Shown here: one piece after another, positions 1-64,000 of the stretch
Layout: every line of letters begins with the position of its first letter
How positions within the stretch are numbered: the first letter of the stretch is position 1
DNA from: an uncultured Coriobacteriales bacterium
GTDB lineage: Bacteria > Actinomycetota > Coriobacteriia > Coriobacteriales > QAMH01
Direction of reading: 5' to 3'
Assembly (NCBI GenBank): GCA_934646835.1
Contig: CAKUES010000001.1
Location: 42,090-106,089, forward strand
Length of the DNA stretch: 64,000 bases
The notes under the pieces: model-generated
The model's database searches: none
What the model saw: the letters and a program-made list of their open reading frames with translations, nothing else
What the model was told of the DNA's origin: nothing
Program-made: the position numbers and the translations under genes

Positions 1-2
1 AG

Positions 3-728
3 GTCCATGCCGTCAAACTTGTGCCGAACACCGTAATCGCGGGTATTAAGACGCAGGTAATCATGCAGCTCGTCACCTCCAAGGGCAGCGTTATCGCCGA
101 GTCCGACCTCGGCGGCGGCGGCTTGAACGGGAAGTATGGCACCGGTTACACCGCAAGCGTCAAGCTCTCCACCGACTACGGCTTTTTCAACAGGGGCCGC
201 AGTACGATATACCTGCCCCAAGTAGGCGACACAGTGGCGATTGAAGTCACGAAGCACACCGGGAATTACGAGAACGGTAAGGAAGTCGGTGCTGAGAAAT
301 GGAAGGCAATCCTCCTCGCACGCGAGCCGAATGCCGATGAGACCGGTCTGTCGGAGGCTGCTCAGAGTGTGAGATGCATCGACTACGGCTCCACTACCAC
401 GATCAGGGCATGGTTTGCCAAGGAGCTCCAAGACAATCTCAAGGCATCCGACTTCATCCTCAAGCCCAAAGACGGCGGTGATGCTATCGCGATCGACTCT
501 GCGAGCTCGTTCTTCATCACCAGGCTTAGCCTGGACGTAGCCTCAAGCGCGCTCACAGATGGCAAGGTCTACGAGCTCTACACCACCAAAGAGCCCTTCA
601 CCAAGAAGCTCGGCGAGTTCACGTTCGTCAAGTACGTGTACGTGGCGCCGACGCCGCCGACTGATACTCCTGTGGAGATTCCGACGGACAAGGAGACGAT
701 TCGCACGCCTCAGCCTGACAACAGCTAA
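3..728 (+). CDS. hypothetical protein, C-terminal fragment (5' end lies outside the window)
   Basis: The frame is open from base 3 to the TAA at 726-728; track ORF 21..728 is only the part after an internal GTG. Third positions are GC-rich. The Pro/Thr-rich tail PTPPTDTPVEIPTDKET suggests a secreted or surface protein. No family recognised. Confidence 0.45.
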   Translation, partial: VHAVKLVPNTVIAGIKTQVIMQLVTSKGSVIAESDLGGGGLNGKYGTGYTASVKLSTDYGFFNRGRSTIYLPQVGDTVAIEVTKHTGNYENGKEVGAEKWKAILLAREPNADETGLSEAAQSVRCIDYGSTTTIRAWFAKELQDNLKASDFILKPKDGGDAIAIDSASSFFITRLSLDVASSALTDGKVYELYTTKEPFTKKLGEFTFVKYVYVAPTPPTDTPVEIPTDKETIRTPQPDNS

Positions 729-788
729 CGATTGCCCAAGCCGTGACACCACTTGTACCAGTGACATTTGGTGTCACGCACTCCTCCA

Positions 789-816
789 AACGGGGTCGCA
801 GAACCGCGACCCCGTT
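789..816 (+). terminator. GC-rich hairpin downstream of the first CDS (candidate terminator)
   Basis: aacggggtcgc-agaacc-gcgaccccgtt forms a perfect 11-bp stem 60 nt after the stop. There is no clear U-tract. Confidence 0.3.
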
Positions 817-1192
817 CAGAGGCGGAAATGCCCAGCGGAGACCCCGTTCCAGGAAAACAACAGTTTGAGCGTCTAGTCTCAAACGTTCAAAAACTCGAAC
901 CACCCAGTTTGCGACGAAAGCCCCTCCCGCCTCCGCCTCCGCAAGTTGTCGCTATGCAAACAGTCGGCGGCGGCGCGGTGGGCGCGTGGTAGTATGTCAG
1001 GCTGTTATGTTCAGGGACCTCGCTCACATATTCCGACACATCCGCCGCATCGCGTCGTTTGACGCCGTGCAGGCGATGCCGTGCACCCCTGCAACACCCT
1101 CGCTGTCCTTCATGTTGATCTAGAGATCGCCGTCGCCGGCCTTGGCGCCGGCCAGCCGACTATCTCTCATATCGATCAACAGGAGGATTCCT

Positions 1193-2626
1193 TTGAGTCA
1201 ATCCAAAACCACCTCGCGCCAGGTGCGCATCGTCGGCGTCGTCGTCTTTGGCGCCTTCCTCGCCCTGCTCAACCAGACCGTCATGTCCCCAGCGCTGCCG
1301 GTCATCATGGCCGATTTCGCCATTGACGCGTCAACCGCTCAGTGGATCATGTCCATCTACCCGCTCGTCAGCGGCATCATGGTCCCCGTCTCCGCGTTCC
1401 TCATCGACCGCTTTAGCACGCGCAGGCTCTTCTTTGCCGCTACCGGCACCTTTGCCATCGGCACAGCGTTGTGCGCGCTGTCGCCGACCTTCTTCTTGCT
1501 CATCTGCGGACGCGTGCTGCAGGCTGCGGCTTCCGGCGTGCTGCTGCCGCTGGTAGCCGTCGTTCCCATGCTCGTCTTCCCCGTTGAGAAGCGCGGCACA
1601 GCCATGGGAATCGCCGGCATCGTCATGTCCGCCGGCCCTGCGGTCGGCCCCGTCGTCGGCGGCGCGATCATCGACTCCTACGGCTGGCGCGTCACGCTCG
1701 GCTGCATCGTCCCGTTGGCGCTCGTCATCCTGATCGCCGGCATGTTCCTGCTCGAAAACGTCGGCGAGCTCAAGCGCCCCAAGCTCGACGTCCCCTCCGT
1801 CATCCTCTCCACCGTCGCCTTCGGCGGCATGCTCTACGGCTTCTCAAGCGTGTCCTCACTCGGATGGACAAGCCCCGTCGTCCTTGTCGCTATCGCCGCA
1901 GGCTTTGTCTGCCTGGCGCTCTTTGTCCGCCGCCAGCTCAAGCTCGACGAGCCCCTGCTCGAACTGCGCTGCCTCAAATCCGGCGACTTCTGCGTGGCGG
2001 CCATCGTCGTCACGCTCATCAACGCAGCATGCCTGGTCACCAACACGCTGCTGCCCATCCTGCTGCAGACAGCCATGGGTGCCTCCGCGCTCGAGACCGG
2101 CATGGTCATGCTGCCCGCCGCTGCGGTCGGCATCATCATCAGCCCGCTGTCCGGCGTCATCTTCGACAAGTTCGGGCCGAGGACGATCTCGATCATCGGC
2201 CTTACGATGATGACGGCGGCGCTGTTCGCCCTGTCGCGCATGGGCGCGGACTCCCCCATCGTGCTCGTCGCCGTCCTGTGCGCCGCGCAGGCGGCTGGCC
2301 AGTCGCTGGCTAACATGCCCGTCAACACCTGGGGCGTCAACGCACTTGAGAACAACCTGATCGCCCACGGCAACGCGATTGCAAACACCGGCAGGCAGGT
2401 TGCCGGCGGCCTGGGCACGGCGATCATCGTGACGCTGATGACCTCCGTTACCATGAGCGCCAGCGCGGGCGGTGCTTCCACTGTGGCCGCGACCGTGTCC
2501 GGCACGAGCGCCGCGTACATGGCGTGCGCGGGCATCGGACTTGTCTCGCTCGTCTTTGGCATCATCAAGATCAGAAACCCCAAGAAGCGCGCAGCCGCTG
2601 CCGCCGCTCAGACCGAGGAGGCGTAA
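1193..2626 (+). CDS. MFS transporter, DHA2 (EmrB/QacA-like) family
   Basis: Track ORF 1142..2626. Many hydrophobic helices and the MFS loop motif LIDRFSTRRLF. I prefer the TTG at 1193 because AGGAGG (1181-1186) lies 6 nt upstream. Confidence 0.85.
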   Translation: MSQSKTTSRQVRIVGVVVFGAFLALLNQTVMSPALPVIMADFAIDASTAQWIMSIYPLVSGIMVPVSAFLIDRFSTRRLFFAATGTFAIGTALCALSPTFFLLICGRVLQAAASGVLLPLVAVVPMLVFPVEKRGTAMGIAGIVMSAGPAVGPVVGGAIIDSYGWRVTLGCIVPLALVILIAGMFLLENVGELKRPKLDVPSVILSTVAFGGMLYGFSSVSSLGWTSPVVLVAIAAGFVCLALFVRRQLKLDEPLLELRCLKSGDFCVAAIVVTLINAACLVTNTLLPILLQTAMGASALETGMVMLPAAAVGIIISPLSGVIFDKFGPRTISIIGLTMMTAALFALSRMGADSPIVLVAVLCAAQAAGQSLANMPVNTWGVNALENNLIAHGNAIANTGRQVAGGLGTAIIVTLMTSVTMSASAGGASTVAATVSGTSAAYMACAGIGLVSLVFGIIKIRNPKKRAAAAAAQTEEA

Positions 2627-2629
2627 GCC

Positions 2630-3145
2630 ATGACAGAGATCATCCCCGACAACATCCCCCTGGAGACCGAGGGCACGAGCATCGAGCAGATCATGGAGCG
2701 CGAGCCGTTTGCGTGCCCCATGGGTGCGACACTGGGCGAGGCATGCGGCCTGCTCATCGAGCACGGCGTATCCGGCATGCCCGTGGTTGACGACAAACAG
2801 CGCGTCGTGGGCTTCATCAGCGACGGCGACATCATGAGGGCCGTGGCGCAGCACCGCGCGCACTCCATCTTCAACGGCGACGCCGCGTCCATGCTGTACT
2901 TCGACGCCGCGCCGCTTGAGGATAAGATCGCCGAGCTCAAGACCCGCAACGTCATGGAACTGGCGACGAGCAAGGTCGTTTGCGCGACGCCCAACGAGAG
3001 CATCGGCCGCGTGGCGAACACGCTGTCCAAGCGCAAGTTCAAGAAGCTGCCCGTGGTCAACGCCGACGGCACGCTGGTCGGCATCATCCGTCGCAGCGCG
3101 ATTCTGCGCTACGTGTTCAGCGTGATGTTCGGCAAGGAGGAATAA
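2630..3145 (+). CDS. CBS domain-pair protein
   Basis: Two CBS-like repeats (GVSGMPVVDDKQRVVGFISDGDIMRAV and KFKKLPVVNADGTLVGIIRRSAILRYV). GAGGAGG precedes the ATG, which lies 4 nt after the MFS stop. Confidence 0.85.
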   Translation: MTEIIPDNIPLETEGTSIEQIMEREPFACPMGATLGEACGLLIEHGVSGMPVVDDKQRVVGFISDGDIMRAVAQHRAHSIFNGDAASMLYFDAAPLEDKIAELKTRNVMELATSKVVCATPNESIGRVANTLSKRKFKKLPVVNADGTLVGIIRRSAILRYVFSVMFGKEE

Positions 3146-3189
3146 GAGCGCGCCGTTGGCCAACAAAGCGTCAAGAGGGTCTCGCAATC

Positions 3190-3329
3190 AAAAAGATGCC
3201 GAAGTGTTAAGGGTTTTGGCGAACACGCGAGTAGACGGCTGTTGAAGCTTGCAAAACCGCAGGTCACAGCGTTGCGGATTCTTGGCTACTCGATGCTTTC
3301 GGCTAACCCTTAACACTTCGGCATCTTTT
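3190..3329 (+). repeat. family A palindromic element, copy A1 (most diverged)
   Basis: Terminal inverted repeats aaaagatgccgaagtgttaagggtt / aacccttaacacttcggcatctttt. The core is gagtagacggc...gcaaaaccgcaggtcacagcgttgc...ggctactc, shared with the other 5 copies. Confidence 0.8.
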
Positions 3330-3402
3330 CACGACATATGTTTGCTGTTGAAGCGTTTTTGATCGCCGGTGCAGTCGCGAAGCCCCTTTTGAAGACACCA
3401 TC

Positions 3403-3432
3403 CAGATTGTCTGAACGAAAAATCGTTCAGAC
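3403..3432. repeat. family C hairpin, copy 1
   Basis: ttgtctgaacga-aaaa-tcgttcagaca; the same hairpin recurs at 3675 and 3737. Confidence 0.75.
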
Positions 3433-3534
3433 ATTTACGGCAATCCCCCAGATTCGCCAGAGCAAGTCGAATTCATTCGACTTTGGCGTGGAAGACACAC
3501 TGGGCTTCGTGTGAGCACTGGACGGTCGCAACGA

Positions 3535-3621
3535 CACGTAGTCGCGAGACGAAGTCCGCGACACCTCGCAGGGGCAGCCGGTCCGCAGCACCAGATGGCG
3601 CCGACTTCGTCAGGCGCCTAC
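3535..3621. repeat. family B REP-like pair (variant B' 3535-3564 in minus orientation, B 3587-3621 in plus orientation)
   Basis: B' is acgtaGTCGCGagacgaagtcCGCGACacc. B is gcaccagatGGCGCCgacttcgtcaGGCGCCtacg. The whole ~140-bp block is repeated directly at 5106-5194. Confidence 0.8.
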
Positions 3622-3674
3622 GGGAGGCTTGCGGCTCGACGCCGCTGGCGCAGCGCCCTTCGCGGGCACCTCCC

Positions 3675-3710
3675 CGGTTGTCTGAACGAAAAATCGTTCA
3701 GACAACCGGC
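3675..3710. repeat. family C hairpin, copy 2
   Basis: ccggttgtctgaacgaaaaatcgttcagacaaccgg, a perfect 16-bp stem. Confidence 0.75.
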
Positions 3711-3736
3711 TCAATCACCCGAATACACCCAAAACC

Positions 3737-3771
3737 CGAATTGTCTGAACGATTTTTCGTTCAGACAATTC
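3737..3771. repeat. family C hairpin, copy 3 (opposite loop orientation)
   Basis: gaattgtctgaacgatttttcgttcagacaattc. Confidence 0.75.
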
Positions 3772-3812
3772 GCGGCACCCCCCACATCCGTCCCAAAAGA
3801 GAAGCCACAAAC

Positions 3813-4931
3813 CTACAGGTCCCTCTCCTCTGCGATGCGTTCGAAGAAGTACTCTCTGAATCCCGGCAGGCAGAATTCGAGCAAGCCCTTTGACCGCTCT
3901 TGGATAACACCATGCTGCAACAGACGTTTCTTGTATCTCGAAACATGACCGCTTCTCTTATCTAATCTGGCGGCCAAATCTGTCTGCTTCGTCGCTCCTG
4001 AGTCTTGCGTCATTGCCCAAAGGAAGGATTTGTCGGCTTCGCTCAGCTCAAACCACACCGCTTCGTAGACTCTTTCATCCAGCTCCTTGCGCGCGATGCT
4101 TGCTGCGGCGTTAACGCTTAAGATATCCACGATGTTTGAATCCTCGGCCATGCGCCAGGTGCGATAACCCGCAAGCTGTAACATGAAGGGGAAGCCCCCG
4201 ATAGCGTTAATCGCGGCTTCAAGAGCATCGGGCTCGAAGCTTTTGCCGCCGTCGCGCATCGTCCTTACCAGCGCCTCTTCGACTTCGTAATCGCTCAATG
4301 CCTGCAGCTCGTATCGTGCGGCTCTTCGCAGGAATGAAGTTGATTTACCCGAGAGCAGCGACGTTACCGCATACGGAAGACCCGCCATGATGAGGGAGAC
4401 CTTCTTCCCCTCGTCGAGGAAGTGCTGGAAAGCGGCGACGAGTGTCACCATTTCCTCAATATCAGGATTGACCTCGTCAATCGTCACTAGCAGCCCAGTG
4501 TCGCATTCAGCCAAAGCATCCAGAATATCGTCCATCCTTGAACGCCAGTTCGACAGCTCGCAAGGCGAATCCTCCAGCTCAATCGAGATGAGCTCGGCAA
4601 TTCCTGCTCCTTTGATTTTGCGCGAGGGGTTGGTATCCACCAGATGTCGTGCCGCTCGTTGCGTTCTGATAAGGATCTCGTCGAGCATCCCCTCAACGCA
4701 GGTAACGCGAGCCGTAATCCACCCCGAAGACTCGGCTGCGTCGGCAAAATAGGACAGGAGAGCCGTCTTGCCCATACCGCGCGGGCCGACCAAAAGGCTG
4801 ATGATCGCTGGATCGTTGCCTGTGCCGGAAAGAGCTGTCTCCACATCGGCGATGATCCTTTCGCGTCCGGCTATGTGCAAGGGAACCTTGCCGACCACAG
4901 GGGTGAATGGATTGTCGAAATCTATTGCCAT
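3813..4931 (-). CDS. AAA-type ATPase (AAA_16/Arch_ATPase-like) with C-terminal winged-helix-like domain
   Basis: Walker A GPRGMGKT, Walker B-like LLVTIDEV, and a C-terminal segment KQTDLAARLDKRSGHVSRYKKRLLQHGVI. GAGGAGG lies upstream of the ATG. GC is visibly lower than in the neighbours. Confidence 0.75.
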   Translation of the reverse strand: MAIDFDNPFTPVVGKVPLHIAGRERIIADVETALSGTGNDPAIISLLVGPRGMGKTALLSYFADAAESSGWITARVTCVEGMLDEILIRTQRAARHLVDTNPSRKIKGAGIAELISIELEDSPCELSNWRSRMDDILDALAECDTGLLVTIDEVNPDIEEMVTLVAAFQHFLDEGKKVSLIMAGLPYAVTSLLSGKSTSFLRRAARYELQALSDYEVEEALVRTMRDGGKSFEPDALEAAINAIGGFPFMLQLAGYRTWRMAEDSNIVDILSVNAAASIARKELDERVYEAVWFELSEADKSFLWAMTQDSGATKQTDLAARLDKRSGHVSRYKKRLLQHGVIQERSKGLLEFCLPGFREYFFERIAEERDL

Positions 4932-5105
4932 GGCCGCCTCCTCTGTTGATTACTTTCAGCATAGAATAGCAACCTTCATTAAAGTTTGCACGCGTTAGCA
5001 AAGTTTGTAATCGTTAGCTTCAGGGTGTTGTACGTGCTCCAGCGCCCGTTCTGAGCATGCGGGTCCTACAGAGGCGCACCGTGAGCACGGGATAGTCGCT
5101 GCAAC

Positions 5106-5194
5106 ACGTAGTCGCGAGACGAAGTCCGCGATACCTCGCAGGGATCAGCCCGCCCGCTGCAACCCGATGGCGCCGACTTCGTCTGGCGCCTACG
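5106..5194. repeat. family B REP-like pair (B' 5106-5135, B 5156-5194)
   Basis: Direct repeat of the 3535-3621 block, roughly 85 percent identical by eye over ~140 bp. Confidence 0.8.
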
Positions 5195-5243
5195 CGGGGC
5201 CTGCGGCTCACCAGCGCTGGCGCGTGCCCTCCTCCTCCAAAAA

Positions 5244-5281
5244 GAGAGGCCGCTGAATGACTCGCCGTTCAGCGGCCTCTC
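5244..5281 (-). terminator. intrinsic terminator of the MoxR-ending operon
   Basis: gagaggccgctgaa / ttcagcggcctctc forms a 14-bp stem. On the minus strand it is followed by TTTTT (complement of 5239-5243), 36 nt after the MoxR stop. Confidence 0.65.
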
Positions 5282-5316
5282 GCAATCAACAGCCCGCAGC
5301 CGCAAAGCGTCGCAAG

Positions 5317-6288
5317 TTACTCCCCGTCGGCGCAGTACGGCACGGCAATGGAGCCGAGGATGCTGTTGACCACGTCTTGAGCGGTGCGTCCCTGAACCTT
5401 GGCCTCGTGGCTCAAGGTGATGCGGTGGCACAGGACACAGGGCGCGAGCGCTTTGACGTCGTCGGGCATGACGTAGCCGCGGCCACGGGACAGCGCGAAG
5501 GCGCGGCTCAGCGCCATGAGCGCAAGGCCGCCGCGCGTCGAGGAGCCCACCTGGATCTCCGGGTTGGAGCGCGTCGCGGTGAGGATTTCCACGATGTAGC
5601 GCGTGACGAGCTGGCTGACGTGGACTTGGGTGGCGATATCGCGCACAGCGAGCACGTCAGACGCGCTGGCCACCGGGCGCACGGCCTTCTTGGCGCTGTC
5701 GCCGAGCTCCAGCACGCGCATCTCCTGCTCGAAGTCCGGATAGCCCATGGACAGCTTGATGAGGAAGCGGTCGAGCTGAGCCTCGGGCAACGGGTAGGTG
5801 CCAAACTGCTCGATGGGGTTTTGCGTGGCGAGCACCATGAAGGGCTCGACGAGCTTGTGCGTGACGCTATCGACGGTGACCTGGCGCTCCTCCATCGCCT
5901 CGAGCAAGGCGGACTGCGTCTTGGCAGAGGCGCGGTTGATCTCGTCGGCCAAGACGAGGTTGCTCATCACGCCGCCAGGCCTGAACTCGAAATCGCGTGT
6001 CTTCTGGTTGAAGATCGAGAAGCCCGCAACGTCGGAGGGCATGACGTCGGGTGTGAACTGGATGCGGTTGAAGCCGCAGTCGACGGACTTGGCCAGCGTC
6101 GAGACAAGCGTGGTCTTGCCGGTGCCGGGCAAATCCTCGAGCAGGACATGGCCCCGGGCGATGAGCGAGAGCACCACAAGCTCGACAGCGCCGTGCTTGC
6201 CCTGGATGACGGTGTCGACGTTGCCGACGATGCGCTCGATGACGGCCCTCGCGGCCTCGACCTGGCTTTGACTGGGCATCTCTGCCAT
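5317..6288 (-). CDS. MoxR-family AAA+ ATPase
   Basis: LLEDLPGTGKT (Walker A) and VLADEINRASAKTQSALLEAMEERQVTVD (Walker B/sensor block), typical of MoxR. Confidence 0.9.
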   Translation of the reverse strand: MAEMPSQSQVEAARAVIERIVGNVDTVIQGKHGAVELVVLSLIARGHVLLEDLPGTGKTTLVSTLAKSVDCGFNRIQFTPDVMPSDVAGFSIFNQKTRDFEFRPGGVMSNLVLADEINRASAKTQSALLEAMEERQVTVDSVTHKLVEPFMVLATQNPIEQFGTYPLPEAQLDRFLIKLSMGYPDFEQEMRVLELGDSAKKAVRPVASASDVLAVRDIATQVHVSQLVTRYIVEILTATRSNPEIQVGSSTRGGLALMALSRAFALSRGRGYVMPDDVKALAPCVLCHRITLSHEAKVQGRTAQDVVNSILGSIAVPYCADGE

Positions 6289-6303
6289 GTTGTTATCCTC
6301 TCT

Positions 6304-7086
6304 CTAGAAAACCGGCGCGCACATGCGCATGGGCTCGTTGTGGCTGTCCATGAACTCGACGATCTTGACGCCCACGCCGTAGGCGGCCCTCATGTTCTTC
6401 TCCGTGATGATCCGCGTCGCTGGGCCAAACTGCATGGGCGCGTCGCGCTGCAGCAAGACGACGTTGGACTTGCACATGAAGGCGTGGTCGGGACTGTGCG
6501 TGGTCATGACGACGGCATAGCCCTTGGCGGCCAGGTCACGTACCTTGGAGATAACGCGCATGGCGTTGCCGTAGTCGAGCGCGGCGGTGGGCTCGTCGAG
6601 CACGAGCAGGCGAGGCTGCTGGCACAGGGCGCGGGCGATCATCACCAGCTGCAGCTCGCCGCCGGAGATGTCCGTGTAGACCTTGTCGCGCAGGTGGTAG
6701 ACGCCCATGTCGTTCATGGCGTTTTCTGCGATGTTGTAATCCTCCGCACTCGGCTGGCCGGCAAGTCCCATTTTGTTGACGCGGCCGAGCAACACGACGT
6801 CTTTAACCTGGTATGGAAAAGGCGGCGTGTGGGCCTGGCTCACGTAGGCCATGGTGTCTGCAAGGCGCTTGGGGCTCCATTTGGAGATATCGTCGCCGTC
6901 GACGGTGACCTTCCCGCCTTGGAGCGGGATTAAGCCGAGTATCGACTTGAACAGGGTCGACTTGCCTACGCCGTTGGGGCCGAGCATGCAGCAGACCTCG
7001 CCGCTCTCAACGCTGAAGTTCACGTAGCGCTGGACGGGCTTGCCCTTCTCGTAGCCGCAGGTCGCGTCTAAAACCTCGAGTTTCAT
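6304..7086 (-). CDS. ABC transporter ATP-binding protein (FepC/FecE/BtuD-like)
   Basis: Walker A GPNGVGKST, signature ISGGELQ, Walker B LLVLDEPTAALD. AAGGAAAGG lies before the ATG. Confidence 0.9.
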   Translation of the reverse strand: MKLEVLDATCGYEKGKPVQRYVNFSVESGEVCCMLGPNGVGKSTLFKSILGLIPLQGGKVTVDGDDISKWSPKRLADTMAYVSQAHTPPFPYQVKDVVLLGRVNKMGLAGQPSAEDYNIAENAMNDMGVYHLRDKVYTDISGGELQLVMIARALCQQPRLLVLDEPTAALDYGNAMRVISKVRDLAAKGYAVVMTTHSPDHAFMCKSNVVLLQRDAPMQFGPATRIITEKNMRAAYGVGVKIVEFMDSHNEPMRMCAPVF

Positions 7087-7098
7087 CGTTGCCTTTCC

Positions 7099-7839
7099 TT
7101 AGCAGCAGCCGCAAGAGCAGCTGGAGCCACTGTCCTTAGCGCCCGCGTCGACCGCAGCGGCTTTGGGCTCCGCGGGGCGAGCGGTGCTCTGGTCGTACTT
7201 CTCGCGCAGGAAGCCGCGGATGTTGTCCGGCATAACGTACTCGTCGTATGCGGGCTTCTCGTGCGTGAAGACGACCTCGAGGAGGCGCTTGACGATATAG
7301 GCCACGGGCGGGACCTCGTAGAGCTTGCCGTTGAAGTCGAACTGGCGGCAGAAGACATCGTAGCTGGACAGGGTGCGGCAGCAGTCGCATTCGTTCTCGA
7401 TGACCTCGGGACAGATGTCGACGCCGTTGACGCGCACGGTGGGGCTGCTCAAGAACTCGAAGCGGTCTGCCAGGTACTCGTTCTCGATCTCCACCTTGTT
7501 CATGACGATGTTGTAGCCGGCCATGTCCATGATGGGGCGCACCTGCTCGACGGCGGCAGCCACGCGCGCATCTGTACCCTGGCAACGGTCGCAAACGCTC
7601 TGGTCGAGGTAGAGGTAGTCGACGATGACGACCTCCTTGCGGCCGAGGTTGGGGTCGTCTTGCGTGGCATCGGGGTCACAGCAGCCGTTGGACTCGCCGC
7701 TGCCGCAGCAGCAGTCGGAGTCATCACCGCAGCAGCAGCTCTCCTTGGCCTCGGAGTGCTTCGAGCCACCACAGCAGCAGCTCTCCTCCTTCTCCTTCTT
7801 GGTCTCACCAGAGCAGCAGCAGTCGTTATTCTTCGTCAT
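7099..7839 (-). CDS. poly-cysteine protein with DUF2703-like (thioredoxin-like) core
   Basis: The N-terminus reads CCCSG..CCCGG..CCCGDDSDCCCGSGESNGCC and the C-terminus CSCGCC. The core VVIVDYLYLDQSVCDRCQGT...SSPTVRVNGVDI resembles DUF2703 as I recall it. The ATG at 7839 (GGGAGG 8 nt upstream) is preferred over the TTG at 7845. Confidence 0.7.
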   Translation of the reverse strand: MTKNNDCCCSGETKKEKEESCCCGGSKHSEAKESCCCGDDSDCCCGSGESNGCCDPDATQDDPNLGRKEVVIVDYLYLDQSVCDRCQGTDARVAAAVEQVRPIMDMAGYNIVMNKVEIENEYLADRFEFLSSPTVRVNGVDICPEVIENECDCCRTLSSYDVFCRQFDFNGKLYEVPPVAYIVKRLLEVVFTHEKPAYDEYVMPDNIRGFLREKYDQSTARPAEPKAAAVDAGAKDSGSSCSCGCC

Positions 7840-7939
7840 ACTCAATACCTCCCATTTTCAGACGGGCATGTGCCCGTCACCACAAACAGTGCAAGTAGCC
7901 AACAGGGCCAGCATGTTGCCAGGCCCTTGCAAGGCAGAA

Positions 7940-9286
7940 TCACAGCGTCAGATGTCGTATTCGATAGCCAAACAGCCCGAGCTCCTTGCGCGCTTTTCGA
8001 TAGAAGCTCTCGTACAGGTAATCCATGGCCTTGAGATCCTCATCAGCCACAGGCACATCGCCGTACTGCTGCGCAACGAACAAGGCCGTCAGGTGATCGA
8101 AGGAACCCGCCTCCTGCGCCCCCGCAAAGGGATAGATGCGCTCCCTGAACTTGTTGGCGTAGTCGACCGGAGTCATAGCATCTGGCTTGGCAAAGCCCAG
8201 CTTGGCAAAACGCGACAAGAAGAATCGATACAACGTGATGACGTAAGTCCCGTTGCCCTTGTTGCGCATGCGCTGCCAGCGGACCTTCCTAACCACAAAG
8301 CGAGGGAGCACGAGCAAGACCACGACCAGCACGAAGACGATCAGGATAAGAAGCGGCCAAGGAATGCTCGAGTTGAGCGCGACCTTCCGCGCACCTTCGA
8401 CAAGGTCGGCAAGGTCGATGTCCGAGTACTTGCCGGAGAGGTAGTTCTCCTTCTTCTGCGGCGCGCTTGTCCCGCTCTCGTCATGTTGCTCTGAGCTCTC
8501 GTCGATCTTCTTGTCAGTCGTCGTCTTGGGATCAAGGCTCTCGTCGACATTCGAGCTGGTCACGACGTTGTCCGTGTCGGGCGACAGCGAAACCACTCCC
8601 TTGACAGGCTGCTCCTCGTAAGCGAGGTAGATCGTCTGCAGCTTGATCGTCGCATGGGGCGGATTGAGCGGCATGACGATACCGATCACAATAACGGAGG
8701 CAACGAGGCACAAGGCGAGCGGCAAGCCGACGACAGAAGCCACAAGCTTTGCCGGCAGCTTCCCGCCTGCAGCAGCGGCGGGCTGAGCTCCAAACCTCAA
8801 AGCAAGCAGCGCCAAGGCCGCAACGGCGAAGACGAAAGTGCTGACGAGCATGTTGGCGGTGTACATCAGCTGGATGTAACTGCAGGCGAACAAGCCCAAG
8901 GCAAACAACGCGACGCAGCCGAGGTGCTTGCGTGAGCAAGCGAACACCACGGCGTTCACGATGCCGACAAGCGCGCAGAAGACGAAGAGGTTCTCCGGCA
9001 CGTCTTCAACGGGGTTGACCTGCGGGGAGACGGCAACCGCCGCAGCGCACGATGCGACAAGCAGCGCTGCGAATGCCGCGCGCGAGCCCCATCGCCAGGA
9101 GGGGCGTGCAGCCCCCACACCCAAAACCACCTGAGCGACAGAGCAGGCCGCAAGGTTGAGGGCAAGGTTGTGGTGGATAGCGTCGCTGACGTTGAAACCG
9201 CCTTGGACAATGAGTTCAAGCGAGCATGCAGCGACGACGCACAGCAGCAGCTCGAACCCAAGCAACAGCTTCGTACCCTTACTCAT
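7940..9286 (-). CDS. multi-pass membrane protein with DUF4129-like C-terminal domain
   Basis: About 7 hydrophobic helices, an acidic/Ser-rich linker, one further TM helix, then MTPVDYANKFRERIYPF...YLYESFYRKAR. This resembles the DUF4129 tail of transglutaminase-type partners of MoxR/DUF58. The ATG at 9286 overlaps the DUF58 stop (ATGAGTAA). Confidence 0.55.
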   Translation of the reverse strand: MSKGTKLLLGFELLLCVVAACSLELIVQGGFNVSDAIHHNLALNLAACSVAQVVLGVGAARPSWRWGSRAAFAALLVASCAAAVAVSPQVNPVEDVPENLFVFCALVGIVNAVVFACSRKHLGCVALFALGLFACSYIQLMYTANMLVSTFVFAVAALALLALRFGAQPAAAAGGKLPAKLVASVVGLPLALCLVASVIVIGIVMPLNPPHATIKLQTIYLAYEEQPVKGVVSLSPDTDNVVTSSNVDESLDPKTTTDKKIDESSEQHDESGTSAPQKKENYLSGKYSDIDLADLVEGARKVALNSSIPWPLLILIVFVLVVVLLVLPRFVVRKVRWQRMRNKGNGTYVITLYRFFLSRFAKLGFAKPDAMTPVDYANKFRERIYPFAGAQEAGSFDHLTALFVAQQYGDVPVADEDLKAMDYLYESFYRKARKELGLFGYRIRHLTL

Positions 9287-10577
9287 GAGTGCCGCCTCCC
9301 ACCATGTCGGCGACGTCACTCACCAGCAGGCAAACTGCACCGGCGGCATCGAGGTCGGCCATGAGGTTGCGGTTCTCCTTGATAAAGCGCATACGCTCAC
9401 TGTGCGGGGACACGAGGATGACGGTTACAGCGATATTGCGCGCGCACAGGCTGAGAATCGCCGCAACGAGCTTGGGAGTCAATGTACTCGTGCACAAAAC
9501 GGCGTTGTCGACGCCGGAGGAGATGCCACACTCGCTAAGCAACAGCCCCACCGCGTCTTGCTCCGACACGGCATCGGACAGCAGCGGCAGCTCGCCTACC
9601 AGCTCCCCGATAGAAGCGCTATCGGGGAGCTCCTCGTACTTGATCATGCGGCCCGTCTTCCCGGTAAAACACAACTCGGTCTCGAGCTTGCGGCTCTGCG
9701 AGAGCTTGAAGGAGGTGATTGCGGACTCGACCAGGACATCGCGCGCTTCCATGAGCAGTTCGTGGCTGAGCGCCAGTGCATGGAAGTCGATGATGACGGC
9801 GGTCTTGGTGTTCACATTGGTCTCGAACAGGCGCGTCTGCAGGTTCTCCGTGCGCGCGGAAAGCTTCCAATGAACGGACTTCATCGGGTCGCCGAACTCG
9901 TAATCGCGCACCCCGGCATAGTCGACGTCGTCGGAGATGACAGAGCGCACGGGCATGAGGCTCTTGCGCATGGCAAGCTGCGAGAACTCGAGGGCAGATG
10001 CCTCACAGGGAAGCGGCGTGGCCACGATCGACGCATGGTCCACGCAGGCGACCTCTACGTGCAGCAGGCCAAACGGGTCGAAGAGCAAGATACCCTTCAA
10101 GCCGATCTGATAGCTTCCGATATGCGCGCAAGCCACCGAGGCACTGATGCGGGCATCCTCGTTGTTGTCGATCGCGATAACGGCCTCCTCGCTTTGCTCG
10201 ACATCCCCATAGGGATTAGCGACGAATACCTGCGGCAGCGCCTTGAAGACGGGCAGGGGCGAGCGGTTACAGACCGCCAGCGGCAGCTTGACGGACTCGG
10301 TGCGCGTGCAGGACTCTTCCTCGAAGTCAGAGCGTACCAACAGTCCCTTCTTGACTGTGCACAGATACATCCAGCTTGTCGCAAGCAGCAACAAGTAGGT
10401 GAGCAGCGGGATATAGGCGATGGGATGGGTCACGAAGACTGCGGGAAGCGCGAGCACGACGAACACGACAACGCAGACAATGATCTGCCTGAACGCAAGC
10501 GCGCGAACGCGCTGCTCATAGGCGCCGGCAGCCTTCTTGGGATTGAGCTTATCCAAGATACGCAGCACGCCTACCAC
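9279..10577 (-). CDS. DUF58 domain protein (MoxR partner)
   Basis: Hallmark motif DYAGVRDYEFGDPMKSVHWKLSARTENLQTRLFE and two N-terminal TM helices. The start is GTG 10577 (overlapping the upstream TAG as GTGGTAG) or GTG 10568. The track's longer N-terminus overlaps the permease gene. Confidence 0.8.
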   Translation of the reverse strand: MVGVLRILDKLNPKKAAGAYEQRVRALAFRQIIVCVVVFVVLALPAVFVTHPIAYIPLLTYLLLLATSWMYLCTVKKGLLVRSDFEEESCTRTESVKLPLAVCNRSPLPVFKALPQVFVANPYGDVEQSEEAVIAIDNNEDARISASVACAHIGSYQIGLKGILLFDPFGLLHVEVACVDHASIVATPLPCEASALEFSQLAMRKSLMPVRSVISDDVDYAGVRDYEFGDPMKSVHWKLSARTENLQTRLFETNVNTKTAVIIDFHALALSHELLMEARDVLVESAITSFKLSQSRKLETELCFTGKTGRMIKYEELPDSASIGELVGELPLLSDAVSEQDAVGLLLSECGISSGVDNAVLCTSTLTPKLVAAILSLCARNIAVTVILVSPHSERMRFIKENRNLMADLDAAGAVCLLVSDVADMVGGGTHE

Positions 10578-11821
10578 CCCTTTCGGGAGAACGTGGTCGC
10601 CCACACGAAGAGCGGCAAGGTGACAGCGCCCGCAACCACGCCGATAGGCAGGCCAATGCCAGGGAAGGGAATGAGCACTGTAAGGTCGCGGCAGATGAGG
10701 AGCACGATTGTGCCGAGCAAAACATTGCCCCACAACTGGCGCCTGAACTCGCTGCCAAAGAGGTAGCGTGCGAGGAAGGGCACGACGAGCGCGAACGAGG
10801 AAGCGGACCCGACGAAGACCTGGGCCGTCAGGATCATGATGGAGCCGGCGATGATGGAGAGGACCCTGAGAGCCGCCGGGTGCCCACCCATGACGCGGAT
10901 CTCACCATCGCTGAAGGAGAGCAGGTTGAGGCGATAGCGCATGATCGCAACGGGCACGAAGGCCACCAAGACGGAGCCGATGAGCACAACGTAGGTGATC
11001 GGCTGGTAGTAGATGTCGAGTGCCTCCTGGTACTCGAAGAACTCGATCCAGATGTTGAGCGCGGACAGCTGGTCCATCATGTACTTGACCACCGCACCGA
11101 GGAAGGCGGACATGATCGTGCCGACGACGAGCATGTCGAAGACGCTGATGCTCGTCTTGCGCTTGGTGATGAGCTTGCTCAGCACGAAGACCGCAGCAAG
11201 CGTGACTATGCCGGCGGTGTATCCGTAGACAAAGCGCTGGCTGTGCATGTCGAACGAGATGGCCCCGTAAGTCGCAAAGACGAAGAGCAGGCCAACCTGC
11301 ACGCCATGAGTGACGCCAAGCAGCGACGGCGAGGCGATGGGGTTGCGGAAGACGACCTGGTACAACATGCCAGCGCAGGCAAGCAAAGCACCGCTCGCAA
11401 CTGTAGCGAGCGTTATGCCGGCGCGCTGGACGACCTGCGCATACAGCGGCGCCACATCGACCAGGCTGGTCTTCTCGTCAAAGAGACCCAGCCCAAAGAT
11501 ATTGGAGAGCTGCCAAAGCGACCAATTCCACAAGTTGGATGCGACGTCAATGGGATTATAGAAGCTCACATAACCAGAACCCGAGCCCGTGAGGCTGAAG
11601 CACATCGAGACAAGGGTCAGCGCGACGGCGATGCAGGCCATCACTGCGATCTTGAGTCGATAGACCTTGCGGTCGGCCTTGAGGTTGGCATCAGACTGCC
11701 CGCGGGTAATGTCGCCTGCACCCTCTGCAACACGCAGGGCGAAGGCATCGTCGCGGAGAAACTCCGGGAGCTGGTAGCCCTCCTTGAAACGCGGGGCACC
11801 TGCGACCTTATTTCCAAGCAT
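10571..11821 (-). CDS. FecCD-family ABC permease
   Basis: Polytopic protein with the FecCD-type block LNLLSFSDGEIRVMGGHPAALRV. The ATG at 11821 (MLGNKV...) overlaps the upstream gene end by 14 nt. Confidence 0.85.
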   Translation of the reverse strand: MLGNKVAGAPRFKEGYQLPEFLRDDAFALRVAEGAGDITRGQSDANLKADRKVYRLKIAVMACIAVALTLVSMCFSLTGSGSGYVSFYNPIDVASNLWNWSLWQLSNIFGLGLFDEKTSLVDVAPLYAQVVQRAGITLATVASGALLACAGMLYQVVFRNPIASPSLLGVTHGVQVGLLFVFATYGAISFDMHSQRFVYGYTAGIVTLAAVFVLSKLITKRKTSISVFDMLVVGTIMSAFLGAVVKYMMDQLSALNIWIEFFEYQEALDIYYQPITYVVLIGSVLVAFVPVAIMRYRLNLLSFSDGEIRVMGGHPAALRVLSIIAGSIMILTAQVFVGSASSFALVVPFLARYLFGSEFRRQLWGNVLLGTIVLLICRDLTVLIPFPGIGLPIGVVAGAVTLPLFVWATTFSRKGW

Positions 11822-13025
11822 GGGCACCTCCCCTTCCCCTGAAAGCGACGATGAAGAACACAATGCAGCCGATGAACGTGGCGATGAGGTTGAAACCCTG
11901 GTCCATGTCGATGTTGAGCTGGCTGCCGATAAACAAAACGACCATCACGAAGATTGAGCCGATGACAAGCGACATGGGCATGAGGTAGCGGAAGTTGGGA
12001 CCGACCAGCCGGCGCGCGACATGGGGGCTCACAAAACCGACGAAGGCGATGGGGCCACAGAAGCCGACCACGATGCCCGTCGCCGCCGTGCACAAGACGA
12101 TGGTGCCCGTGCGGAACCTGCCCACATCCATGCCCGAAGAGCGCGCGATGTCGTCGCTCAAGGAGAGCAGGTTGAGCCGCGTGCGCAGCACCATAAGACA
12201 TGCGAGCAAGATGACGAGCGGGATGAGGAAGACCAACAGGTCCCTGAAGGTGATGAACGCGGTGAAGGGGACGGCTTGGGCGTTTTCTACGAGGTCCGCT
12301 CGAACAGCATCGCCGGTCACCTCGAGGAAATAGCGGAAGGTGTTCGCCACCGTGGCCAAGACGAGCGTGAAGACCTGGCCCACGACGATGAGAACGACGT
12401 TTCCAAGGGCCCCGTTGCCCACAGCGCGCGAGACGAAGAGCGCCGTCGCGGCGACGATCAGGCCTCCTGCGATGGCGCAGATGGCGGCGCCGTAGACCGC
12501 CCAAGCAAACTCAAGTGGATTCATCCCCTGCAGGGAGTCCATAACCTGCGAGGCAGAGACCACGGAGGAACCCCAGATGTCCGGCATGAGGCACAGGTAG
12601 TACAGCGTCGAGCCAAAGAGACAGCCGCTGATGATGCCCAGCGTGGAAGGCGATGCAAGCGGGTTCTTGAAGGTACCCTGGTAGACGGCGCCGCACACGC
12701 CGAGCGCACCGCCGGCGACAAACGCGGCGATGTAGCGCATGACCGTGGCCTTCTGCATGCCGCCGGCTCCCGAGCCGCTCAAGACAGCAGCGGTGTCGGC
12801 GACGTTGGACCCCAATTGGTCGAGAAACTCCGCCATCGTGGACTTGTGGCCGATCTCCGTAAGAAGACCGGACGGCAAGACAATCGCGCCGGCCAAGATG
12901 GCAAGCGCGATCACGAGCAAGATCACGATGCGACGGGCCTTCGCAGAATCCTTGCCCAAGGCGGCGAGCTGCGGCTTGGGCGCCTCAACCTCTGTCTCTA
13001 TGTGCAGGCTGCTCTTGTGTTCCAT
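11808..13025 (-). CDS. FecCD-family ABC permease
   Basis: Polytopic protein with the block LNLLSLSDDIARSSGMDVGRFR. Its ATG overlaps the TAA of the binding-protein gene (TAATG). Confidence 0.85.
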   Translation of the reverse strand: MEHKSSLHIETEVEAPKPQLAALGKDSAKARRIVILLVIALAILAGAIVLPSGLLTEIGHKSTMAEFLDQLGSNVADTAAVLSGSGAGGMQKATVMRYIAAFVAGGALGVCGAVYQGTFKNPLASPSTLGIISGCLFGSTLYYLCLMPDIWGSSVVSASQVMDSLQGMNPLEFAWAVYGAAICAIAGGLIVAATALFVSRAVGNGALGNVVLIVVGQVFTLVLATVANTFRYFLEVTGDAVRADLVENAQAVPFTAFITFRDLLVFLIPLVILLACLMVLRTRLNLLSLSDDIARSSGMDVGRFRTGTIVLCTAATGIVVGFCGPIAFVGFVSPHVARRLVGPNFRYLMPMSLVIGSIFVMVVLFIGSQLNIDMDQGFNLIATFIGCIVFFIVAFRGRGGAHAWK

Positions 13026-14953
13026 TACTCCTTGGAGCCTTCCAGAATCTTATCGACCTCGCTTGCGCTCAGGTCATAGCGGTAAAACGTCTTGTAGAAG
13101 TCCTTGACCTCCGTTTTGACAGAGCCCTTCCAAGAGCTTTTGTACTCGTCGATGCTCGCAATCCAAGCCGACTCCAAGCAAGACTCAGCCGAGCCCTGCG
13201 TCCAATCGCTAAACAGACCACTCGGATTGACGACGACATTCTTGCCAAGGTCCGTCCCAGGGTGGATGGCTGCGTACACATGGGTTCCGTTGAACTCGAA
13301 GCCCGCGCGCTCGCTGCCCGACTCGATGGGGTCGTAAACGCAGTACGGACCCTTCTTCGCGCTGCCGGAGACAAAGGCTGCCTTCATCTTCTTGCTGCCC
13401 ACGATGACCTTGGGGAACTTCTTCGAGCCAAAGCCGTTCTTGCCGAGCTGGTCTGCCTTGGTGCTCGACGTGGTAAGGGGCGTCATGTCAAAGCGCTTGT
13501 TGCCGATCGACAGCACACGCTTCTTGATAGAGCTCGTCGACCAGCTGATCTTGGACATGTCGTAGACGCTCGTGCTGAACTGCCAGACAGGGATGAACAG
13601 GCCGTCGTTGCCCTTGCTCTCATCCATGGCGGCGCCATTGTTGATGACGCCGGCTACGCCCATGTAGAAAGAGACCGGGCTCGACCTGTAGCCGACGGTC
13701 GAGAGCCCCAGTCCGGACTGAGACGTCGTAACGGAGCCGCTCATGGCGCCGTCTCCGCTGTAGCTGGCCTTGTAGTCCCAATCGTCGACAAGCAGCGTCC
13801 ACTTGTCCGAATTGTACATGCCGTAACGGTTCTTGCCGCTTGCGTCCGCATCGTAGTAGACCTTGTCGTGCGAGCCGTACCCGTTCGACCCCATGATGTC
13901 CTTGAGAAGGGCGTCGTGATACTTCACGTACTCTTCGGCGCGCTTCTTGGACTCGCCACCCGTGGCAGAGTCGAGCATGGTGCCGATAGTGTTCACCGCG
14001 GCTTTGATGCGCGTGTCAGAGCTCAGATCCGGAACAACCGTGACGGAGATCTTCGCGTCAGCGAGCTTTTGCTGCTGCTTTTTGGAGAAGTAGCCGCTGT
14101 CGTCGACAAGGACGGTATCGGGCTTGACGCTCACGATGGCGTCGACCTTGGCCTCGGCGGAGAAGTCCCCGTCATCGCTCCAGCCCGTCTTGATCTTGGA
14201 GGCTCCCTCGTCGGAGAAGACGTTCGAGAACTCGCTGCCAAGCAGCTCTGCGTCAGCGGCGACCAGAGGCGACTTGTCGCTTTGCCCGCCGAGCATCTGA
14301 ACGATGACAGCGGTCTGCCCGCAGGCGGCAACGCTACCTACCGAGGGGATGTCCGCATCCTCACCGGTGGTGTCATACACCTTGACCTTGCCCTTCTTGT
14401 CGGTGTCGGTCTTGCTGCTGTCGCCGTCGCCCTTGTTCTTGCTGGGCTTCTTGCTGTCGGTCTTGTTGTCCTTCTTCTTGTCGCCCTTGTCCTTGTTGTT
14501 CTTCTTCGAGTTGTCCTTCTTGGACTTGTCAGGGTCTTGCTTCTTGTCCTGGTCGTCCTTTTTGCCCTCTTGGGAGCTCGTGTCGCTCTTCGTGCTCACG
14601 CCCTCGCTCGCCTCCGAGGAAGCGGTCGCCTTCGAGTCGTAGATGAACTTGGACACCGGAAGGTCTGTCTGGGGGTTCTTAGAGCTGTAGACGACATTGA
14701 CCGAGCCCTCCTTGGTTTTGGAGGCGCCCTCGCCCACGACGAAGTCCTTCACATTGGCATCCGGGTCGATTTCTCCGTCAGGAGAGGAGACCTTGACTTT
14801 AGTGGGGTTATCCGTATCAACTTGCTCCGCGTCCTGCGTGTACTTGACCTCCTTGAGGGCATAGCTCGTCTTGCAGCCGGTCAAAGCCGCCGCAGAAGCG
14901 CACGCCACCAAGGAAACGCTGAGAACAAGGCCCATGCTGCGCTGAAGAGACAC
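13025..14953 (-). CDS. lipoprotein, class III (Fe-siderophore/B12-type) substrate-binding protein with long N-terminal extension
   Basis: Lipobox LTGC at residues 24-27, a K/D-rich linker, and the binding-domain-like block VAACGQTAVIVQMLGG...VKPDTVLVDDSGYF...ISVTVVPD. The GTG start overlaps the upstream TAG by 1 nt. Confidence 0.75.
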   Translation of the reverse strand: MSLQRSMGLVLSVSLVACASAAALTGCKTSYALKEVKYTQDAEQVDTDNPTKVKVSSPDGEIDPDANVKDFVVGEGASKTKEGSVNVVYSSKNPQTDLPVSKFIYDSKATASSEASEGVSTKSDTSSQEGKKDDQDKKQDPDKSKKDNSKKNNKDKGDKKKDNKTDSKKPSKNKGDGDSSKTDTDKKGKVKVYDTTGEDADIPSVGSVAACGQTAVIVQMLGGQSDKSPLVAADAELLGSEFSNVFSDEGASKIKTGWSDDGDFSAEAKVDAIVSVKPDTVLVDDSGYFSKKQQQKLADAKISVTVVPDLSSDTRIKAAVNTIGTMLDSATGGESKKRAEEYVKYHDALLKDIMGSNGYGSHDKVYYDADASGKNRYGMYNSDKWTLLVDDWDYKASYSGDGAMSGSVTTSQSGLGLSTVGYRSSPVSFYMGVAGVINNGAAMDESKGNDGLFIPVWQFSTSVYDMSKISWSTSSIKKRVLSIGNKRFDMTPLTTSSTKADQLGKNGFGSKKFPKVIVGSKKMKAAFVSGSAKKGPYCVYDPIESGSERAGFEFNGTHVYAAIHPGTDLGKNVVVNPSGLFSDWTQGSAESCLESAWIASIDEYKSSWKGSVKTEVKDFYKTFYRYDLSASEVDKILEGSKE

Positions 14954-16059
14954 TAGTTGCCCTCCGTCGCCTCGGCACTGCCCTTGCTTGCGCCTGAGTC
15001 AGCCTGGTTGTCGCCATACGACGAGGTGTCGACGTCGACGTCATAGCTCAGGCCGCTGGGCATGTCGTTGACGCTGAGGTTCGCGCTGATCTGGCTGGAG
15101 AGCCACGATGAGCACGAGATATCCCAGACGCGCGACTGCGTGCGCGTGGAGAGTATCTTCTTGAGGGTGGACGGGAGCTTGGAGACGTCGATGTCATCGG
15201 CCTTGGACGGGAAGGTGTAGCTGTCTGCAACGTAGATAACCTCATAGGCGTTGACATCGGAGTCAGAGGCCACGTCTGCGCTCACCTCGCCAGTTTTGAG
15301 TTTGGCGAGCTCGGTCTGCATGGTCGAGGTGGTCTCAGGGTCGACATCCCAGCCGTAATCCTCGTAGACGATCGTCTCTCCGTCAGCCTGCTTCTTTGCA
15401 GCGTCAAAACCAGCGGTAGCAGCGGAAGCTGTCTTTATCTTATTGAGTGCGGCCTGCAGTTTGGGGTAGTTGGCGCTGTAGAGCACCTCGAAGTGCTTCG
15501 TCGTGCTACCGAGCATGTTCTCGTGGATATAGCTCGCGATGTCTTGGTCAGTCGGGTCCGTCTTGTCAACGACGGCCTCATAGACTTGGTTGGCAAGGAC
15601 CTCCTTAGCCGTGCGGTCCCTGAGCTCGTCTTCTGTCATCTGATACTTCTCGAGCGTGGCCTCCCAGCTCTCGTCGTCAGTAGCCGCCATGGTCTCTTTG
15701 AGCGCGTCGATCTTCTTGTCGACCGCGTCTTGGTCGAGCTCGATTCCCCTCTCCTCGGCAACCTGCTCGATGACGATGTCACCTGCCAGCTCCACGATGG
15801 TCGTTTGGCGCAGGGCCTCAGGGGTGTTCTCGTTTTTCTCGAGATAACTCTTCCAAGCGTCTTGGTCGGTATAGGACATGACAGAGCGGAAGCTGTCGAT
15901 GTAGTCCGTGACCTGCTGCTCGGTAATCTCCTGCCCCATGATTGTCGCCGCGACACCATCCTTGGCGCTCTTGTCACAAGCGGTAATCACGGCGCAGGAA
16001 AGCACCAGGGCCGCGCTCAGCACACAGGCTTGTACCTTATGCAAAAAAGACTTCTTCAT
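14953..16059 (-). CDS. PrsA/SurA-like lipoprotein (degenerate parvulin-type PPIase domain)
   Basis: Signal MKKSFLHKVQACVLSAALVLSCAVITAC, a SurA-N-like helical part, and a C-terminal part HFEVLYS...DYGWDV...LKTGEVSADV..YEVIYV that resembles a parvulin fold. The start is taken at the MKK (16059). Confidence 0.55.
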   Translation of the reverse strand: MKKSFLHKVQACVLSAALVLSCAVITACDKSAKDGVAATIMGQEITEQQVTDYIDSFRSVMSYTDQDAWKSYLEKNENTPEALRQTTIVELAGDIVIEQVAEERGIELDQDAVDKKIDALKETMAATDDESWEATLEKYQMTEDELRDRTAKEVLANQVYEAVVDKTDPTDQDIASYIHENMLGSTTKHFEVLYSANYPKLQAALNKIKTASAATAGFDAAKKQADGETIVYEDYGWDVDPETTSTMQTELAKLKTGEVSADVASDSDVNAYEVIYVADSYTFPSKADDIDVSKLPSTLKKILSTRTQSRVWDISCSSWLSSQISANLSVNDMPSGLSYDVDVDTSSYGDNQADSGASKGSAEATEGN

Positions 16060-16163
16060 TGCTCGGTATTCCCCATCCTCTAACACCGAGATTGGGGTCG
16101 GAGCGCAGACTCCAACCCCAATCGTCTAAAACAAATGCCCCTGTTCTAAGGAACTAGGAGATT

Positions 16164-18176
16164 TTACTTCACCTTGACCTTGATGGTCTTGGAGGCAGTG
16201 GCTGCCTGGTAGGTCTTGCTCTTGACAGCAGAAGCGGTGACCTTGACCTTGTAGGTGCCGCTCTTGACGCCCTTGGCGACCTTGAGCTTGCCGGACTTGG
16301 AGACAGTGATCTTCTTGTTGCCGGAGACCTTCTTGAAGCTGAGCTTGGTGCTGGCCTTGGCCTTGATAGCGGCGGTCTTACCAGCCTTGACGCTCAGGGT
16401 CTTAGTGGAGATGGTGACCTTCTGGCTGATGGTGCCGATCCTGCTGGAGGGCTCGAGGTAGCCGAGGCCCTTTGCCTTGAGCTTGGAGGCGTTGGCGTTC
16501 CAGTAGGCGATACCGGCGTCGTACTGCTGCTCGATCTTCTTGGAGGTAGCGGCGTTGTAGCCCTTGATGTCGCTCATCTTGACACCAGAGGTGAGGGACA
16601 GGTCCTGGGCGAGGATCTGGACCATCTTGGAGACCTGGCTGGTCTTGATGTGAGCGATGTTGTCGAGGAACCAACCGTACTGCTCGAGCTGGTTCATGAC
16701 CTCGGGGTAGACGAAGCCGTTGATGATGCCGTGCAGGGCCATGGAGTCAACAGAGCCGCCGTCGCAGTTGGAGGCGTTCTCCTGCATGCAGGAGAGGATC
16801 TCCTTCTTGGCAAGCTTGGTGTGGCCGGCTGCCTTCAGGGCGTCCTTGATGGTCTCGACCTTGGTCTTGGTGACCTGCTGGGGGCCGTAGAACTGGTTCT
16901 TGAAGTGACCCAGGGAGATGTCGCCGTAGTGACGGGAGCTATTCTCGCCGTTGTCGCCAGCCTTGCCGAGGTTGTTGTCGCCCTTCTGGACGCCGGTATA
17001 GATGTCGTCCTTTTCGCTGAAGTTGTACTTCATGTTGTCGGCGTCGACCATGATGATGAAGTCGGCCTTGGCCAGCTCGTCGACGCTGCACTCGTAGGTG
17101 ACGCCGGGCTTGGACTCTGCGGGAAGCTCGACGCCGGCCTTGGCGGCCAGGACGTTGGCGAGATTGTAGCAGGTGGCGTTAAGCGGCTCAAGGATATGGC
17201 CGGAAGACTCGCCAGATTTGGTGGGGTCGAGGTTGGCCTGCAGGGTGAACCTTGCATCCTTGCCCTCGCCGGTGATGCTCTTCACGTAGGCGACGGTCTT
17301 CTTCTTGACAGTGCCGTCGGCGATCTTGGAGAGGACGTAGAGGTCGGAGCCACGCGTCATCTTCTCGTACTTCTGGGCGGTGGTCATCGCGGCGTCGTAG
17401 CCGTAGCGCAGTGCGACCTTGGCCTGTTGGGAGGTGCCGTCCCAAGAGTAATCGTAGGCCTTCTGAGCAGCCTCTGCTGCGTTGTAAACGGCATCGATGA
17501 AGCCAGCGGTCTTGACTTCCTCGTACTCGCTGATGACGGGCTTGTAGTTCTCGTCGCCGACGTAGGTGTCGGTAGCGGACTTGTAGTACTTGGAGTTGGC
17601 AGCCTTGAAGCCGTTGATGGTCTTGATCTCCTCCGCGAAGGCGTTGGTGTTGCCCTTCTTGGTGACGATGACATCGGGGCGACCGGACAGCGCGATGGAG
17701 GTGCCGTTCTTGAGGCTCTTAGTATCAGCAGTGATGCAGGAGCCGGAATAGCCGTCGAAGATGTAGTTGTACATGTAGTTCTGGACGGCATCTGCAGCGG
17801 CGGTCATGCCCTTGGCCTTGAGGTCCCACTTGTAGAAGAGGTTGGCGACATAAGGATCAGGGTTCTCGTTGGCATCACTGCCGTAGATACCGAACATCGG
17901 GTTGGTGGAGTAGTTCTCAGTGGAGACACCATTGCCAGAGGTAGCGTAGGTCTGGTTGATCTGCTCGCTCAGGCCAACGTACTCGCCGACAACCGCAGAG
18001 CCATGTGCGCCGATAGCGGTCAGGTAGCGCTCGACGCTGCCGTTTTGGGTGCTGCTCTCGGACGTAGGGGCGTTGTAGGTCAAATCAGCCGCAAACGCGG
18101 GAGCAACGCCGGCGAGAACCATTGCCATAGCTGCACCGGTAGCGGTAAAGCCCTTGAGGTACTTTCCAACTCGCAT
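16164..18176 (-). CDS. secreted substrate-binding-like protein with C-terminal Lys-rich Ig-like domain
   Basis: Signal peptide ...VAPAFA/AD and PBP-like segments (GRPDVIVTKKG, ADFIIMVDADN). The last ~90 aa form alternating beta-strand-like K-rich repeats (KVTISTKTLSVKAGKTAAIKAKA...TYKVKVTA). The ATG at 18176 is preferred because AAGGA lies 8 nt upstream. Confidence 0.6.
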   Translation of the reverse strand: MRVGKYLKGFTATGAAMAMVLAGVAPAFAADLTYNAPTSESSTQNGSVERYLTAIGAHGSAVVGEYVGLSEQINQTYATSGNGVSTENYSTNPMFGIYGSDANENPDPYVANLFYKWDLKAKGMTAAADAVQNYMYNYIFDGYSGSCITADTKSLKNGTSIALSGRPDVIVTKKGNTNAFAEEIKTINGFKAANSKYYKSATDTYVGDENYKPVISEYEEVKTAGFIDAVYNAAEAAQKAYDYSWDGTSQQAKVALRYGYDAAMTTAQKYEKMTRGSDLYVLSKIADGTVKKKTVAYVKSITGEGKDARFTLQANLDPTKSGESSGHILEPLNATCYNLANVLAAKAGVELPAESKPGVTYECSVDELAKADFIIMVDADNMKYNFSEKDDIYTGVQKGDNNLGKAGDNGENSSRHYGDISLGHFKNQFYGPQQVTKTKVETIKDALKAAGHTKLAKKEILSCMQENASNCDGGSVDSMALHGIINGFVYPEVMNQLEQYGWFLDNIAHIKTSQVSKMVQILAQDLSLTSGVKMSDIKGYNAATSKKIEQQYDAGIAYWNANASKLKAKGLGYLEPSSRIGTISQKVTISTKTLSVKAGKTAAIKAKASTKLSFKKVSGNKKITVSKSGKLKVAKGVKSGTYKVKVTASAVKSKTYQAATASKTIKVKVK

Positions 18177-18647
18177 GTAATCCATCCTTTCTTGAGGCGC
18201 GCTCTCTTGATTCGCGCCTCCCCTCGCCCCTCCTTAGGAGCGTTTTGCAAATCGCCAGGGCTTGCCTGGCGCGCCGGCCTCCGGTCAAAGCTCTGCTTGA
18301 TGCTCGGCTTTCTCGGATAACAGACGGGTGCCAATAGACACCAACCTGAAAATAAGCTGCAGCGCATCTAGTGTCAATTGCCAATAGTCGCACCTGTCGT
18401 ATATCATTGAGCAATCAAAACCGCACTACATCCGCAGCTACCTGCATTTGGACACGCGCAAGTAGCTGATATATATCTTATAAGTGCTTTAGAGACTTAT
18501 TCTCATTTCGATAATCGTCCACTCGTTATGCAGGGCGAACGGTTAAGGTGGTAGCAAGCAGAGATCGAGGGGCGTCCACCCCATCGAAGATGCCCGCAAT
18601 CCACTTGCACGAGTCAAGGCTGACAAGAAAGAAAGGGGGAGTTTTCC

Positions 18648-18989
18648 ATGAGCGAGAAATGCTGCATTGGCGACGGCAGCCCCACGGAGGAACTCACCTC
18701 GTTTGACGTCAACCCTGCATCCGCAGACCAAATGGCCGCCCTCTTCAAGGCGCTTGGCGACAAGCGCCGCCTCGAGATCATGGAGATCGTCGCCGATGAA
18801 GGCGACGCCTGCGCCTGCGCGCTGCTCGACGAGCTCGAGATCAGCCCCTCCACCCTGTCGCACCACACCCGCATCCTCACCCAAGCCGGCCTGCTCAACT
18901 GCTACCGTAAGGGCAAGTGGGCCCACTACCTCGTCAACGAGTCCGGCGTCGAGGCCGCCTGCGCGCTCTTGGGACGCCTGGCCAAATAG
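18648..18989 (+). CDS. arsR: ArsR/SmtB-family metalloregulator
   Basis: HTH region LGDKRRLEIMEIV...DACACALLDELEISPSTLSHHTRILTQAGLL with a C-x-C in the position of the ELCVCDL site, plus an N-terminal CC. AAGGGGGAG lies before the ATG. Confidence 0.85.
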   Translation: MSEKCCIGDGSPTEELTSFDVNPASADQMAALFKALGDKRRLEIMEIVADEGDACACALLDELEISPSTLSHHTRILTQAGLLNCYRKGKWAHYLVNESGVEAACALLGRLAK

Positions 18990-19007
18990 AGCGTCAAGTA
19001 TCGAACC

Positions 19008-21425
19008 ATGACCACCCATCCATCTGCATGCCAAGGCTGCTCGGCCTGCTGCGCCGTCCTCGTCGAAGAAAGCGACGGTGTGATAACGGCCGTGAAGGGC
19101 AGCCCCGCCTCCCCCGCCACAGGCGGCGCAGTCTGCCCCGCACTGCAGATCACCTTGCAGCAGCTTGCCGACCCCGACCGCGTGACGACGCCGCTGCTGC
19201 GCACCAATCCCGTCAAGAAGCGCGGTGAAAACCCCAGATTCAAGCCTGTGAGCTGGGACCTTGCGCTCGACCTGATTGCCGAGCGCATGCTCGAGCTGCG
19301 CCGCGAAGGCAAAGGCGAGCGCTTGGTCGTGAGTCGCGGGCGTTGCACGGGTATCTCGAACCTGCTCTTCAAGGCACTGCCGGACATCTTCGGCACGCCC
19401 AACCGCATCACGCACGACGGCATCTGCGCGGAAGCCGAGAAGCTCGCCTGCGGCAGCATGGACGGCATCTGGGATTACCGCGACTTCGACTTTGCCAACG
19501 CGAAATGCATCGTCTTGTGGGGCGCAGACCCACTTGTCTCCAACCGCTTCAAATCCATCGCCAACAAGCTACTTCCCAAGCTCGCAGAAGACGTGCGCGT
19601 CTTCGCCGTCGATCCCCATCTCTCCTACACCGCCACGCGCCTGGGCACTGACTGCTGGGTGCCCATCATCCCCGGCACCGACGGCGCGCTGGCGCTCGCA
19701 ATGGCCCACGTCATCCTGATCGAGGGCCTGTGGAGCAAGGACTACGTCGGCGATTTTGCCGACGGGTGTAACCGCTTCGAGCCGGGCGGCGAGGTCGACC
19801 CCGCTTGTTTTGAGGAGCGCGGCACGCTCGGGCTGGTCGACTGGTGGAACAGCGAGCTGCGCTGTCGTACGCCACAGTGGGCGGCACCGCTTTGCGGCGT
19901 GTCAGTCAGCCGCATCGTCGAGATGGCGCGTGTCCTTGCCGCAGCCGGGAGCCGCAGCATCTCCTGGATTTCCCCCGGCGTCACCATGACGGCGCGTGGT
20001 CTTGCGAGCGGCATGGCCTGCCACGCCCTCAACGCCCTCATGGGCTCGATCGACAGCGCTGGCGGCGTAAGGCGCCTACCCCTGCTGGGCTGCGCGCCAT
20101 GGCCCTCGACCGAGCCGTACCAAGACACCGAGGCACATCGCACAAACGCCTGCGAGCCCGTCGACCAGCGCTGCCACCGGGGCCTCATGGCTGCTAAGGA
20201 CGGCGGCATCCACGCAAACGCACTCACCGACAGGCTGGCCGACGCCATCTTGAGCGACGAGCCCTACCCCGTCGAGATGATGATCGGCTATTGGAACAAC
20301 TTCGCGTTCTCCTGCAGCGATACGCAGCGCTGGGAGGAGGCGCTGGCAAAGCTGCCGTTCTTCGTCCACGTGACCACCAATATCTCGGAGACCTCATGGT
20401 TTGCCGACCTCGTCTTGCCGGCAAAGAGCCACCTCTACGAGAGCTGGGGCTACGCCGTGAGCCGTATGCAGGGTCATAGCTGCGTCTGCCTGCAGACCCC
20501 CGCCGTCGACGCGCCGGGCGAGGCGCGCGCAGACGAGAGCGAGTTTCCCTTCATGCTCGCTCAAAAGCTCGCGGAGAAGGGATTCCCTGCACTGCTCGAC
20601 TACTACCGAGATTGCTTCCCGGAGGTGCTGACGGGTAAGGTGCCGAGCAACGGCACCGAGCTCGGCCGCAACGCCGTGCAGCAGATCACGCGCCCCCTGT
20701 GGGAGGCCGCAGGCGGTTGGGAGTGCTTCTTGAGCAGCGGCGTTGCCGAGGGCATCGGCGCCAAAGCCCCGCTGCGAGCAGCGGGAGAGATCACGGAGCT
20801 TCCCACTCCCAGCGGGCGCTTCGAGTTTCGCAGCTCTGTCATCGCGCGCATGCTCGCGGAGTACGCGACGCCCCACGGCATCAGCCAGCAGCAGGCCGTG
20901 TCAGAGCTTGGTTACGAGTGCAGCCCGCAGCTGCTTGCCCTACCGCATTGGGAGGCGCCGGCACGTGTTGGCGATGCTGCCAACTACCCGCTGGTGTTCA
21001 GCCAACACCGCGCCTACGCGAGCCTCGAGGGGCGCTCTGCGAACACGGAGCTCTTCCAGAGGATGAAGGGTATGGACCCCGGCGACGAGGCCTGGGGCGA
21101 CGTGCTCAAGGTCCATCCCGCAGACCTCGCGAGGCTGGGTATCGAGGATGGGGCGATGGCGCGTCTGGTGTCTCCCATCGGCAGCGCTGCCATCAAAGTC
21201 CGCGCATGGGAGGGCGTGCTGCCCGGCGTCGTCTCCAAATGCTACGGGCAGGGGCATTGGGCGTACGGGCACATTGCGGCTGCCGACTTCGAGGAAAGCA
21301 TCCCCCGCGGTGTCAACGCCAACGAGCTGATTCCCGCTGTCTACGAGGGAATCAGCGGCGCTACCGCACGTCATGGCGGCGTCATGCGCGTACGCCTCGA
21401 GCAGTTGGACGACACACTGTCGTGA
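19008..21425 (+). CDS. molybdopterin (bis-MGD) oxidoreductase, ArrA/Psr-type, with no Tat signal (predicted cytoplasmic)
   Basis: N-terminal FeS motif CQGCSACC...C, Mo-ligand block HDGICAE, and the conserved blocks IIPGTDGALALAMAHVIL and GQGHWAYGHIAA. It is a clear paralog of 42676..45267 but starts MTTHPSACQGC without an RR leader. Confidence 0.8.
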   Translation: MTTHPSACQGCSACCAVLVEESDGVITAVKGSPASPATGGAVCPALQITLQQLADPDRVTTPLLRTNPVKKRGENPRFKPVSWDLALDLIAERMLELRREGKGERLVVSRGRCTGISNLLFKALPDIFGTPNRITHDGICAEAEKLACGSMDGIWDYRDFDFANAKCIVLWGADPLVSNRFKSIANKLLPKLAEDVRVFAVDPHLSYTATRLGTDCWVPIIPGTDGALALAMAHVILIEGLWSKDYVGDFADGCNRFEPGGEVDPACFEERGTLGLVDWWNSELRCRTPQWAAPLCGVSVSRIVEMARVLAAAGSRSISWISPGVTMTARGLASGMACHALNALMGSIDSAGGVRRLPLLGCAPWPSTEPYQDTEAHRTNACEPVDQRCHRGLMAAKDGGIHANALTDRLADAILSDEPYPVEMMIGYWNNFAFSCSDTQRWEEALAKLPFFVHVTTNISETSWFADLVLPAKSHLYESWGYAVSRMQGHSCVCLQTPAVDAPGEARADESEFPFMLAQKLAEKGFPALLDYYRDCFPEVLTGKVPSNGTELGRNAVQQITRPLWEAAGGWECFLSSGVAEGIGAKAPLRAAGEITELPTPSGRFEFRSSVIARMLAEYATPHGISQQQAVSELGYECSPQLLALPHWEAPARVGDAANYPLVFSQHRAYASLEGRSANTELFQRMKGMDPGDEAWGDVLKVHPADLARLGIEDGAMARLVSPIGSAAIKVRAWEGVLPGVVSKCYGQGHWAYGHIAAADFEESIPRGVNANELIPAVYEGISGATARHGGVMRVRLEQLDDTLS

Positions 21426-21437
21426 GTTTGCACGCCC

Positions 21438-21476
21438 GCTGCAACCAGATGGCGCCGACTCCGTCTGGCGCCTACG
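21438..21476 (+). repeat. family B REP-like hairpin (single copy)
   Basis: gctgcaaccagatGGCGCCgactccgtctGGCGCCtacg. Confidence 0.8.
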
Positions 21477-21527
21477 CTGGCCTGCGACCTGCAGGGGCTG
21501 ACGCGCAAACCCGTAGCGAGTTGCGGC

Positions 21528-21613
21528 GCAGTCAACACTCCCGTCAGGCTGATTTGTTGACCAAGCCATGCTTGGCATGGTCAACAAATCAGCCTGACGG
21601 GAGTGTTGACTGC
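21528..21613. repeat. 86-nt near-perfect hairpin
   Basis: The 36-nt arm gcagtcaacactcccgtcaggctgatttgttgacca (21528-21563) is perfectly complementary to 21578-21613. The inner gcca-tgct-tggc extends the stem. Confidence 0.85.
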
Positions 21614-21672
21614 AGCCAAAACCCCACGAAAACCATATAGGAGCACCACCAATACCAGATTCTGTAAAAAAC

Positions 21673-21700
21673 TTGCAATTGAGACTTGCGCGCCTAATGG
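21673..21700 (+). promoter_or_regulatory. weak candidate promoter for the AhpD-like/arsS operon
   Basis: TTGCAA, 16 nt, TAATGG; by eye only. Confidence 0.2.
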
Positions 21701-21806
21701 ATGATGTCTTATATTGGTTCCAGCAAGTCAGTCCTCCCTCATACAATCAACTGGCTTCGCAAGAGAGCAGTTGCAGCTGTTCTCAAGCAAACTCCTTTGG
21801 ATTGTT

Positions 21807-21850
21807 TGGCTCGAACGGGAACAGGCCCCCGTTCGAGCCAAAAGTCTTTT
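21807..21850 (+). terminator. terminator-like hairpin inside the 5' leader of the AhpD-like/arsS operon (candidate attenuator)
   Basis: tggctcgaacggg-aacaggcc-cccgttcgagcca (13-bp stem) followed by aaagtctttt. A second short GC stem plus T5 lies at 21874-21893, and a third hairpin at 21908-21924 sits just before the RBS. Confidence 0.4.
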
Positions 21851-21944
21851 AGGGCGGATTCCCGACCGCAACAGCCGCGCCTGCGGCGTTTTTCATATTT
21901 GGCCCAAACCCACTGCTTGAGTGGGATAAGAAGAAAGGACTCCC

Positions 21945-22283
21945 ATGGAAACCTATTACAACCCCGCTGACCTCGCCAAGTTCTCTGCAGAGGGCGTCGG
22001 CTCCGCCGCCCCCGAGCTCTGGGAGAAGTACATGGGCTACTACGGCTCCGTCTTCCAGGACGGCGCCCTGACCGCCCGCGAGAAGGCCCTCATCGCCGTC
22101 GCTGTGGCAGCTGCCGTCCAGTGCCCCTACTGCATCGACGCCTACACCAACACCCTGCTGCAGGACGGCTGCGACGCAGACGAAATCATGGAAGCCATCC
22201 ATGTCGCCAACGCGATCCGCGGCGGCGCATCCCTCGTCCACGGCGTCCAGGCCGTCAACATCATCGAGAAGAACGAGCTGTAA
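21945..22283 (+). CDS. carboxymuconolactone decarboxylase (AhpD-like) family protein, arsenosugar-biosynthesis-associated type
   Basis: AhpD-like CxxC (AAVQCPYCIDAYT), about 110 aa, immediately upstream of ArsS as in the TIGR04169/TIGR04167 pairing I recall. Confidence 0.8.
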   Translation: METYYNPADLAKFSAEGVGSAAPELWEKYMGYYGSVFQDGALTAREKALIAVAVAAAVQCPYCIDAYTNTLLQDGCDADEIMEAIHVANAIRGGASLVHGVQAVNIIEKNEL

Positions 22284-22372
22284 ATCGGCAACCGCCGTAT
22301 ACTACGAACTTCGATAAAGCCGAGGGGAGCACACCGTGAGGGCGGCGTCTCCCCTCTTTCGTTGGAGAGAAT

Positions 22373-23401
22373 ATGTCCCAGTTAATCGATAGGATTGCAA
22401 ACGATCCTGAGCTCAAGGCGGCGATGGCGGCGTTTCCGCCCTTTGTCGAGCGCGTACCGGAGAAGTACCGCGCAAGCCTCGACGAGCTCGACGTGTTGCA
22501 GGTCAACGTCACGCGCCAGTGCAACATCGTCTGCAAGCACTGCCACCTCGACTGTCATCCCAATCGCACGGAGCACATGTCGCGCGAGCACCTCGAGCAG
22601 TGCCTCGACGTCTTCGAGCAGCGCGGCTTCAAGACGCTCGACATCACCGGCGGCGCTCCGGAGATGAACCCGGACTTCGAGTGGTTCATCCGCGAGGCGG
22701 GCTGTCGCAACATCCCCATGATCGTGCGCAGCAACCTCATCATCCACGAGGAACCCGGTTACGAGCACTACCCCGCGCTCTTCGCGCAGCTCGGCATCAA
22801 CGTCGTGGCGTCGCTTCCCCACTACCGCGAGCGCAACATGGAGAAGCAGCGCGGCGCGGGCACCTTCATGCCCGTCATCCACGGCCTGCAGCGCCTCAAC
22901 GCGCTCGGCTACGGCAAGGGCGAAGCGGGCAAGAACGCCGCAGGTCAAAAGCTCCAGCTTGACCTTGTCTTCAATCCGTCCGGCATCAACATGCCACCCG
23001 ATCAGGCGACCATGGAGGCCGAGTACAAGCGCCGTCTCAAGGCAGACTTCGACATCGAATTCGACAACCTGTTCACCTTCACCAATGCACCGGGCGGTCG
23101 CTTTGCCATGGCGCTCATGAAGGCCGGCAAGCTCGACATGTACATGAACAAGCTCATCGGCGCGTTCAACCCGAACACGGTCGAGGGCATGATGTGCCGC
23201 ATGGAGTACTCCGTCGCCCCCGACGGCCATCTGTATGACTGCGACTTCAACCAGGCGGTGGCGCTGCCTTGTGCCGACGGCCGCATGATCGGCGACCTGC
23301 TCGACCCCAACCAGCCGCTCAAGCGCCGCATCTGCTTTGGCAACCACTGCTACTCCTGCACGGCCGGGGCAGGCAGCAGTTGAGGCGGCAGCACAGCGTA
23401 G
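22373..23401 (+). CDS. arsS: radical SAM (seleno)protein ArsS, arsenosugar-type; in-frame TGA at 23381-23383 read as selenocysteine
   Basis: Radical SAM motif CNIVCKHC and Cys-rich C-terminal domain CFGNHCYSCTAGAGSS. The track ORF stops at the TGA, but the frame continues GGC GGC AGC ACA GCG TAG, giving ...GSSUGGSTA. A hairpin follows. The family assignment is firm; the Sec extension is less so. Confidence 0.75.
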
Positions 23402-23411
23402 GTTCTACGCT
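23395..23411 (+). promoter_or_regulatory. candidate bacterial SECIS hairpin
   Basis: agcgtag-gtt-ctacgct, a perfect 7-bp stem. The loop starts 18 nt after the UGA and begins with G. Confidence 0.4.
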
Positions 23412-23422
23412 CTCAAAGCGGA

Positions 23423-23455
23423 AACGCCCGTAAGTAGTGGATGCTTGCGGGCGTT
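23423..23455 (+). terminator. hairpin downstream of arsS
   Basis: aacgcccg...cgggcgtt (8-bp stem, 17-nt loop); weak U-tract. Confidence 0.3.
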
Positions 23456-23535
23456 CCTGTTATTGCGGCCATGGCAAGCGCAGACTGAGGAGGCCTGGTT
23501 GCGGCCACGGCAAGTGCAGGCTGGGGCGCCTGGCG

Positions 23536-23684
23536 AACAAAAAGTGCACGAAGTGTTAAGGGTTTCGGCAAGTGGACGAGTAGACGGCGATTTCCACTTG
23601 CAAAACCGCAGGTCACAGCGTTGCCGATTCTTGGCTACTCGCCTGCTCGCCGAAACCCTTAACACTTCGTGCACTTTTTGTTCG
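23536..23684 (+). repeat. family A palindromic element, copy A2
   Basis: TIRs gaacaaaaagtgcacgaagtgttaagggtttcggc / gccgaaacccttaacacttcgtgcactttttgttc, with the core in plus orientation. Confidence 0.85.
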
Positions 23685-23725
23685 CGGGGCCCCTCAACCC
23701 ACGCAATCGAGTGCCGCAAAAGCGA

Positions 23726-23760
23726 GAACGCCCGCAAACATCCATCGTTTGCGGGCGTTC
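23726..23760 (-). terminator. terminator of the minus-strand VOC/SDR/MFS operon
   Basis: gaacgcccgcaaac-atccatc-gtttgcgggcgttc (14-bp perfect stem). On the minus strand it is followed by tcgctttt, 60 nt after the VOC stop. Confidence 0.5.
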
Positions 23761-23819
23761 CAGTGTTTGCGGCTCACAATAGACGCGCGTCAGAGGGGGA
23801 GATTGGACGCTTGGAGAGT

Positions 23820-24458
23820 CTACTTGCCGCCGAGGGGGATGAACATGGTCTCAGGGTTGCCGTCCCATTTGTCCTTGGCACCGATGATCGCGTTGTGCAG
23901 CATCTGTGCGCGCGGGGTGATGAGCTGAGCGGCAAACCCGAGCTCCTTGCGCATGTCGCAGACCATGAAAGAAGCCTTGCCGGCGTTCTTCTTGATGGCC
24001 TCGACGTCTGCGCCGGTGGCCTTGGCTTTCTCAATCGCGTTGGCCATGTCCGGGTAGCCGACGGTGATGACGGGAATCTTGAGGAACTCGCAGGCATCCT
24101 GCGCCTCTTCCAGATCCTCGACGAAGATATGCAGGTGATTGAAGCCAGGCTCGCCCTCCGTGTTGATCTCGCTGAACATCGTGGGCACGTCGAAGGGAAC
24201 GGGCTCGACTACCTCGATGGTGTGGCTTCCCCAGGCACCGTAGGCAGCGTGAAACTCCAAGCCCGTGCAATCGACTTCCTCACCGCGGTAAAGCAGTTTG
24301 GAGAAGGTGTTCGTTGTGTAGAAAAACGGGCCGGAACCAAAGAGGCGGTTGTGGTCGGTCATGAACTTGCGCCAGTCCTTTGCATAAAAGCCCAGCATAT
24401 GGACCCAATCGCGCCCCTTGAAGTAATCCGTGTAGTCCTTGGCAAGAACCTCGCTCAT
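23820..24458 (-). CDS. VOC (glyoxalase/bleomycin-resistance/dioxygenase) family protein
   Basis: Two betaalphabetabetabeta-like modules (HMLGFYAKD..., FNHLHIFVEDLEEA...). The start is taken at MSEVLAKDY (24458); the track N-terminus is Arg/Ala-rich and non-coding in appearance. Confidence 0.7.
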   Translation of the reverse strand: MSEVLAKDYTDYFKGRDWVHMLGFYAKDWRKFMTDHNRLFGSGPFFYTTNTFSKLLYRGEEVDCTGLEFHAAYGAWGSHTIEVVEPVPFDVPTMFSEINTEGEPGFNHLHIFVEDLEEAQDACEFLKIPVITVGYPDMANAIEKAKATGADVEAIKKNAGKASFMVCDMRKELGFAAQLITPRAQMLHNAIIGAKDKWDGNPETMFIPLGGK

Positions 24459-24540
24459 GATAATCACGTCTTTCTTGACAGGGCTTGCAGCCTCAGGCCT
24501 CAAGCCGCAAGCCGAAAGCCGCAAGCCCAAGCCTGCGTTG

Positions 24541-25371
24541 CTAGTCGATTTGCTTTGCGGTGGTCAGGCCGAACTTCCCACCGTCGAGGATGAGGTCGCA
24601 TCCTGTGAGGTAATCGTGACCGGGGGCGAGCAGATGGGCGATGAAATCAGCCATCTCATCCGGGTCACCCAGGCGTCCGGCAGCAGTGCCCTTGGCGATG
24701 CCTGCGATGACCTCAGCAGAAGACTCTCGCAGCATCGGGGTGTCGAACGCGCCCGGCGCGATGGAGAAGATCTGGCAGCCCTTACGCCCAAAGCGCATGG
24801 TATTGGCCCTGGTGTAGTACTGGGTGAAGGTCTTGGAGATGGGATAGTAGAGGTAATCCTCTCCCATGTGCTTCATGGCCTCGGGAACCTCGCGGTTTTG
24901 GATGGCCACCTTGACTTTCTCGAAGAACTCCGGGTCAGCGGTGTTATCCCACAGCTCCTTCTCCTCTGGCGTAGGCTGGACAAAATACCCGGTGATAGAG
25001 GAGAAATTCACGAGACGAGCGCCGGCTTCCATGTAAGGGAAGAACGCCTCGACAAAGTTGACCGTGCCTACCATGTTGACGCCGATGATGAGGTCGGCAC
25101 CACCTGCGTCCACGCCGGCAGCGTTGAGAACGTTGCCGAGCGGTGCGATGCTTGCGGCATAGGCGGCGAACTCGTCAAGAGATGCGCGGTCGGCGATGTC
25201 GACGGTCTTGCCAAAGGCCTCGACACCGGCCTCCCTCAGTGTCGCCAAGGCGTTTTCCAGGCGCTTCTCGTTTCGTCCGCCGACCAGCACGGGACCGTAC
25301 TTGCCCAAGGCAATTGCAGTTGCCAGACCCATTCCAGAAGTTCCACCGGCGATAACTTGCAGTTTCTTCAT
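24541..25371 (-). CDS. SDR-family oxidoreductase
   Basis: Rossmann motif VIAGGTSGMGLA and a typical SDR length. AAAGGAG lies before the ATG. Confidence 0.85.
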   Translation of the reverse strand: MKKLQVIAGGTSGMGLATAIALGKYGPVLVGGRNEKRLENALATLREAGVEAFGKTVDIADRASLDEFAAYAASIAPLGNVLNAAGVDAGGADLIIGVNMVGTVNFVEAFFPYMEAGARLVNFSSITGYFVQPTPEEKELWDNTADPEFFEKVKVAIQNREVPEAMKHMGEDYLYYPISKTFTQYYTRANTMRFGRKGCQIFSIAPGAFDTPMLRESSAEVIAGIAKGTAAGRLGDPDEMADFIAHLLAPGHDYLTGCDLILDGGKFGLTTAKQID

Positions 25372-25459
25372 GATGCTCCTTTGGTGTTGGAGAACCGGGC
25401 CGGCAATAGCCCGGTTCTCGATTTGCGAAGGTGCTAAACAGCAGGTGCAAGGCCCTTCT

Positions 25460-26923
25460 CTAAGCCTCTGCCTCTTCAGAAGCGGGCTTCTTCAGCAGGA
25501 AGGTGATAAAGAAGAGGATGATCCAGGCGATCAGCGCGACGACCATACACAGGCGCATGCCGCCAGCTGGGTCGACGGCCAAGATCAGCGTGAACACCGC
25601 CATGCCGATGCCCGCACCGAGGTTCTGGCCGAGCTGAATGGTGGAGTTGCCGATGGTGCGCTCCTTGGCAGTGAGCATGATCTGCGGTGCAGCCGACTGG
25701 GTGACCTGCTGCTGGGAGTTGAAGATGCCAGCTGCAAACATCAGCACGTAGATGACCCACACGGGCACGCCGGGGACCAAGAAGAAGACGAAGCAGGCCA
25801 TGACGACGACGCGAACCGCATTGCCGATGGTCATGACGGTCTTGGCCGTACCGGCCTTGGTAATCACCTTGCCAAAGATCGGGCCAAGCACCAGGCCGAG
25901 CACAGCCATGAGGGCCGATGCCAAGCCAGCCGCGGTAGCGGGCCCGAGGGCGGCACAGATAGGGTCGTCGGTGAGCGTGCGCATGATGAAGCCGGCGATG
26001 AAGAAGATGATGGTCATGGCGCCAAAGTTGTGCAGGAAGTTTGCGGCGGTGAGCACCAAGACGTTGCGGTTCTTGAGGGTCTCGAGCGGGATAATGGCGT
26101 CGTTGCCCTTCTTCTTGATATTGATGGCGAGCAAAACCAAGAAGACTATGGCGATCACCAGGAGCGCGGTGTTGAGCGGCGTGCCGAACTTAACGTAGCT
26201 CGTGCCCATGGAAAGGCCGATGATCAAGGCTGCGAAGGCGATCATGACGTATACGGCTCCAAAACCGTCGAACTTGTTGCCGGCAGCGGCCATATCGGCC
26301 ACTTCTTCCTTCTTGACGCTGACGCCAAAGAAGGTGACGAGGGCACCGACGACCAAGACGGCCACGCAGATCCACGTCCATGCTCGCCAACCCAAAGAGT
26401 CGATGACAAGACCGGCGAGCACAGGGCCGATCAAAGTGGCAGCCGACATGACGGTACCAACGAGACCCAGGTAGAAACCGGCTTTCTTGCGGTCGTAGAC
26501 ATCGCGGATGATGGTGAAGCCCACGCCGAAGACGGCGGCACTCACCATGCCCCAGAACACGTTTGCCACGACGATCATCATCATGTTGGTGGCGATTGCG
26601 CGGACCAGCAGCACGCAGGCGCCGCCGGCAAGGCCGATCGTGCACAGGATGCGCTTGAGATGCGGGTTTCGCGCGGCAATGAAGCCGAACACGGGCATCA
26701 GCGCAACAGAAAGGACGCTGGAGATGCTTTGAGCCAAGCCGTAGATGTCCATGCCGCCGATCTCTGCCGCTGCAGCGGGCAGGACTGTGGCATTTGACGT
26801 TGAGATGAGCAGATTCGCAATGATTCCGCAGTACACACCGATGACGGTGAGGAACTTCTTGCTCTCGGGCGCTTTCATGAAGGCGTTGGTCTCTTTGACC
26901 TCAACTGTTTCCTTCTCATTCAT
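25460..26923 (-). CDS. MFS transporter
   Basis: About 14 hydrophobic helices. GGGAGG lies 6 nt upstream of the ATG. Confidence 0.85.
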   Translation of the reverse strand: MNEKETVEVKETNAFMKAPESKKFLTVIGVYCGIIANLLISTSNATVLPAAAAEIGGMDIYGLAQSISSVLSVALMPVFGFIAARNPHLKRILCTIGLAGGACVLLVRAIATNMMMIVVANVFWGMVSAAVFGVGFTIIRDVYDRKKAGFYLGLVGTVMSAATLIGPVLAGLVIDSLGWRAWTWICVAVLVVGALVTFFGVSVKKEEVADMAAAGNKFDGFGAVYVMIAFAALIIGLSMGTSYVKFGTPLNTALLVIAIVFLVLLAINIKKKGNDAIIPLETLKNRNVLVLTAANFLHNFGAMTIIFFIAGFIMRTLTDDPICAALGPATAAGLASALMAVLGLVLGPIFGKVITKAGTAKTVMTIGNAVRVVVMACFVFFLVPGVPVWVIYVLMFAAGIFNSQQQVTQSAAPQIMLTAKERTIGNSTIQLGQNLGAGIGMAVFTLILAVDPAGGMRLCMVVALIAWIILFFITFLLKKPASEEAEA

Positions 26924-27052
26924 TCGCTACCTCCCTCTTGAGTTAGCTGTCATTGATGGGAATCAAAACGTGCTACCGTAAGGAAAGCCTTGCGAGACGA
27001 GGCTTGTCGGCGGGATCTCGGTTTGCGGCTGGGTACCGCCTTCTGCTTCTCG

Positions 27053-27826
27053 CTATGCGAGCTCTCCTCCGTCGACAACCAGATGTTGTCCGTTCATAAA
27101 GCTCGAGGCGTCGCTTGCCAGATAGAGCACTGCATTGGCGCAGTCGTCGACGTTGCCGTAGCGCCCCAGGGGAATCTTGGCGATGGTTGCGTTGATATAA
27201 GCCTCCATCTTAGTTGCCCCGTGAGTCATGTCGGTGTCGATGAAACCCGGATACAGGGTGTTGACGCGCACGCCCTTGGGACCGAGCAGCTTGCCCCACT
27301 TCTGGGTAAGGGCGCGGATAGCTCCCTTGGTAGCCGTGTAGGCAGTCGAGCCGGCGGCATGCCACGACGCAAGCGAACCAATGGGGATGATGGCGCCCAC
27401 GCCGTTTTTGGAGCACTCCTCCCAGCCGTACTTGACCATAAAGAAGACGCTGTCGAGGTTAACCGCCATGATGTTGCGCCAGTTCTCCGTATCGAAGGCA
27501 TCGGCCATGCTACGTTCGGACAAGCCCGATATTCCAGCGGCAAGAACCATGATGTCCAGGCGGCCAAAGTCAGCCAGGCACTTCTCCACGGCGGCCTTGC
27601 AAATCTCCTCCTGAGATGCATCGCCCGCAAAGTAAGATGCCTCGCCTCCTGCGGCCTCGATCTGCGCCACGGCCTCTTGGAGCTTTTCCTCGCGACGTGC
27701 CACCAAGAAGACCTTCGCACCGTGTTCGGCGAGGATCTTGGCGCTTTGGTTGCCGATACCGTGCGAGCTCGCACCGGTGATCAAGGCAACGCGTCCGGTA
27801 AGGTCGTAGAAGTCCCTGCTTGTCAT
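27053..27826 (-). CDS. SDR-family oxidoreductase (classical, FabG-like)
   Basis: TGRVALITGASSHGIG cofactor motif, an NAAG-like LAAGISG motif, and a catalytic region with Y..TK (STAYTATKGA). Confidence 0.9.
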   Translation of the reverse strand: MTSRDFYDLTGRVALITGASSHGIGNQSAKILAEHGAKVFLVARREEKLQEAVAQIEAAGGEASYFAGDASQEEICKAAVEKCLADFGRLDIMVLAAGISGLSERSMADAFDTENWRNIMAVNLDSVFFMVKYGWEECSKNGVGAIIPIGSLASWHAAGSTAYTATKGAIRALTQKWGKLLGPKGVRVNTLYPGFIDTDMTHGATKMEAYINATIAKIPLGRYGNVDDCANAVLYLASDASSFMNGQHLVVDGGELA

Positions 27827-27913
27827 TTCCCTCTCCTCTCAAAATGAAAGCCCGCCCGCAATGCCGGCGGGCTTTGACCCTAATGTCTGCAGGGACACGA
27901 TGCCCTGCAGAAC

Positions 27914-28444
27914 CTACCTGCCGCCCATAAGCGCGGACATGGGGATGAGGGCAGGGGTGTCCTCCCCCGCGTTCTCATGGAGTGCCTTGACGCCCTGCCA
28001 CAGCTGCTCGATGGGCGCGTTGTACTCAACAAAGCATCCGAGCTGCTCGCGTGCGTCGAAGTAGACGACCTTGAGGCCCTGGCCGGAGACCATCTCCATG
28101 GCGACTTCGATGCCTTCGGCGGTAAACTGCTCGACGACCTCGTCGACGTCGTCTGCCCAGATGCATACGTGATGAAGGCCGTATCCGGCGTCCTTGTAAA
28201 CGTCGGGTTCGTCAGTCGTCACCTCGATAAGCTCAATCTGAACGTCTTTGACATGACCCAGGGCACAACGGCTGCGCATGCCGGAGTCCTGGCCGTGATA
28301 CTTGAGCGATACGGGCTCGGAAACGCCCAGATCGACAAAGGGCCCGGCACCCATGAGCCCGCGGAAGAGCTTCGCGGATTCCTCGATGTTCTCAACGTGG
28401 TAGCCCAGCTGCTTGATACCGTATTTCCCTAGCAAGTTCTTCAT
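27914..28444 (-). CDS. VOC family protein
   Basis: IKQLGYHVENIEES..., HHVCIWADDVDE.... The start at 28444 (MKNLLGKYG) has GGGAGGA upstream; the 83-aa N-terminal extension in the track is rejected. Confidence 0.8.
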   Translation of the reverse strand: MKNLLGKYGIKQLGYHVENIEESAKLFRGLMGAGPFVDLGVSEPVSLKYHGQDSGMRSRCALGHVKDVQIELIEVTTDEPDVYKDAGYGLHHVCIWADDVDEVVEQFTAEGIEVAMEMVSGQGLKVVYFDAREQLGCFVEYNAPIEQLWQGVKALHENAGEDTPALIPMSALMGGR

Positions 28445-28542
28445 GTGATCCTCCCAATCTGGCCGCTTGCGACGCTGCATTGCTGCCGCAAGCGGCCTTG
28501 CCCCCTTGAGGGACTTGCTCTGCTGAGAAACAGCCAAGGTCG

Positions 28543-28842
28543 CTAGGGGCGCTTCCGCGTCGAGTCGTGCAGAAGGCTCACCCACTGGCCGGCTCGATAC
28601 TGCATCGCCGGAAGCAGGTTGATGTGCCCTGCATGCGATCCGCTGCCCCAGTACCTCACGCTTCCCTCGTGAGCGGCTCCAAATCGCGCCCACATGTTGT
28701 TCGCAAGCTCGCAGTAGCCGTTTCCCTCTTCATCGAAGAGCTCGTTTCTCTCGTAGTCGACGCGAACGATGCGGACCCGGCGGGGCCGGGAGCCTCCACA
28801 CTCCCGACCCTCTTCGCCGCATGCCTTGCCATTGGCTCTCAC
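28543..28842 (-). CDS. possible small hypothetical protein coupled to the FeS subunit gene
   Basis: The GTG start lies 2 nt after the FeS-subunit TAG. Third positions are moderately GC-rich. No family recognised, and it may be non-coding. Confidence 0.25.
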   Translation of the reverse strand: MRANGKACGEEGRECGGSRPRRVRIVRVDYERNELFDEEGNGYCELANNMWARFGAAHEGSVRYWGSGSHAGHINLLPAMQYRAGQWVSLLHDSTRKRP

Positions 28843-28844
28843 TG

Positions 28845-29648
28845 CTACACCAGCGCGATGTCGCCCAAGCCCTTGTCCTCGTCAACGGTACTGACGGTGA
28901 GGACCTTCTCCTTGCCAGCGGCGGAGATGGTGACGGTCCACTCGTCGTCTGCCAAACCGTCGATCCAGAAGTCGCCCCAGCTGTTGGTGGTGTCCGTGTA
29001 GGTCTCGGTGCCGTTGGTGACGGTAACCGTGGCGCCCTCGACGATCTCCTCATCGGCGGGGGTGAAGACGGTGCCGGCGATGAACTTCTTAGGCAGGCCC
29101 TTGTAGTAGACGTGGGGCTTGGTGCCGTACTCGGGGTGCAGGACCTCTGCACCCTCGAGGTCGAGCTCGTCGAGCTCGCCAAACTCGATGACGTGGACGG
29201 GGCAGTTGTCCACGCAGCGCGGGACGCTGATGGGAGCATCCTCATCGTCAAGCAAGTGGGCACAGCCCGTGCACTTCTGGGGAATCTCGAGCTCCTCGTT
29301 CCAGAAGATCTTGCCGTAGGGGCAGGCCTTCACGATCTGCTCCTGGCCCTTTGCCTTCTCCGGGTCGATGATGACCAGGCCGTCCTCGCGGCGATAGACC
29401 GCGTCGTTTTCGGCCGCCTTGATGCAGGGGGCGTTCTCGCAGTGCTGGCAGGGCGTGGGAATGTAGCTGACCTTGACCTGGGGGCACTGGCCGTGCTCCT
29501 TCTGGTTGACCTTCAGCCAAAACTGTCCGGACTCGGGCTGCTCTTGGGCATAGGGCATCCAGCAGTTGCCGCAGTGCTCGTCCTTGCAGCCGATCTGGCA
29601 GGCATGGCACCCCATGCACTTGTCGGCGTGAATCAGGAAGCCTTTCAT
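28845..29648 (-). CDS. 4Fe-4S ferredoxin-type beta subunit with C-terminal beta-barrel (carboxypeptidase-regulatory-like) domain
   Basis: Cys clusters CMGCHACQIGC, CQHCENAPC, CTGCAHLL..C. The C-terminal AGTVFTPADEEIVEGATVTVTNG matches the architecture of the pyrogallol hydroxytransferase small subunit. The start is at 29648 with AGGAGAGAGGA upstream. Confidence 0.85.
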   Translation of the reverse strand: MKGFLIHADKCMGCHACQIGCKDEHCGNCWMPYAQEQPESGQFWLKVNQKEHGQCPQVKVSYIPTPCQHCENAPCIKAAENDAVYRREDGLVIIDPEKAKGQEQIVKACPYGKIFWNEELEIPQKCTGCAHLLDDEDAPISVPRCVDNCPVHVIEFGELDELDLEGAEVLHPEYGTKPHVYYKGLPKKFIAGTVFTPADEEIVEGATVTVTNGTETYTDTTNSWGDFWIDGLADDEWTVTISAAGKEKVLTVSTVDEDKGLGDIALV

Positions 29649-29667
29649 AATCTTGTCCTCTCTCCTC

Positions 29668-32355
29668 TTAAGCCTCGACGACCCAGGCCTCGCGGGTGAT
29701 GCCCTGACCGGCGTCGTAAGCGCGCTCGAATGCCTCGGGGTACTGGGCCTTCCAGTTGTCGTACTCCTCCTGGGAAAGCTTCTCTGCCTCAACCAGATAA
29801 CCCGTCACTGCGAATCCCTTGCAGTTCTTGGAGACGGTCGCCTCGGGGCTGATCAGGTTGATGGCGCCGCCGCGGTCGATGTGCGGTGCGATCGGGTCGA
29901 CGCGAGATCCCTTTGCGACGACTACGGAACCAGGCTGGACGCGCTGGGACACGCGCGCGCCGGTAAGGACGATGCCGCGCTCGTTGAAAATCTTGACGAT
30001 GTCGCCGTCCTTGATACCGCGGGCGTCTGCGTCCTCAGGGCTGATCCACAGCGCCTCGTACAGGTAGCCGTCCGGGCCCTTGACCTTCTGGGTCTCGATC
30101 TCGCGGTACCAGGCGATGTCGTCGCCCTGGACATGCACGCGGAAGCGGGCGGGGTTGGCGGTGACCAGCAGCGGGTACTTCTTGCAGCGCTCGCCCCACA
30201 GGCTCTCGTCGTGAGTCCATCCCTCTTCCTTGGGACCGCCGACGACCCACTTGGCGAGGGGCTGGCGCTCCTTGTCGTCGGGGAAGTTGTCTGCCAGTGC
30301 CTGAGAGTAGAACTCGAGCTTTCCAGAGGGGGTGTCAAGCGGGTAGTTCTCGGGGTCCTGGTAGAAGCCGCGCATGCCGGGAAGCTCGTCGCGCCAGTTC
30401 TCCTCGAGCTTGGGATAGTAGATGCCCTTTTCGACGAGGGTCTCCCATTCGACCTCGGTGGGCAGCTGGGAGTTGTTGAAGCCGTACTCGAGCCATTCCT
30501 CGGTGGTCATGTTGTAGTCGAGCTTCTCGCGCATGCCAAAGCGGTCGAGCACCTCGAGTGCGATCTCCCAGTCGGACTTGGACTCGCCGACGCGCTCGCA
30601 GGCGTGCGGTGTGTAGCCGGCATAGCGCATGCCAACGGTCATGGAAGCACCCATGGTGTCATCGTCTTCGACGCAGGTGGTGACGGGGAGCACGAGATCG
30701 CAGAACAGCGAGTCGTTCTCGAGCCACTGGTGGTTCGTGACGAAGAACTCGACCTCGTCGCTGCGGATGGCGTCCTGGAACTCGAAGCCGCCGTTCCAGC
30801 AGTTCATGTTGCAGGGCTTTTCCGACCACAGCATGTGGACCCTGTTGATGCGGGGCTCCTCGGTGGGGATGGGCTGGCCTGCGCGCTGCGCCATAGCCTG
30901 CGCCATCATGAGGCCCATCTTGGGGTCGCCGGGGTAGGTGAACTTCTTGAACTGCTCGGCGTTTTCGACGTAGACGATGCAGGGGCTGCCGTACCACTCA
31001 ACGTGCCCATTGCGAATCGCCTCGGCGATGGCGGTGCGGGGCAGGGACTGAGCGGAGGGGTAGAACATGCGGCAGTGGTTGAGCATCGAGAACGGACGGG
31101 TGGAAGACTCCGCCAGCTTCTCCTTTGCCATGTTGGTTGCCTCGAGATGAAGCTGCTGCACGCCAGGCTTGCCAAGGCCCTGCATCGCCAACAGGTACGC
31201 CTGAGTACGGCCGGGCTCATGGGAATACGGGGTCTTGATGGAGCCGGAGCTGTAGTGGACGTGAGAAGCGCGCTTCTTGCACAGGTTGCGTGCGTACGCC
31301 TTGATGGTGTGCTCGGGGATACCGCAGCGCTCGCTTGCCCACTTGGGGGTCTTGGGGATGCCGTCTTCCTTGCCCATGACGTAGTCGACGACCTTGTCAA
31401 AGCCAATGGAGTGGGTGTCGATAAACTCCTTGTCGTAGATGCCCTCGGTGATCATCACGTACATCGCGCCGAAGTCGAACGCGGCGTCGGTGTTGGGCAG
31501 GATGGGGATCCACTTGAAGGTCTTATGGCAGACAGCAGTGTAGTTGCAGAAGGGGTCGACGGAGACGAACTCCTTGCCGAGCTCCTCCCAGTACTTGAGG
31601 AGCCTCGAGAAGAACATGGAGGCGTAGTTCTGGGTAAGCTCCCAGTCGCCGGCGTCAAAGACCAAAAGCTCGGCGTTCTCCGTCACGTCCTTGACGACGT
31701 TGTAGTTGGAGAAGTTGTTCTGCGGAGGCGCAATCATGCCGCCACCGTGGTTGAAACCGGCACCCCAGAAGTGCTTAGCGCCCCAGTACCAGCCCTCGAC
31801 GGAGTCCGGGGTGCGGGTTTCGCGGGTGTAGCCACCCAGGAAGTTCATGACAGTTGCGTGCATACCGCCGCCCGCATGCAGGTCCTTGGACTCGCGATGG
31901 CCGTCCTCGCCTACGCACAGCACGCTGTAAGGGCCGTACTTGTCGATGACGCGCTTGATCTCGGACTCCATGATGTCGAGCGCCTCGTCCCACGAGATTT
32001 CGACGAACTTGGACCTACCGCGGTTAGCGGCATTGATCTTGGCTGGGTCTCCGCCGGGCTCCCAGTCCACGCGCTTAAGAGGCTTCTTAACGCGGTTTTT
32101 GGAATAGACGCGCTCCTTGTAGGCGAGCGCCATGTAGTTGGGTGCCGCCTTGTACTCGGGGCGGAACTTCTTGCCATCGACTTCAAGCTCCCACATGGAG
32201 TCTGCAAGCTCCTCCGGGGTGTACTTCTCGTCGATGTGCAGCGGGCGGATGCGAACGATCTTTCCGTCCTTGCTGTCGACTGCGGTGGGCTCACCGCCCG
32301 TGCCGCCGCTGGCGATACTCTGCACCGTCGTGGTGTAGGTCTCTTTATCGCTCAT
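29668..32355 (-). CDS. molybdopterin oxidoreductase, pyrogallol hydroxytransferase (AthL)-like large subunit
   Basis: There is no Tat signal and no N-terminal FeS cysteine cluster. The blocks SGGTGGEPTAVDSKDGKIVRIRP and PDSVEGWYWGAKHFWG resemble the Pelobacter transhydroxylase alpha subunit as I recall it. Confidence 0.75.
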   Translation of the reverse strand: MSDKETYTTTVQSIASGGTGGEPTAVDSKDGKIVRIRPLHIDEKYTPEELADSMWELEVDGKKFRPEYKAAPNYMALAYKERVYSKNRVKKPLKRVDWEPGGDPAKINAANRGRSKFVEISWDEALDIMESEIKRVIDKYGPYSVLCVGEDGHRESKDLHAGGGMHATVMNFLGGYTRETRTPDSVEGWYWGAKHFWGAGFNHGGGMIAPPQNNFSNYNVVKDVTENAELLVFDAGDWELTQNYASMFFSRLLKYWEELGKEFVSVDPFCNYTAVCHKTFKWIPILPNTDAAFDFGAMYVMITEGIYDKEFIDTHSIGFDKVVDYVMGKEDGIPKTPKWASERCGIPEHTIKAYARNLCKKRASHVHYSSGSIKTPYSHEPGRTQAYLLAMQGLGKPGVQQLHLEATNMAKEKLAESSTRPFSMLNHCRMFYPSAQSLPRTAIAEAIRNGHVEWYGSPCIVYVENAEQFKKFTYPGDPKMGLMMAQAMAQRAGQPIPTEEPRINRVHMLWSEKPCNMNCWNGGFEFQDAIRSDEVEFFVTNHQWLENDSLFCDLVLPVTTCVEDDDTMGASMTVGMRYAGYTPHACERVGESKSDWEIALEVLDRFGMREKLDYNMTTEEWLEYGFNNSQLPTEVEWETLVEKGIYYPKLEENWRDELPGMRGFYQDPENYPLDTPSGKLEFYSQALADNFPDDKERQPLAKWVVGGPKEEGWTHDESLWGERCKKYPLLVTANPARFRVHVQGDDIAWYREIETQKVKGPDGYLYEALWISPEDADARGIKDGDIVKIFNERGIVLTGARVSQRVQPGSVVVAKGSRVDPIAPHIDRGGAINLISPEATVSKNCKGFAVTGYLVEAEKLSQEEYDNWKAQYPEAFERAYDAGQGITREAWVVEA

Positions 32356-32453
32356 ACCTCACTCCTTCCTCGTTTGCGTGGGGTCTCTCAGCCCCGCTTT
32401 GGCGGCAGCCTTGCAACCTGCCGCGCCCTCGCATTCGAGACTACCGGGCAAGG

Positions 32454-32481
32454 AAAACGCCCACAATTGACGTTGTGGGCG
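32454..32481 (-). terminator. intrinsic terminator after the TetR gene
   Basis: cgcccacaa-ttgacg-ttgtgggcg; on the minus strand the stem is followed by TTTT. Confidence 0.55.
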
Positions 32482-32549
32482 CTCTATGAACGTGAGGTTT
32501 TCAGTTTTGCGGATTAGGAGGTTTTACGGTTAACAAAACGACAGAACTG

Positions 32550-33113
32550 TCACGAAAGGGTCCTTGAATTGGTCTCCCAGTAAGATCCGGTCATCTTCTT
32601 GTACAGGCTTCCAAGCTCTTCCGGGGTGAGGGGCATGCCGTCGAAAATCCACTTCTGCATGAGCATGGCCTGCGACGACGCGAAGAAGTACGCCACGTAC
32701 TCGCGCTCGACTCCCTCCGCAGACGAGACGTCGGCCATGATGTGGTGATTGAGCTTTTCGAGGGAGTTGGTGACGACGCGGATGAAGGTGTCGTCAACTC
32801 CCTTCATGGGACGGACGAGCCTTTGGTAGAACTCTTTGTCGTTGCAGATGGGAGTGTAGACGTTTTGCATGTACATCTCCATCAAGTCGCGAGACTGGTT
32901 GACAGACAGGAGACTGTTCATGGTCAAGATGGGCTTGACGACGTCGTCTTCAAAAATCGCTTCGAGGATCTCCTCCTTGTCCTGGAAGTTGTCATAGAAG
33001 GTTTTTCGGGAGAGATGGGCCTCGCGGCAGATCTCGGTGACGGTGATCTTGAAATAAGGCATCTTCATCACTAGCTCTCTAAAGCTTTTTTCAAAAGCCT
33101 CTTTAGCGCCCAT
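32550..33113 (-). CDS. TetR/AcrR-family transcriptional regulator
   Basis: N-terminal HTH FKITVTEICREAHLSRKTFYDNF. The start at 33113 (MGAKEAF) has GGGGGAGAG upstream. Confidence 0.85.
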   Translation of the reverse strand: MGAKEAFEKSFRELVMKMPYFKITVTEICREAHLSRKTFYDNFQDKEEILEAIFEDDVVKPILTMNSLLSVNQSRDLMEMYMQNVYTPICNDKEFYQRLVRPMKGVDDTFIRVVTNSLEKLNHHIMADVSSAEGVEREYVAYFFASSQAMLMQKWIFDGMPLTPEELGSLYKKMTGSYWETNSRTLS

Positions 33114-33192
33114 GCTCTCCCCCTGCCCCCGCTTTGCATTGCTTAGCCCTGTGAAACAAAATATCGTTCCCAACAGTTTAACGCTCAAAACA

Positions 33193-33711
33193 CTAGTGGC
33201 TATGCTCGCACCCGCAACCGCCGAGCGATTCGCGCAGCCGGTTGCAGCCGCAGCCGGTAGAGCCCTTTTCAACCTCGAGTGCAGCCGATGTCCCATCATC
33301 GACAAGCTCGACCTCGAACCGGAGGTCGTGCCCTGCCAGCTCGTGGTTTGTGTCAAAGATTATCTGGCCGTCTTCTACTGCGAGGACCTTTGCACGACCC
33401 CTGCCGCCTGCCATCCCGAACTCGATGAACTGCCCTATCGGGAGCTCGTCAGCATGCGAGAATCCCTCGGCTGCAACGCTGATGACACCCGCAGGATCGT
33501 AAGGCCCGTAAGCCTTCTCACACGGAATGACAAAGTTGCGCCTCTCGCCTCGGCGCATCTCAAGCAGCTGCTCTTCAAAAGCCGGAAGCAATCCGCCAGA
33601 GCCGATGACCACATTGACGCTGTCCGGCATAAGCCAGGTATTCACAAACTCAGTGCCGCCCTCTAACTGCCCCGCATAGTTGATCTCGACTCGTTGCCCC
33701 TTTGCCAGCAT
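33193..33711 (-). CDS. slyD: FKBP-type peptidyl-prolyl isomerase, SlyD-like, with Cys-rich metal-binding tail
   Basis: FKBP/IF-domain pattern (VEINYAGQLEGGTEF...AGHDLRFEVELV) and the tail GCGCNRLRESLGGCGCEHSH. AAGGAG lies before the ATG at 33711. Confidence 0.8.
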   Translation of the reverse strand: MLAKGQRVEINYAGQLEGGTEFVNTWLMPDSVNVVIGSGGLLPAFEEQLLEMRRGERRNFVIPCEKAYGPYDPAGVISVAAEGFSHADELPIGQFIEFGMAGGRGRAKVLAVEDGQIIFDTNHELAGHDLRFEVELVDDGTSAALEVEKGSTGCGCNRLRESLGGCGCEHSH

Positions 33712-33857
33712 GATGCACTCCTTTTCTTCGAGCGAATAGTTATCATCACTGTACTGGCCCAAAGCGAGGGGCGGCACTAATCAAAAGAGGCACCCTGTCA
33801 AAACGATGGTTACAGTTCGAGGCGAGTGTCACCCATCGTGTGTCGCTTGCTCTGTGG

Positions 33858-34020
33858 CCTATGGCGCCGACTTCGTCTGGCGCGTAGGCTGCGGCCTGAG
33901 GATGCTTCCGCGCAAACACCTGACCCCCACCGCGGCGACGCACGTCAAGCATCGCGTCAGCACCGGCGAGTCCCGAAGTCCTCGTAGGCGCCAGACGCAG
34001 TCGGCGCCATAGGTTGCAAC
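33858..34020. repeat. family B composite (B 33858-33888 in plus orientation, B 33983-34020 in minus orientation, shared inner sequence)
   Basis: An inverted pair. The inner segments gaggatgcttccgc and agcatcgcgtcagcaccggcgagtccc recur, reverse-complemented, in the 38460-38738 composite. Confidence 0.8.
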
Positions 34021-34045
34021 GAATCGGCGGCCCACCAACGGGCTC

Positions 34046-34194
34046 CGAAACAAAAAGTGCACGAAGTGTTAAGGGTTTCGGCAAGATGCGGAGTAGGCGA
34101 CAATTTCCGCTTGCAAAACCGCAGGTCACGGCGTTGCCAATTTTTGGCTACTCCGCATCTCGCCGAAACCCTTAACACTTCGTCCACTTTTTGT
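34046..34194 (+). repeat. family A palindromic element, copy A3
   Basis: Same TIRs and core (plus orientation). It is preceded by the conserved linker ggcggcccaccaacgggctcc, as in A5. Confidence 0.85.
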
Positions 34195-34763
34195 TAGGCA
34201 GAGCCGTGGAGCCCTCACGTGGCACCCGTATAAACCCACACGAAAGTTGAAGAAGAGGAATAATGGCGAAATAGGCCTCATGCATGACAAGATGTGTGCA
34301 TCGCAAAAGCGCCGGACTGGCTTACCGGCGTAGCCGTTGTTGTGATGATAGACTTCGCCGTTACAACAAGACCTACAGAAGAAGCCCCGTCCACTACGGC
34401 CCCAACATGCAGCCGGATCGCTGGGGCTCTCAAACCGAGCTACTACTATTTCCCATCATCATGCTGGCCTGCGTCGCTTTGATGACTTTGATTCTTCACT
34501 AGCTCAGCCCCGAGTATTGGAGCGAGCCCACTGACCTCAAAGAGAGCGATAAAGACGTCTGGCATTGCGGGCGCCCGATCGGTGGCTTGGGTTGAACTCA
34601 AGTGCGGCGTTTTCTCTCTGTTTATGGCTTGGCCCCTTGCCTGGCAGCGACGCAATGTTGGCTATCGGTGCAATCGTGTTCGCCTTGTTGGCCATGCAAC
34701 GCCCTTCGCGTTTGTTGCGAGATTTCTTCGCAGAGGCCTGGCCAAGAGCGAGGCCCCGCAGCG

Positions 34764-35819
34764 CTAGCAGCCCAATGTACCCCAGTCGATAAACAGCTCG
34801 CGGCGCAGCTCCAGCTGGGCGTCGAGTTGCCGCTCAGTCTTTTCGCGGTACCTCAAGCCGATCTCCTCGAACAGCATGCGCCTGACGATATCGAAGTTCT
34901 TTGCGTCGGCGATTTGCTGATATGTCAGCAGCATCACGTTGTAGCCCATTTGCTGCAAGGCGGTTGCGCGGTCGGAATCCGACAGCGACGCATCGGCCCC
35001 GCCGTGCACAAGCCTGCCCTGGCACTCGACGATGAGTGGCTTCTTGTCACCTGTCTCCTCAAACAGCAGGTCCGCGTAGCAGCTATAGCGCCCGGCCAAT
35101 CGAGTTGCCTTACCGGAAAGCGCGATTCGCGCGTTGTTGGAAAACGACTTGAGACCCTCTCCGCCAGCCGATCGCGGCGTTGCAAGCAACAACGACAGCT
35201 GCGCCTCAAACGGCGACGCGACAATGCCGGTCACGCGGCTGAGCGCTTGCTCGAAGACTCGGCAACCGCGCTGGCCCTTCATGTCCTTGGCAAGCTGTTC
35301 GAGCTCTGCCAACTCAACAAGCGGTGGCCTGTTCCAGAGGTCACTTGGCTTGCCGTCGGACCCGCGCGCGTTGCGCCAAGCGCTTGCGCACAGAGGGGTC
35401 GCCACATCCACTTGGGATGCAAGCTCTTGCGGTAGCTTGGACAAATTGAACACCGCGAAACTTCCGCACATCTCGTACATGGCCATGGCCACATGCGTGA
35501 CAGACAGCGACCTGGCCAGCTGGAACAAAGTCATTGCAGGGGATGAGACACCGATGCCGTGCTCTGTCTCGAGCACGCTCCCAAATGGGAACTCGCCGCT
35601 TTGGAGATGGCGACTGGAGTACAAGGCGGGAGTGCGATCCGCTTTGTCTATTGCCAGCAAATGCAAGGGCAGGGACAACACGTCCCGAATCAAGCTGTGT
35701 CTGCGCAGCTCGAAGCGACACCTGTCCCCCTCAGCTTGAGGGACAGGCGGCATCAAAGCCAGCACCTGTGGCGGGGTGCGGTGATATCGAAATGCCGACG
35801 CGCCATAGAGAATATCCAT
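34764..35819 (-). CDS. DUF559/Vsr-fold endonuclease-like protein
   Basis: The C-terminal block CYADLLFEE..PLIVECQGRLVH...DSDRATALQQMGYNVMLLTYQQI resembles the restriction-endonuclease-like DUF559 fold. It lies in a visibly lower-GC patch. Confidence 0.5.
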   Translation of the reverse strand: MDILYGASAFRYHRTPPQVLALMPPVPQAEGDRCRFELRRHSLIRDVLSLPLHLLAIDKADRTPALYSSRHLQSGEFPFGSVLETEHGIGVSSPAMTLFQLARSLSVTHVAMAMYEMCGSFAVFNLSKLPQELASQVDVATPLCASAWRNARGSDGKPSDLWNRPPLVELAELEQLAKDMKGQRGCRVFEQALSRVTGIVASPFEAQLSLLLATPRSAGGEGLKSFSNNARIALSGKATRLAGRYSCYADLLFEETGDKKPLIVECQGRLVHGGADASLSDSDRATALQQMGYNVMLLTYQQIADAKNFDIVRRMLFEEIGLRYREKTERQLDAQLELRRELFIDWGTLGC

Positions 35820-36026
35820 AGATGAACATTAGCAGCTATTGCCATGCGGTGCACTACTGTATGTCCAATTTCAAATCAATTACAGAATCTCTTCAAATCA
35901 ACCCTTCTCCTGCGCTCCAAAAGATGCTCCTTCTTCGAAATAGCATGCGATGTCCAAGCGAGTTTTTGGTGAGCGAGGTTCCAAACCGGCATTTGCGGAT
36001 GAGTTTGCGCCGTCCGGTAAGAGTAC

Positions 36027-36178
36027 GAAATCAAAAAGTGCACGAAGTGTTAAGGGTTTGGCCGGATGCATCGAGTAGCCAAGAATCCGCAACGCTATGA
36101 CCTGCGGTTTTGCAAGTGGAAATCGCCGTCTACTCGCCTCCTCGCCGAAACCCTTAACACTTCGTGCACTTTTTGTTC
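36027..36178 (-). repeat. family A palindromic element, copy A4 (core inverted)
   Basis: Core cgagtagccaagaatccgcaacgctatgacctgcggttttgcaagtggaaatcgccgtctactcg, the reverse complement of the A2 core. Confidence 0.85.
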
Positions 36179-36290
36179 GCGAGGCGCATTTGCGGACCGA
36201 AATATCACTCTAACTCGCGGCAACATCGCAGCGCAATGCACCCGAGCGCAGGCCGCGAAGCCCATACTCGGGTGCGCCAGCGTGCGACTC

Positions 36291-37085
36291 TTATGCTGCA
36301 TCCGCCGCCTTGTGCATCTTGTCGACGACCTGGGTGTAGAACAGGCCAGCAAGGACGCCGCCGACGAGCGGGGCAACGACGTAAACGACCCACACGCCCC
36401 AGTCGGCAAGGCCGGAGGTAGCCAGGACGCCGCTGGCGACGAGCCACATGACGCGCGGCAGGATGTCGCGGGCGGGATTCAGGCCGGCGTCGGTCATGGG
36501 GCCGGCGGTGCAGATGATCAGCGTAACGGTCAGGCCGATGAACAGCAGGAAGATGACGTCACCGGGCTTGCCGGCATTGGCGTCCTCGGTCATGGAGAAG
36601 ATGACGAAGACGAGGACGAAGACGCCGATACCCTCGGCAAGCGAGCCCTCGAGCACGCCTATGGAGAGCGCCGAGCTGTTGGTGATCTGCTCGCACCAGA
36701 TGGAGGCCGCGGTATCGGGACCGGCAACGCTTGCCCAAGAGGAGTCGAGGCCGTTGACGGAGGCAGCGAAGTAGATCCACAGGACCAACGCTGCGATAAA
36801 GGCTCCGATGAACTGGCCGATGAGGTATGGCAGGACCTTCTTGCCCTCGAGGCGGCCGGTGACGGCCATGGCCACCGTGACGGCCGAGTTGAAGTGAGCG
36901 CAGCTCAGGTTGCGCGTGCAGTAGATCGCAATGGCGATGGCGAGACCCCACACCATACCGACCTGGAAGGGACCGGTGTGAGCCCCGGCCAGCGTTGCGG
37001 TGGCGACGGCGCCGATGCCAAAGAAGCGCATGATGAATGTGCCGATGACCTCGCCCATCACCTCTCGAGCAGTGGCGTTACCCAT
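36291..37085 (-). CDS. MIP-family channel (aquaglyceroporin-like), first NPA box changed to NSA
   Basis: SCAHFNSAVTVAM and DAGLNPARDILPR. AAGGAGGAG lies upstream of the ATG. Divergent from arsM. Confidence 0.9.
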   Translation of the reverse strand: MGNATAREVMGEVIGTFIMRFFGIGAVATATLAGAHTGPFQVGMVWGLAIAIAIYCTRNLSCAHFNSAVTVAMAVTGRLEGKKVLPYLIGQFIGAFIAALVLWIYFAASVNGLDSSWASVAGPDTAASIWCEQITNSSALSIGVLEGSLAEGIGVFVLVFVIFSMTEDANAGKPGDVIFLLFIGLTVTLIICTAGPMTDAGLNPARDILPRVMWLVASGVLATSGLADWGVWVVYVVAPLVGGVLAGLFYTQVVDKMHKAADAA

Positions 37086-37325
37086 GCTCTCTTACTCCTC
37101 CTTGCGTTACATGCGGAAGGGCTTGGCCTTTTGGCCCAGTCGACTGCAGGCGGTGCTCCGTAATCCCACCAGTGGAGTGGGATTCTTTCACATCTATTTG
37201 CGGTTGTCCACTAATCTCTTGTTGCAATAATCTTGTCGAGCTGATACGCTCGAACTACCAACCTATTGAGTAGGTAGGATTAATCACGCGACGAGAGCTG
37301 CCGCTTTCTTAGAGAAGGAGCACCC

Positions 37326-38372
37326 ATGAGCGATATCCGCGAGCAGGTCAAGGAGTACTACAGCAACCTGAAGTCCTCTGGCGACCTCAAGACCGAGGTC
37401 TGCACCTGTGGCAGCGCACCCAAGGACATCCGGGCCATCATCAACGAGCTGCCCACAGAGATCTGCGAGCGCTTCTACGGCTGTGGCAGCCCCATCCCGC
37501 CCATGCTCGAGGGCTGCACCGTGCTCGACCTGGGCTGCGGCACTGGTCGCGACGTGTTCGCCTGCTCCAAGCTCGTCGGTGAGACCGGCAAGGTCATCGG
37601 CGTCGATATGAACGAGGACCAGCTTGCTGTCGGCGAGAAGTACAAGGACGAGGTCGCCAAGGCCTTTGGCTACACGGCCAGCAACGTCGAGTTCAAGCGC
37701 GGCTACATCGAGGACCTCAAGAGCTTGGGCATCGAGGACAGCAGCATCGACGTCGTCATCTCCAACTGTGTCATCAACCTCTCCCCCTTCAAGGAAGCCG
37801 TGTTCTCGGAGATCTGGCGCGTTCTCACCTACGGCGGCGAGCTCTACTTCTCCGACGTTTTTGCCGACCGCCGCATGCCGGCGGAGCTCGCAGCCGACCC
37901 CGTGCTGCGCGGCGAGTGTATCTCCGGCGCGATGTACATCGAGGACTTCCGCCGCTTGATGCGCAAGATCGGTTGGGAGGACTTCCGTTACATGTCCACC
38001 CGCCGCTCCGTCATCGGCAACGACGAGATCGCCGAGAGGGTCAAGGACTTTACCTTCTTCTCCCACACGGTGCGCGCCTTCAAGATCCCCGACAAGATCG
38101 AGGACCTGTGCGAGCAGTACAACCAGGTCGCAACCTATCAGGGCACCATCCCCGGCATGAACCAGTTCTTCGATCTGGACGACCACCATCGCTTCTTCAC
38201 CGATCAGCCGCTTGAGGTCTGCGGCAACTCTTGCGCGATGGTCGAGGACACGCGCTACGGCAAGGCCTTCAAGATCGAGGGCAACCGCGATGTTCACTAC
38301 GGACCCTTCCCCGGTTGCGGCAACATCCCCTACTCCGCCAACGGCGAGGATGCTGGCGGCTGCTGCTGCTAG
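37326..38372 (+). CDS. arsM: arsenite S-adenosylmethionine methyltransferase
   Basis: SAM motif VLDLGCGTGRD. All four ArsM cysteine positions are present (N-terminal CTCG, YGCGSP, ISNCVINL, GECISGA). C-terminal tail GGCCC. GAAGGAG lies before the ATG. Confidence 0.9.
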   Translation: MSDIREQVKEYYSNLKSSGDLKTEVCTCGSAPKDIRAIINELPTEICERFYGCGSPIPPMLEGCTVLDLGCGTGRDVFACSKLVGETGKVIGVDMNEDQLAVGEKYKDEVAKAFGYTASNVEFKRGYIEDLKSLGIEDSSIDVVISNCVINLSPFKEAVFSEIWRVLTYGGELYFSDVFADRRMPAELAADPVLRGECISGAMYIEDFRRLMRKIGWEDFRYMSTRRSVIGNDEIAERVKDFTFFSHTVRAFKIPDKIEDLCEQYNQVATYQGTIPGMNQFFDLDDHHRFFTDQPLEVCGNSCAMVEDTRYGKAFKIEGNRDVHYGPFPGCGNIPYSANGEDAGGCCC

Positions 38373-38459
38373 GTGCAGCGAGGATCTGTCCGCACAGTAA
38401 TCGAGAGCGTGCCCGGCAATTTGCCTGTCGGGCACGCTCTTTTGGGACGCTCGAACCTC

Positions 38460-38738
38460 GCTGCAACCTATGGCGCCGACTTCGTCTGGCACCTACGTGG
38501 GCTTTGGGACTCGCCGGTGCTGACGCGATGCTCGGCGTGCGTTGCAGCGTTGGGGGCGAATGAATTCGGCCCCAAACTAAGTCTTCCTATGATGAAATAT
38601 TGTTTGCGCAGGTAAAACATACGTAGGGGCCGAATTCATTCGACCCGGCGCGACGGGAATCAGATGTTTGTGCGGAAGCATCCTCAGGACGCAAGCCCAC
38701 GTAGGCGCCAGACGCAGTCGGCGCCATCAGGTTGCGAC
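38460..38738. repeat. family B composite (B 38460-38497 in plus orientation, B 38700-38738 in minus orientation) with nested AT-rich insert
   Basis: The inverted B pair has a centre carrying a second inverted repeat, ggggcgaatgaattcggcccc / ggggccgaattcattcgaccc, around a 50-bp AT-rich stretch. Confidence 0.8.
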
Positions 38739-38763
38739 GATTTGGCGGCCCGCCAACGGGCTC

Positions 38764-38913
38764 CGAAACAAAAAGTACACGAAGTGTTAAGGGTTTCCGC
38801 GAGCGGGCGAGTAGGCGGCGATTTCTGCTCGCAAAACCGCAGGTCACGGCGTTGCCGATTTTTGGCTACTCGCCTGCTCGCCGAAACCCTTAACACTTCG
38901 TGTACTTTTTGTT
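38764..38913 (+). repeat. family A palindromic element, copy A5
   Basis: TIRs gaaacaaaaagtacacgaagtgttaagggttt / aaacccttaacacttcgtgtactttttgttc, with the core in plus orientation. Confidence 0.85.
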
Positions 38914-39008
38914 CGCCAGGCGCTCCGCAATCGCAGCCTGAGCGCAACTAACTGCCGCTGCAGGCATCGGTTGCCTGCGGCGGTGGTTCGCTCTGTGTCA
39001 GAGAGGCG

Positions 39009-39557
39009 CTACTCACCCGGGAAGTAGGGGCACTGCCCGCGCAGGCACTGGGCATTGCCGCCACAGAAGGTGCAGGTCACGCGCTCAGGGCGCACCATGC
39101 GCACGTTGAAGTGCTCGTTGAGAAAATCAATCGCGTCGAGGGCAGCGGTATAGCTCGAGCGACTGCAGCAACGCGGCAGCTCGGCCTCGGCGATATGCCC
39201 TTGCACCGTCGCCGTTAGGCGCTGGCACTGCCCCCAGGGCTCGCGCGTCATGGGCGTCGCGCCGTTGATAACGCTGAGCGCCTGGCCCACGCCCACCGCC
39301 ACACCGCAGCAGCACCACGACTCGCACGAGCAACCGGGGACCTGCCCAGCTCGCGCGGCGTATTCCTTGAGGGCAGCGCCCTTGGTCATCGTGCCGCCGT
39401 TGATCTTGCCACCCGCATTGAAGAAGGCCGTGATGACGGCCGCACCCGCAGCCATATGGCGCATGGGGTCCTCGGCGCAGCAGCCCGCGCCAGCAAGCAG
39501 ACCCTCCATGACATCGATCGCATCGCACGAGCGATTGGTAATGCAGCTCTTGAACAT
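39009..39557 (-). CDS. Cys-rich protein, short paralog of 47723..48442 (possibly DUF5714-like)
   Basis: Shares GGKINGG, PGCSCESWCCCG..VGQALSVINGATPM, RCC..S..TAALDAIDFLNEHFNV and VTCTFCGGNAQCLRGQCPYFP with the long paralog. It lacks the Zn-ribbon N-terminus. Start at MFKSC (39557). Confidence 0.6.
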   Translation of the reverse strand: MFKSCITNRSCDAIDVMEGLLAGAGCCAEDPMRHMAAGAAVITAFFNAGGKINGGTMTKGAALKEYAARAGQVPGCSCESWCCCGVAVGVGQALSVINGATPMTREPWGQCQRLTATVQGHIAEAELPRCCSRSSYTAALDAIDFLNEHFNVRMVRPERVTCTFCGGNAQCLRGQCPYFPGE

Positions 39558-39667
39558 CTCTTCCTCTCTACGCGGACACCCGCGCACCCTCATCAAACGC
39601 AAAGACGCGCTCGCCAGCATTACAGCCAGCGAGCGCGCAAAAGCTCGAAACCTACTATCCCTTGCAG

Positions 39668-40606
39668 CTAGCAGCAGCTGCTGGTCACGACCTCGCCGTT
39701 ATCGGCAGTGTAAGGGATGTTGCCGCAGCCGGGATAGGGGCCGTAGTGCACGTTGCGGTTGCCGTCGATCTTAAAGTACTTGCCCACGCGCGTGTCCTGG
39801 ACCATGGAGCAGGAGTTGCCGCAAACCTCGAGCGGCTCGTCCTTGACAAAGCGATGATGATCGTCGAGGTCGTAGTACTCGTCACAGCCCTCGATGCCGC
39901 CCAGGTAGGTGGCAACCTGGCCGTACTGCTCGCACAAGTCCTCGATCTTGTCGGGGATCTTGTAGGCGCGCACGGTGCGGATAAAGAAGGTGATGCCGGC
40001 AAAATCGGGGTCGTCAGTGGAGGTGGCGACGGTACGTGTGTGACGGAAGTCTGCCCAACCGGCGGCGGTCATCTGACGGCGGAAGTCCTCGATGTACATT
40101 GCGGAGCCGGTGCCGGCAGCGCGCTTGACGGGGCAGGACTTGATGGAGGCGGTCATGCGACGATCGGCGAAGACGTCGGTTGCGTAGAGCTCGCCACCAT
40201 AAGCCAGCACACGCCAAACCTCGTTGAGGACAGCCTGGGTGTTGATCGGCGCAGAGATGCCGCAGTTGGAGATGACGAGGTCAGTCTCGGAGTCGACGAT
40301 CGCCTCGAGGTTGGTGAGCTCGCTCACGATGAACTGGCAGTTAGCCGGGGCGTGCTTGCGCGCGACGGCGATCTTGTCTGCATCCGGATCAACGCCGATG
40401 ACCATGCCGTCTTCGCCAACGAGCTTGGAGGCGATGTAGGCGTCTCGACCGGTGCCACAGCCCAGGACGAGGACGCGGATGCCCTCCATCGCAGGCGGGA
40501 AGGGGTAACCGGTCGTGACCGTGCCAGCGATAACCTCCTCGGGGATCTCCTTCAAGATCTCCGCGATCTTCTCCGACGGGGTGCCGGGAATGCGAATCTC
40601 GCTCAT
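39668..40606 (-). CDS. ArsM-like SAM methyltransferase paralog lacking three of the four As(III)-binding cysteine positions
   Basis: VLVLGCGTGRD. The C-terminal half is almost collinear with ArsM (KIPDKIEDLCEQY..VATY...LEVCGNSC.MV.DTR.GK.FKI.GNR.VHYGP.PGCGNIPY). YGCG is replaced by GYPFPP, GECISGA by AAGTGSA, and there is no N-terminal Cys. The tail is SSCC. Confidence 0.8.
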   Translation of the reverse strand: MSEIRIPGTPSEKIAEILKEIPEEVIAGTVTTGYPFPPAMEGIRVLVLGCGTGRDAYIASKLVGEDGMVIGVDPDADKIAVARKHAPANCQFIVSELTNLEAIVDSETDLVISNCGISAPINTQAVLNEVWRVLAYGGELYATDVFADRRMTASIKSCPVKRAAGTGSAMYIEDFRRQMTAAGWADFRHTRTVATSTDDPDFAGITFFIRTVRAYKIPDKIEDLCEQYGQVATYLGGIEGCDEYYDLDDHHRFVKDEPLEVCGNSCSMVQDTRVGKYFKIDGNRNVHYGPYPGCGNIPYTADNGEVVTSSCC

Positions 40607-40681
40607 AGTGATGCTTCCTTTCTCGAAACCGGCCGCACGGCCGGCTTGTCCCTAGTAATCGAAACGCCGCAGGGCCAGCCC

Positions 40682-41320
40682 TTACCTGAACGCGCTCAAA
40701 ATGCCGCCGAACATGGCATCGAGCTGGTCTTTCGACAGCTCATTGAGCGTCCAGGCACCGTTGGTTCGCGTCAGGTTCAAGTCGATGGTCTTGCTCTTGG
40801 ACTTGCTGCTCAGGGCAGAGACCTCGTCTTCGACCTTGGCGATCAAGGCCTTGGTCATCTCCGCGTCCGCGTCGCTGCCGTCGCTCACAGCCTTGATGAA
40901 GCCCTCACCAAAACCCTCCATGCCGTCCTTGTACGCGCTGCCAAAGTCGTAGGCCTTGAAGGTCACGTTGACCTTGGCGGTGTTGTTGTCGATGGCTGTG
41001 CTGTTGATGGTGTAGTCGAACGAGCACAGCTTCTTGGAGACATCGGCGATAAACTCCTGCTGGCTATCGCTCAAGCTATCAGTGTCAGGCGACATGGCGA
41101 CGTCATCCTTTGCGGACAGCATGCCCACGACGTCCTTGCTCTTGCTGTCGAGCTTGCCGCCGGTGTACACCGTAGCAAGCGTCGTACCGTCCATCGTCTT
41201 GATGGAGGTCAGGGCCGTATCGGCAACCTCCGCCGGCTTCATCTCGCCGCAACCGGCCAGGCTCAGCGCCATAATCGACGCTACACCCAGGGCTGCTAGC
41301 GGCCTCATGAACTTACGCAT
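40682..41320 (-). CDS. lipoprotein of unknown function
   Basis: Signal and lipobox MRKFMRPLAALGVASIMALSLAGC. The ATG overlaps the TorD-like stop by 8 nt. Confidence 0.65.
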   Translation of the reverse strand: MRKFMRPLAALGVASIMALSLAGCGEMKPAEVADTALTSIKTMDGTTLATVYTGGKLDSKSKDVVGMLSAKDDVAMSPDTDSLSDSQQEFIADVSKKLCSFDYTINSTAIDNNTAKVNVTFKAYDFGSAYKDGMEGFGEGFIKAVSDGSDADAEMTKALIAKVEDEVSALSSKSKSKTIDLNLTRTNGAWTLNELSKDQLDAMFGGILSAFR

Positions 41321-41966
41321 CCAATACCTCCTCGCTCAAAACACCGACGAGAAGACGCATCAGCGCAGGGTAGAGCGGAAACTCTGCATAGTCGTCGACC
41401 AGCTGCTTGAACTCCGGCAGCCAACGCAGGATATAGAGCGCGACGAAGTCGCGATAGGCCTCGACGAACTCCTCCTGGCCGCGCTGCTCGTGGGTGGCGG
41501 CGAGCCGTGCCGCAAAGGCGAGCAGGTAGCGGATGTGATCGGCCGGCTCGTGCTCGCTGGCAGACAGCTCCAGCCCAAACTGCTCGTAGAGCTGGGCCAC
41601 CTCCATGGTCGTCGGGCCGTAGACCTGGTGCTCACCGTCGACGTAGTACGACGCGTAGGGCGGCGCGTACATTTTGAAGCTGCCGATAAAGAGCCTCGTG
41701 TACTCGAGCTGGGCGGGCTCGGCGTCTTGCGGCTGCTCGACGCTGGGCGCCGCAAAGGCCTGCGCTGCATCGAGGACAGCGGTGATTTGCTCGGCATATG
41801 CCGAGCACGCAGCATCTGCCACACACAAGCGCAGGGGCGCAAGCGCCGCCTGCAGGCCCAACGCGGGATAGGTCAGGGCCGCAGACAGCGCTGCGAGCAG
41901 CGAGGACGGGGCGACGGGGGCGATGGGGGCGATGTTCCCAGAGTTTTCCTGCATGTCCCCTACCAC
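41313..41966 (-). CDS. TorD/DmsD-family molybdoenzyme maturation chaperone (ArrD-like)
   Basis: EYTRLFIG...PPYASYY...EPADHIRYLLAFAA, the typical TorD-family pattern. The start is either GTG 41966 (overlapping the upstream TAG) or ATG 41954. Confidence 0.75.
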   Translation of the reverse strand: MVGDMQENSGNIAPIAPVAPSSLLAALSAALTYPALGLQAALAPLRLCVADAACSAYAEQITAVLDAAQAFAAPSVEQPQDAEPAQLEYTRLFIGSFKMYAPPYASYYVDGEHQVYGPTTMEVAQLYEQFGLELSASEHEPADHIRYLLAFAARLAATHEQRGQEEFVEAYRDFVALYILRWLPEFKQLVDDYAEFPLYPALMRLLVGVLSEEVLDA

Positions 41967-42673
41967 GTCTTCTTGAACTCGCGGATGTAGTAGACGGCGG
42001 GCTTGGTGCCCTTCTCCGGCTTGAGGACCGTGGGCTCAAAGGACTGGGTGAGCTCGTAGATCTCGCCGTAGATGTCTGCCTCGTTGCCAAAGATGCGCGC
42101 ACCTGCGGGGCAGGCGTCGACGCAATAGGGCTTGTCGCCGGAGTAGACCAGGTGCTTGCACATCTGGCACTTGAGCGGGCCGCCCTTCCTGGTGTTGGGC
42201 AGGTTGTACGCGTCGAGCGCCGGGTCATGGGAGGGGTACTTGGCTCCGATGAACTCCTGCATCTCCTCAGGCGTGCCCGTGCAGTCCTTGATGAGCTGCT
42301 TGACGGAGCTCACCTGATCAGCGCTGGACTCGCCGTCGCAGCGCGTGATGGCGTGGTAAGGGCAGGCCGCAGCGCACAGGCCGCAGGCGACGCACTTGCT
42401 CGGGTCGTGCACGGTGAGGCCGTACTCGTCCTTGTGCATGGCATGCGTGGGGCACGCCTTGACGCAGGCGGCGTCGGTGCAGTGGTTGCACATGACCGGC
42501 CTGTAGGAGTACTCGACGTCCGGGAAGGTGCCCGTAGTCTCGTTGACGTGATAGGTCAAAAACGTGCCCTCGGGGACCTCGTTATGGGTTTTGCACGCGA
42601 TCTCGCATGCACCGCAGCCGACGCAGCGGTGCAGGTCGATGACCATGGCGTAGCGGGTCTTCTTGTCTGCCAT
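41960..42673 (-). CDS. arrB: 4Fe-4S ferredoxin-type subunit (putative ArrB)
   Basis: Four Cys groups (CVGCGACEIAC, CNHCTDAACVKAC, CVACGLCAAAC, CQMC...C). GAGGAG lies before the ATG, 2 nt after the large-subunit stop. Confidence 0.8.
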   Translation of the reverse strand: MADKKTRYAMVIDLHRCVGCGACEIACKTHNEVPEGTFLTYHVNETTGTFPDVEYSYRPVMCNHCTDAACVKACPTHAMHKDEYGLTVHDPSKCVACGLCAAACPYHAITRCDGESSADQVSSVKQLIKDCTGTPEEMQEFIGAKYPSHDPALDAYNLPNTRKGGPLKCQMCKHLVYSGDKPYCVDACPAGARIFGNEADIYGEIYELTQSFEPTVLKPEKGTKPAVYYIREFKKTW

Positions 42674-42675
42674 CT

Positions 42676-45267
42676 TTACTCCTCAACCTTCTCGATCTTC
42701 ACGCGGGCGAAACCGCCGTGGCGCGCGCTGTTGTTGGAGATGTGGTCGAAGACGCTCGGCAGGATCTCGTTGTTGTTGCCACCGCGCGGCTGGTGCTTGG
42801 CAAAGTCCTTGGCGGCGATGTGGCCGTATGCCCAGTGGCCCTGGCCGTAGCACTTGATGACGACACCCGGGCGCGTGCCCTCCCAACCCTTGGCATGGAC
42901 GGTGATGGAGCCCTGGACGGAGGTCACCTTGATGGTGTCGCCGTCCTTGAGGCCCAGCGCGGCCATGTCAACGGGGTTGATCTTCATGACGTCGTCCCAA
43001 GCCTCGTCGCCGGGGTCGACGTCCTTGAACTCCTGGTAGCCAACGCAGTTGGCGCTGCGGCCCTCGCGGTTGAGGCGGCTGCGGTGCTCCTCGAAGATAT
43101 AGGGGAACTCGCTCTCGTCGCCCAGGCGCACCGGCTCCTCGTAATGAGGAACGAAGGCGCGGCCGTCGCGAGCCTCGTAGCCCATCCACTCCATAACCTG
43201 GTCGGTGCCGACGCGGTACATGTCGGCCTTCTTCTCCAAGTCGCGCTTGAGGGTCTCGGAGTAGAACTCGAACTTGCCGGTCTCGGTGCCAAAGTTGCCC
43301 CAGTGCTTCTTGAAGCCCGCGGGCTTGGAGTTGAAGACGCCCTTTGAGGCGAAGTTGCGCCAGCTCTTGAGGCTGTCGCCCTGGCCGGCCTTCTCTGCGT
43401 CGCCGTTCCAGAAGGGCTCGGTGACGAGCTTGACGGCGATTTCTGCGAACTTGGCGGCGTCGGTGGGACGATTGCCGGTCTCGGGGTCGATGAAGGCCTG
43501 CGAGTAGTACTTGTAGATGTCGCCAAAGCCGCGCTCGTCGAGCTTCTTGGCGAGCTCCCAGGCGATCTCCGTCTCGTCGGTGAGGGTGTCCCACAGCGGC
43601 TTGATAATCGGCTGCTGAACGCTCATGTAACTGATGAGGCCCTGGTAGTTCTTCTGGCAGCCCCAGCGCTCGAAGAGGTGATGCTTGGCCGGAAGGACGA
43701 TGTCGGCGAACATCGCGGACTCGCTCACATGCGTGGTGATGCAGGCGTAGAAGGGAACGCTGGCCAGTGCCTTCTCCCAGCGCTGAGCGCCGGTGGCGGA
43801 GTAGGCGAAGTTGCACCAGCAGCTGATGAGCACCTTGGTGTCGTACCAGCCTGCATCCTCGACGTCGTGGTTGATGACGTCGGCGAGTCGGTTGGTGATG
43901 ACCATATCGTTGATCTTGCCGCCGTGCGCGCCGAGGAACTCCTTCTCGACGCGGCCGTCGATCTTGGGCTTCTTGGCGTTGGAGCGGGCGTTGCCGTTGC
44001 GCCAGCGATTGTGGTCGGGCAGGTGGCCGGCCGTCATGGACGCCGTGCGCATCGTGCCGCCCTCGTGCTCGGTGGAGCCGACGAGGCCGTTGAGGGCGTT
44101 AGCAGCCATGGCGCCGTAGACGCCGCGCGGCTGGTTGGAGACGCCGGGGCTCATCCAGGAGATGGAGCTGGCGCCGTATTTGCCAAACTGCGTCGCCACG
44201 TCGATGATCGTCTCCGCGGGGATGCCGGTGATCTCTGCGGCCCACTCGGGGGTCTTATCCTTGAGCTCGATGTTCCACCAGCGCACCAGGCCGTAGCCCT
44301 TGTTGTACTCGAACTTCTCCTCGTCGACCATCTCGCCGGCGACGAAGAGGTTGATGCGGGTGTTGGCGTCGTCGGAGATGTCGCGGTTCCAGACACCGGT
44401 CTTGAAATCGCCGACGAACTCCTTATTCCACAGGCCCTTGGTGAGGATGACGTGCGCCATGGCGCAGGCCAGCGCACCGTCGGTGCCGGGGATGATGGGG
44501 AGCCACTTGTCGGACTTGGCGGCGGTGGCGCTCAGGCGCGGGTCGACGACGTAGATCTTCGCGCCGTCCATGACGTCGCCCCACTTGGAGATGACAGAGG
44601 AGACCTGGCGGTTGGAGGCGATGGGGTCAGTCGACCACATGATGATGCACTTGGCGTTGGCAAGGTCGTAGTCGCGGTAGTTGAAGAAGCCCTCGGTGTA
44701 GTAGGCGCCCGCCTTCTCGACCTCTGCGCACAGCGTGGAGTGGCCGTAGTAGTTGGGCGTGCCAAAGAGCACGGGAAACTTGCTGTGGAGGACGTCGCCC
44801 ACAGCAGTGGAGCGGCCCTTCAGCATCATGAGCTTGTGGGTTTCCTTGTTCTCCTGCAGCTCCATGAGCTTGTCGGCGATCGTGCCAAGCGCCTCGTCCC
44901 AGGTAATGGGCACGAAGCCGGGGTCGATGTCGCGGCCCTTCTCAGGGTTGGTGCGCTTCATCGGCGTCTTGATGCGATCGGGATCGTAGAGCTGCTGAAT
45001 CGCCAGATGAGGACGGGGGCAGATGTTTCCGCCGGTGGCCTTGCAGTTCCAGTTGCCCTTGATGCGCAGGACGCGACCGCCCTGCGTGTAGACCTTAACC
45101 GGGCAGAAGGAAGTGCAGCCCTGGCAGGTGGACGCGGTCCACTTGCCTTTCTCGTTCTTCTTATGCGACTCGTCTGCAACGGCTGTGAAGGGGTTGGCAG
45201 CGCCGACACCTGCAGCCGCTAGTCCCAAGGCGCTAGCCTTGAGAAACGAGCGTCTATTCAGATTCAA
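42676..45267 (-). CDS. arrA: Tat-exported molybdopterin oxidoreductase, putative respiratory arsenate reductase large subunit (ArrA-type)
   Basis: Twin-arginine leader MNLNRRSFLKASALGLAAAGVGA. The blocks STCQGCTSFC, LQQLYDPDR, HSTLCAE and GQGHWAYGHIAA match my recollection of ArrA sequences. TTG start with AGGAAG 5 nt upstream. Confidence 0.8.
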   Translation of the reverse strand: MNLNRRSFLKASALGLAAAGVGAANPFTAVADESHKKNEKGKWTASTCQGCTSFCPVKVYTQGGRVLRIKGNWNCKATGGNICPRPHLAIQQLYDPDRIKTPMKRTNPEKGRDIDPGFVPITWDEALGTIADKLMELQENKETHKLMMLKGRSTAVGDVLHSKFPVLFGTPNYYGHSTLCAEVEKAGAYYTEGFFNYRDYDLANAKCIIMWSTDPIASNRQVSSVISKWGDVMDGAKIYVVDPRLSATAAKSDKWLPIIPGTDGALACAMAHVILTKGLWNKEFVGDFKTGVWNRDISDDANTRINLFVAGEMVDEEKFEYNKGYGLVRWWNIELKDKTPEWAAEITGIPAETIIDVATQFGKYGASSISWMSPGVSNQPRGVYGAMAANALNGLVGSTEHEGGTMRTASMTAGHLPDHNRWRNGNARSNAKKPKIDGRVEKEFLGAHGGKINDMVITNRLADVINHDVEDAGWYDTKVLISCWCNFAYSATGAQRWEKALASVPFYACITTHVSESAMFADIVLPAKHHLFERWGCQKNYQGLISYMSVQQPIIKPLWDTLTDETEIAWELAKKLDERGFGDIYKYYSQAFIDPETGNRPTDAAKFAEIAVKLVTEPFWNGDAEKAGQGDSLKSWRNFASKGVFNSKPAGFKKHWGNFGTETGKFEFYSETLKRDLEKKADMYRVGTDQVMEWMGYEARDGRAFVPHYEEPVRLGDESEFPYIFEEHRSRLNREGRSANCVGYQEFKDVDPGDEAWDDVMKINPVDMAALGLKDGDTIKVTSVQGSITVHAKGWEGTRPGVVIKCYGQGHWAYGHIAAKDFAKHQPRGGNNNEILPSVFDHISNNSARHGGFARVKIEKVEE

Positions 45268-45476
45268 TTGGACTTCCTGTTCTCTCTTCTCTCTCGACGC
45301 AGGTTGCTCAGGCCTGCAAAGCCCCTCTCGCCATATGCTCGCCGTTATCTTGGTTTGGGGAAGTCATGCATACGGCAGGCGAATGCGGCTATTGTAGGCG
45401 TTTCTTTACAGGAATTTGACGAAAATTGCATATTGGCTCTTATTCGGATGAATTTTATAGAGCAATAACAATGCTA

Positions 45477-45505
45477 TTTGCATTTTGCTAATAGCTTCTC
45501 TATAC
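45477..45505 (+). promoter_or_regulatory. candidate sigma-70-type promoter of the second MIP gene, overlapped by a 6-11-6 inverted repeat
   Basis: TTGCAT (45477-45482), 17 nt, TATACT (45500-45505). The inverted repeat GCTATT-N11-AATAGC lies at 45472-45494. Confidence 0.35.
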
Positions 45506-45575
45506 TTCATGACTGGCGGAAGTCACCCCTGTGCTCACAGGGAATCGCCACCTCGTGAGAAAGAGTCCTACTCAA

Positions 45576-46373
45576 ATGAAAATCGCAAAGACCCTCGTCG
45601 GTGAGATCATCGGCACCTTCATGATGTGCTTTCTGGGCATCGGCGCTGTCGCGACCGCGACCCTGTACGGCGCACTCACCGGCCCTGGCCAGATCGGCCT
45701 CGTCTGGGGTATCGCAATCGCGCTGGGCATCTTCATGACCCGCAGCCTGTCTGACGCGCACTTCAACCCTGCCGTTACCCTGGCCATGTGCATCTCCGGC
45801 CGCAACAAGTGGTCCGAGCTGCCCGTCTACTTCATCGGCCAGTGCATCGGCGCCTTCCTCGGCGCTGGCGCCCTGTGGATCCTCTTCGCCGACTCCGTCG
45901 CCAAGAACCTGGCAAACGCCGGCCTGACCATGTCCACCAACTCCATCGGCTCTGCCGCCACCATCTGGGCCGAGGTCTTCCCCAACAGCTCCCAGGCCAT
46001 GATCTCCATGCAGGGTGCAATGTTCGCCGAGGGCTTCGCCGTCTTCATCCTGTGCCTGGTCATCCTCGTCGTGACCGACAAGAACAACGAGGGCGCCCCC
46101 ACCGCAGCACTCGCACCGCTGTTCATCGGCCTCACCGTCACCGTTCTGATCAACGTCGTCGGCCCTCTGACCGACGCTGGTCTCAACCCCGCCCGTGACC
46201 TCATGCCCCGCGTGGTCGCGATGATGGTTGGCTTCAAGACCGTTGCCTTTGGCACCAACGCCTTCAACGTCTGGATGGTCTACACCGTCGCGCCGTTCAT
46301 CGGCGGTGCTGTTGCAGCCCTGCTGTATCGCTTTGGCCTCACTCGCATGTTTGAGGACAAGAACGAGGCCTAA
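45576..46373 (+). CDS. MIP-family channel (aquaglyceroporin-like)
   Basis: SDAHFNPAVTLAM and DAGLNPARDLMPR. The start is taken at MKIAKTLVGEIIG (45576). Confidence 0.9.
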   Translation: MKIAKTLVGEIIGTFMMCFLGIGAVATATLYGALTGPGQIGLVWGIAIALGIFMTRSLSDAHFNPAVTLAMCISGRNKWSELPVYFIGQCIGAFLGAGALWILFADSVAKNLANAGLTMSTNSIGSAATIWAEVFPNSSQAMISMQGAMFAEGFAVFILCLVILVVTDKNNEGAPTAALAPLFIGLTVTVLINVVGPLTDAGLNPARDLMPRVVAMMVGFKTVAFGTNAFNVWMVYTVAPFIGGAVAALLYRFGLTRMFEDKNEA

Positions 46374-46411
46374 GCTTTGGATCGCATAGCCGCAGCCAGT
46401 GCGGCAATGTC

Positions 46412-46444
46412 GAACGCGCCCGTCGGTTCCCCGCGGGCGCGTTT
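46412..46444 (+). terminator. intrinsic terminator after the MIP gene
   Basis: aacgcgcccg-tcggttccccg-cgggcgcgtt followed by ttc. Confidence 0.5.
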
Positions 46445-46498
46445 TCAGTGCGCGGGCAATGTGCTTGAGAGGTGGACGGCGATCGGGGTCCCCAGCCC

Positions 46499-46678
46499 GC
46501 TGCAACCTATGGCGCCGACTCCGTCTGGCGCCTACGTGGTTCTGCGATCAACTGAAGCCGGCACGTCCTTGCCCCAGTCCCTCGCTGTTGCCCGACCTGC
46601 AGGCGGCACTGCGTCAGTACCGGAGGGTCCCGAAACCCACGTAGGCGTCAGACGGAGTCGGCGCCATCGGGTGGCAGC
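46499..46678. repeat. family B inverted pair (46499-46536 in plus orientation, 46640-46678 in minus orientation)
   Basis: gctgcaacctatGGCGCCgactccgtctGGCGCCtacg and its reverse complement 100 bp away, directly beside the IS200 element. Confidence 0.8.
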
Positions 46679-46699
46679 GGGCCGGAAGCCCCTAAAACG

Positions 46700-47450
46700 C
46701 GGGCTGAAATCAGCACCACCCCTCAAAGGGGTGGTTTGCTCTGGGCCTATAAGGCCAAGGTTTCCGGGCAGCGCCTCAAGGCGCTGCCCTTCACTTCGTT
46801 CAGGGCGCTACCGCCTTTGACTCTTGGGTGCCGCACAAAGCGGCTGCTGTCCCAGCTACTTCCTCTTGAACGGGTCCTCGTACTCCTTGACGCTCAACCG
46901 GTCCAGGGCGATGTCGTGCATCTCCTGCTCCCGGATGCACTTGACTATCGTGGCCTCGTTGAGGCCGACGGTGCTCACGTAGTACCCCTCTGCCCAGAAG
47001 TGCCTGTTGCCGAACTTGTACTTCAGGTTGGCGTGCCTGTCGAACATCATCAGCGCGCTCTTGCCCTTCAGATACCCGACGAAGGAGCTCACGCTGATCT
47101 TCGGGGGTATAGCCACAAGCATGTGGACGTGGTCGGGCATCAGGTGCCCCTCTATTATCTCGACGCCCTTGTACCTGCAGAGGTTCCTGAATATCTCCCC
47201 GAGGGACTCCCTGTACTGGTTGTAGATCACTTTTCGCCTATACTTCGGTGCGAACACGATGTGGTACTTGCACATCCACTTCGTGTGCGACAGGCTGTTC
47301 GCCTTGTTCGCCATATGGTGGCCGCCTCTCTATCCGTGGCCGATGCGTCCTGAACAAACGAATCGTAACCCCGGCCGGCGGCCGCCACCCACCCGGTTGG
47401 GCATAGCCTTCGACGCGCACCCGCATAGCGGGTGGTTTCTTGTGTCGCGC
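46700..47450 (-). mobile_element. IS200/IS605-family insertion sequence (IS200-type, tnpA only); boundaries approximate
   Basis: A single Y1 transposase gene flanked by same-orientation subterminal hairpins, each followed by gggtggttt (46716-46734 ccacccct-caa-aggggtgg; 47418-47434 cacccgc-ata-gcgggtg). The size of about 0.75 kb fits IS200. Confidence 0.65.
46856..47314 (-). CDS. tnpA: IS200/IS605-family Y1 (HUH) transposase TnpA
   Basis: KYHIVFAPKYRRKV, HUH motif PDHVHMLV, catalytic Tyr region FWAEGYYVSTVG; 152 aa. Confidence 0.92.
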   Translation of the reverse strand: MANKANSLSHTKWMCKYHIVFAPKYRRKVIYNQYRESLGEIFRNLCRYKGVEIIEGHLMPDHVHMLVAIPPKISVSSFVGYLKGKSALMMFDRHANLKYKFGNRHFWAEGYYVSTVGLNEATIVKCIREQEMHDIALDRLSVKEYEDPFKRK

Positions 47451-47479
47451 TACGCGCTCCACAGGCTCATGAGTCTACA

Positions 47480-47629
47480 AAATCAAAAAGTGCGCGAAGT
47501 GTTAAGGGTTTGAGCGGGTTATCGAGTAGCCGAAAATCGGCAACGCTGTGACCTGCGGTTTTGCGAGCGAAAATCGCCGTCTACTCGGCAACCCGCTCAA
47601 ACCCTTAACACTTCGCGCACTTTTTGTTC
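47480..47629 (-). repeat. family A palindromic element, copy A6 (core inverted)
   Basis: Core cgagtagccgaaaatcggcaacgctgtgacctgcggttttgcgagcgaaaatcgccgtctactcg, with the same TIRs. Confidence 0.85.
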
Positions 47630-47722
47630 GCAGGGCGCCCTGAAATCGCCGCCTGAGCGCAAAAAGCCGCCGCCGCAGGCATCGCTTGCCCGCGGCGGCG
47701 GCTCGCTCGCACCAGAGAGGCG

Positions 47723-48442
47723 CTACTTGCTCGGGAAGTACGGGCACTGCTCGCGCAGGCACTGGGCGTTGCCGCCGCAGAAGGTGCAGGTCACCTTCTC
47801 AGGGCGCTCCATCTGCACGTTGAAGCGCTCGTTGAGGAAGTCCGTGGCATCGAGCACGGCCGTGAAGCCAGTGCGCTTGCAGCAGCGCGGGCCACCCACA
47901 TCCGCCAAATGCCCCAAGACCGTCGAGGTCAGGCGCTGGCACTGCGCCCACTCGCTTGTTGCCATGGGCGTCGAGCCGTTGATAATGCTGAGCGCCTGGC
48001 CAACGCTGGTCGCCGCGCCACAGCAACCCCAGAAACCGCAGGATCCGCCCGGTACCTGCAGGCTGCGGGCCACGAGCTCTTTGAGGCCCGCCTCCAGATC
48101 CATAGCGCCGCCGTCAATCTTGCCGCCGGCGTTGACGTAGGCCGTCATAACGGAGGCGCCGATGAGCGTGTGGTGCTCGGGACCGTTGGGATAGACGGAC
48201 TTGTCGCTCATGATCTGCTGCAAAATCTCGACCGCGTTGGTCGAGGCGCATGTGGGGCAGAACTCGAGGCCAAAGTCCACACCGCCGCGACGATGACAGT
48301 CGTTGCAGACATAGTGCCCCTTTGAGCACGTGGTCTTGCCCATCTCCTTCTTACCGCAGATAGCGCAGGTCTGCTCGGCTGCCTCGTTCGCGTAGACGAG
48401 CTCGCTTCCGCAGATCAGGCAATTGGGCGCTCCTTGTGACAT
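47723..48442 (-). CDS. Cys-rich protein with N-terminal zinc-ribbon, long paralog of 39009..39557 (possibly DUF5714-like)
   Basis: CLICGSEL...CAICGKK...CSKGHYVCNDCH, then GGSCGFWGCCGAATSVGQALS and VTCTFCGGNAQCLREQCPYFP. The start at 48442 has GGGGAGGG 6 nt upstream. Confidence 0.65.
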   Translation of the reverse strand: MSQGAPNCLICGSELVYANEAAEQTCAICGKKEMGKTTCSKGHYVCNDCHRRGGVDFGLEFCPTCASTNAVEILQQIMSDKSVYPNGPEHHTLIGASVMTAYVNAGGKIDGGAMDLEAGLKELVARSLQVPGGSCGFWGCCGAATSVGQALSIINGSTPMATSEWAQCQRLTSTVLGHLADVGGPRCCKRTGFTAVLDATDFLNERFNVQMERPEKVTCTFCGGNAQCLREQCPYFPSK

Positions 48443-48520
48443 GCCAAACCCTCCCCTTCTCTCGATGCAGCCGCAAACGCGGCGACTTACCAACAGTTTC
48501 CAGCTCTCCTGTGACGTGTC

Positions 48521-49573
48521 CTACATCCACCTTATCGCGTGCTCTTTGAGCGCGTTGATCAACCAGTTGAGCAGCGTGACGACGACGCCCACTGTGATGA
48601 TGCCAGCAAGCACGTTCACGTAGTTCGCAAAGTTCGTGTAATTGATGATGTAGTAGCCCAAACCAGATTTTGCACCGAGCATCTCCGCAAACGTCAGCAT
48701 CATGATTGCAGACGTCAGCTGCGCGTTGAGCCCAGACAAGACACCGGGGATCAGATACGGCAAAATCACCGAGCACACCATCTCCCATTTTGTGAGCTCA
48801 AGCATGCGGGCAGACTCGATGATGCGGCGATCCATGGAAGAAACGCGCACAATCGTCCCCAAAAACGTAGGCCAAAACAGTCCGAGGAAGATGACCGTGG
48901 CCGACGCCAGGCGAAAAGTCGGCATGAGCGCAACCAGATACGGAGCGAAGACGATGGAGGGAATCGGTGCGAGGACGCGGGCGATAGGTGCGAGGACGTT
49001 GCACAGCGATGGCGTCCAACCAACGACAGCGCCGAGCAGCACCCCGGCAAAAATCGAGGTCACAGCTCCCATAAGAAGCAGCTGGATCGACGAGCCGATG
49101 TGAACGAGCAAGTCCTTCCACTGAGTCGCGAAAACGTTGAACACCGCCTCCGGAGCAGGGACGAGCACGGGGTGCATCATGGCGAACTTGGTCGTCGCAA
49201 GGTCCCACATCGCGAGTAGCGCCCAGACAATGATGATGATCCACGAGGCCGAGACGGAGCTGTCTCCCTGCTGGGAGTCCGCGTCCTTGCCACATCCGAG
49301 AAGCCGGCTCAAATAAAGCAGCTCCATAAACCCAACCGAGACCAGGAGGGGGACGCAGCTCGGAACCTTCTTGGCTCCAGGCAACAAGATGATGACGACG
49401 AGCGCGGCAAGGAACAGATGGCTTGCGACGACCATCATGCGGCGCTTGCGTTTGCTACGATCGCGCATCTCCTTCTCCTGGGCCTCACAGCATGCGATGA
49501 CATCGTCGGATATGAGGTTCTGGACGACTTGGGGCTCATCGGCGCCGATGTTTTTGATGTTCGTCATGCCCAT
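48521..49573 (-). CDS. ABC transporter permease (NitT/TauT-type, SsuC/TauC-like) with extra N-terminal region
   Basis: A BPD-type permease core with the EAA-like loop SSMDRRIIESARMLELTKWEMV. The start is ambiguous (ATG 49573 or 49567). Confidence 0.85.
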   Translation of the reverse strand: MGMTNIKNIGADEPQVVQNLISDDVIACCEAQEKEMRDRSKRKRRMMVVASHLFLAALVVIILLPGAKKVPSCVPLLVSVGFMELLYLSRLLGCGKDADSQQGDSSVSASWIIIIVWALLAMWDLATTKFAMMHPVLVPAPEAVFNVFATQWKDLLVHIGSSIQLLLMGAVTSIFAGVLLGAVVGWTPSLCNVLAPIARVLAPIPSIVFAPYLVALMPTFRLASATVIFLGLFWPTFLGTIVRVSSMDRRIIESARMLELTKWEMVCSVILPYLIPGVLSGLNAQLTSAIMMLTFAEMLGAKSGLGYYIINYTNFANYVNVLAGIITVGVVVTLLNWLINALKEHAIRWM

Positions 49574-49581
49574 ACCCCCCC

Positions 49582-50361
49582 CTAATCCTCGTCCATGTAA
49601 AACAGACCGAGCAACTCGTCGCGCAACTCGTGGTAGCCGGAAAGCGATATGAAGTCACCGGACGTGCGGGGGCGAGGAAGGTCGACCTCGATCACGCGCT
49701 CGATGTGGCCCGGACGCATGAAAACGATGCGGTCCGCCAAAAGAATCGCCTCGTCGAGGTCATGCGTGACAAACACCGCCGTGCGGCTGTTGTCCCCGTC
49801 GTTCCAGACCTCCTCGAGAAGCGCCTGCAGCTTGGCACGGTTGCGCGCATCGAGGGCGCCAAAGGGTTCGTCCATCAGCAGTATCTCGCTCTCCATGGCC
49901 AAGGCGCGGGCAATCGCGACGCGCTGTTGCATGCCACCGGAAAGCTGAAACGGATATTTGTCCGCAGAATCCAACATTCCTACCTGCGCCAACGCAGATT
50001 TTGCACGACAGAGTGTCTCGTCTTTTGATAAGCCTTTGCCGTTTTTGGAATGCTCGATACTGAAGGCAACGTTTTTGATAGCAGTCATCCACGGGAAGAG
50101 CGAGTAATGCTGAAACACCATGGCGCGGTCAGACCCGGGACCACTAACGGGCTTCCCATTTGCCACGATACCGCCCACTGTCGGTTTCTCGAGACCGGCG
50201 ATGAGGTTGAGCATCGTCGTCTTTCCACAGCCGGAATGGCCGATAAGGCAGACGAACTCCCCTTGCTTGATCTGCAGATTCGCGTCCTCTATCGCAAGAT
50301 GCGTTTGGCTGGCGTCCTTGTAAGCAAATGACATGTTCGATATCTCGATAACGTTTGGCAC
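49582..50361 (-). CDS. ABC transporter ATP-binding protein (NitT/TauT-type)
   Basis: Walker A GHSGCGKTT, signature LSGGMQQR, Walker B ILLMDEPFGALD. The GTG at 50361 (VPNVIEISNMSF) is preferred over the track start. Confidence 0.9.
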   Translation of the reverse strand: MPNVIEISNMSFAYKDASQTHLAIEDANLQIKQGEFVCLIGHSGCGKTTMLNLIAGLEKPTVGGIVANGKPVSGPGSDRAMVFQHYSLFPWMTAIKNVAFSIEHSKNGKGLSKDETLCRAKSALAQVGMLDSADKYPFQLSGGMQQRVAIARALAMESEILLMDEPFGALDARNRAKLQALLEEVWNDGDNSRTAVFVTHDLDEAILLADRIVFMRPGHIERVIEVDLPRPRTSGDFISLSGYHELRDELLGLFYMDED

Positions 50362-50505
50362 GTGAGTCCTTCCAGACACCGCTGATAACAATCGCCCTGC
50401 CTGTGCTGCCTGGGAAAACTTCCTGACAGCAGAACCGCAGGGCAAAAACAGCCTGCCGAAAAAGGGCAAAAACTCCTCTTTCGGCAGGCGTCTTTGGCAA
50501 ACCTC

Positions 50506-51648
50506 TTACTTGCCGAGGGTGTTGTGGGTCTTATAGGTCTCGAGCAAGCCGTTGTAGAAGTCGGCGTTCTCGCCGCGTTCGATGAGCGTGTCGAGCGCCT
50601 TCTTGTAGACGGTGGAGTCGACGTGGTCCTCCATCTTGCACTCGGTGTTGGCGTCGATGTTGCCCGTCTCCTTCATCACCTCGTAGAAGTTGCAGACGGC
50701 ATCCGTGTAGGGGTCGAGCTCGATGATCATCGGGGTCTTGTAGTCATCGGTGCCGTAGATGACGTTCTCGACATAGGCCTTGTCCTGGCCGGAGTAGTCG
50801 ACAAGCGCTTTGATGGCACGCTTGCGGTCGTTAGTGATGATCTCGAGGCCGCGCAGCTCGGCGATCATGAACTTAACGAGGGCAGAAGCCTTGTTCTCGA
50901 GGGAGTTTTTGGAGGTCGTCTGACGGCAGCAGGGGAAGTCAGGCTCGAGGTCGCCCACATGCATAGAGGTGGTGACGCCGGACTTGGCGGCGATATAGCC
51001 CTGGCCGGAGTTCAGGAAGCCGCAATCGCACTCGCCCTTGGCGACAGCCTGGATGATGGACTGCTGGTCGGACATGATGACCCAGTTGTCGGAGTTGTAC
51101 TTGCCGGCATCGTTGAGCAGGCCCTGCATAACAAGATGGCCGGTCTCCATGGGGAAGTACGCGACCTTGGCGTCGGCAAAGTCCTTGATCTTGACGTACT
51201 TGTCCTTGTTCTTGGGAAGCACGATGCACTCGGAGCCCTCTGCGATAGTGCCGCCAAAGACGACGATGTTCTCAACACCCTGGGCGACGAAAGTGCAAGT
51301 GGGGATAACACCGAAGGGAAGGATGTCGATCTTGTCCTCGGAAACTGCCGTTGCGCCATCGGAGAGGTTGGCGACAGTCTCGAAGGTGACGTTGAGCTTC
51401 TCCTCCTCGAACAGGCCCTCCTGCTTTGCAACGCAGATGCCGGCGATCTTGATGTCCTTGCCGAGCAAAGCGCAGCTCAGGTCCTCGGTCTCAGTGGAGA
51501 TCTCGATCTCCTTCGCGGTGTTCTTGTCAGAATCGGCGCCGCTGGAGGCATTGGAGCCGCAGCCGGTAATCATGGCAGCGGAGCCGGCGACAGCGGCAGT
51601 TGCCAAACCGAGCTTGGCAAAGTCACGACGAGAAATGGTCTTGGTCAT
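50506..51648 (-). CDS. ABC substrate-binding lipoprotein (NMT1/THI5-like, NitT/TauT family) with Tat-type signal
   Basis: MTKTISRRDFAKLGLATAAVAGSAAMITGC (RR motif plus lipobox). AAGAAGGGA lies before the ATG. Confidence 0.8.
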   Translation of the reverse strand: MTKTISRRDFAKLGLATAAVAGSAAMITGCGSNASSGADSDKNTAKEIEISTETEDLSCALLGKDIKIAGICVAKQEGLFEEEKLNVTFETVANLSDGATAVSEDKIDILPFGVIPTCTFVAQGVENIVVFGGTIAEGSECIVLPKNKDKYVKIKDFADAKVAYFPMETGHLVMQGLLNDAGKYNSDNWVIMSDQQSIIQAVAKGECDCGFLNSGQGYIAAKSGVTTSMHVGDLEPDFPCCRQTTSKNSLENKASALVKFMIAELRGLEIITNDRKRAIKALVDYSGQDKAYVENVIYGTDDYKTPMIIELDPYTDAVCNFYEVMKETGNIDANTECKMEDHVDSTVYKKALDTLIERGENADFYNGLLETYKTHNTLGK

Positions 51649-51952
51649 GGTTTTCCCTTCTTATGCGAAACGCACCCTTTTGCAGTATCAACATCTATAT
51701 GCACATCGCTAATAGATGAGGCTAATCATAACATCAGGCAAGGCCCTAGCGGCAGACGAGAGGGCTATAATCTAATCAATTGAAATGTCCTACCGTCCTA
51801 GTAGGGTGATTGGTTTACATCAAAAGTGCACGTCAGCGGCCGACTTGGGCCGCTTGTGCACGCAAGGCGAACATAGGCAGTCCATCGCAATCCGCATGAC
51901 TGCGCGAGTGCTACTATGGCGTTCTTCGACTCAGCACGTGCCAGGAGGTTTC

Positions 51953-52987
51953 ATGATCCGTCTCAACAACGATTACTGCTACAGCGCACACCCCAAGGTT
52001 CTCGAGGCCCTCGCAGCCGATGCAAACAACGCCTACCCCGGCTACGGCACGGACTCTTGGTGCGAGAAAGCAGCCGAGATGCTCCGCGAGCAGGCGCAGG
52101 CGCCGAATGCGGACGTGCACTTCCTCGTTGGCGGCACGCCGGCAAACGTCATCATCATCAGGCACGCGCTGCGCCCGTGGCAAAGCGTCGCCTGCGCGGA
52201 CAGCGCCCACATCAACGTGCACGAGACCGGCGCAGTCGAGCACAAGGGCATCAAGTGCGAGTGCGTCGCTGCCGTTGACGGCAAGGCCGTGGCAGCCGAC
52301 GTCGAGGCGCTGGTGCGCGGCGCGCGCGAGGACAGCGTGGCCGAGCACATCACCCAGCCGGGCATGCTCTACATCTCCATGGCGACCGAGACCGGCAGCG
52401 TCTACACGCTCGCAGAGCTTGAGGCACTGCGCGAGGTCTGCGACAAGTACGACCTCTACCTCTTCATCGACGGTGCGCGCATGGGCTACGGCCTCACCGC
52501 CATCGGCGGCGACGTGACGCTTGCCGACATCGCGCGCCTGGCCGACGTCTTCTACCTGGGTGGCACCAAGCAGGGCCTGCTCTTTGGCGAAGCCGTGATG
52601 ATCCTCAACGACGAGCTCAAGCCGTACTTCCGCAACAGCATCAAGCAGGGCTGCAGCATGCTCGCCAAGGGTTGGCTCGCCGGACTGCAGTTTGCCACGA
52701 TCCTCGAAGACAGCCTCTACTTCGAGCTGGCACGCAAGGCAAACGAGCTCGCCGAGCGCGTAAGGCAGGCTCTCGCCGCCGCCAAGATTCCCCTGGCGTA
52801 CAAGACCACTACCAACCAGGTCTTCGTCGTCTTCACACCCGAGCAGCTCGCGCAGCTCGAGGGCGACTTCGCCTTCGAGATCGAGGGCATGCAGGGCGAC
52901 AACCACATCATGCGCATCTGCACTAGCTGGGCTACCAAGGACTCCGACATCGACGCCCTCGTCGCCGCAATCGAGAAGCTGGCCTAG
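51953..52987 (+). CDS. PLP-dependent threonine aldolase / beta-eliminating lyase family protein
   Basis: VHFLVGGTPANVI and YLGGTKQGLLFGEAV (PLP-lysine region). The start at MIRLNNDY (51953) has AGGAGG upstream. Confidence 0.8.
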   Translation: MIRLNNDYCYSAHPKVLEALAADANNAYPGYGTDSWCEKAAEMLREQAQAPNADVHFLVGGTPANVIIIRHALRPWQSVACADSAHINVHETGAVEHKGIKCECVAAVDGKAVAADVEALVRGAREDSVAEHITQPGMLYISMATETGSVYTLAELEALREVCDKYDLYLFIDGARMGYGLTAIGGDVTLADIARLADVFYLGGTKQGLLFGEAVMILNDELKPYFRNSIKQGCSMLAKGWLAGLQFATILEDSLYFELARKANELAERVRQALAAAKIPLAYKTTTNQVFVVFTPEQLAQLEGDFAFEIEGMQGDNHIMRICTSWATKDSDIDALVAAIEKLA

Positions 52988-53286
52988 GAAACACGCAGCG
53001 CATCAAGCCTTCCGCGCCCAAGATGCCCGACAGCCCGCGACGCCAAGAAACCCGCAAGGCCCAAACGCTCTGGCCTCCCCTGCCCTAGCAGCGCGAGCTG
53101 CGAGCAAGGAAAGCGCTGATTAATGCGAGGTTTATGGGGAGGGACAGGGTCCCTCCCCTACGTGACCAGCGGTTTTGCTAATCGTATACAATAGGCGCTC
53201 GCTTTAATCAGCATTTCCCAAGGGAGGCTGGGAGGGTTGTCATGCGATGCGGACGACGGCAACAGCTGCGGCTCACCTCTTGCCGC

Positions 53287-53643
53287 CTAGCCCTCCAGCG
53301 CGGGAGCATGCGGCCCGCCCGGAAGCTTGAAGGGAACGATGTTGTCGATTGACTCGCGCTCGAGGTCGAGGGAGTTCCAGAGATCGACGTTTCGCTGCAT
53401 GTTGAGCCAAAACTGTGCAGAAGTGCCAAAGTAGCGAGCCAGGCGCAGCGCCATGTCTGGGCTCAAGGCGCGACGCTCGCTCACCAGCTCGTTTACCGTC
53501 TGGCGCGACACGCCGAGGCTGGACGCCAGCCCAGAGACACTGAGCCCGAGCTCCGCCATGTACTCCTCGCGAAGCATCTCCCCAGGATGGGTCGGCTTGC
53601 GTGAGACGAGTATGAGTTTGTCCTGTTCTGCCATTCCGATCAT
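53287..53643 (-). CDS. higA: HigA-family antitoxin (XRE HTH)
   Basis: HPGEMLREEYMAELGLSVSGLASSLGVSRQTVNELVSERRALSPDMALRLARYFGTSAQFWLNMQ. Confidence 0.88.
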   Translation of the reverse strand: MIGMAEQDKLILVSRKPTHPGEMLREEYMAELGLSVSGLASSLGVSRQTVNELVSERRALSPDMALRLARYFGTSAQFWLNMQRNVDLWNSLDLERESIDNIVPFKLPGGPHAPALEG

Positions 53644-53645
53644 CC

Positions 53646-53927
53646 TCAGTGATAGTCACAAATCTCGACGTTGAAAGCATCATTGCCTTTGAATTCGAAG
53701 CAGATGCGCCATTGGTCGTCTACCGAGAGGGAATACTGCCCTTGCCTGTTGCCCTGCAAGCGATGGAGCCTGTTGCTGGGCGGGAGCCTCAAGTCCTCCA
53801 CCTGCATAGCGGCATCGAGCATGTCGAGCTTCCTGACAGCGCGCCTCACTATCTCTGGCGGAAACTTCTTGGAAGTCCCCTCAGAGAACAGGTGCTCAGT
53901 CTCTTTGTCGGCAAACGATCGTATCAT
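53646..53927 (-). CDS. higB: HigB-type (RelE/ParE superfamily) toxin
   Basis: IRSFADKETEHLF...NRLHRLQGNRQGQYSLSVDDQWRICFEF...VEICDYH, the classic killer-protein pattern. Start at MIRSF (53927). Confidence 0.85.
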   Translation of the reverse strand: MIRSFADKETEHLFSEGTSKKFPPEIVRRAVRKLDMLDAAMQVEDLRLPPSNRLHRLQGNRQGQYSLSVDDQWRICFEFKGNDAFNVEICDYH

Positions 53928-53935
53928 GGCAGTAT

Positions 53936-53961
53936 TGTAACACGTCACGTGACGTGTTACA
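53936..53961. promoter_or_regulatory. 26-bp perfect palindrome, probable HigA operator overlapping the higBA promoter
   Basis: tgtaacacgtcac|gtgacgtgttaca. On the minus strand, TACAAT (53939-53934) ends 6 nt before the higB ATG, which suggests a leaderless transcript. Confidence 0.5.
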
Positions 53962-54115
53962 GAGTTAAGTAAATACCGCGTTGTCGCTCATACAAAGAGC
54001 TTCCTTCTGCTGCCATCGATTTTGTCTATAGCAAGGCATGGGAACTATGCGTTTTGCAGCATCGACCTGCTCGTTTAGTATTCTCAGCATCGGTTTTGAT
54101 GAGGAGGTGACACAC

Positions 54116-54916
54116 ATGTGCGAGCTGTTTGGGTTCTTCGGTGATGACGAGCGTGACATCAGCGCTGACCTGCGCGAGTTCTTCTCGCACAGCGTGGAGC
54201 ACCCGCAGGGCTGGGGTCTGGCGCTCGGCAGTCAGGGCAACACCCTCAACATCGAGAAAGAGTCGCTGCGCGCTATCGACAGCTCCTATCTCAAAAGCCG
54301 CCTCGACGGCTCCGTCAGCGCCAAGGTTGCCATCGCGCACATCCGCCTTGCAACCGCCGGCAACACCTCCTTCGACAACTGCCATCCCTTCAGCGCCGTC
54401 GACGTGAGCGGCCGTCAGTGGACCCTCGCGCACAACGGCACGATCCTCGCCTTCGACGAGCTCGAGCGCTATCGCGGCGAGCAGCGCGGCAGCACCGACA
54501 GCGAGCGCATCCTCTGCTACCTCATCGACAAGGTCAACGAGGCCACGCGCGCTATCGGTCACACCCTCGACGTCGACGAGCGCTTCCGCGTTGTCGAGCG
54601 CATCGTCGCCGAGCTCTCCGCAAACAACAACAAGGTGAACCTCCTCATCCACGACGGCGAGCAGCTCCTCGCCCACTGCAACTTTGCGAACTCCCTGCAT
54701 GCCCGCCGCGACGCCGCCGGCACATACTTCTCGACGCACGCGCTGTCGCGTGGTACCTGGAGGCAGCTGCCCCTCAACACGCTCGTGGCGTTTCGCCGTG
54801 GAGACGTTGCTCGCATCGGTCACAAGCACGCAAACGAGTCCTTTCAGACCGCTGCGACCATCGAGGCATGGCAGCGCGCAAACGGGGAGGTCCAGACCGG
54901 TACTCAGATCGCCTAG
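54116..54916 (+). CDS. class II (Ntn) glutamine amidotransferase-like protein (YafJ/EgtC-like)
   Basis: The mature N-terminus MCELFG provides the nucleophile Cys2. HIRLATAGN and HPF are present. GAGGAGG lies 8 nt before the ATG at 54116. Confidence 0.8.
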   Translation: MCELFGFFGDDERDISADLREFFSHSVEHPQGWGLALGSQGNTLNIEKESLRAIDSSYLKSRLDGSVSAKVAIAHIRLATAGNTSFDNCHPFSAVDVSGRQWTLAHNGTILAFDELERYRGEQRGSTDSERILCYLIDKVNEATRAIGHTLDVDERFRVVERIVAELSANNNKVNLLIHDGEQLLAHCNFANSLHARRDAAGTYFSTHALSRGTWRQLPLNTLVAFRRGDVARIGHKHANESFQTAATIEAWQRANGEVQTGTQIA

Positions 54917-54934
54917 AACCCAAGAACAGAGCAC

Positions 54935-56320
54935 ATGAACGTAAACCAAATCAAGCAGCGCCTCTACGACCGCTACATCGCCCCCACGACGCAGTGCAAC
55001 GACAAGTTCATCGGCATCGAAGTCGAGATGCCGATCGTGCGCCTCTCCGACGGCCCGACGGACTACGCGGTAGCCCAGGCAGCGGCCGCGGCACTCGCCG
55101 ACGAATTTGGCTTCGAGCCAGACAAGTTCGACGACAACGGGGTGTTCTTTAGCGCGACAAGGCCCGACAACGGCGACAACGTGTCGTTTGACTGCTCCTA
55201 CAACAACCTCGAGCTCTCCCTTGGGAAGGAGAGGACCTTGACGGCCATCGACGAGCGCTTCCGCAGCTACGTGGGCTTCCTGAACAAGTGCCTGTGTGCA
55301 GACGACCACCTCCTCACCGGCATGGGCATCAACCCCCGTCATACAGTCAACCGCCGCGACTTCATCCCCAGCGAGCGCTACCGCATGCTCGAGCGCTACC
55401 TGCGACGTGCGCAAAGCTCCGCGGCGCCAATGCACTTCCATCCCTACGTCGACTACGGCAGCTTTGCCAGCGCCAGCCAAGTGCAGCTCGACGTGCCGCG
55501 CGACGCGCTGGTAAAGACTCTGCGCGCCTTTGGAAACGTCGAGCCGGTCAAGGCTGTGCTCTTCAACAACGCCCTGCTCGAAAGCGAGCCCGAGCTGCTC
55601 AACGTGCGCGACATGCTGTGGGAGAACAGCACCCACGGCATCAACCCGCACAACGTGGGGATGTTCGACTGCCCGCTCGACAACGTGGACGACCTGCTCG
55701 AGTACATCTCGACGGCGAGCATCTTCTGCACCGAACGCGACGGACGCTACGTCAACTTCGAGCCGGTGCCGATCATCGACTATCTCGCACTCGACTCCGT
55801 CGAAGGCGAGTTTTACCGCGACGGCGCCTACCACCCCATCACCGTCCATCCGCGCAAGGAGGACCTCTCCTACCTGCGCACCTACAAGTTCGAGGACCTC
55901 ACCTACCGTGGCACGATCGAGTTCAGGAGCTGCTGCTGCCAGCCGCTCGAAGAGACAATGACAGTCGCCGCCTTCCACACCGGCCTCATGGCAAAGGTCG
56001 ACGAGCTCGACCAGCTCATGCGCGCCGACACCGTGCTCTTCCACCACGGCTACTCCGCAACCGAGCTGCGCCGTATCATGAACCGCCGCGACTGGCCGCG
56101 CTTTATCGACCGCGATGCCCTGCGCGCCCTCTGTCTGCAAGTGCTGGAACTGGCTAGCGAGGGCCTGCAGACGATGGGCCTCGGCGAGGAGTGCTACCTC
56201 GACCCCCTCTTCACCCGTGCCGAGACGCTCAGCTCCCCTGCTCGCACCATGAAGGAAGCCCTCGAAGCCGGCACTCCCCTCCAAGACCTCATCGAGCGCT
56301 ACTCGCTGCAGCAGGTCTAG
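54935..56320 (+). CDS. glutamate--cysteine ligase family protein (carboxylate-amine ligase)
   Basis: FIGIEVEMPIV start of the GCS fold, about 460 aa, 18 nt after the amidotransferase stop. Confidence 0.7.
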   Translation: MNVNQIKQRLYDRYIAPTTQCNDKFIGIEVEMPIVRLSDGPTDYAVAQAAAAALADEFGFEPDKFDDNGVFFSATRPDNGDNVSFDCSYNNLELSLGKERTLTAIDERFRSYVGFLNKCLCADDHLLTGMGINPRHTVNRRDFIPSERYRMLERYLRRAQSSAAPMHFHPYVDYGSFASASQVQLDVPRDALVKTLRAFGNVEPVKAVLFNNALLESEPELLNVRDMLWENSTHGINPHNVGMFDCPLDNVDDLLEYISTASIFCTERDGRYVNFEPVPIIDYLALDSVEGEFYRDGAYHPITVHPRKEDLSYLRTYKFEDLTYRGTIEFRSCCCQPLEETMTVAAFHTGLMAKVDELDQLMRADTVLFHHGYSATELRRIMNRRDWPRFIDRDALRALCLQVLELASEGLQTMGLGEECYLDPLFTRAETLSSPARTMKEALEAGTPLQDLIERYSLQQV

Positions 56321-56375
56321 AGGAGCCGCTAGCCTCTTCACCCGCAGCAAACAAGCCAGCACGTCTCACCAGCGA

Positions 56376-56577
56376 GCTGCAACCTACTCACATCCACCCC
56401 TCCATGAGGCGAGCGAAGCGATGTCTTGCATCTAAGGGCTACAACCCAATCCTTCCTTCTCGTGAGGCGAGCGAAGCAATGCCTCACACCAACGGGTTGC
56501 AACCTCAGATAGGCACCGCGAGGCGAGCGAAGCGATGCCTCGCGTCAGCGGGTTGCAACCCAATTCCTCCACCTCCA
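56376..56577. repeat. tandem array of three ~56-58-bp GCAACC-hairpin units (family B relative)
   Basis: gaggcgagcgaagcRatgYct... at 56406, 56464 and 56520, each followed by gg(g/c)t(t/a)(g/c)caacc.... Confidence 0.75.
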
Positions 56578-56589
56578 ACGCAGCTGGGC

Positions 56590-56739
56590 CGTGGGGCGGG
56601 AGGCTGGGAGGGGGTGCCCCCGAGTTGCGCTCGCGCAACCGCTCCTGCCATAGTTGCGCGTAGTGGAGCGCACGAGCCCGAAGGGCGAGCAGCGGAACGG
56701 CCAACTCGGGGGCACCCCCTCCCAGCCTCCCGCCCCACG
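56590..56739. repeat. 38-bp perfect inverted repeat (cruciform / bidirectional terminator candidate)
   Basis: The arm gtggggcgggaggctgggagggggtgcccccgagttg at 56591-56627 has its exact reverse complement at 56702-56738, and base 56590 (c) pairs with 56739 (g). The structure lies between the convergent genes, 15 nt from the sbcC stop. Confidence 0.8.
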
Positions 56740-56753
56740 CCGCGTAGACGTCC

Positions 56754-59700
56754 CTACGCCTGGACCTGCGCCGTCGAGCCAGAGCGTGACTTCGTCACGA
56801 CGATGCGCTTGTCGATATTGGCCTTGAGGTCCTCGACGTGGCTGATGATGCCGACGAGCTTGGTCTCGCCGGAAAGATCCGACAGCAAACTGATGGCGTT
56901 GCCAAGCGCTCCCTGGTCAAGCGAGCCAAAGCCCTCGTCCACGAACATCGCGTCGAACTCCATGCCGCCTGCATGCGCCTGCACGACATCAGACAACCCG
57001 AGTGCCAAGCACAGCGAGGCCTGGAACGACTCTCCTCCAGACAGCGACGAGGCATCCCTCGCGCGACCAGTGAAGCTGTCGATGACGTACAGGCCCAGGC
57101 CGGCCTTGCTGTTGCCCGAAGACTCCGAATATCGCACGAGCTCGAACTGGCCACTCGTCAGCATCTTGAGGCGCTCGTTGGCGGCAGCGATGACACGGTC
57201 GAAGTAAATAGCCTGCACATAGGCCTCAAAGCGGATCTTCGCCTGTCCGGTCAGCGTGCCAGCAGCAACGTCTGACAGCAGCTTGACCCTTCCGTAGCGT
57301 GCCTCGAGATCCTCGCTCTTCTCAAGCGTCTTCTTGACGCCGGCGAGCACGTCTTTGTTCGCCCTCAAGCGATCTGACGCCGCATCAGCCCTGCCACGTG
57401 CCTCCTTACCCTGCACCTCAAGCTCTTCGAGAAGAGTCTTCGTCGCCTCGATATCCACTTGCGGGATGTCCTTGAGCACCCTTTCCTTCTCGGCTAGGGC
57501 AGCCTCGCTGGCACCGAGCTTTTGACGCTTCTCGTCAAGCGCCTTTTGAGCGGCATCACGTCTTGCCTTGAGCTCAGCGACCCGCGCATCGAGTTTCTCG
57601 ATGAGGGCGGATGCCTCCTCGCGCGAGGAGAATTCGAGGCCGTTCTCCACGCTCTTCAAGCCCTCAGCTGCAAGGTCGAGGACGTGCGCGGCTTTGGCAA
57701 GTGCGTCTTTTGCCTGCACGTGCGCCTCAGATGCTTCCGCTGCGTTCTTGCGTGCCTCTACATCGTCCTCTCTTGCGCTCTCGAGCTGACGAGAGGCATC
57801 CTGTGCCTTCGAATACTCGGCCTGGGCTACCTCGAAAGCGTCCCGTGCTTCCTCGACACGCTTTTGGGCGAGCTTTACATCGACATCCCGTAGCTGCTCG
57901 CGCATGACCTCGAGCGCCGCACGCTTGCTCGTGAAATCGACCTCTGCCTTCGCTACAGCCTGAGCAGCGACGTCGCGTTTGCCCAATACATCGTCAAAGG
58001 CCTTCTGCGCAGCGCAGACCGCGTCTTCGGCAGCCTTGGATTCTTTCTTGCGGGCCTCCTGCGCCACAAGCAGCTCTCCAGCAACGGTCTTGCGCCGCTG
58101 TGCCTGCGCAACAAGCTCTTCAAGCGCTTCTTGACCACCATGCTCCTTGTCAAAGTTCGCAAGCCCTTCTCGAGCGCCCTCGAAGCGCTCCCTAAGACTT
58201 GCCACCTTGCGGGAGACAACATCAGCAGACTCACGGGCACCCTGCTCACGTTCCGCTGCCTCGTCGATCTGCTCATCCGTTGGGATTTCGCCAGTAGATG
58301 CAGCAGGGGCAGGATGATGCTCAGAGCCGCAAACAGGGCACGGCATGCCATCCTCAAGCTCCTGCGCCAGCAAACCGGCGCGACCCAAACGCTGGCGTTT
58401 TCTAAGCTCTTGGAGCTCGGCATTGCAAGCATCGGCCTGGCCCTGCGCAAACTTGAGCTTGCCCTCTTCGGCCAAAAGCGGCGCCTCTGCCTTCTCGAGC
58501 TTGACAACGAGCTGCACGCGCGTATCCCGCAGCCCCTGCGCCTCTGACAGCTTGGCCCCAGCCTGGTCAAGGGCAGTCTTCGCCCCGAGCATGGCAACAT
58601 CGATACCATCGAAAGTGGCAAATCGCTCCCTCGCATCGTCAAGCGCCTCTTGGGCGACAGCTTTGGCAGCGACGCACGACTCGAGCTCAGCTTTAGCGCC
58701 CTCAAGCAACGCGCCGGCACGCTGCGCCCTTGCCTCGCTTTGTTCGTACTTGAGCACCGCGTCCAGGTCCTTCTGAGCTTGCTCTGCTGCAGCCTGAGTC
58801 GTTTCGAGCTTTGCCTTCGCAATTGGCAACCTCACATCTGCACCCTCGAGTATGCCCAGCTTCTCTGCTGCCACTTTGCTCAGCTCGTGTGCATTGGCAA
58901 GCTTCTCCTTGGCCTGTGCCTCCGCATGCTCAGCCTGGACCTTTGCCTTCGCCGCCTGAGCGCGCCTGTTCTGAGCAGCCTGAAGCTCGTCATATTGCGA
59001 CAGGGTGTCGCGCAACACGGCCGAACGGCCGACAAGCCCGCGCTGCTCATCGTCGTGAGCTTGCTCTGCCTTGAAAGCAGCTTCGAGAGCAGGCAGCTCT
59101 TCCTTGATGTTCGCGATCCGCCCCTCGAGCTCGGCATGCTCCTTCTCGTACTGAGGGCGGTTCTCACACCTGCCAAGCAGGTCCTTGGCTTCCTGCCACT
59201 TCCCCCTCAAATCCTCGACTTCGCCGTTGAGCTTGCGAACAAGGGGCTTATCCTGCTCGACAAACTCCTCGAGAATCTCCTTGAGCCACTTGCCTGAAAC
59301 GGTTTTCTCAGCACGGCATTGCTCGAATTCCTCTTTTCTCGAGAAGTCATCCGCCAGACGAACACGCTTCGCGCAGTTCTCGACCTCGAGCCTGAACTTC
59401 TCGTTGTCGCGCTCAAGCTTCCTACACTCATCCGTCAAGCGCTCCTGCAGCAGCTCGTAGCGCTGAGTGCCAAACAGCTTGCGGAAGATCTCCTCGCGCG
59501 AGGCGGTGTCGGAGGTGAGCAGCCGACGGAACTCGCCCTGGGCGAGCATGACGATCTGCTTGAACTGATCCGCCTTGATGCCGAGCAGCTCCTCGACGGC
59601 ATCGTTGACCTTGCGCGAACCCTTGATGCAGCATCCGTCGGGCATGGTCATCTCTGCATCCGCCGACTCCTTTGTCATACCCTCGCCGCGTGTCTTGGCG

Positions 59701-60011
59701 CGCTCGTACGCAGGGTTGCGGTGGATCGCGTAGCTCTGGCCCCTGTAGGTGAACTCGAGCTCGACATAAGTCTTGGCGGCGCTGTCCGCATAGTCGCTGC
59801 GAAAACTCGTTGTAGAGCGGGCGCCCGTCTTGCTGTCGCCGCTTGCCTCGCCAAACAGGGCAAAGCAGATCGCATCGAAGATCATGGTCTTGCCGGCGCC
59901 GGTGTCTCCGCACACAAGATAGACGCCATGCTCGCCAAGCTGGCTGAAATCGATGACGGTCTCGTCCGCATAAGGTCCAAAGGCGCTGAGCGTGAGCTTG
60001 TTCGGTTTCAT
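56754..60011 (-). CDS. sbcC: SbcC/Rad50-family exonuclease ATPase subunit
   Basis: N-terminal Walker A CGDTGAGKT, a long coiled coil with a CPVCG zinc hook, and C-terminal LSGGESF and FVDEGFGSLD. Confidence 0.9.
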   Translation of the reverse strand: MKPNKLTLSAFGPYADETVIDFSQLGEHGVYLVCGDTGAGKTMIFDAICFALFGEASGDSKTGARSTTSFRSDYADSAAKTYVELEFTYRGQSYAIHRNPAYERAKTRGEGMTKESADAEMTMPDGCCIKGSRKVNDAVEELLGIKADQFKQIVMLAQGEFRRLLTSDTASREEIFRKLFGTQRYELLQERLTDECRKLERDNEKFRLEVENCAKRVRLADDFSRKEEFEQCRAEKTVSGKWLKEILEEFVEQDKPLVRKLNGEVEDLRGKWQEAKDLLGRCENRPQYEKEHAELEGRIANIKEELPALEAAFKAEQAHDDEQRGLVGRSAVLRDTLSQYDELQAAQNRRAQAAKAKVQAEHAEAQAKEKLANAHELSKVAAEKLGILEGADVRLPIAKAKLETTQAAAEQAQKDLDAVLKYEQSEARAQRAGALLEGAKAELESCVAAKAVAQEALDDARERFATFDGIDVAMLGAKTALDQAGAKLSEAQGLRDTRVQLVVKLEKAEAPLLAEEGKLKFAQGQADACNAELQELRKRQRLGRAGLLAQELEDGMPCPVCGSEHHPAPAASTGEIPTDEQIDEAAEREQGARESADVVSRKVASLRERFEGAREGLANFDKEHGGQEALEELVAQAQRRKTVAGELLVAQEARKKESKAAEDAVCAAQKAFDDVLGKRDVAAQAVAKAEVDFTSKRAALEVMREQLRDVDVKLAQKRVEEARDAFEVAQAEYSKAQDASRQLESAREDDVEARKNAAEASEAHVQAKDALAKAAHVLDLAAEGLKSVENGLEFSSREEASALIEKLDARVAELKARRDAAQKALDEKRQKLGASEAALAEKERVLKDIPQVDIEATKTLLEELEVQGKEARGRADAASDRLRANKDVLAGVKKTLEKSEDLEARYGRVKLLSDVAAGTLTGQAKIRFEAYVQAIYFDRVIAAANERLKMLTSGQFELVRYSESSGNSKAGLGLYVIDSFTGRARDASSLSGGESFQASLCLALGLSDVVQAHAGGMEFDAMFVDEGFGSLDQGALGNAISLLSDLSGETKLVGIISHVEDLKANIDKRIVVTKSRSGSTAQVQA

Positions 60012-60017
60012 GTTCTG

Positions 60018-61211
60018 CTACTCCCCTTCTCCGCGTGCGACTGTGTGCTCGATCTCTCCAACTAATTTGCCGACCAGCTCTTTTTGCTCCTCGTCCATCG
60101 GCTTGCCCGTCTGCTCCTCGTAAAAGCTCGCAAAGAGGTCGATTGTCGAGAGCTCGTCAGGGTCAAGGGCGATGCGCGTCGGCTGACTTGCCCCGACAAG
60201 TGCTCGGGAGAGCTCGTAGTCGACCGTCATCGCGTTGGGGAACACCTCTTGGATCTTCCTCATTGCATCAAGCTGCGGGTGCTCGTCAGTCAAGGTGACG
60301 TGAAGGTAATCGCCCGCGCTGTCACCGGCGTCTTGAGCCGACGCAATGAGCTCTTCGAGGGTGGCGCTAACCTCGCGCATATCGTGCAACGGCACCAGGG
60401 GGATGAGCTCGGTCGACACACACTCCCCAACCGCGTCGCTGGCGCCCTTCTCCCCAAGCGTGACAAGGACGGCGCTCTTGTCATAGCGCGCCTCGCTGAA
60501 GGAGTACTTGAGCGGAGAGCCGCTGTAGCGGACCGTGTCGCGTCCTATGCGCTGCGGGCGATGAACATGCCCGAGGGCGACATAGTCGAAGGCGTCGTAC
60601 GCAGAGACGTCGACATTGTCGATGCCGCCGAGCTTGATCTCATCCTGTGCGCGCTCAGGTTCGATGCCACAAGCGGTGACAAGCTGATGGGACAGCGCGA
60701 TATTGCGCACGCCAGTATCAATCTCGCAAGCGTCCAGCACTGCGGTAAGCGCAGCAGAGTAATCGTCGCCAATCTCCAAATCTGAGAAGTGCCTGCGCAC
60801 GTCGCCTGGCTTCAAGAACGGGATGAGCCAGCACTCGACGTCGCCGTGCTCATCGGATAGGGTCACATGTTCAAGCGGGCCGCCATCATAGACCGGCGGG
60901 AAGAAGACACCCTGGTGCTCGAGCAAGCCTTGCGCGTAGGCGATGCGCTCCGAGGAGTCATGGTTGCCGGGGATGGCGATGACCTTGAGTCCAGACGCTG
61001 CAAGCTTGCTCAAGAAGGCATCGAACAGCGCAACGGCCTCCGCACTAGGCGACGCCTTGTCGTATATGTCACCGGCGATGAGAAGGGCGGAAACCTGCCG
61101 GTCAAGCGCGATTTCGACTAGCTGTTGCAAGATATGGCGCTGGTCTTCGAGCATGGGGATGTTGTTCACGCGCTTGCCGATATGGAGGTCTGATACATGG
61201 AGCAGCTTCAC
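60018..61211 (-). CDS. sbcD: SbcD/Mre11-family nuclease subunit
   Basis: Phosphoesterase motifs LHVSDLHIG, IAGDIYD, GNHD and GHVH. GTG start at 61211 with GGAG upstream. Confidence 0.9.
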   Translation of the reverse strand: MKLLHVSDLHIGKRVNNIPMLEDQRHILQQLVEIALDRQVSALLIAGDIYDKASPSAEAVALFDAFLSKLAASGLKVIAIPGNHDSSERIAYAQGLLEHQGVFFPPVYDGGPLEHVTLSDEHGDVECWLIPFLKPGDVRRHFSDLEIGDDYSAALTAVLDACEIDTGVRNIALSHQLVTACGIEPERAQDEIKLGGIDNVDVSAYDAFDYVALGHVHRPQRIGRDTVRYSGSPLKYSFSEARYDKSAVLVTLGEKGASDAVGECVSTELIPLVPLHDMREVSATLEELIASAQDAGDSAGDYLHVTLTDEHPQLDAMRKIQEVFPNAMTVDYELSRALVGASQPTRIALDPDELSTIDLFASFYEEQTGKPMDEEQKELVGKLVGEIEHTVARGEGE

Positions 61212-61335
61212 GGTGACTCCCCTTCGTTTTGTCACCCAACGCTCGCTTGAGATTTGGGTCGCGGCATGATAGATTAAAGGCAACGGGTCAGCCTGCTGTT
61301 GAGTCCAGCGGCTACCCCAGGTTTACACCCTAAAT

Positions 61336-61382
61336 CGAAGGAAGCCGCTCGGTTCTCGCACGAACCTGGCGGCTTTCCTTCG
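61336..61382 (-). terminator. hairpin immediately after the small ORF
   Basis: cgaaggaagccgc ... gcggctttccttcg (13-bp stem with one bulge, plus the inner stem ggttc/gaacc). The minus-strand tail is attta. Confidence 0.4.
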
Positions 61383-61469
61383 TTAGCTCTTCATAATAGT
61401 CACAGTCACGAGAACCGTCGTCAAAATCAGCTCTAACAAAGCAATAAGATCCGTCAAGTCCACAGCCAT
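61383..61469 (-). CDS. unannotated 28-aa hydrophobic peptide (holin-like / type I toxin-like candidate)
   Basis: ATG GCT GTG GAC ... AAG AGC TAA encodes MAVDLTDLIALLELILTTVLVTVTIMKS. GAGGAGG lies 6 nt upstream and a hairpin follows directly downstream. It falls below the 60-aa cut-off of the ORF track. Confidence 0.45.
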   Translation of the reverse strand: MAVDLTDLIALLELILTTVLVTVTIMKS

Positions 61470-61657
61470 GGCATTCCTCCTCAGACTAGCGGAGTAACCT
61501 GGCCGACCCGCGCGCGTCTAGCCTACCAAATAGAAAAGTCAAAATGCAGTCTTGAAACGAACATCTGTTCTGTTATGATGTTCGGCATTCGAGGTCGCGT
61601 GCCGAGCAAGCAGAGAGGGCGGCTTGGCGGAGCGGCCCCGTAACGGGTGAACTCTAC

Positions 61658-62854
61658 CTACACCTGGGAAAGAAGGGGCTCTATGAAGAGGATGACAACG
61701 CAGCTTATCCCAAAGCCTATTCCTACAAGCCTGAGCAGCCTACGGCCGGTACCGATATCGAAAACGCCGCGCTTGCGGAGGATATCGAACGGGTCTCCAA
61801 GCGCGAAGAGCGGCACGGAGAACGTGAGCACGGATAGCGCACAAGTACCCACAGAGGGCACGTTGCCATTGGCTCCCAGCAAAGACTGGATCCCAACGAC
61901 AAAGAAGAGCACTGCAAAGAGCAGCGACACAATCTGCAGCGCGCGCCATCCAAATCCCGGAGAGAACGAGCGGGCCCTGTCTTCCTGCGAAGCCATGACA
62001 CCGGCGCTCGAAGGCTGCGATCCCGGTGCCTCATCCTTAAGGCTACTGTCAAAAGATGCCGATCCCTGAACGCTCGACGATGACTCTGTCGCAGCTTTGA
62101 AGTCTGCATAGAAATCAACGACCCACGCATAACGGTTGCCCGGGTCGAAAGCGCACGCTCGATCGATGACCTTTGACAAGGCAATATCATCTATCTCGGC
62201 TTCCTCTTGCGGATCTTTGCCCGTCAAGGCAAACCTTACCGTCATGCCAAGCGCGTAGACGTCCGTTCTGATGTCAGTTTGCGCAAAGCCAAACTGCTCG
62301 GGAGCGGCATACCCGCGCGAACCCATCATCTGCGTGTCGGCATCTGCGTCCTTTTGCCATAGTCTTGCTATGCCAAAGTCGATAAGACGCGAGCTTCCGT
62401 CAGGCAAGACAATGATGTTGTCGGGTTTGATATCGCGATGGACTATGGGCGTCTCATTTGAGCTGTGCAAATACTCGATTCCACGGATAACGCCGCTCAA
62501 GGCAGACAGCGCGTCCTGCGGGCTCATCGGACCATTTTGCGCGACATACTGTCGTAAAGTTTCCCCTTCGATGTGCTCCATGAGAACGATGAGCTCATCG
62601 CCGATGCGAATCGCCAGCTCGATCTTAGGGAGGTAGGGGCAACTGCGGCCCTCGAGCAGCTCATAGGGATGCATACCCGCTGCTTGCGGAAGCATAATCG
62701 TCTTCTTTATCAGATAGCGCCCATCTTGAGAACGCACAAGCTCGGTCTTCTCTTGCTGCGCGGCCTTGATAAAGCTGACGGTCTCACAGGAGTGCAGTAA
62801 ATCAAGCTTCTCAACAAAGCTGTCAAGCGGCTCTTGCTCAGCACTCCCCCGCAT
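61658..62854 (-). CDS. membrane-anchored Ser/Thr protein kinase (atypical N-lobe)
   Basis: HRDIKPDN, IDFGIA and YAAPEQ are present, with C-terminal TM helices. No GxGxxG loop is visible. The ATG overlaps the upstream gene by 17 nt. Confidence 0.8.
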   Translation of the reverse strand: MRGSAEQEPLDSFVEKLDLLHSCETVSFIKAAQQEKTELVRSQDGRYLIKKTIMLPQAAGMHPYELLEGRSCPYLPKIELAIRIGDELIVLMEHIEGETLRQYVAQNGPMSPQDALSALSGVIRGIEYLHSSNETPIVHRDIKPDNIIVLPDGSSRLIDFGIARLWQKDADADTQMMGSRGYAAPEQFGFAQTDIRTDVYALGMTVRFALTGKDPQEEAEIDDIALSKVIDRACAFDPGNRYAWVVDFYADFKAATESSSSVQGSASFDSSLKDEAPGSQPSSAGVMASQEDRARSFSPGFGWRALQIVSLLFAVLFFVVGIQSLLGANGNVPSVGTCALSVLTFSVPLFALGDPFDILRKRGVFDIGTGRRLLRLVGIGFGISCVVILFIEPLLSQV

Positions 62855-63320
62855 CCGTTATCGTCTCCTCGCCATATCGATAGAGCTCCTCATCAGCGCG
62901 CACCAAATCATAGCCATGGCTGGCGCAGAACAAGATGATAGCGTCTCTCCTGTTCTTTGCGTACAAATCACCTGCATCGCCATAGCACAGCGCCAACCTC
63001 ATGTCGTGGATCCCGAGTCCCATCGCAAAGCACAGGGCAAGGATGTAGTTCCTCGATGGCCTCCTCGACCCACTGAAGATCTGGTAACCAAAAGTCTCGT
63101 TGATCTGGCTCTTCTTGATGACGTCGATCTTTCTCAGGCCCTTCTCCACAAGCTTCTCGCTGAGAAAAGTCCCCAGGTCCTTGTCGCTGTCAAACTTCTT
63201 CACAAAGAGGGAGTCCACCCTGTGGGAGCTTACGATGTCGTTGAGGAGCTCGTCTGTGAGAACTGGTGAGCTTTTCATCAAATGCCTTTTGCTGATTACG
63301 CGATTGATTCGTGTCTTCAT
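62838..63320 (-). CDS. helix-turn-helix (XRE-like) domain protein
   Basis: GTFLSEKLVEKGLRKIDVIKKSQINETFGYQIFSG is an HTH_3-like segment. Overlaps the kinase gene. Confidence 0.55.
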   Translation of the reverse strand: MKTRINRVISKRHLMKSSPVLTDELLNDIVSSHRVDSLFVKKFDSDKDLGTFLSEKLVEKGLRKIDVIKKSQINETFGYQIFSGSRRPSRNYILALCFAMGLGIHDMRLALCYGDAGDLYAKNRRDAIILFCASHGYDLVRADEELYRYGEETITDAGEC

Positions 63321-63538
63321 TTAACCATACCAAGAGTTATCGAGGGGACGAACAGGGTGTATGGGCATGCACAGTCCAAAAAGATTCCCAGACATCTCAA
63401 TACTTTGATTGCAGGGATCATGCGGCGGTGCAAAGCTTCTTGGAGGGCAGACCTGTTCCCTGTTCGCCAAGTAAGCGCAGGGACCAGATAGCCCGGCCCC
63501 TGCGGAATAAGTTTTTTCTCGAGAGATAGCGCAGGTGT

Positions 63539-64000
63539 CTACTTCAAAACCCAAGCTGCGCTCTCATCGGCAAACACGTTGCTGGAATAAAGGGCCTTCT
63601 TGGCGCTCTTTTCAAAGTAAACCCAGCCAGAGGTCTTGCCGCCGGGCTTAAGCTCGCCGCTGTTAAGAGCATCGTCAGCAAGGAAAGTCTGACCTGCCAC
63701 GCTGATAACCGCACCGTCCTTGTCCTCGCTATTCCATTCATATACGTTGTAAAAGGCCTTGCTGTCGCCGGTGTTCTTGTACACGACGTGGACTGCGATG
63801 TAGGTGGAGTTCGAGTATTTGGGCGTGACCTTCTTCATCTTGTCAACGGTAACCTTGAGACCGTTGTCGCCAACGTAAGTATCGCCGATGGCGAGCTTGC
63901 TCGCGTCAGCCTTAGTAGCGTCAGCATTGTCACCACCCTTGGCGCTGTCATCCGCCTTGGCCGCGCCATCTGCCGTATCCGTCGACTCGATAGTAGAACC
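63539..64000 (-). CDS. DUF4352-like secreted protein (5' end outside the window)
   Basis: On the minus strand the frame stays open from 63838 to the window edge (…KLAIGDTYVGDNGLKVTVDKMKKVTPKYS…). The pattern YIAVHVVYKNTGDS...GELKPGGKTSGWVYFE is DUF4352-like. Confidence 0.6.
   Translation of the reverse strand, partial: GSTIESTDTADGAAKADDSAKGGDNADATKADASKLAIGDTYVGDNGLKVTVDKMKKVTPKYSNSTYIAVHVVYKNTGDSKAFYNVYEWNSEDKDGAVISVAGQTFLADDALNSGELKPGGKTSGWVYFEKSAKKALYSSNVFADESAAWVLK

Follow-up and report, generated by a model that had tools for sequence, protein, structure and literature searches.

A dispersed family of long intergenic palindromes, and a nuclease-like gene bracketed by two of them, in a gut Coriobacteriales bacterium

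Genes and repeats at the locus

The window, meaning the whole 64,000-nt stretch of DNA that was analyzed, carries an arsenic and selenium gene island, whose genes include ArrA and selenoprotein genes. Cluster names assign the host to Coriobacteriaceae/Coriobacteriales rather than to Desulfobacterota, which ArrA and the selenoprotein genes had suggested. A palindrome of 149 nt, extending to as much as 181 nt and here termed family A, occurs six times in the window, at intervals of 2 to 20 kb, and every copy is intergenic by the gene map. Their coordinates were taken from a covariance model. Copy c1 (3186-3334, plus strand; 137.9 bits) has divergent arms, GATGCC/GGCATC, and its right end, CTTCGGCATCTTTTCACGAC, resembles a subfamily typified by locus L222. 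Copy c2 (23535-23683, plus; 169.6 bits) sits between convergent genes, ArsS (22373-23383, plus) and an open reading frame at 23820-24530 (minus), and its palindrome reaches 23519-23699, with 65-nt arms that are 86% complementary. Copies c3 (34048-34196, plus) and c4 (36029-36178, minus), each recognized by arm, core and covariance model, bracket a gene for a 351-aa nuclease-like protein (34764-35819, minus), with c3 567 nt downstream of it and c4 209 nt upstream; c4 also lies 112 nt downstream of the MIP gene (36291-37085, minus). Copy c5 (38766-38914, plus) is upstream of the 3' end of a DUF5714 gene (39009-39620, minus), and c6 (47481-47629, minus) completes the set.

Three copies are joined to a second repeat, family B, a REP-like inverted pair in which GTAG is followed by a GGCGCC...GGCGCC hairpin. 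One family B doublet (33837-34022) abuts c3, with family B and a linker preceding the element; another (38446-38735) abuts c5 to form a B-linker-A composite; and a third (46485-46692) belongs to the composite of c6, which shares both the composite and a paralogous flank with c5. REPs are palindromes of 20-50 nt that follow a conserved tetranucleotide, usually GTAG (PMC8266576), and the family B form GTAG-GCGCC-AGACGAAGTC-GGCGCC has both the tetranucleotide and the palindrome. In the window strain, an IS200 stands between c6 and family B. Its Y1_Tnp gene (46856-47314) lies 166 bp from c6 and encodes an IS200/IS605 TnpA. The protein has a score of 152.5 bits on NF033573; on the model for REP-associated transposases (RAYTs), where the cut-off is 80, it reaches only 34.7. 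The IS200 has small subterminal hairpins of its own and is absent from two Hadza-gut strains (L208 and L209), where c6 directly abuts family B; it is therefore a recent insertion beside the element. A RAYT/REPIN system built on the adjacent Y1 gene is ruled out by this score and this absence in sister strains, and the annotated genes of the window yielded no further transposase or integrase.

The first-pass annotation of this DNA had placed the six copies to within 1-4 nt and had described all of them as intergenic, in agreement with the gene map. It had also located them mostly at gene 3' ends or between convergent genes. In five of the six copies the core is sense-oriented downstream of a gene's 3' end, and c2 lies between convergent genes; c3 is not at a 3' end in the sense orientation. 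The peptide QKVHEVLRVSA, which it had called spurious, is a genuine reading-frame artefact.

Sequence and fold of the element

Searching the window with the 35-nt arm, allowing up to three mismatches, gave eight matches where 0.00 were expected, and the 25-nt core gave six against an expectation of 0, four on the plus strand and two (c4 and c6) on the minus strand. Mean column identity across the alignment of the six copies is 81%. The first-pass annotation put the terminal inverted repeats at about 35 bp; the co-varying arms measure about 30 bp, or some 30-65 nt over the copies measured, and are 86-94% complementary, with c1 as the copy with divergent arms. Its inner inverted pair of 8 bp (gagtagcc/ggctactc) had to be shortened to GAGTAG/CTACTC, boxes of 6-7 bp beside a weak apical hairpin, and its asymmetric conserved core was recovered in full number, although c4 differs in carrying GGTCATAGCG.

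The predicted fold of the c2 region has an energy of -120.9 kcal/mol (z = -13.7) for one strand and of -124.1 kcal/mol (z = -12.9) for the other. Across 18 copies from three subfamilies, 92.9% of cells pair, compared with 82.9% in shuffles; both sides have changed in 19 of 36 pairs, and slid controls reach 46% at most. RNAalifold returns a consensus structure with compensatory pairs. The arms are kept complementary through many double substitutions, a pattern that is also expected from templated quasi-palindrome correction without any selection. The inner stems are often unpaired and are not maintained among copies. Across subfamilies, the GTAG/CTAC boxes are conserved, as is a short asymmetric motif at the center, while the remainder of the loop drifts. 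The stability of the apical domain showed no consistent strand preference across 11 copies, and the surroundings of the copies yielded no promoter-like sites. CAAAAAG and CTTTTTG flank the long hairpin on both strands; a terminator scan is blind to family A hairpins because their loops exceed 8 nt.

Changes between strains and distribution of the family

Comparison of strains and copies reveals how the element changes. For example, c6 reads GTGTCAAGGG/CCCTTGACAC in L208 and TTAAGGG/CCCTTAA in other strains, a concerted change of both arms, and the left arm GATGCC of c1 in the window, which pairs with GGCATC on the right, is GTGCAC in sister strains L216 and L220. The core of c6 is inverted within the composite and paralogous flank that it has in common with c5, and variable segments are reassorted among copies to give mosaics. 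The modes of change are arm-to-arm templated correction, inversion of the core between the arms and swapping of segments from copy to copy. Family A and the often-abutting family B also coincide with strain-level rearrangements, including a 17.8-kb indel whose junction falls inside family B. No direct repeats that could represent a target-site duplication were found in the flanks of nine copies, where the flanking bases instead continue the palindrome. Copies c1, c2, c3, c4 and c6 were present in all strains examined, with no presence/absence polymorphism and therefore nothing to indicate that the element moves at present. Comparison with relatives, in which synteny breaks at gene ends, gave no clean empty site.

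The copies have been dispersed to unrelated intergenic sites, and ten distinct family A loci are known: c1-c6, L119, L120 and L128, with L118 as the orthologue of c3. Divergent members or subfamilies occur at L121, L122, L222-224, L093 and L101, the related L093-type element being carried by Collinsella aerofaciens, and one family A context consists of housekeeping genes. The first-pass annotation had named absence from the rest of the genome as grounds for rejecting its reading; further copies do exist on other contigs. Family A was found on two contigs in a metagenome scan, as one real copy (L128) among chance matches in a viral collection, and in one protein when the element-derived peptide was used as a query. 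None was found in 62 kb from three relatives with an ArsS that is 79-87% identical, and a plasmid collection gave no match. Rfam at gathering thresholds had no match in the window, and a permissive search returned only sub-threshold, generic hairpin models, the best being MIR1858 (64.9 bits versus 137). Nor did blastn match the element to any of 5,426 genomes of E. coli, where ERIC and REP reside; this is an indirect test of similarity to the 127-bp enterobacterial ERIC consensus. The earlier failure to assign a known family is borne out by these searches of Rfam, plasmids and E. coli genomes. Searching the literature for the arm and core strings produced nothing relevant, and a match to a probe for M. 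tuberculosis ncRv12659 is probably coincidental.

The core motif in Actinomycetota

A genome-wide DNA scan with the 16-mer core GCAAAACCGCAGGTCA returned no family A copies and instead revealed an intergenic motif found throughout Actinomycetota. Of 116 exact genome matches, about 100 are in Actinomycetota, 23 of these in Coriobacteriia. The motif has a sharp 5' edge, its near-copies cluster locally, and in several lineages (at L077, L043, L096, L063, L047 and L094) it occupies the center of hairpins with unrelated arms. The window itself holds a different palindrome of this type at 53110-53216 (minus), with arms GCTGATTAA.GCGAG and a central near-copy of the core, GCAAAACCGCTGGTCA, at 53163-53178. 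Several sites directly follow tRNA 3' ends or stop codons, and predicted structure is stronger downstream of the motif than upstream (-16.6 versus -14.0 kcal/mol, p = 0.001). By crude gene calling, however, 23 sites across the phylum are divergent, 21 and 16 co-directional and 10 convergent, and this lack of orientation or 3'-end bias weakens the idea that the motif is a 3'-UTR or terminator-upstream RNA signal. The sequence GTCACAGCG is a published half-site for MtrA of Mycobacterium (PMC4285127). It occurs as a single half-site in the cores of c1, c2 and c6 and is not part of the phylum consensus, so that an MtrA box in the core should be taken as a lead only.

The nuclease-like gene

The C-terminal part of the 351-aa protein has a predicted Vsr/DUF559/MTES_1575-like PD-(D/E)xK fold, preceded by about 240 uncharacterized N-terminal residues. 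Its Pfam matches fall below the curated cut-offs (16.6 bits against 38.2 and 12.9 against 20.6); of 43 homologues, 36 and 30 show them again. D250, E265, Q267 and H272 are invariant. Fold matches are to TnsA, a DUF559 protein and Vsr, none with E < 0.03; the match to 3hrl has a TM score on the target of 0.70. A structure search of the PDB gave no significant full-length match. The protein belongs to an unannotated family of 3,972 clusters at 50% identity.

Homologues bracketed by elements occur in four contexts: the window, L121, L122 and L222-224. Neighboring genes differ between three of these, L121 and L122 having flanking genes in common. Locus L222 (9 kb) has no elements other than the pair that flanks the nuclease-like gene, and these two copies share an extra 14-nt left flank, TATACGAAGTTT. 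The flanking copies are direct repeats in L222 and L121 and have opposite core orientation in the window and in L122. Between L121 and L122, the flanks are 83-84% identical and the nuclease-like gene only 69%, which suggests replacement of the gene as a cassette. An apparent split of the gene in L211 is a scaffold gap, not a mutation. No member of the nuclease family was found near the core motif in 116 other actinobacterial loci. The gene is linked to the element by association only, and the flanking could be partly due to chance in contigs dense with elements, such as L122 with three elements in 7.5 kb.

Discussion

Family A can be compared with several known systems, beginning with the REP/BIME/REPIN-RAYT system, or 'REPtron' (PMC8266576). 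Both consist of intergenic hairpin palindromes without target-site duplications, and both have GTAG beside a hairpin, in the inner GAGTAG/CTACTC of family A and in the textbook GTAG and GC hairpin of family B. Inverted doublets, mosaics with other repeats, and a single protein gene bracketed by repeats with many solo copies elsewhere are further likenesses. There are also differences. Family A measures 149-181 nt as opposed to 20-50 nt for a REP; its predicted protein is PD-(D/E)xK and Vsr/DUF559-like rather than a Y1 HUH transposase, and no tnpAREP gene lies near the repeats in the window, where the sole Y1 gene is that of the IS200; and the genomic context of the module varies with lineage, whereas RAYTs are usually inherited vertically.

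ERIC (or IRU) in Enterobacteriaceae and Correia (or NEMIS) in Neisseria are imperfect palindromes of 100-155 bp that are intergenic and often transcribed, with long arms, a conserved center and copy numbers that differ sharply between related species; we know of no established mechanism by which ERIC spreads. Family A has the same long-armed, intergenic architecture and conserved center but shows no sequence similarity to these elements (no match in the E. coli genomes), and its host belongs to Actinomycetota; neither the TA duplications nor the IHF site of Correia elements were seen in it. With MITEs, it shares size, terminal inverted repeats and multiple intergenic copies. The MITE-like label of the first-pass annotation finds no support in its classical sense: no target-site duplication or strain polymorphism was seen, no IS with single element arms at its ends turned up in the window or in the fetched loci, and on either side of the nuclease-like gene stands a complete palindrome rather than a half-element. 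The broader description as a REP- or MITE-like dispersed palindromic repeat does hold. The attC sites of integrons, including VCRs, are imperfect palindromes of about 60-140 bp that act as folded single strands, bracket gene cassettes and resemble one another within a genome. Here, however, their R''/R' core sites (RYYYAAC/GTTRRRY) are not conserved, with GTTAGGC at the right end of c3 as the single fit. The window yielded no IntI integrase, and the copies are kilobases apart instead of forming an array of single-gene cassettes.

Our best reading of family A is that it is new but of a familiar type: a palindromic repeat, selfish or recombinogenic, that has been dispersed and resembles REPINs and ERICs. 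More fully, we think it on balance probable that these are lineage-specific, non-coding, hairpin- or cruciform-forming palindromes of the REPIN/ERIC/Correia kind, part of a wider superfamily in gut Coriobacteriia, and that they are dispersed by an enzyme for which the nuclease gene is the best candidate. Such an enzyme would act in trans on folded DNA, as in the REP/RAYT pair, rather than as a cut-and-paste transposase. The element probably carries its central motif as a site for a host factor, and any effect on transcription, through an A5-hairpin-T5 bidirectional terminator or insulator, would be secondary. The search for a transposase with matching terminal inverted repeats, recommended by the first-pass annotation, yielded none in the window or the fetched loci and turned up the Vsr/DUF559-like gene between two copies, which had not been anticipated. 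Judged from its sequence and setting, the bracketed gene could reflect an arrangement like that of a REPtron but with another enzyme, or else be a cassette that has integrated at an element. We suggest tentatively, in a proposal that may well prove wrong, that the 351-aa protein is the cognate enzyme, a Vsr/DUF559-type PD-(D/E)xK nuclease that has a new N-terminal domain and would recognize the folded element and drive its copying or recombination; the central motif would be a host-factor site exploited by such elements.

An alternative that we regard as unlikely, though it deserves attention, is that the elements are recombination or integration sites and the nuclease gene is cargo, for instance for defence. 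A circular molecule bearing a gene and one element would integrate at a solo element, site-specifically or by homologous Campbell-type recombination, to leave an element-gene-element arrangement. The four bracketed contexts, the direct repeats of L222 and L121, the shared 14-nt flank and the divergence of the gene between conserved flanks would all follow, and repeats do mediate rearrangement here, as the 17.8-kb indel indicates. Set against this are the opposite core orientations in the window and L122 (core flipping does occur, however), the lack of an integrase in the window, the poor fit to attC core sites, and the single gene family so far seen as a 'cassette'. A host cis-acting module is, in our estimation, rather improbable as well. 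Under that reading, the copies would terminate transcription in both directions or act as insulators, or they would offer arrayed sites to a conserved DNA- or RNA-binding factor of actinobacteria that recognizes the central motif; duplication and recombination would have spread them passively. The equivalent positions of c5 and c6 in paralogous gene flanks do suggest passive duplication, and the CAAAAAG/CTTTTTG borders, the predominantly sense-oriented cores, and the sharp-edged, locally clustered, phylum-wide motif at the center of unrelated hairpins are all consistent with a host function. Yet canonical terminator hairpins already follow the gene stops (47665-47703 and 23423-23455), with c6 and c2 located beyond them, which tells against the primary terminator role raised in the first-pass annotation; the motif lacks orientation bias across the phylum; the copies are mosaic with inner stems often unpaired; and absence of family A from close relatives means that it is not an essential regulatory device.

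A further reading, in which each copy would encode a structured small RNA or cis-regulatory RNA or form part of one, seems very unlikely to us. The fold is very stable, the consensus structure has compensatory pairs and the core is conserved and asymmetric, but both strands fold equally well, so that the strand-specific structured RNA considered earlier finds no support in the apical domain. Rfam gives no match, promoter-like sites are missing, the core of c6 is inverted relative to its flanks and inner stems are not maintained. Finally, we give almost no credence to the idea that a known insertion sequence, for instance the IS200 next to c6, left the copies behind as remnants or MITE derivatives; the argument for it is the closeness of the Y1_Tnp gene to c6. 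That gene belongs to a bona fide IS200 with its own subterminal hairpins, and c6 persists in L208 and L209 where the IS200 is missing, which refutes the IS200 version; nor was another transposase or integrase found in the window. The first-pass annotation had treated descent from one known IS as grounds for rejecting its reading, and no such descent was found.

To our knowledge, the spread of ERIC-like long palindromic repeats has been unexplained for decades, and REPs alone have a demonstrated enzyme, the RAYT transposase. A repeat family with a single conserved, bracketed nuclease-like gene therefore offers an enzyme candidate that can be tested directly. If the proposal is true, this would be a REPtron-like system of repeat and enzyme in which the enzyme has a nuclease fold that is not known to have been linked to such repeats before. 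The core motif, in turn, may mark the binding site of a phylum-wide factor. For the bacterium itself, families A and B coincide with strain-level indels in the arsenic and selenium gene island, and these same repeats break metagenome assemblies.

Anatomy and fold of family A

Family A, found in a gut lineage of Actinomycetota, is a genuine repeat family not described before and is made up of long intergenic palindromes. In pattern searches of the window, the 35-mer arm was matched 8 times and the 25-mer core 6 times, against 0 expected in shuffles for each, and both occur at exactly the places reported in the first-pass annotation. The six copies, which have a mean column identity of 81% when aligned, were delimited with a covariance model built at a later stage, and their strand was set by the asymmetric core: c1 at 3186-3334 (+), c2 at 23535-23683 (+), c3 at 34048-34196 (+), c4 at 36029-36178 (-), c5 at 38766-38914 (+) and c6 at 47481-47629 (-). 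All of them fall within 3-48 kb, and none is found in the next 22 kb. The recurring peptide in the ORF track, already suspected to be spurious, is an artefact of open frames that cross the element.

The outermost parts of the element read CAAAAAG...CTTTTTG. Inside these lie a conserved stem of ~28 bp (GTGCACGAAGTGTTAAGGGTTT), a 12-nt variable segment on either side, the GAGTAG/CTACTC boxes and an apical region of ~50 nt, which has weak structure and contains the core TTGCAAAACCGCAGGTCAC(A/G)GCGTTGC. The variable segments are paired in some copies (c6) and unpaired in others (c4 and L120, a copy on another contig), and they have been reassorted between copies. For instance, the left segment of c2 is common to L128, a copy at the end of a virus-like contig, but the right segment is not. 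A longer palindrome with 65-nt arms is present at c2 (23519-23699), and each strand folds into a single long hairpin (-120.9 and -124.1 kcal/mol, z ~-13).

Distribution and the conserved core

The 90%-identity clusters of window proteins contain NCBI MAG proteins that bear the name Coriobacteriaceae or Coriobacteriales, and the window organism is also present in Hadza gut metagenomes. Apart from L120 and L128, further family A copies were found in L118 (the c3 orthologue) and L119 (adjoining housekeeping genes), and no match was found in plasmids or E. coli genomes. Model R1, the covariance model of family A, revealed divergent members in L122 (three on a 7.5-kb contig), L121 (two), L222-224 (two), Collinsella aerofaciens L093 (one) and Coriobacteriaceae L101 (one), and no element in 62 kb of sequence from three relatives with 79-87% identity in ArsS. 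Judged from these sequences, family A and its divergent members form a gut Coriobacteriia superfamily in which subfamilies are lineage-specific.

The core motif reaches further, across Actinomycetota. Its exact 16-mer, GCAAAACCGCAGGTCA, occurs in at least 116 places in a species-level genome collection (L001-L116; examples include L020, L034, L050, L061, L077, L043 and L096); among the matches listed, ~100 are in Actinomycetota, including 23 in Coriobacteriia, and most are intergenic. The motif has a sharp 5' edge and a weak 3' extension (G-A/G-G), and near-copies with at most 2 mismatches cluster locally (~10 against 0.5 expected). In Acidimicrobiales, Embleya, Corynebacterium, Streptomyces and Amycolatopsis it forms the middle of hairpins whose arms are unrelated, at a constant offset (right distance = left + 3), and a second window palindrome (53110-53216, motif at 53163-53178) is arranged in the same way. 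Element subfamilies keep (A)AAC(C/G)GCNGGTCA(G/C)AGC while the remaining loop drifts. Some 16-mer sites come immediately behind a stop codon or the 3' end of a tRNA, and some are paired with their own reverse complement to give a terminator-like hairpin; overall, the actinobacterial loci have no orientation bias or 3'-end bias. The core also contains GTCACAGCG, identical to the Mycobacterium MtrA half-site (PMC4285127), at 23606-23618 in c2 and at the corresponding places of c1 and c6. The match covers one half-site only, with c3, c4 and c5 one base off, and is only a lead to a candidate link. Any role of the conserved core is putative.

How copies change

Pairing was assessed in an alignment of 18 copies from three subfamilies (arm variants GTGTTAAGGG, GTAGGAAGGG/GTAGGCAGGG and GTGTGGCAGTAA). 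Paired cells made up 92.9%, compared with 82.9% in shuffles, and both sides had changed in 19 of 36 pairs. Slid controls reached 46% at most. This shows that the arms are kept complementary, a pattern that selection on the hairpin, one protein recognising both arms or templated correction would produce alike. In the Hadza strain L208, c6 carries a left-arm T>C and the matching right-arm A>G in an otherwise near-identical region. At c1, a four-base change in the window makes the left arm (GATGCC) complementary to the right (GGCATC), and strains L216/L220 have kept GTGCAC on the left. Such differences between strains point to a fast mechanistic process behind arm co-change. Passive spread appears to occur too: c5 and c6 occupy paralogous loci (B repeat, linker, A and a DUF5714-like gene), with an inverted core in c6 that would arise by recombination between its two arms.

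A related strain's contig (L118) lacks 965 bp of the window (33086-34050). The missing part takes in the FKBP gene and family B as well as the 5' end of TetR and the initial 3 nt of c3, with one end point exactly at the c3 left end. Inside, the c3 copy of this contig combines c2-like and c4-like segments as a mosaic. The contig may, however, be a chimaeric assembly.

Possible roles and mobility

A terminator module, a structured RNA and a mobile element had all been proposed. The A5-hairpin-T5 layout of family A would be expected to terminate transcription both ways. Two copies, though, are found distal to other hairpins: c6 follows the canonical terminator at 47665-47703, and c2 the hairpin at 23423-23455. 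This makes termination unlikely as the primary role; any effect on transcription is presumptive. Lying just distal to terminators is the pattern that a tolerated selfish insertion would give. As for a structured RNA, an Rfam search with family A returned no matching family, and the apical domain has no consistent strand preference, which argues against a strand-specific RNA.

No target-site duplication is found at the copies, where the palindrome continues into the flanking bases. The expected insertion-site polymorphism did not appear: c6 is present in L208/L209, c3 and c4 in L211-214, c2 in L216-221 and c1 in L216/L220, with no copy absent from other strains wherever these five loci could be examined. 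Family A is therefore dispersed, yet not visibly active at present. No clean empty site was obtained in relatives, because synteny ends within 15-27 nt of adjoining gene ends. The adjacent Y1 gene (46856-47314, -) is an IS200/IS605 TnpA and not a REP-associated transposase. An IS200-type insertion (~46700-47475) lies between c6 and family B, a REP-like repeat, and starts directly after ...CTTTTTGATTTTG; its transposase is in a 90%-identity cluster with Streptococcus IS200 transposases. It has its own small hairpins and is missing from the Hadza-gut strains L208/L209, where c6 abuts family B. As a parent of family A it is ruled out; this IS200 is a recent neighbour of c6.

Family B and neighbouring repeats

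Family B consists of GTAG followed by a GC hairpin (GTAGGCGCCAGACGAAGTCGGCGCC), usually as inverted doublets with spacers of 70-230 nt. It is found at 3571-3651, 5143-5223, 21425-21510, 33837-34022, 38446-38735 and 46485-46692, with a variant, GTAGTCGCGAGACGAAGTCCGCGAC, at 3511-3573 and 5081-5143 that has compensatory stem changes. A conserved ~40-nt linker joins it to family A at c3, c5, c6, L120 and L128. Strains L216/L220 lack a 17.8-kb segment (~3622-21434) encoding a MoxR-type AAA ATPase, DUF58, ABC and FecCD transport, ArsR and an ArrA-like oxidoreductase. Its junction lies inside the family B repeats at 3571-3651 and 21425-21510, which suggests that the indel arose when these repeats recombined.

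A small hairpin repeat, TTGTCTGAACGAAAAATCGTTCAGACA, has three copies (3377-3433, 3648-3704 and 3711-3767) in the repeat-rich intergenic region adjoining c1, and a related sequence is present in L119 (40-135). A tandem repeat (56406-56575) of three 56-58-nt units, GAGGCGAGCGAAGCGATGCCTC...GGGTTGCAACCC, has sbcC on one side and an ORF that ends at 56320 on the other. An island related to arsenic and selenium spans 18648-48493. It shows internal paralogy and includes two ArrA-like molybdopterin oxidoreductases (19008-21425 and 42676-45267), ArsR, ArsS radical-SAM, ArsM-like methyltransferases, two aquaglyceroporins, and DUF5714 and MbdU-like genes.

A nuclease-like gene bracketed by family A

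A nuclease-like 351-aa gene (34764-35819, -) sits between c4 and c3. Homologues are bracketed in L121 (81% identical; elements at 1499-1647 and 3428-3576), L122 (69%; 4677-4826 and 6283-6431) and L222-224 (56%; 3688-3836 and 5126-5274), in each case by elements of the local subfamily. In the 9-kb L222 locus these two are the only elements present, and short contigs with the gene (L123-125) end inside elements. By our rough intergenic-gap count, the probability of chance bracketing is ~0.015 for the window, 0.04 for L222 and 0.1-0.2 for L121 and L122, which have one common context. The adjoining genes differ from context to context: the window has MIP and FKBP, L121/L122 have recR, and L222 has PNPOx and leuB. 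The flanks of L121 and L122 are 83-84% identical and the gene only 69%, suggesting that the module has been exchanged. In L121 (2848-3360) the module also has a convergent DUF1648-like small gene; the homologous window stretch (34251-34764) is without a long ORF, and L122 has only a remnant.

The protein matches MTES_1575 and DUF559 weakly but repeatedly, and its invariant residues (D250, E265, Q267 and H272) form the pattern D...ExQ...H. Its AlphaFold model is confident (mean pLDDT 89.5), with TnsA, a DUF559 protein and Vsr as best partial fold matches; the full-length fold search gave no significant match, and the N-terminal ~240 residues had none. The family is large, unannotated, not in PADLOC and not near the 16-mer in the genome loci.

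The gene could, though this is less likely than not, encode an enzyme acting on the palindromes, in which case gene and bracketing palindromes would be arranged like a REPtron. Alternatively, it might be a cassette, integrated at solo elements. Both readings fit the facts on the gene. For family A itself, structure, distribution, modes of change and association with this gene are shown; it is a new variant of the same kind of repeat as REP, ERIC and Correia.

Follow-up and report, generated by a model that had tools for sequence, protein, structure and literature searches.

Why should a MoxR-type AAA+ ATPase and its DUF58 and DUF4129 partners be encoded together with a type II ABC importer of the vitamin-B12/siderophore kind, and what would such a combination transport? 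The question is raised by ten minus-strand genes (g1 to g10) in the genome of an uncultured Coriobacteriales bacterium (QAMH01) of the gut, which lie in the 64-kb stretch of DNA analysed here (hereafter, the window). We conclude that these genes probably encode an undescribed metal-uptake machine. Our preferred reading, to which we give a probability of somewhat under 60%, is a composite type II importer whose cargo is an oxyanion or complex of molybdenum or tungsten type (Mo/W-type) and whose MoxR module is anchored in the membrane. No described system of such architecture was found in the literature searched, as the first-pass annotation of the window had supposed.

The operon and its products

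An inspection of the open reading frames and Pfam searches confirmed all ten genes, at 5317-18185, with the domains that had been assigned to them (Table 1). They form one real, tight operon. Measured from start codons with Shine-Dalgarno-like sequences upstream, five junctions overlap by 1-14 nt, as annotated: g2/g3 (TAGTG, 1 nt), g3/g4 (TAATG, 1 nt), g4/g5 (14 nt), g5/g6 (GTGGTAG, 7 nt), and g6/g7 (ATGAGTAA, 8 nt). The genes may thus be co-translated, as the annotation suggested. The gaps between g8 and g9 and between g9 and g10 measure 12 and 15 nt, and the wider ones, g1-g2 (~104 nt) and g7-g8 (~100 nt), contain one hairpin and several hairpins, respectively. A public metagenome call starts g6 at 10604 instead, which leaves the overall picture unaffected.

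Table 1. Features of the window and riboswitches in the leaders of related loci (the latter in the coordinates of each locus)
Feature	Position	Strand	Evidence
g1, secreted S1-family protein, 673 aa	16164..18185	-	signal peptide, two-lobe binding-protein-like body, C-terminal Ig-like domain
g2, lipoprotein, SurA-like N-terminal chaperone domain	14953..16059	-	Pfam SurA_N_3 E=2.6e-11; lipobox ITAC
g3, importer's lipoprotein substrate-binding protein, class III, Peripla_BP_2-like	13025..14953	-	lipobox LTGC; profile match
g4, FecCD permease a	11808..13025	-	Pfam FecCD E=1.7e-48
g5, FecCD permease b, heterodimer partner	10571..11821	-	Pfam FecCD E=4.1e-34
g6, membrane-anchored DUF58 protein	9279..10577	-	Pfam DUF58 24.9 bits, cut-off 23.4
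g7, polytopic membrane protein with DUF4129	7940..9286	-	Pfam DUF4129 32.4 bits, cut-off 24.8, E=9.8e-8
g8, cytosolic poly-Cys DUF2703 protein (thioredoxin-fold, CxxC)	7099..7839	-	Pfam DUF2703 E=1.2e-24
g9, importer's ABC ATPase (nucleotide-binding subunit)	6304..7086	-	Pfam ABC_tran E=2.7e-30
g10, MoxR-type AAA+ ATPase	5317..6288	-	Pfam AAA_3 E=5.4e-64, AAA_lid_2 E=1.1e-22
Divergent promoter region, g1 to arsR	18186..18647	.	promoter-like hexamers on both strands
ArsR-family regulator	18648..18989	+	Pfam HTH_5 E=2e-12
RF01055 (two)	L006 2615-2736 and 3866-3990	operon strand	
RF01055	L037 1782-1926	operon strand	71.5 bits
RF01055	L048 3025-3199	operon strand	
RF01055	L058 148-285	operon strand	75.5 bits
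RF01055	L059 7048-7179	operon strand	
RF01055	L047 17540-17733	- (operon strand)	

The first three genes would encode a capture group made up of the S1 protein with its Ig tail, a foldase, and the binding lipoprotein. Pfam and PDB sequence searches with g1 gave no match; its AF2 model (pLDDT 82, pTM 0.84) has an alpha/beta two-lobe body, a long inter-lobe helix at residues 263-289, and a C-terminal Ig domain, and Foldseek returned Ig-domain matches together with a weak whole-body match to the siderophore-binding protein HtsA (3eix). For g2, annotated as a PrsA-like lipoprotein, the lipobox stands and the PrsA label is loose, as only a SurA N-terminal domain and no rotamase domain was detected; the protein is a probable extracytoplasmic foldase, with homologues in L001-L004, L018, L021, L023, L026, L028, and L034. 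The g3 protein carries a K/D-rich linker of ~150 aa and matches Peripla_BP_2 in Pfam only below threshold, and its family profile (A2) matches the solved class III binding protein 4ovk (E=4.5e-15), as well as 4pag, 2etv and, weakly, MolA/HI_1472. The S1 and g3 families were found in ~30 and 38-41 related loci, respectively.

Four proteins, the two FecCD permeases, the DUF58 protein, and the DUF4129 protein, would make up a membrane module. The molybdate/tungstate importer subunit HI1471 (MolB) is the nearest solved structure for g5 (E=1.1e-15) and, after FhuB, the second nearest for g4. In g6, an N-terminal transmembrane hairpin precedes a cytosolic beta-sandwich and an alpha/beta (vWA-like) domain (AF2 model pLDDT 79); the DUF58 signature DYAGVRDYxxGDxxKxxHWKLSAR is invariant, and at E<=1e-30 the subfamily numbers 342 representatives. 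Because the canonical MIDAS motif DxSxS is missing from the alpha/beta domain (D-F-H-A instead), a metal-dependent contact of the classic vWA type is in doubt, a point against the preferred reading. Hydropathy and positive-inside analysis of g7 gives seven transmembrane helices (with a weak TgpA_N match), an acidic outside loop of ~110 aa, an eighth helix, and the cytosolic DUF4129 domain; the protein has no transglutaminase core. The soluble DUF58 domains and DUF4129 are thereby predicted to be cytoplasmic, on the same side as MoxR. The top NCBIfam matches of g9, all under cut-off, are type II importer ATPases (heme, corrinoid, Fe-dicitrate). Where related loci have both MoxR and the ABC ATPase, the two are in most cases adjacent, and they would form a cytoplasmic ATPase pair that travels together.

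Gene order among the relatives

A scan of species-representative genomes found 160 relatives of the DUF58 protein, for which 79 loci were fetched. In a phmmer map of these loci, FecCD lies beside DUF58 in 57 (55 of them non-redundant), most of the 55 also have DUF4129, and an adjacent ABC-ATPase/MoxR pair is usually present. Their sources are gut and rumen anaerobes of the Coriobacteriia, Anaerovoracaceae, Oscillospiraceae, and Lachnospiraceae. With the set recurring in at least 55 other loci, the arrangement is far beyond chance. The association is not a recent rearrangement unique to this strain, an outcome that the annotation had named as damaging to its proposal.

The interleaving of the MoxR partners between permeases and ABC ATPase, which had been taken as the defining architecture, proved not to be that. 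In the commonest order, seen in 24 loci, the ABC-MoxR pair directly follows the permeases: binding protein(s)-FecCD-FecCD-ABC-MoxR-DUF58-DUF4129. Three loci end in MoxR-ABC, two start with ABC-MoxR, and seven consist only of FecCD-FecCD-DUF58-DUF4129, with no local ABC or MoxR. The window's order, with the membrane subunits (two FecCD, DUF58, DUF4129) first, the two ATPases last, and a lineage-specific DUF2703 insert, is a permutation confined to its own small subclade.

What did hold is the association itself, since the linkage of the MoxR/DUF58/DUF4129 set with the type II importer is kept in two phyla and through several gene orders. Another view is that this set is a general quality-control module for the envelope or membrane proteins, a role suggested for the MoxR clusters of the Bat, PFNA, and mycobacterial types, and that it shares the operon with no role in transport. 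The seven loci without local ATPases would fit such a view, as would plain MoxR-DUF58-DUF4129 triads without a transporter in related Firmicutes (L062-L082) and the PFNA cluster, in which the same type of triad is paired with a surface FN3 protein (PMC8430577). However, in a rough neighbour-joining tree a single clade holds the ABC-linked DUF58 proteins, apart from those of the plain triads, the linkage persists through at least five gene orders, the junctions overlap or nearly do so, and ABC and MoxR move as a pair, which makes a purely housekeeping role very improbable. We infer the tie between triad and transporter from gene neighbourhood, a riboswitch, and homology.

The cargo

Firmicutes relatives belong to a Mo/W-cofactor regulon, and the link to metals drawn in the first-pass annotation is backed by their riboswitches and neighbouring genes. 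Six Firmicutes loci have Moco/Tuco riboswitches (RF01055) in their leaders, seven in total, all immediately upstream of S1, LBP, or methyltransferase genes, with the S1 gene often first after the riboswitch; Mo/W transport and cofactor genes are under the control of Moco riboswitches (PMC2408646). Across ~0.95 Mb scanned, no other cofactor riboswitch, cobalamin included, was found in any operon leader. The sole other riboswitch match was a glycine riboswitch in L012, ~6 kb downstream of the operon. MoeA, which ranks first among the Pfam families of 148 proximal accessory ORFs, occurs in the fetched flanks of 12 of the 57 ABC-linked loci versus 1 of the 25 triad-only loci. It is adjoined in L037 and L041 by DUF364/DUF4213, and DUF364 has been linked to molybdate/tungstate transporters (PMC2954201; bioRxiv 10.1101/2024.03.05.583561); in L045, XdhC_C directly follows DUF4129. 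Other observations weigh against a Mo/W cargo. A Mo-related neighbour is present in only about a quarter of the loci. No Moco riboswitch was found in the window locus or in the Coriobacteriia loci scanned, many of which have their 5' ends cut off, and MoeA was not found in the window's 64 kb.

On the Mo/W reading, the binding proteins would pass molybdate or tungstate, as such or in sulfidic or chelated form, to a FecCD2-NBD2 type II importer. A MoxR hexamer may dock at the membrane via the domains of DUF58 and DUF4129 that face the cytosol and spend ATP on remodelling the transporter or the cargo complex, so that the metal would be freed or passed to cytoplasmic acceptors (MoeA in the relatives).

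With a simple oxyanion as cargo, one would not expect large binding proteins, giant (~1,700-aa) surface proteins, or several paralogous loci in a genome; these features speak against the Mo/W reading and better suit bulky or complexed cargo. FecCD permeases and class III binding proteins usually transport metal chelates or cofactors, and the operon might accordingly encode an ordinary type II importer whose bulky cargo is a siderophore, heme, a corrinoid, or a Moco/pterin precursor, with MoxR/DUF58 as a chelatase or dechelatase motor. FhuB as the best solved match for g4, HtsA as the only whole-body fold match for S1, and weak matches of MoxR to BchD/ChlD and cobaltochelatase AAA+ modules all point this way, and the surface capture proteins (Ig, SLH, LRR, and giant), together with the several paralogues in a genome, resemble Isd-like relay systems. 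Because MoeA, XdhC, and DUF364 all act on pterin-type molecules, salvage of Moco or a pterin would also be compatible with the riboswitch. Nevertheless, we consider a chelate importer decidedly unlikely: the fold matches are weak, cobalamin riboswitches are missing from the scanned loci, and no heme, cobalamin, or siderophore family is among the 25 most frequent in the 148 neighbouring ORFs.

ArsR, DUF2703, and the arsenic-related surroundings

The subclade of the window has ArsR and the poly-Cys DUF2703 protein in place of the riboswitch and MoeA. The poly-Cys protein, which the annotation listed among the ten genes, is not a core part and turned out to be a lineage-specific accessory, as DUF2703 is limited to this small subclade in the operon context; it would be a fourth, cytosolic part of the machine in the window's lineage only. 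The g8 protein has CCC/CC runs at both ends and a sub-threshold NCBIfam match to "DF family (seleno)protein". Nearly all of 58 DUF2703 homologues have terminal CC/CCC(C) runs, at one end or both, and one of them is an ArsD fusion; in sister loci DUF2703 is fused to an ArsM-like methyltransferase (MT-DUF2703). Elsewhere, homologues share operons with a PhnD-type ABC importer and with ArrA-like enzymes showing 46-52% identity to those of the window, and DUF2703 is also contained in the ars clusters of Rhodococcus (PMC6514093).

The ArsR protein, which has an N-terminal CC and, around its DNA-binding helix, a CAC, is a candidate regulator of both the operon and the ArrA-like operon. In the window its gene is divergent from g1, whereas an orthologue (55% identity) lies inside the sister cluster L003, directly before the MT-DUF2703 gene; this linkage lends indirect support to the annotation's suggestion of ArsR control. 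The promoter-like hexamers between g1 and arsR are at 18377-18349 (minus strand) and at 18378-18407 and 18488-18515 (plus strand); small palindromes are also present, and no Rfam element was found in this region even at E<=10. The surrounding island holds ArrA-like reductases, ArsS, and ArsM-like proteins. An ArrA-like protein of 805 aa with no Tat signal adjoins ArsR, ArsS exceeds its NCBIfam cut-off (367 vs 300), and an ArsM-like protein has the cysteine motifs SNCVINL and GECISGA.

These surroundings allow the metal(loid) reading of the first-pass annotation to be put in a specific form. The window's importer may serve solely for arsenic or a different thiophilic metalloid under the control of ArsR. 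The signal-less ArrA-like protein would reduce the imported arsenate or organoarsenical, and the poly-Cys DUF2703 protein, which is ArsD-like, would then capture it and hand it to ArsM and ArsS. The ArsR position, motifs, and orthologue, the adjoining ArrA-like protein, ArsS, the ArsM-like motifs, and the fusions and operon contexts of DUF2703 favour this proposal. It is possible but unlikely, in our view: both ArrA-like and both ArsM-like proteins are well under their NCBIfam cut-offs, and DUF2703 and the ars genes are restricted to the small subclade, whereas the remaining family points to Mo/W. Eggerthellaceae are rich in molybdoenzyme genes, so that adjacency to one weighs little, and we know of no precedent for deliberate, costly import of arsenic. 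Within the preferred Mo/W reading, the subclade may have been retuned to a thiophilic cargo, be it an oxyanion or a metalloid (arsenic, for instance), because it has recruited ArsR and DUF2703 and lacks the riboswitch and MoeA, or it may feed Mo/W to the neighbouring ArrA-like molybdoenzymes. A MIP channel and a glutamate-cysteine ligase adjoin the related locus L001, which also favours the arsenic proposal.

An ABC importer joined to a MoxR-DUF58-DUF4129 triad

The first-pass annotation had recognized ten open reading frames (ORFs) on the minus strand between positions 5317 and 18185, and all ten were recovered at their positions, with Pfam domains in g2 and in g4 to g10. They encode an S1-family secreted protein (g1), a SurA-like lipoprotein (g2), a lipoprotein binding protein (LBP, g3), two FecCD permeases (FecCDa and FecCDb, g4 and g5), a DUF58 protein (g6), a DUF4129 protein (g7), a poly-Cys DUF2703 protein (g8), an ABC ATPase (NBD, g9), and MoxR (g10). 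The five overlapping junctions also held: they measure 1, 1, 14, 7, and 8 nt, with Shine-Dalgarno-like sequence upstream of the start codons, and the remaining intergenic gaps are approximately 104, 100, 12, and 15 nt. A promoter-like site lies upstream of g1, and two intergenic hairpins (see the table) could determine how much g1 is made relative to the other products, or could control expression of g8-g9-g10. From the topology of the products, the operon therefore comprises three extracytoplasmic, four membrane, and three cytosolic proteins, the last being g8, g9, and g10, in which there are no transmembrane (TM) segments. The functional assignments made below for the family and the operon are all predictions from comparative genomics.

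The two permeases are FecCD transmembrane subunits (Pfam E = 1.7e-48 for g4 and 4.1e-34 for g5) with PDB matches to FhuB, HI1471, HmuU, and BtuC; of the type II importers with solved structures, HI1471, a permease for molybdate/tungstate, matches g5 best and g4 second best. The translation of g9 (ABC_tran, E = 2.7e-30) contains Walker A (GPNGVGKST), signature (SGGELQ), and Walker B (LLVLDEPT) motifs. The lipoprotein g3 scores below the Pfam threshold for Peripla_BP_2 (19.8 bits against a cut-off of 27.5), and a profile of its family, built from 26 sequences, matches the class III binding proteins 4ovk (E = 4.5e-15), 4pag (2.5e-9), and 2etv, and weakly MolA, so that g3 is assignable by sequence to the class III (Peripla_BP_2) substrate-binding proteins. 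In other words, the operon is, on its sequences, of the type II ABC importer class (BtuCD/FecCD), and substrate import is predicted. It does not belong with ModABC, TupABC, or WtpABC, as its permeases are FecCD rather than BPD_transp_1 and its binding protein is of class III.

In Pfam and PDB searches, g1 has no match at the sequence level. Its AlphaFold2 (AF2) model (pLDDT 82) has a two-lobe α/β body, the lobes connected by a 27-residue helix, and an Ig domain after it; Foldseek gives a single whole-body match, a weak one, to the siderophore-binding protein HtsA, and its other matches, dominated by Ig domains, tell little about function. We also considered g1 and g3 as paralogues, and rejected this because pairwise similarity is undetectable. 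Pfam identifies a SurA-like N-domain in g2.

The operon also encodes the triad. An AAA_3 core (E = 5.4e-64) and an AAA_lid_2 domain (E = 1.1e-22) identify g10 as a MoxR (MRP) AAA+ ATPase. A Pfam match to bpMoxR raised the possibility of an anti-phage or conflict MoxR-vWA system, which we reject because AAA_3 matches far better and the partners are transporter genes. Pfam assigns g6 to DUF58 at 24.9 bits against 23.4, the match spanning profile positions 2-46 only, and the DUF58 signature G-x-R-x-Y-x-x-G-D...W-K-x-S-A-R is invariant among 15 homologues. Topology analysis and AF2 give g6 a positively charged N-terminus, a TM hairpin, a cytosolic β-sandwich, and an α/β domain; the last is an AF2 prediction, and the Foldseek matches fall mostly on the β-sandwich and carry little functional information. 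The MIDAS motif DxSxS, expected after the first β-strand, is missing from the α/β domain, which has D-F-H-A-L in the window and D-F-H-A-P in the family consensus. In g7, seven TM helices lead into 110 aa of acidic, low-complexity loop on the outside; the chain then crosses the membrane an eighth time and continues as a DUF4129 domain that is basic and cytosolic. There is no transglutaminase core between the TM bundle and DUF4129, and Pfam reports only DUF4129 and a weak TgpA_N. The operon is thus a type II ABC importer with a MoxR/DUF58/TgpA-like triad, and it is neither a MIDAS vWA, a transglutaminase, a ModABC, nor an ArsD system.

Gene order and spread of the association

The close relatives of the window DUF58 protein are few, and the neighborhoods of the nearest ones keep the same order. 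An alignment-based DUF58 scan, with one genome per species, found 160 relatives; 79 loci were fetched, and the ten window proteins were mapped onto all their ORFs, defined from stop to stop with no gene caller. FecCD genes lie beside DUF58 in 57 loci (55 non-redundant). The carriers are Coriobacteriia, Anaerovoracaceae, Oscillospiraceae, Lachnospiraceae, and other Clostridia, many loci coming from metagenome bins with dubious taxonomy labels, and in some genomes there are four or five such loci, paralogous to one another. In many Coriobacteriia loci, the 5' region falls beyond the fetched flanks. Co-conservation extends to the families of g3 and g1, present in about 38 and 30 loci, respectively. 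At E ≤ 1e-30, the DUF58 subfamily has 342 representatives, out of 16,360 DUF58-like proteins at E ≤ 1e-3. In a rough neighbor-joining tree, the DUF58 proteins linked to ABC genes group together in one clade, separate from the plain MoxR-DUF58-DUF4129 triads, and the window falls in an early subclade with the related loci L001, L003, and L005.

The linkage of triad and importer extends well beyond one strain: 55 loci across two phyla retain it, which rules out a recent strain-specific rearrangement. The association itself is old and selected. The interleaved order fared differently. It is real in the window and in its sister loci L001 and L002 (a third, L003, is truncated), and in none of the other loci. 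The commonest order, Fa-Fb-ABC-MoxR-DUF58-DUF4129 (24 loci), has ABC-MoxR directly after the permeases; three loci end in MoxR-ABC, two begin with ABC-MoxR, and in most loci holding both ATPase genes the two are adjacent. From this census, the interleaving is therefore a local permutation, with the membrane subunits first and the ATPases last. In seven further loci the order is Fa-Fb-DUF58-DUF4129 and local ATPases are absent; the ABC ATPase and MoxR may here be shared in trans among paralogous membrane modules. The loci L007, L014, L018, L023, L029, and L059 (and L026) have genes for a binding protein, two FecCD permeases, DUF58, and DUF4129, with no ABC or MoxR gene nearby.

A protein of roughly 1,700 aa stands ahead of the permeases in 17 loci, mostly assigned to Coriobacteriia; Pfam recognizes next to nothing in these proteins (a weak Flg_new), and they usually occupy the place of the lipoprotein binding protein. 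Examples are L010 (2-5434), L013, L025, L027, L033, L038, L040, L043, L050, L052, and L061, among others.

A probable molybdenum/tungsten link in the relatives, and known systems

MoeA is encoded within the flanks fetched for 12 ABC-linked loci out of 57, mostly as an immediate neighbor in the same orientation, but for only 1 of the 25 triad-only loci. It is also the commonest family among 148 proximal accessory ORFs, followed by SAM methyltransferases and LysR regulators. DUF364/DUF4213 stands beside MoeA in L037 and L041, and XdhC_C lies directly after DUF4129 in L045. Rfam provided the stronger test: seven aptamers of RF01055, the Moco/Tuco riboswitch, occur in six Firmicutes loci (40-75.5 bits; gathering score 36), all on the operon strand and directly ahead of S1, LBP, or methyltransferase genes; alignment with the Escherichia coli moaA leader (MAFFT/RNAalifold), in which the P3 stem distinguishes Moco from Tuco, resolved only the 3' helix. 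Moco riboswitches govern genes for transporting Mo/W and for making and using the cofactor (PMC2408646), and the literature connects DUF364 with molybdate/tungstate transporters (PMC2954201; bioRxiv 10.1101/2024.03.05.583561). From this regulation and neighborhood, we infer membership of the family in the Mo/W-cofactor regulon; the simplest reading of its role is Mo/W acquisition.

One locus, L006, has two Moco riboswitches (2615-2736 and 3866-3990), the first preceding a SAM methyltransferase, which is thereby placed in the Mo/W regulon. The best NCBIfam match of this protein is CpaM-like, below threshold, and similar methyltransferases occur in L019, L020, L032, and L067.

The nearest known system is MolBC-A of Haemophilus influenzae (HI1470/HI1471/HI1472), a type II molybdate/tungstate importer, which shares the FecCD permease, ABC ATPase, and class III binding protein and whose cargo class agrees with the riboswitch and MoeA context of the relatives. 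However, its permease is homodimeric and its binding protein small, and it has no MoxR, DUF58, DUF4129, second secreted binding protein, or foldase; we know of no Moco riboswitch associated with it. The same transporter class and binding-protein fold also serve B12, heme, and siderophores (BtuCD-F, HmuUV-T, FhuCDB, and Gram-positive Isd-type relays), and the Isd-like relays further resemble the operon in placing surface-exposed capture proteins ahead of the lipoprotein binding protein. An importer of corrinoids, heme, or siderophores instead of Mo/W is possible but not supported. None of these systems has a MoxR triad, and nothing here points to their cargos: in approximately 0.95 Mb of loci, the other Rfam matches are only tRNAs and one distant glycine riboswitch, with no cobalamin riboswitch, no heme or siderophore genes lie nearby, and corrinoid, heme, and siderophore families are absent from the 25 most frequent among the 148 neighboring ORFs.

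MoxR-DUF58-TgpA/DUF4129 clusters are widespread. The Bat operons of Bacteroides, Leptospira, and Borrelia, the Bifidobacterium PFNA cluster, the Pseudomonas TgpA locus, and mycobacterial Rv1479-1481 share three protein types with the operon, namely a MoxR with AAA_3, a DUF58 membrane protein, and a polytopic protein of the TgpA_N/DUF4129 type; no more than a loosely defined function is known for any of them (PMC8430577, PMC5700661). Unlike them, the triad described here is fixed to an ABC importer, its g7 has no transglutaminase core, its MIDAS is degenerate, and in the relatives it is under Mo/W-cofactor riboswitch control. A MoxR-family AAA+ motor and a vWA-like partner act on a metal site, as is proposed here, in CoxD/CoxE/CoxF, NorQ/NorD, and CobS/CobT, and CoxDEF, which serves a molybdenum centre, includes an XdhC-like protein, as does L045. 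By contrast, these pairs mature one specific enzyme outside any transporter, and their partners are soluble vWA proteins with an intact MIDAS, not membrane DUF58/DUF4129 proteins. We found no description of the MoxR/DUF58/FecCD/ABC combination in the searchable literature, which is incomplete and hence no proof of absence; to that extent, the early impression of an undescribed architecture stands.

The window copy and its arsenic-type neighbors

The window itself has no RF01055 at the gathering score, nor at E ≤ 10 within 15900-19100, and MoeA is absent from all 64 kb. What it has is the poly-Cys protein g8 and arsenic-type genes (see the table). Nearly all of the 58 homologues in the g8 family carry CC or CCC(C) runs at one terminus or at both, and a CxxC thioredoxin-like core is common to all. 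Like ArsD, the As(III) metallochaperone that delivers to the transport ATPase ArsA, g8 combines vicinal-cysteine clusters with a thioredoxin fold, and its gene immediately precedes one for a transport ATPase; one distant homologue (P0096) carries the ArsD domain PF06953. The ATPase beside g8 is, however, of the importer type rather than an ArsA efflux ATPase, and g8 itself, with its many CC/CCC runs, matches DUF2703 and not ArsD in Pfam. In the sister loci, the g8 counterpart is fused to an ArsM-like methyltransferase (MT-DUF2703) that is 40-44% identical to the two ArsM-like proteins of the window.

The divergent regulator is an ArsR/SmtB protein (HTH_5, E = 2e-12) with predicted metal(loid)-binding cysteines, of which an N-terminal CC and a CAC are conserved in the L003 orthologue. 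It is 55% identical to the latter, which lies inside the L003 cluster directly before MT-DUF2703; the regulator therefore stays linked despite its changed position. A search for an ArsR operator in the divergent region (18186-18647) found small palindromes only, none convincing. The region that starts with arsR looks like a cytoplasmic metalloid-processing operon.

Features of the window outside and around the operon genes
Feature	Position	Strand	Remarks
STAND-like ATPase (AAA_16/AAA_22)	3813-4931	-	about 385 nt downstream of moxR, same strand; not seen in related loci
Gap with hairpin GACGGGCACATGCCCGTC	7840-7939	-	immediately ahead of the g8 ribosome-binding site
Gap with hairpin ATTGGGGTTGGAG...CTCCGACCCCAAT	16060-16163	-	after g1; preceded by a T-rich tract
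ArsR, ArrA-like molybdopterin oxidoreductase, and ArsS region	18648-23383	+	starts with arsR (18648-18989)
ArrA-like enzyme, 805 aa	19008-21425	+	no Tat signal; 731 bits (ArrA cut-off, 1600)
Radical SAM, ArsS (arsenosugar biosynthesis)	22373-23383	+	367 against a cut-off of 300, above
MFS transporter, SDR, and AhtL-like (pyrogallol hydroxytransferase-type) molybdopterin enzyme	25460-32355		enzyme of 895 aa
ArsM-like methyltransferase	37326-38372	+	retains SNCVINL and GECISGA cysteine motifs
ArsM-like methyltransferase	39668-40606	-	lacks those motifs; ends in SSCC
TorD-like chaperone	41313-41966	-	
ArrA-like enzyme with Tat signal	42676-45267	-	950 bits against the cut-off of 1600
DUF5714 and NMT1/PhnD-like type I ABC transporter	47723-51648		
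Beta-eliminating lyase	within 47723-62854		
SbcC/SbcD	56754-61283		
Ser/Thr kinase	61658-62854		

Given g8, the ArsR linkage, and these ars-type genes, the window subclade may process a thiophilic metalloid; alternatively, it may supply Mo/W to the neighboring ArrA- and Ars-type enzymes. In the mechanism that we propose, S1 and LBP would capture the cargo and dock on FecCDa/b, with import driven by the NBD dimer, and the cytosolic domains of DUF58 and DUF4129 would recruit MoxR to the membrane. MoxR could then spend ATP on remodelling the transporter-cargo complex, so that the metal is freed to acceptors, putatively MoeA in the relatives and the poly-Cys DUF2703 protein in the window. By analogy, this would parallel the MoxR-family/vWA pairs that assemble metal centres. 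Our fullest reading, to which we give roughly one chance in four, is that the triad is obligatory in an unrecognized class of type II ABC uptake systems for Mo/W, for a Mo/W complex, or for a cofactor precursor in gut anaerobes, and that the window subclade has been retuned under ArsR. It would import a thiophilic metalloid, e.g., arsenic, and pass it to the poly-Cys DUF2703 protein and on to a cytoplasmic ArrA-like reductase and ArsM/ArsS, amounting to deliberate arsenic assimilation.

If this were true, it would provide the first concrete client for “MoxR proper” triads. In addition, a client and a phenotype become open to testing in a clade that ties the triad to a defined transporter and puts it under a cofactor-sensing riboswitch. 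The Eggerthellaceae and many Clostridia rely on dozens of Mo/W enzymes in gut drug, polyphenol, and respiratory metabolism, and to our knowledge Mo/W acquisition in the sulfidic, competitive gut habitat is poorly known. The operon is a candidate for a new Mo/W supply route in gut anaerobes and, if indeed a Mo/W importer, would add a new entry to metal-homeostasis annotation and serve as a marker for Mo/W regulons. The window variant also hints at an unexplored link among ABC import, poly-Cys DUF2703 proteins, and ArrA-like cytoplasmic reductases.

In other Coriobacteriia, stand-alone g8 homologues adjoin a PhnD-type ABC importer (Phosphonate-bd, ABC_tran, and double BPD_transp_1) in three DUF2703 loci, L084 (4309-11189), L085 (3616-11816), and L086 (4241-8744); in two of these they also adjoin a signal-less ArrA-like enzyme 46-52% identical to the 805-aa protein of the window. 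This recurring importer/DUF2703/reductase module appears to be uncharacterized. Beside the sister cluster in L001 (17882-21070) are genes for a glutamate-cysteine ligase of family 2, a GATase_4 protein, and a MIP aquaglyceroporin; MIP channels are a route of arsenite entry and exit, and these neighbors fit a thiol/metalloid theme for the subclade. As for the rest of the window, content such as its MFS, SDR, and AhtL-like genes is typical of Eggerthellaceae polyphenol and xenobiotic reductase genes.

Follow-up and report, generated by a model that had tools for sequence, protein, structure and literature searches.

Pawlowski et al. (2010; PMC3091736) assigned DUF2703 to the thioredoxin clan, with 1ilo as a structural relative, and reported a fusion to a MOSC domain. 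A Rhodococcus homolog lies among arsenic genes, and a role as thiol reductant has been proposed for it (PMC6514093). ArsD has a chaperone site made up of Cys12, Cys13 and Cys18 and also carries C-terminal vicinal pairs (PMC4562236), and ArsM takes up As(III) by thiol transfer and requires a thioredoxin-type reductant (PMC6138428). The locus analysed here lies in a 64,000-nt stretch of DNA from an uncultured Coriobacteriales bacterium (the window). In a preliminary description, its product was called a thioredoxin-like protein with a plausible metallochaperone or sequestration role analogous to that of ArsD.

The DUF2703 gene and its cysteines

The gene is encoded on the minus strand (7099..7839; ATG at 7837-7839, stop at 7099-7101), and a Shine-Dalgarno sequence, GGGAGGT (7847..7853, minus), was read from the sequence at a 7-nt spacer from the ATG. 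Its 246-residue translation matched Pfam DUF2703 (PF10865; E=1e-24) with 87.2 bits against a cut-off of 23.6, covering residues 73-184 and profile positions 3-118 of 120, and the family signature residues CxxC, SSPT(V/I)R and C-x2-C-x9-C are all present. An identical protein is called in public assemblies and was found in 57 blocks of them; the places listed are from metagenome assemblies, Hadza samples among them. The closest genome relatives are Coriobacteriia/Eggerthellaceae assemblies, and a full HMMER scan put the family at no fewer than 1,287 cluster representatives at 50% identity.

The protein has 25 Cys, at residues 7-9, 21-23, 35-37, 43-45, 53-54, 83, 86, 143, 151, 153, 154, 164, 241, 243, 245 and 246. 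Residues 1-54 hold 14 of them as four CCC triplets and one CC, separated by spacers rich in Glu, Asp, Ser, Gly and Lys; the final six residues are CSCGCC, and the core contains SVCDRCQG and CDCC. The translation thus bears out the count and arrangement given in the preliminary description. The probability of at least 14 Cys in 56 residues is ~1e-13 at the 1.5% Cys frequency of nine neighbouring genes, four CCC arose in 3/200,000 composition-preserving shuffles of the protein, and more than one CCC is absent from every other ORF of the window. The N-terminal triplets are encoded as TGC-TGC-TGC/TGT.

Both ends of the protein were predicted by AlphaFold2 to be disordered. The N-terminal tail (residues 1-62; 7654..7839, minus), which carries the four CCC and the CC, had pLDDT values that stayed under 50 for most of residues 1-48, with 10-residue block means of 43-49 for residues 1-50 and 62 for residues 51-60. 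The C-terminal tail (residues 223-246; 7102..7173, minus), which ends in CSCGCC, was predicted to be largely disordered, with 10-residue block means of 59, 50 and 44 across residues 221-246 and values below 50 from residue 234 onwards.

Vicinal Cys in a tail were found in 56 of 58 DUF2703 homologs; comparing the triplets, 37 have an N-terminal and 39 a C-terminal CCC, while 48 carry a vicinal pair within the C-terminal tail. The Cys tails are a conserved trait of the family in which the number and position of the tracts differ among the 58. Strain-specific low complexity, an outcome that the preliminary description had named as fatal to its proposal, is ruled out by this conservation. A CC in a tail is also present in 97/149 broader representatives, and in one protein (P0059) a (TSCCEPQ)n linker joins two DUF2703 domains. 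A homolog search with residues 1-62 alone gave no candidates, perhaps because low-complexity words are not indexed; the best 80 genome loci were scanned instead for proteins with at least two CC pairs. G-rich vicinal-Cys tails were found on arsenic-gene neighbours as well: ArsM termini read ...GCCGGGCC or GGCCC, ArsE-type thioredoxins at DUF2703 loci begin SCCCCG or TCCCGG, and ArsD has a Cys-rich C-terminus.

The core between the tails (residues 66-222; 7174..7644, minus; pLDDT >90) was predicted to adopt a thioredoxin-like beta-alpha-beta fold into which a hairpin bearing Cys is inserted. Its CxxC (C83-D-R-C86; 7582..7593, minus; 80/80 loci) lies at the N-terminus of helix 84-106, the active-site position of thioredoxins, and P133, within SSPT, precedes strand 134-137 at the cis-Pro position. 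A second Cys cluster (residues 143-164: C143, C151, C153, C154 and C164; 7348..7413, minus) lies in an inserted segment that follows the last core strand and precedes the next helix. Across the best 80 of 551 genome loci, C83, C86, C151, C154, C164 and P133 are invariant and C143 and C153 are kept in 75; the six invariant residues are likewise invariant in the family alignment. No in-frame stop or TGA was aligned to any Cys position in these 80 loci, which rules out selenocysteine variants among them. As deduced from thioredoxin topology only, C83/C86 and C151/C154/C164 would lie close in space.

The order of the predicted elements fits a thioredoxin fold, with the CxxC and P133 where they are expected. 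Foldseek returned thioredoxins and nothing else, at weak scores (E 0.01-0.1, target-normalised TM 0.4-0.6), and a PDB sequence search returned no chain below E=0.1, with 1nho at E=0.5. Together with the Pfam match and the clan assignment of that family (PMC3091736), these results favour the label thioredoxin-like. ArsD fared differently. An HMM search against both families, suggested earlier as a check, had found DUF2703, and the ArsD profile (PF06953) gave no Pfam match even at E<=10; hhalign of the DUF2703 and ArsD alignments returned a probability of 0.3%. These two results rule out that the protein is an ArsD. ArsD was also absent from the top 50 Foldseek matches, and in place of the ArsD Cys12-Cys13-x4-Cys18 site (EPAMCCxTGxCG) the window protein has C-D-R-C; motifs of the ArsD type were found only within separate ArsD domains of fusion proteins. 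An ArsA-family domain was found neither in the called genes of ~0-48 kb nor in ten extra ORFs (eight of them at 48-63 kb), a partial coverage of the window. The MTH895/ArsE models TIGR00412 and PF13192 did not match in Pfam/NCBIfam, nor did the Thioredoxin Pfam families at E<=10, and NCBIfam NF049942, 'DF family (seleno)protein', scored 47.6 bits, below its cut-off of 70.

Operon, neighbours and fusions

The gene sits in a FecCD/MoxR operon whose members, all on the minus strand, were named by domain search and gene calls. An ABC transporter ATPase (6304..7086) starts 12 nt past the DUF2703 stop and is probably co-transcribed with it, and a MoxR-type AAA+ ATPase (AAA_3; 5317..6288) is the last gene. 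Upstream of the DUF2703 gene lie the usual MoxR partners, a multi-pass DUF4129-like (7940-9286) and a DUF58-like gene (9279-10604), so that the position between MoxR partners (7940-10604) and ABC ATPase noted earlier is correct. The import half comprises two FecCD permeases (10571-11821 and 11808-13025), a lipoprotein binding protein of 636 aa (13025-14935) and a SurA_N lipoprotein (14953-16059). No recognised arsenic transporter is encoded in the operon.

The 100-nt gap between the DUF4129-like and DUF2703 genes contains an inverted repeat, GACGGGCA-CA-TGCCCGTC, with perfect 8-bp arms (7861..7878, no strand), for which 0.07 matches were expected by chance; an operator and an attenuating hairpin are both possibilities. 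Because the repeat has no second copy in the window, no shared ArsR operator is proposed. Around the operon, the only RNA element hit was a sub-threshold Rfam match (Chloroflexi-1, 27.7 bits; gathering score 80), and scans for promoters and terminators were uninformative, with one promoter-like site against 2.1 expected.

The weight that the preliminary description had given to the MoxR/ABC neighbourhood turned out not to be explanatory. Two loci, L091 and L093, carry the same operon without DUF2703, which rules out that the protein is an integral part of the FecCD/MoxR machine. DUF2703 was found in this slot in three diverged operon versions (L001, L090 and the window lineage, to which the strain copies L081-L085 belong), and it is interpreted there as an accessory inserted in one subclade rather than as part of the core machine.

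Gene neighbours were counted for the best 80 of 551 genome loci, 58 from outside and 22 from within the Coriobacteriia. Neighbour groups were named by Pfam/NCBIfam matches of representative members, ArsC and Acr3 by sequence reading, and Coriobacteriia contexts were drawn from precomputed gene calls and tblastn. Around the 58 loci, ArsP_1 permeases (46), ArsR (45) and MTH895/ArsE thioredoxins (42) were followed by ArsC (25) and Acr3 (20); Clostridia homologs adjoin ArsR, an ArsP-type permease, an ArsE-type thioredoxin, ArsC and Acr3. The 22 Coriobacteriia loci showed PhnD/C/E-like genes (15/15/13), signal-less ArrA-like enzymes (12) and ArsM (7). CcdA and TlpA-like genes occur near DUF2703 at 16-17 of the 58 loci, both within ~650 bp (TlpA-like usually <100 bp, CcdA ~550 bp), and a P-type ATPase is near at five loci. 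The ArsP_1-type permeases scored about equally with Cu/Zn and 'Sao' efflux models; some of the neighbourhoods are therefore not arsenic-specific.

Fusions bring DUF2703 together with ArsD (P0055, P0068, P0079, P0085, P0169), with N-terminal 2x[4Fe-4S] ferredoxin domains (P0045, P0054-56, P0068) and, through a poly-Cys segment, with ArsM-like domains (L001, L090, P0088). The fusions in L001 and L090 occupy the operon slot of the window gene and are its two nearest diverged orthologs. In L001 the DUF2703 core is 83% identical to the window protein and an ArsR gene lies directly before the fusion; in L090 the identity is 85%, the C-terminus reads CGCGCC, and an ArsR-type (HTH_5) gene lies divergently upstream of the operon. 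In all three fusions, which are independent of one another, the ArsM-like domains lack the As-binding Cys positions of ArsM. NCBIfam also has curated models that join ArsM to further redox domains (AhpD, DUF2284).

The window itself is an arsenic gene island, with ArsR, ArsS, an AhpD-like protein, two MIP channels and two genes each for ArrA-like and ArsM-like enzymes. Divergent from the DUF2703 operon is an ArsR/SmtB regulator that has a CC at its N-terminus and also a CAC motif (18648..18989, plus; domain search, sequence reading), followed by an ArrA-like molybdoenzyme (19008..21425, plus; NF041714, 731 bits, below the cut-off of 1600). This enzyme matches the model from position 51, its N-terminus begins at the Fe4S4 Cys motif, and it is predicted to be cytoplasmic because it has no Tat signal. 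Next come an AhpD-like 'arsenosugar biosynthesis-associated peroxidase-like' protein (21945-22283, plus; TIGR04169, 165 bits, cut-off 120) and the radical SAM protein ArsS (22373-23383, plus; TIGR04167, 367 bits, cut-off 300). Further along, domain search found a MIP channel gene (36291-37085, minus) upstream of an ArsM-type methyltransferase (37326..38372, plus) that keeps all four type Cys positions and ends in GGCCC. A Cys-poor ArsM-like paralog (39668..40606, minus; domain search, Cys comparison) lacks three of the four conserved Cys positions and is a candidate partner of DUF2703 in trans. A second ArrA-like enzyme carries a Tat signal with the motif RRSFLK (42676-45267, minus; NF041714, 950 bits, below the cut-off of 1600), beside a 4Fe-4S subunit (41960-42673, minus) and a Nitrate_red_del chaperone (41313-41954, minus), both found by domain search. 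DUF2703 is tied to arsenic by its neighbourhoods in two phyla, by this island, and by its fusions to ArsD and ArsM-like domains.

Candidate function in arsenic handling

The reading that I prefer, with confidence that is about even, is that the protein would carry or buffer trivalent arsenic in the cytosol and have a redox-active core. Trivalent arsenic would reach the cytosol via aquaglyceroporins or from the signal-less ArrA-like reductase and would be captured by the two disordered tails, buffering the toxic species; the vicinal thiols of the tails could provide three-sulfur ligation of As(III) or two-sulfur ligation of methyl-As(III). The tails may then swing the metalloid to the core, where the CxxC would sit beside C151, C154 and C164, plus C143 and C153, and from which arsenic might be handed by thiol exchange to ArsM-type methyltransferases, perhaps to ArsS or exporters. 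The CxxC could re-reduce disulfides formed in a partner or in the tails. I infer arsenic binding, its stoichiometry, the direction of transfer and redox turnover from the features described above. Published precedents are the Cys chaperone site and vicinal pairs of ArsD (PMC4562236) and the thiol transfer of As(III) to ArsM (PMC6138428). Of the chaperone or sequestration role proposed earlier, the link to arsenic held up through fusions, neighbour census and island, while a distinction from a dedicated thiol reductant did not, as CxxC, the Pro where thioredoxins have their cis-Pro and CcdA/TlpA-like neighbours leave the two inseparable by sequence.

That reductant is the main rival, and it appears possible but unlikely: DUF2703 would be a dedicated thiol-disulfide oxidoreductase re-reducing arsenic enzymes (the ArsM disulfide cascade, thioredoxin-coupled ArsC, CcdA/TlpA relays), its Cys tails would be redox relays or incidental, and no arsenic would be carried. 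The invariant CxxC where helix 1 begins and the invariant Pro point this way, as do the structure and PDB sequence searches, which yielded thioredoxins alone (MTH895 included), and the weak similarity to NF049942. TlpA-like and CcdA neighbours suggest a reductant relay, ArsC lies near at 25/58 loci, and the 4Fe-4S ferredoxin fusions point to electron transfer; the NCBIfam models of ArsM joined to redox domains, the thioredoxin-type reductant needed by ArsM (PMC6138428) and the role proposed for the Rhodococcus homolog (PMC6514093) are in line with it. However, a plain reductant does not require the 4 to 16 vicinal-Cys repeats that 56/58 homologs retain, and the fusion to ArsD, which chaperones As(III) without redox chemistry, together with the invariant C151, C154 and C164 suggests ligand binding. 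The fused ArsM-like domains have lost their As-binding Cys, which suggests that the DUF2703 part supplies ligands too, and not electrons alone.

This Cys loss also allows a more specific, and rather doubtful, version of the carrier, in which DUF2703 would be an arsenic carrier protein that provides the thiols of an arsenic methyltransferase split into two parts; the window also has the free-standing Cys-poor ArsM-like paralog. Arsenic tethered to the tails and the Cys triad would be presented to a Cys-less SAM-binding domain, the fused methyltransferases having lost the Cys that bind As(III) and reduce As(V) intermediates; the CxxC of DUF2703 would re-reduce the arsenic after each methyl transfer, and the arsenic would then go to ArsS for arsenosugar-type products. 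Combined with a PhnCDE-like or FecCD-type importer and the cytoplasmic ArrA-like reductase, this could amount to an anabolic pathway in human-gut Coriobacteriia, with arsenic imported, reduced, tethered and alkylated.

It seems quite improbable that the protein is a chaperone or store for soft metals in general (Cu(I), Zn, Cd, Hg, Ni, Co) that serves the FecCD importer and the MoxR/DUF58 machinery. Such a protein would be comparable to a metallothionein or to a tail of the HypB/CooJ type, feeding metal, for instance, to the neighbouring molybdoenzymes. MoxR systems are associated with metallo-cofactor maturation, 12 nt separate the gene from the ABC ATPase downstream of it in the operon, its slot is retained in three diverged operons, and the ArsP_1 neighbours similar to Cu/Zn exporters and the P-type ATPase at five loci fit such a role. 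Against this, L091 and L093 do without DUF2703, and just three diverged operon versions have it, of which both non-window ones (L001, L090) are fused to an ArsM-like domain and accompanied by an ArsR or HTH_5 gene; the prevailing neighbours in the 80 loci are ArsR, ArsC, Acr3, ArsM and ArrA-like genes, not metal-homeostasis genes. Least probable is that C83/C86 and C151/C154 bind structural Zn or Fe-S, as in thioredoxin-like ferredoxins, in an electron carrier for molybdoenzymes with irrelevant low-complexity tails: these four invariant Cys do form two C-x2-C pairs, both located where a helix starts, a MOSC fusion is in the literature (PMC3091736), and ArrA-like genes adjoin DUF2703 in 12/22 Coriobacteriia loci, but no thioredoxin-like ferredoxin or any Fe-S family matched at E<=10, this reading explains neither C164, the fifth invariant Cys, nor P133, most Clostridia loci have no molybdoenzyme nearby, and the tails are conserved as a trait and therefore not junk.

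A role as trivalent-arsenic thiol carrier or reductant would give this large orphan family a testable assignment. The island suggests that these gut bacteria process arsenic actively, with importers, a cytoplasmic ArrA-like enzyme, ArsM, ArsS and aquaglyceroporins, beyond mere export, and such processing would matter for arsenic speciation and toxicity in the gut. The short G-rich CC/CCC tails recur on several arsenic proteins as a portable add-on and could become an arsenic-capture tag for biosensors or bioremediation. The split methyltransferase, if true, would represent a novel mode of metalloid chemistry, with the substrate tethered to a protein.

Comparison with known systems

Within Pfam DUF2703, the window protein is a full member with all family-invariant residues and, like the Rhodococcus member, it lies among arsenic genes (PMC6514093). 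It belongs to a Coriobacteriia sub-group whose tails use CCC (37/58 close homologs versus 11/149 broad representatives), and its gene lies within a FecCD/MoxR operon rather than a classical ars operon.

ArsD (PF06953), the As(III) metallochaperone of the ArsA ATPase, is a small cytoplasmic thioredoxin-fold protein, as the window protein is predicted to be; both are encoded among arsenic genes and have vicinal Cys pairs, including C-terminal CC...CC. However, the core of the window protein combines a CxxC with a Cys triad where ArsD has CC-x4-C, and it carries far more Cys tracts.

The nearest structural relatives of DUF2703 are the MTH895/ArsE thioredoxins (Thioredoxin_3, TIGR00412), which are among its best PDB sequence matches (1nho). 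They are encoded beside DUF2703 in 42/58 loci and some share an N-terminal tail of the SCCCGG type, but DUF2703 adds a Cys-rich hairpin and a C-terminal helix, giving ~160 versus ~75 residues. With the thioredoxin reductant of ArsM or of LMW-PTP-type ArsC, DUF2703 shares a CxxC as well as a Pro placed like the cis-Pro, and it adjoins or is fused to ArsM-like and ArsC genes, the partners of that reductant; in contrast to it, DUF2703 has extra invariant Cys and long multi-Cys tails and falls outside the Thioredoxin Pfam family.

In MerA (C-terminal CC, NmerA) and the metallothioneins SmtA and MymT, flexible vicinal-thiol segments acquire and pass on, or sequester, soft metal. Disordered or swinging vicinal-thiol tails are the same idea, but there is no sequence relationship, the context of DUF2703 is arsenic and not Hg, Cu or Zn, and its tails are attached to a core with a predicted thioredoxin fold.

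Gene layout and predicted fold of the poly-cysteine protein

The DUF2703 gene occupies 7099-7839 on the minus strand (ATG at 7837-7839, stop at 7099-7101), carries the ribosome-binding sequence GGGAGGT 7 nt 5' of its ATG, and encodes 246 residues, 25 of which are cysteines. CCC triplets lie at residues 7-9, 21-23, 35-37, and 43-45, a CC pair follows at 53-54, CSCGCC forms the last residues, and the core contributes C83-D-R-C86, C151-D-C153-C154, C143, and C164. Translation bore out the preliminary description of these cysteines in all details, and its placement of the gene, with DUF58/DUF4129 on one side and the genes for the ABC ATPase and MoxR on the other, was likewise right. With cysteine making up 1.5% of residues locally, the P of 14 cysteines in 56 residues is ~1e-13, and four CCC triplets arose in 3 of 200,000 shuffles of the protein's own sequence. 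A hydrophobic N-terminus was absent on inspection of the sequence, and the protein is therefore predicted to be cytoplasmic. A perfect inverted repeat (GACGGGCA-CA-TGCCCGTC, 7861-7878), of which the window holds no second copy, lies directly upstream of the ribosome-binding site and could act as an operator or form an attenuating hairpin.

Pfam returned one strong match, DUF2703 (PF10865, E=1e-24, residues 73-184). The HMM comparison with DUF2703 and ArsD that had been proposed was thus positive for the former and negative for the latter: no ArsD Pfam match appeared even at E<=10, and profile-profile comparison of DUF2703 with the ArsD domains of fusion proteins was negative (probability 0.3%). 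NCBIfam gave only a sub-threshold match to the 'DF family (seleno)protein' model (47.6 bits vs a cut-off of 70). By profile matching, the protein belongs to DUF2703 and lies outside ArsD, Thioredoxin_3, and the DF selenoprotein family.

An AlphaFold2 model built from 31 homologs predicted a confident core (residues ~65-222, pLDDT above 90) between low-confidence tails, with pLDDT below 50 across most of residues 1-48 and from 234; averaged over 10-residue blocks, pLDDT was 43-62 in residues 1-60 and 44-59 in 221-246. The modelled core has the thioredoxin order of secondary-structure elements, with the CxxC at the N-terminal end of the first long helix and the invariant Pro133 (in SSPT) at the cis-Pro position, and an inserted short helix and hairpin bears C151, C153, C154, and C164. 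Going by canonical thioredoxin topology, this insertion would take the place of a loop bordering the active site, and the two core cysteine groups are therefore probably adjacent. Foldseek against the PDB matched thioredoxins exclusively, if weakly. In a PDB sequence search, no match was better than E=0.1; of the three marginal ones, two were the small archaeal thioredoxins 1nho (MTH895) and 1fo5; the thioredoxin matches are consistent with Pawlowski et al. 2010 (PMC3091736).

Conserved cysteine tracts and domain fusions

Comparing tract number among homologs, as had been proposed, showed the tracts to be present and their number to vary: 56 of the 58 homologs from a word-indexed search carried at least one vicinal CC in the N- or C-terminal tail. 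N-terminal CCC occurred in 37 of the 58 (two or more in 29, three or more in 16; range 0-7) and C-terminal CCC in 39, and tract number, spacing, and spacer make-up (acidic, Ser/Gly-rich, or Lys-rich) differed even among 80-89% identical orthologs. The trait is retained while the tail sequence drifts, and the cysteine tracts are real biology. A full HMMER scan yielded 1,287 DUF2703 representatives at 50% identity, and within the best 149 of these a tail CC was found in 97 but an N-terminal CCC in only 11, so that CCC is a habit of the Coriobacteriia sub-group and CC pairs are a family-wide trait. The core residues C83, C86, C151, C154, C164, and P133 were invariant in 80/80 genome loci (the best 80 of 551). 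No DUF2703 protein seen had a more extreme vicinal-Cys array than P0059, a 422-aa representative in which a long run of TSCCEPQ-type repeats links two DUF2703 domains.

Domain fusions point the same way as the arsenic-gene neighbourhoods. DUF2703 is fused to ArsD in five representatives (P0055, P0068, P0079, P0085, and P0169), some of which also carry a ferredoxin domain at the N-terminus, and to an ArsM-like domain through a poly-Cys stretch in representative P0088 and at loci L001 and L090. The L001 and L090 fusion proteins (567-574 aa) have an ArsM-like N-terminal half (best NCBIfam match arsenite methyltransferase, below cut-off; Pfam Methyltransf_31), a run of CC and CCC tracts as the linker, and a C-terminal DUF2703 half that is 83-85% identical to the window protein, including the ...CGCGCC end; in L001, an ArsR gene lies directly 5' of the fusion gene. 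The N-terminal tail of the window protein therefore corresponds to the inter-domain linker of these fusions. Alignment against four-Cys ArsM-type proteins showed the 'YGCG' and 'GEC' cysteines to be missing from both fused methyltransferase domains and that of 'SNC' to be missing from L001 as well. From motif knowledge and PMC6138428, I tentatively take these positions to be CmArsM Cys72, Cys224, and Cys174, respectively. Of the four cysteine positions conserved in ArsM, two or three are gone from each of four such ArsM-like methyltransferases (window 39668-40606, minus strand; L001 8801-9750; L090 18361-19290; P0088), and all of these except the window copy are joined to DUF2703 by a poly-Cys linker.

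Host operon, arsenic island, and neighbourhoods in other genomes

In the host operon (5317-16059, minus strand), the genes of a FecCD-type (type II) ABC importer are interleaved with those for MoxR, DUF58, and a DUF4129 protein of the multi-pass kind. A SurA_N lipoprotein comes first, then a binding lipoprotein of 636 aa, whose family numbers only 15 sequences, two FecCD permeases, DUF58, DUF4129, an ABC ATPase, and MoxR. Co-transcription of DUF2703 with the ABC ATPase is likely given the gap of 12 nt between the two genes. Diverged copies of the operon in L001 and L090 hold DUF2703 in the identical slot before the ATPase gene, with 43-46% identity to the window copy for the binding protein, 49-62% for the permeases, and 42-47% for DUF58 and DUF4129, and, in L090, 94% for the ATPase and 83% for MoxR. 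The module is conserved in the window, L090, L091, L092, and L093, both with and without DUF2703; since it lacks any DUF2703 in L091 and L093, the gene appears to be an accessory insertion of one subclade, which comprises the window lineage, L085, L090, and L001, and the MoxR/ABC neighbourhood was rejected as a definer of DUF2703 function. Directly 3' of MoxR, a match to the Rfam Chloroflexi-1 RNA (5218-5296, minus strand; 27.7 bits vs a gathering score of 80, E=0.04) is probably due to chance.

By its gene content, the window is an arsenic island. Divergent from the operon lies an ArsR gene (18648-18989) with an N-terminal CC and a CAC motif, followed on the plus strand by an ArrA-like gene without a signal peptide (19008-21425) and, directly 3' of these two in this gut anaerobe, by genes for an AhpD-like 'arsenosugar biosynthesis-associated peroxidase-like' protein and the radical SAM ArsS (21945-23383), both above NCBIfam curated cut-offs. 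An ArsM with four of four cysteines and a C-terminal GGCCC (37326-38372) and the Cys-poor paralog precede a Tat-signal ArrA-like enzyme (950 bits to the ArrA model, under cut-off) with its 4Fe-4S subunit and Nitrate_red_del chaperone (41313-45267, minus strand), and aquaglyceroporin-type MIP channels flank this region (36291-37085, minus; 45576-46373, plus). The minus strand also encodes two Cys-rich DUF5714 proteins similar to the 'metal-binding double selenoprotein MbdU' model (39009-39620 and 47723-48493). They contain 17 and 21 cysteines, in motifs that include WCCCG and GCCG, and their genes adjoin, in one case, the Cys-poor ArsM-like gene and, in the other, the genes of an ABC permease and ATPase (48521-50469). 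The third molybdopterin enzyme of the window, an 895-aa AhtL-like (pyrogallol-hydroxytransferase-type) protein with a Fer4_11/CarboxypepD_reg subunit (28845-32355, minus strand), probably has nothing to do with arsenic. An IS200-type Y1 transposase gene within the island (46856-47314, minus strand) hints that part of the region is mobile.

DUF2703 loci numbered 551 in a scan of one genome per species. For the best 80, neighbours were counted by tblastn, each neighbour group being represented by a single protein, named by Pfam and NCBIfam or, for ArsC and Acr3, by reading the sequences. At the 58 non-Coriobacteriia loci, mostly from Clostridia, the neighbours were ArsR-family regulators (45), ArsP_1 permeases (46), MTH895/ArsE-type thioredoxins (42), ArsC (25), Acr3 (20), TlpA-like thioredoxins (17), and CcdA (16). 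In 16-17 Clostridia-type loci (L024, L028, L037, L041, L054, L058, L062, L065, L069-L072, L080, and others) the membrane-anchored TlpA-like gene adjoins DUF2703, usually by <100 bp, with CcdA (DsbD_TM) ~550 bp off, an arrangement that looks like a trans-membrane reductant relay. Neighbouring arsenic proteins also bear Gly-rich vicinal-Cys tails, such as the ArsM C-terminus ...GCCGGGCC and the ArsE-type thioredoxin N-termini SCCCCG or TCCCGG.

The 22 Coriobacteriia-type loci had PhnD/PhnC/PhnE-like ABC importers (15/15/13), ArrA-like molybdoenzymes without a signal peptide (12), and ArsM (7); at L086 the order is PhnD-PhnC-PhnE, DUF2703, and an 800-aa ArrA-like enzyme. These ArrA-like neighbours scored 736-785 bits with NF041714, far over other families and under the 1600-bit equivalog cut-off. 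Such ~800-aa enzymes, which lack a Tat signal and begin at the Fe4S4 Cys motif (730-785 bits vs 1600; window 19008-21425, plus strand; L086 10787-13189; L002, L003, L006, L009, L011, L012, L014-L017, and L020), repeatedly adjoin PhnCDE-like importers and DUF2703 in Coriobacteriia. The pairing suggests that an arsenic oxyanion, a related one, or an arsonate is taken up and then reduced in the cytoplasm.

A candidate carrier of trivalent arsenicals

The best-supported reading is that the DUF2703 protein carries or buffers trivalent arsenicals in the cytosol. Its disordered, vicinal-thiol-rich tails would catch As(III), or methyl-As(III), for which two thiols suffice. The arsenical would then move to a composite cysteine site on the predicted thioredoxin-like core, from which thiol exchange would pass it to enzymes of the ArsM type and perhaps to ArsS or exporters, while the CxxC would maintain the reduced state of the system. 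The main rival, a dedicated reductant only, is the role guessed for a Rhodococcus homolog (PMC6514093) and draws on the canonical CxxC and cis-Pro position, the CcdA/TlpA neighbours, and the ferredoxin fusions; however, the many retained vicinal-Cys repeats, the ArsD fusion, the extra invariant cysteine triad, and the loss of arsenic-binding cysteines from the fused methyltransferases all favour ligand carrying. The carrier and reductant roles are mutually compatible. A general soft-metal role linked to the ABC/MoxR system, or service as an Fe-S or Zn electron carrier, is less likely. The protein may also, with a modest probability, represent a protein-tethered arsenic alkylation system.

The link of DUF2703 to ars clusters and its ArsD fusions were noted before (PMC6514093, PMC3091736), and a literature search on DUF2703 and PF10865 found no tested function for the family. 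New here are a sub-group marked by CCC tracts, fusions in which the ArsM-like methyltransferase domain is depleted of cysteines, and the recurrent importer / cytoplasmic ArrA-like / DUF2703 / ArsM module of gut Coriobacteriia. The proposed carrier has precedents in ArsD, with its Cys12/13/18 chaperone site and C-terminal vicinal pairs (PMC4562236), and in ArsM, to which As(III) passes by thiol transfer and which requires a thioredoxin-type reductant (PMC6138428). In its proposed mode of work, DUF2703 would resemble ArsD or a thioredoxin partner of ars enzymes, of which families it is not a member.
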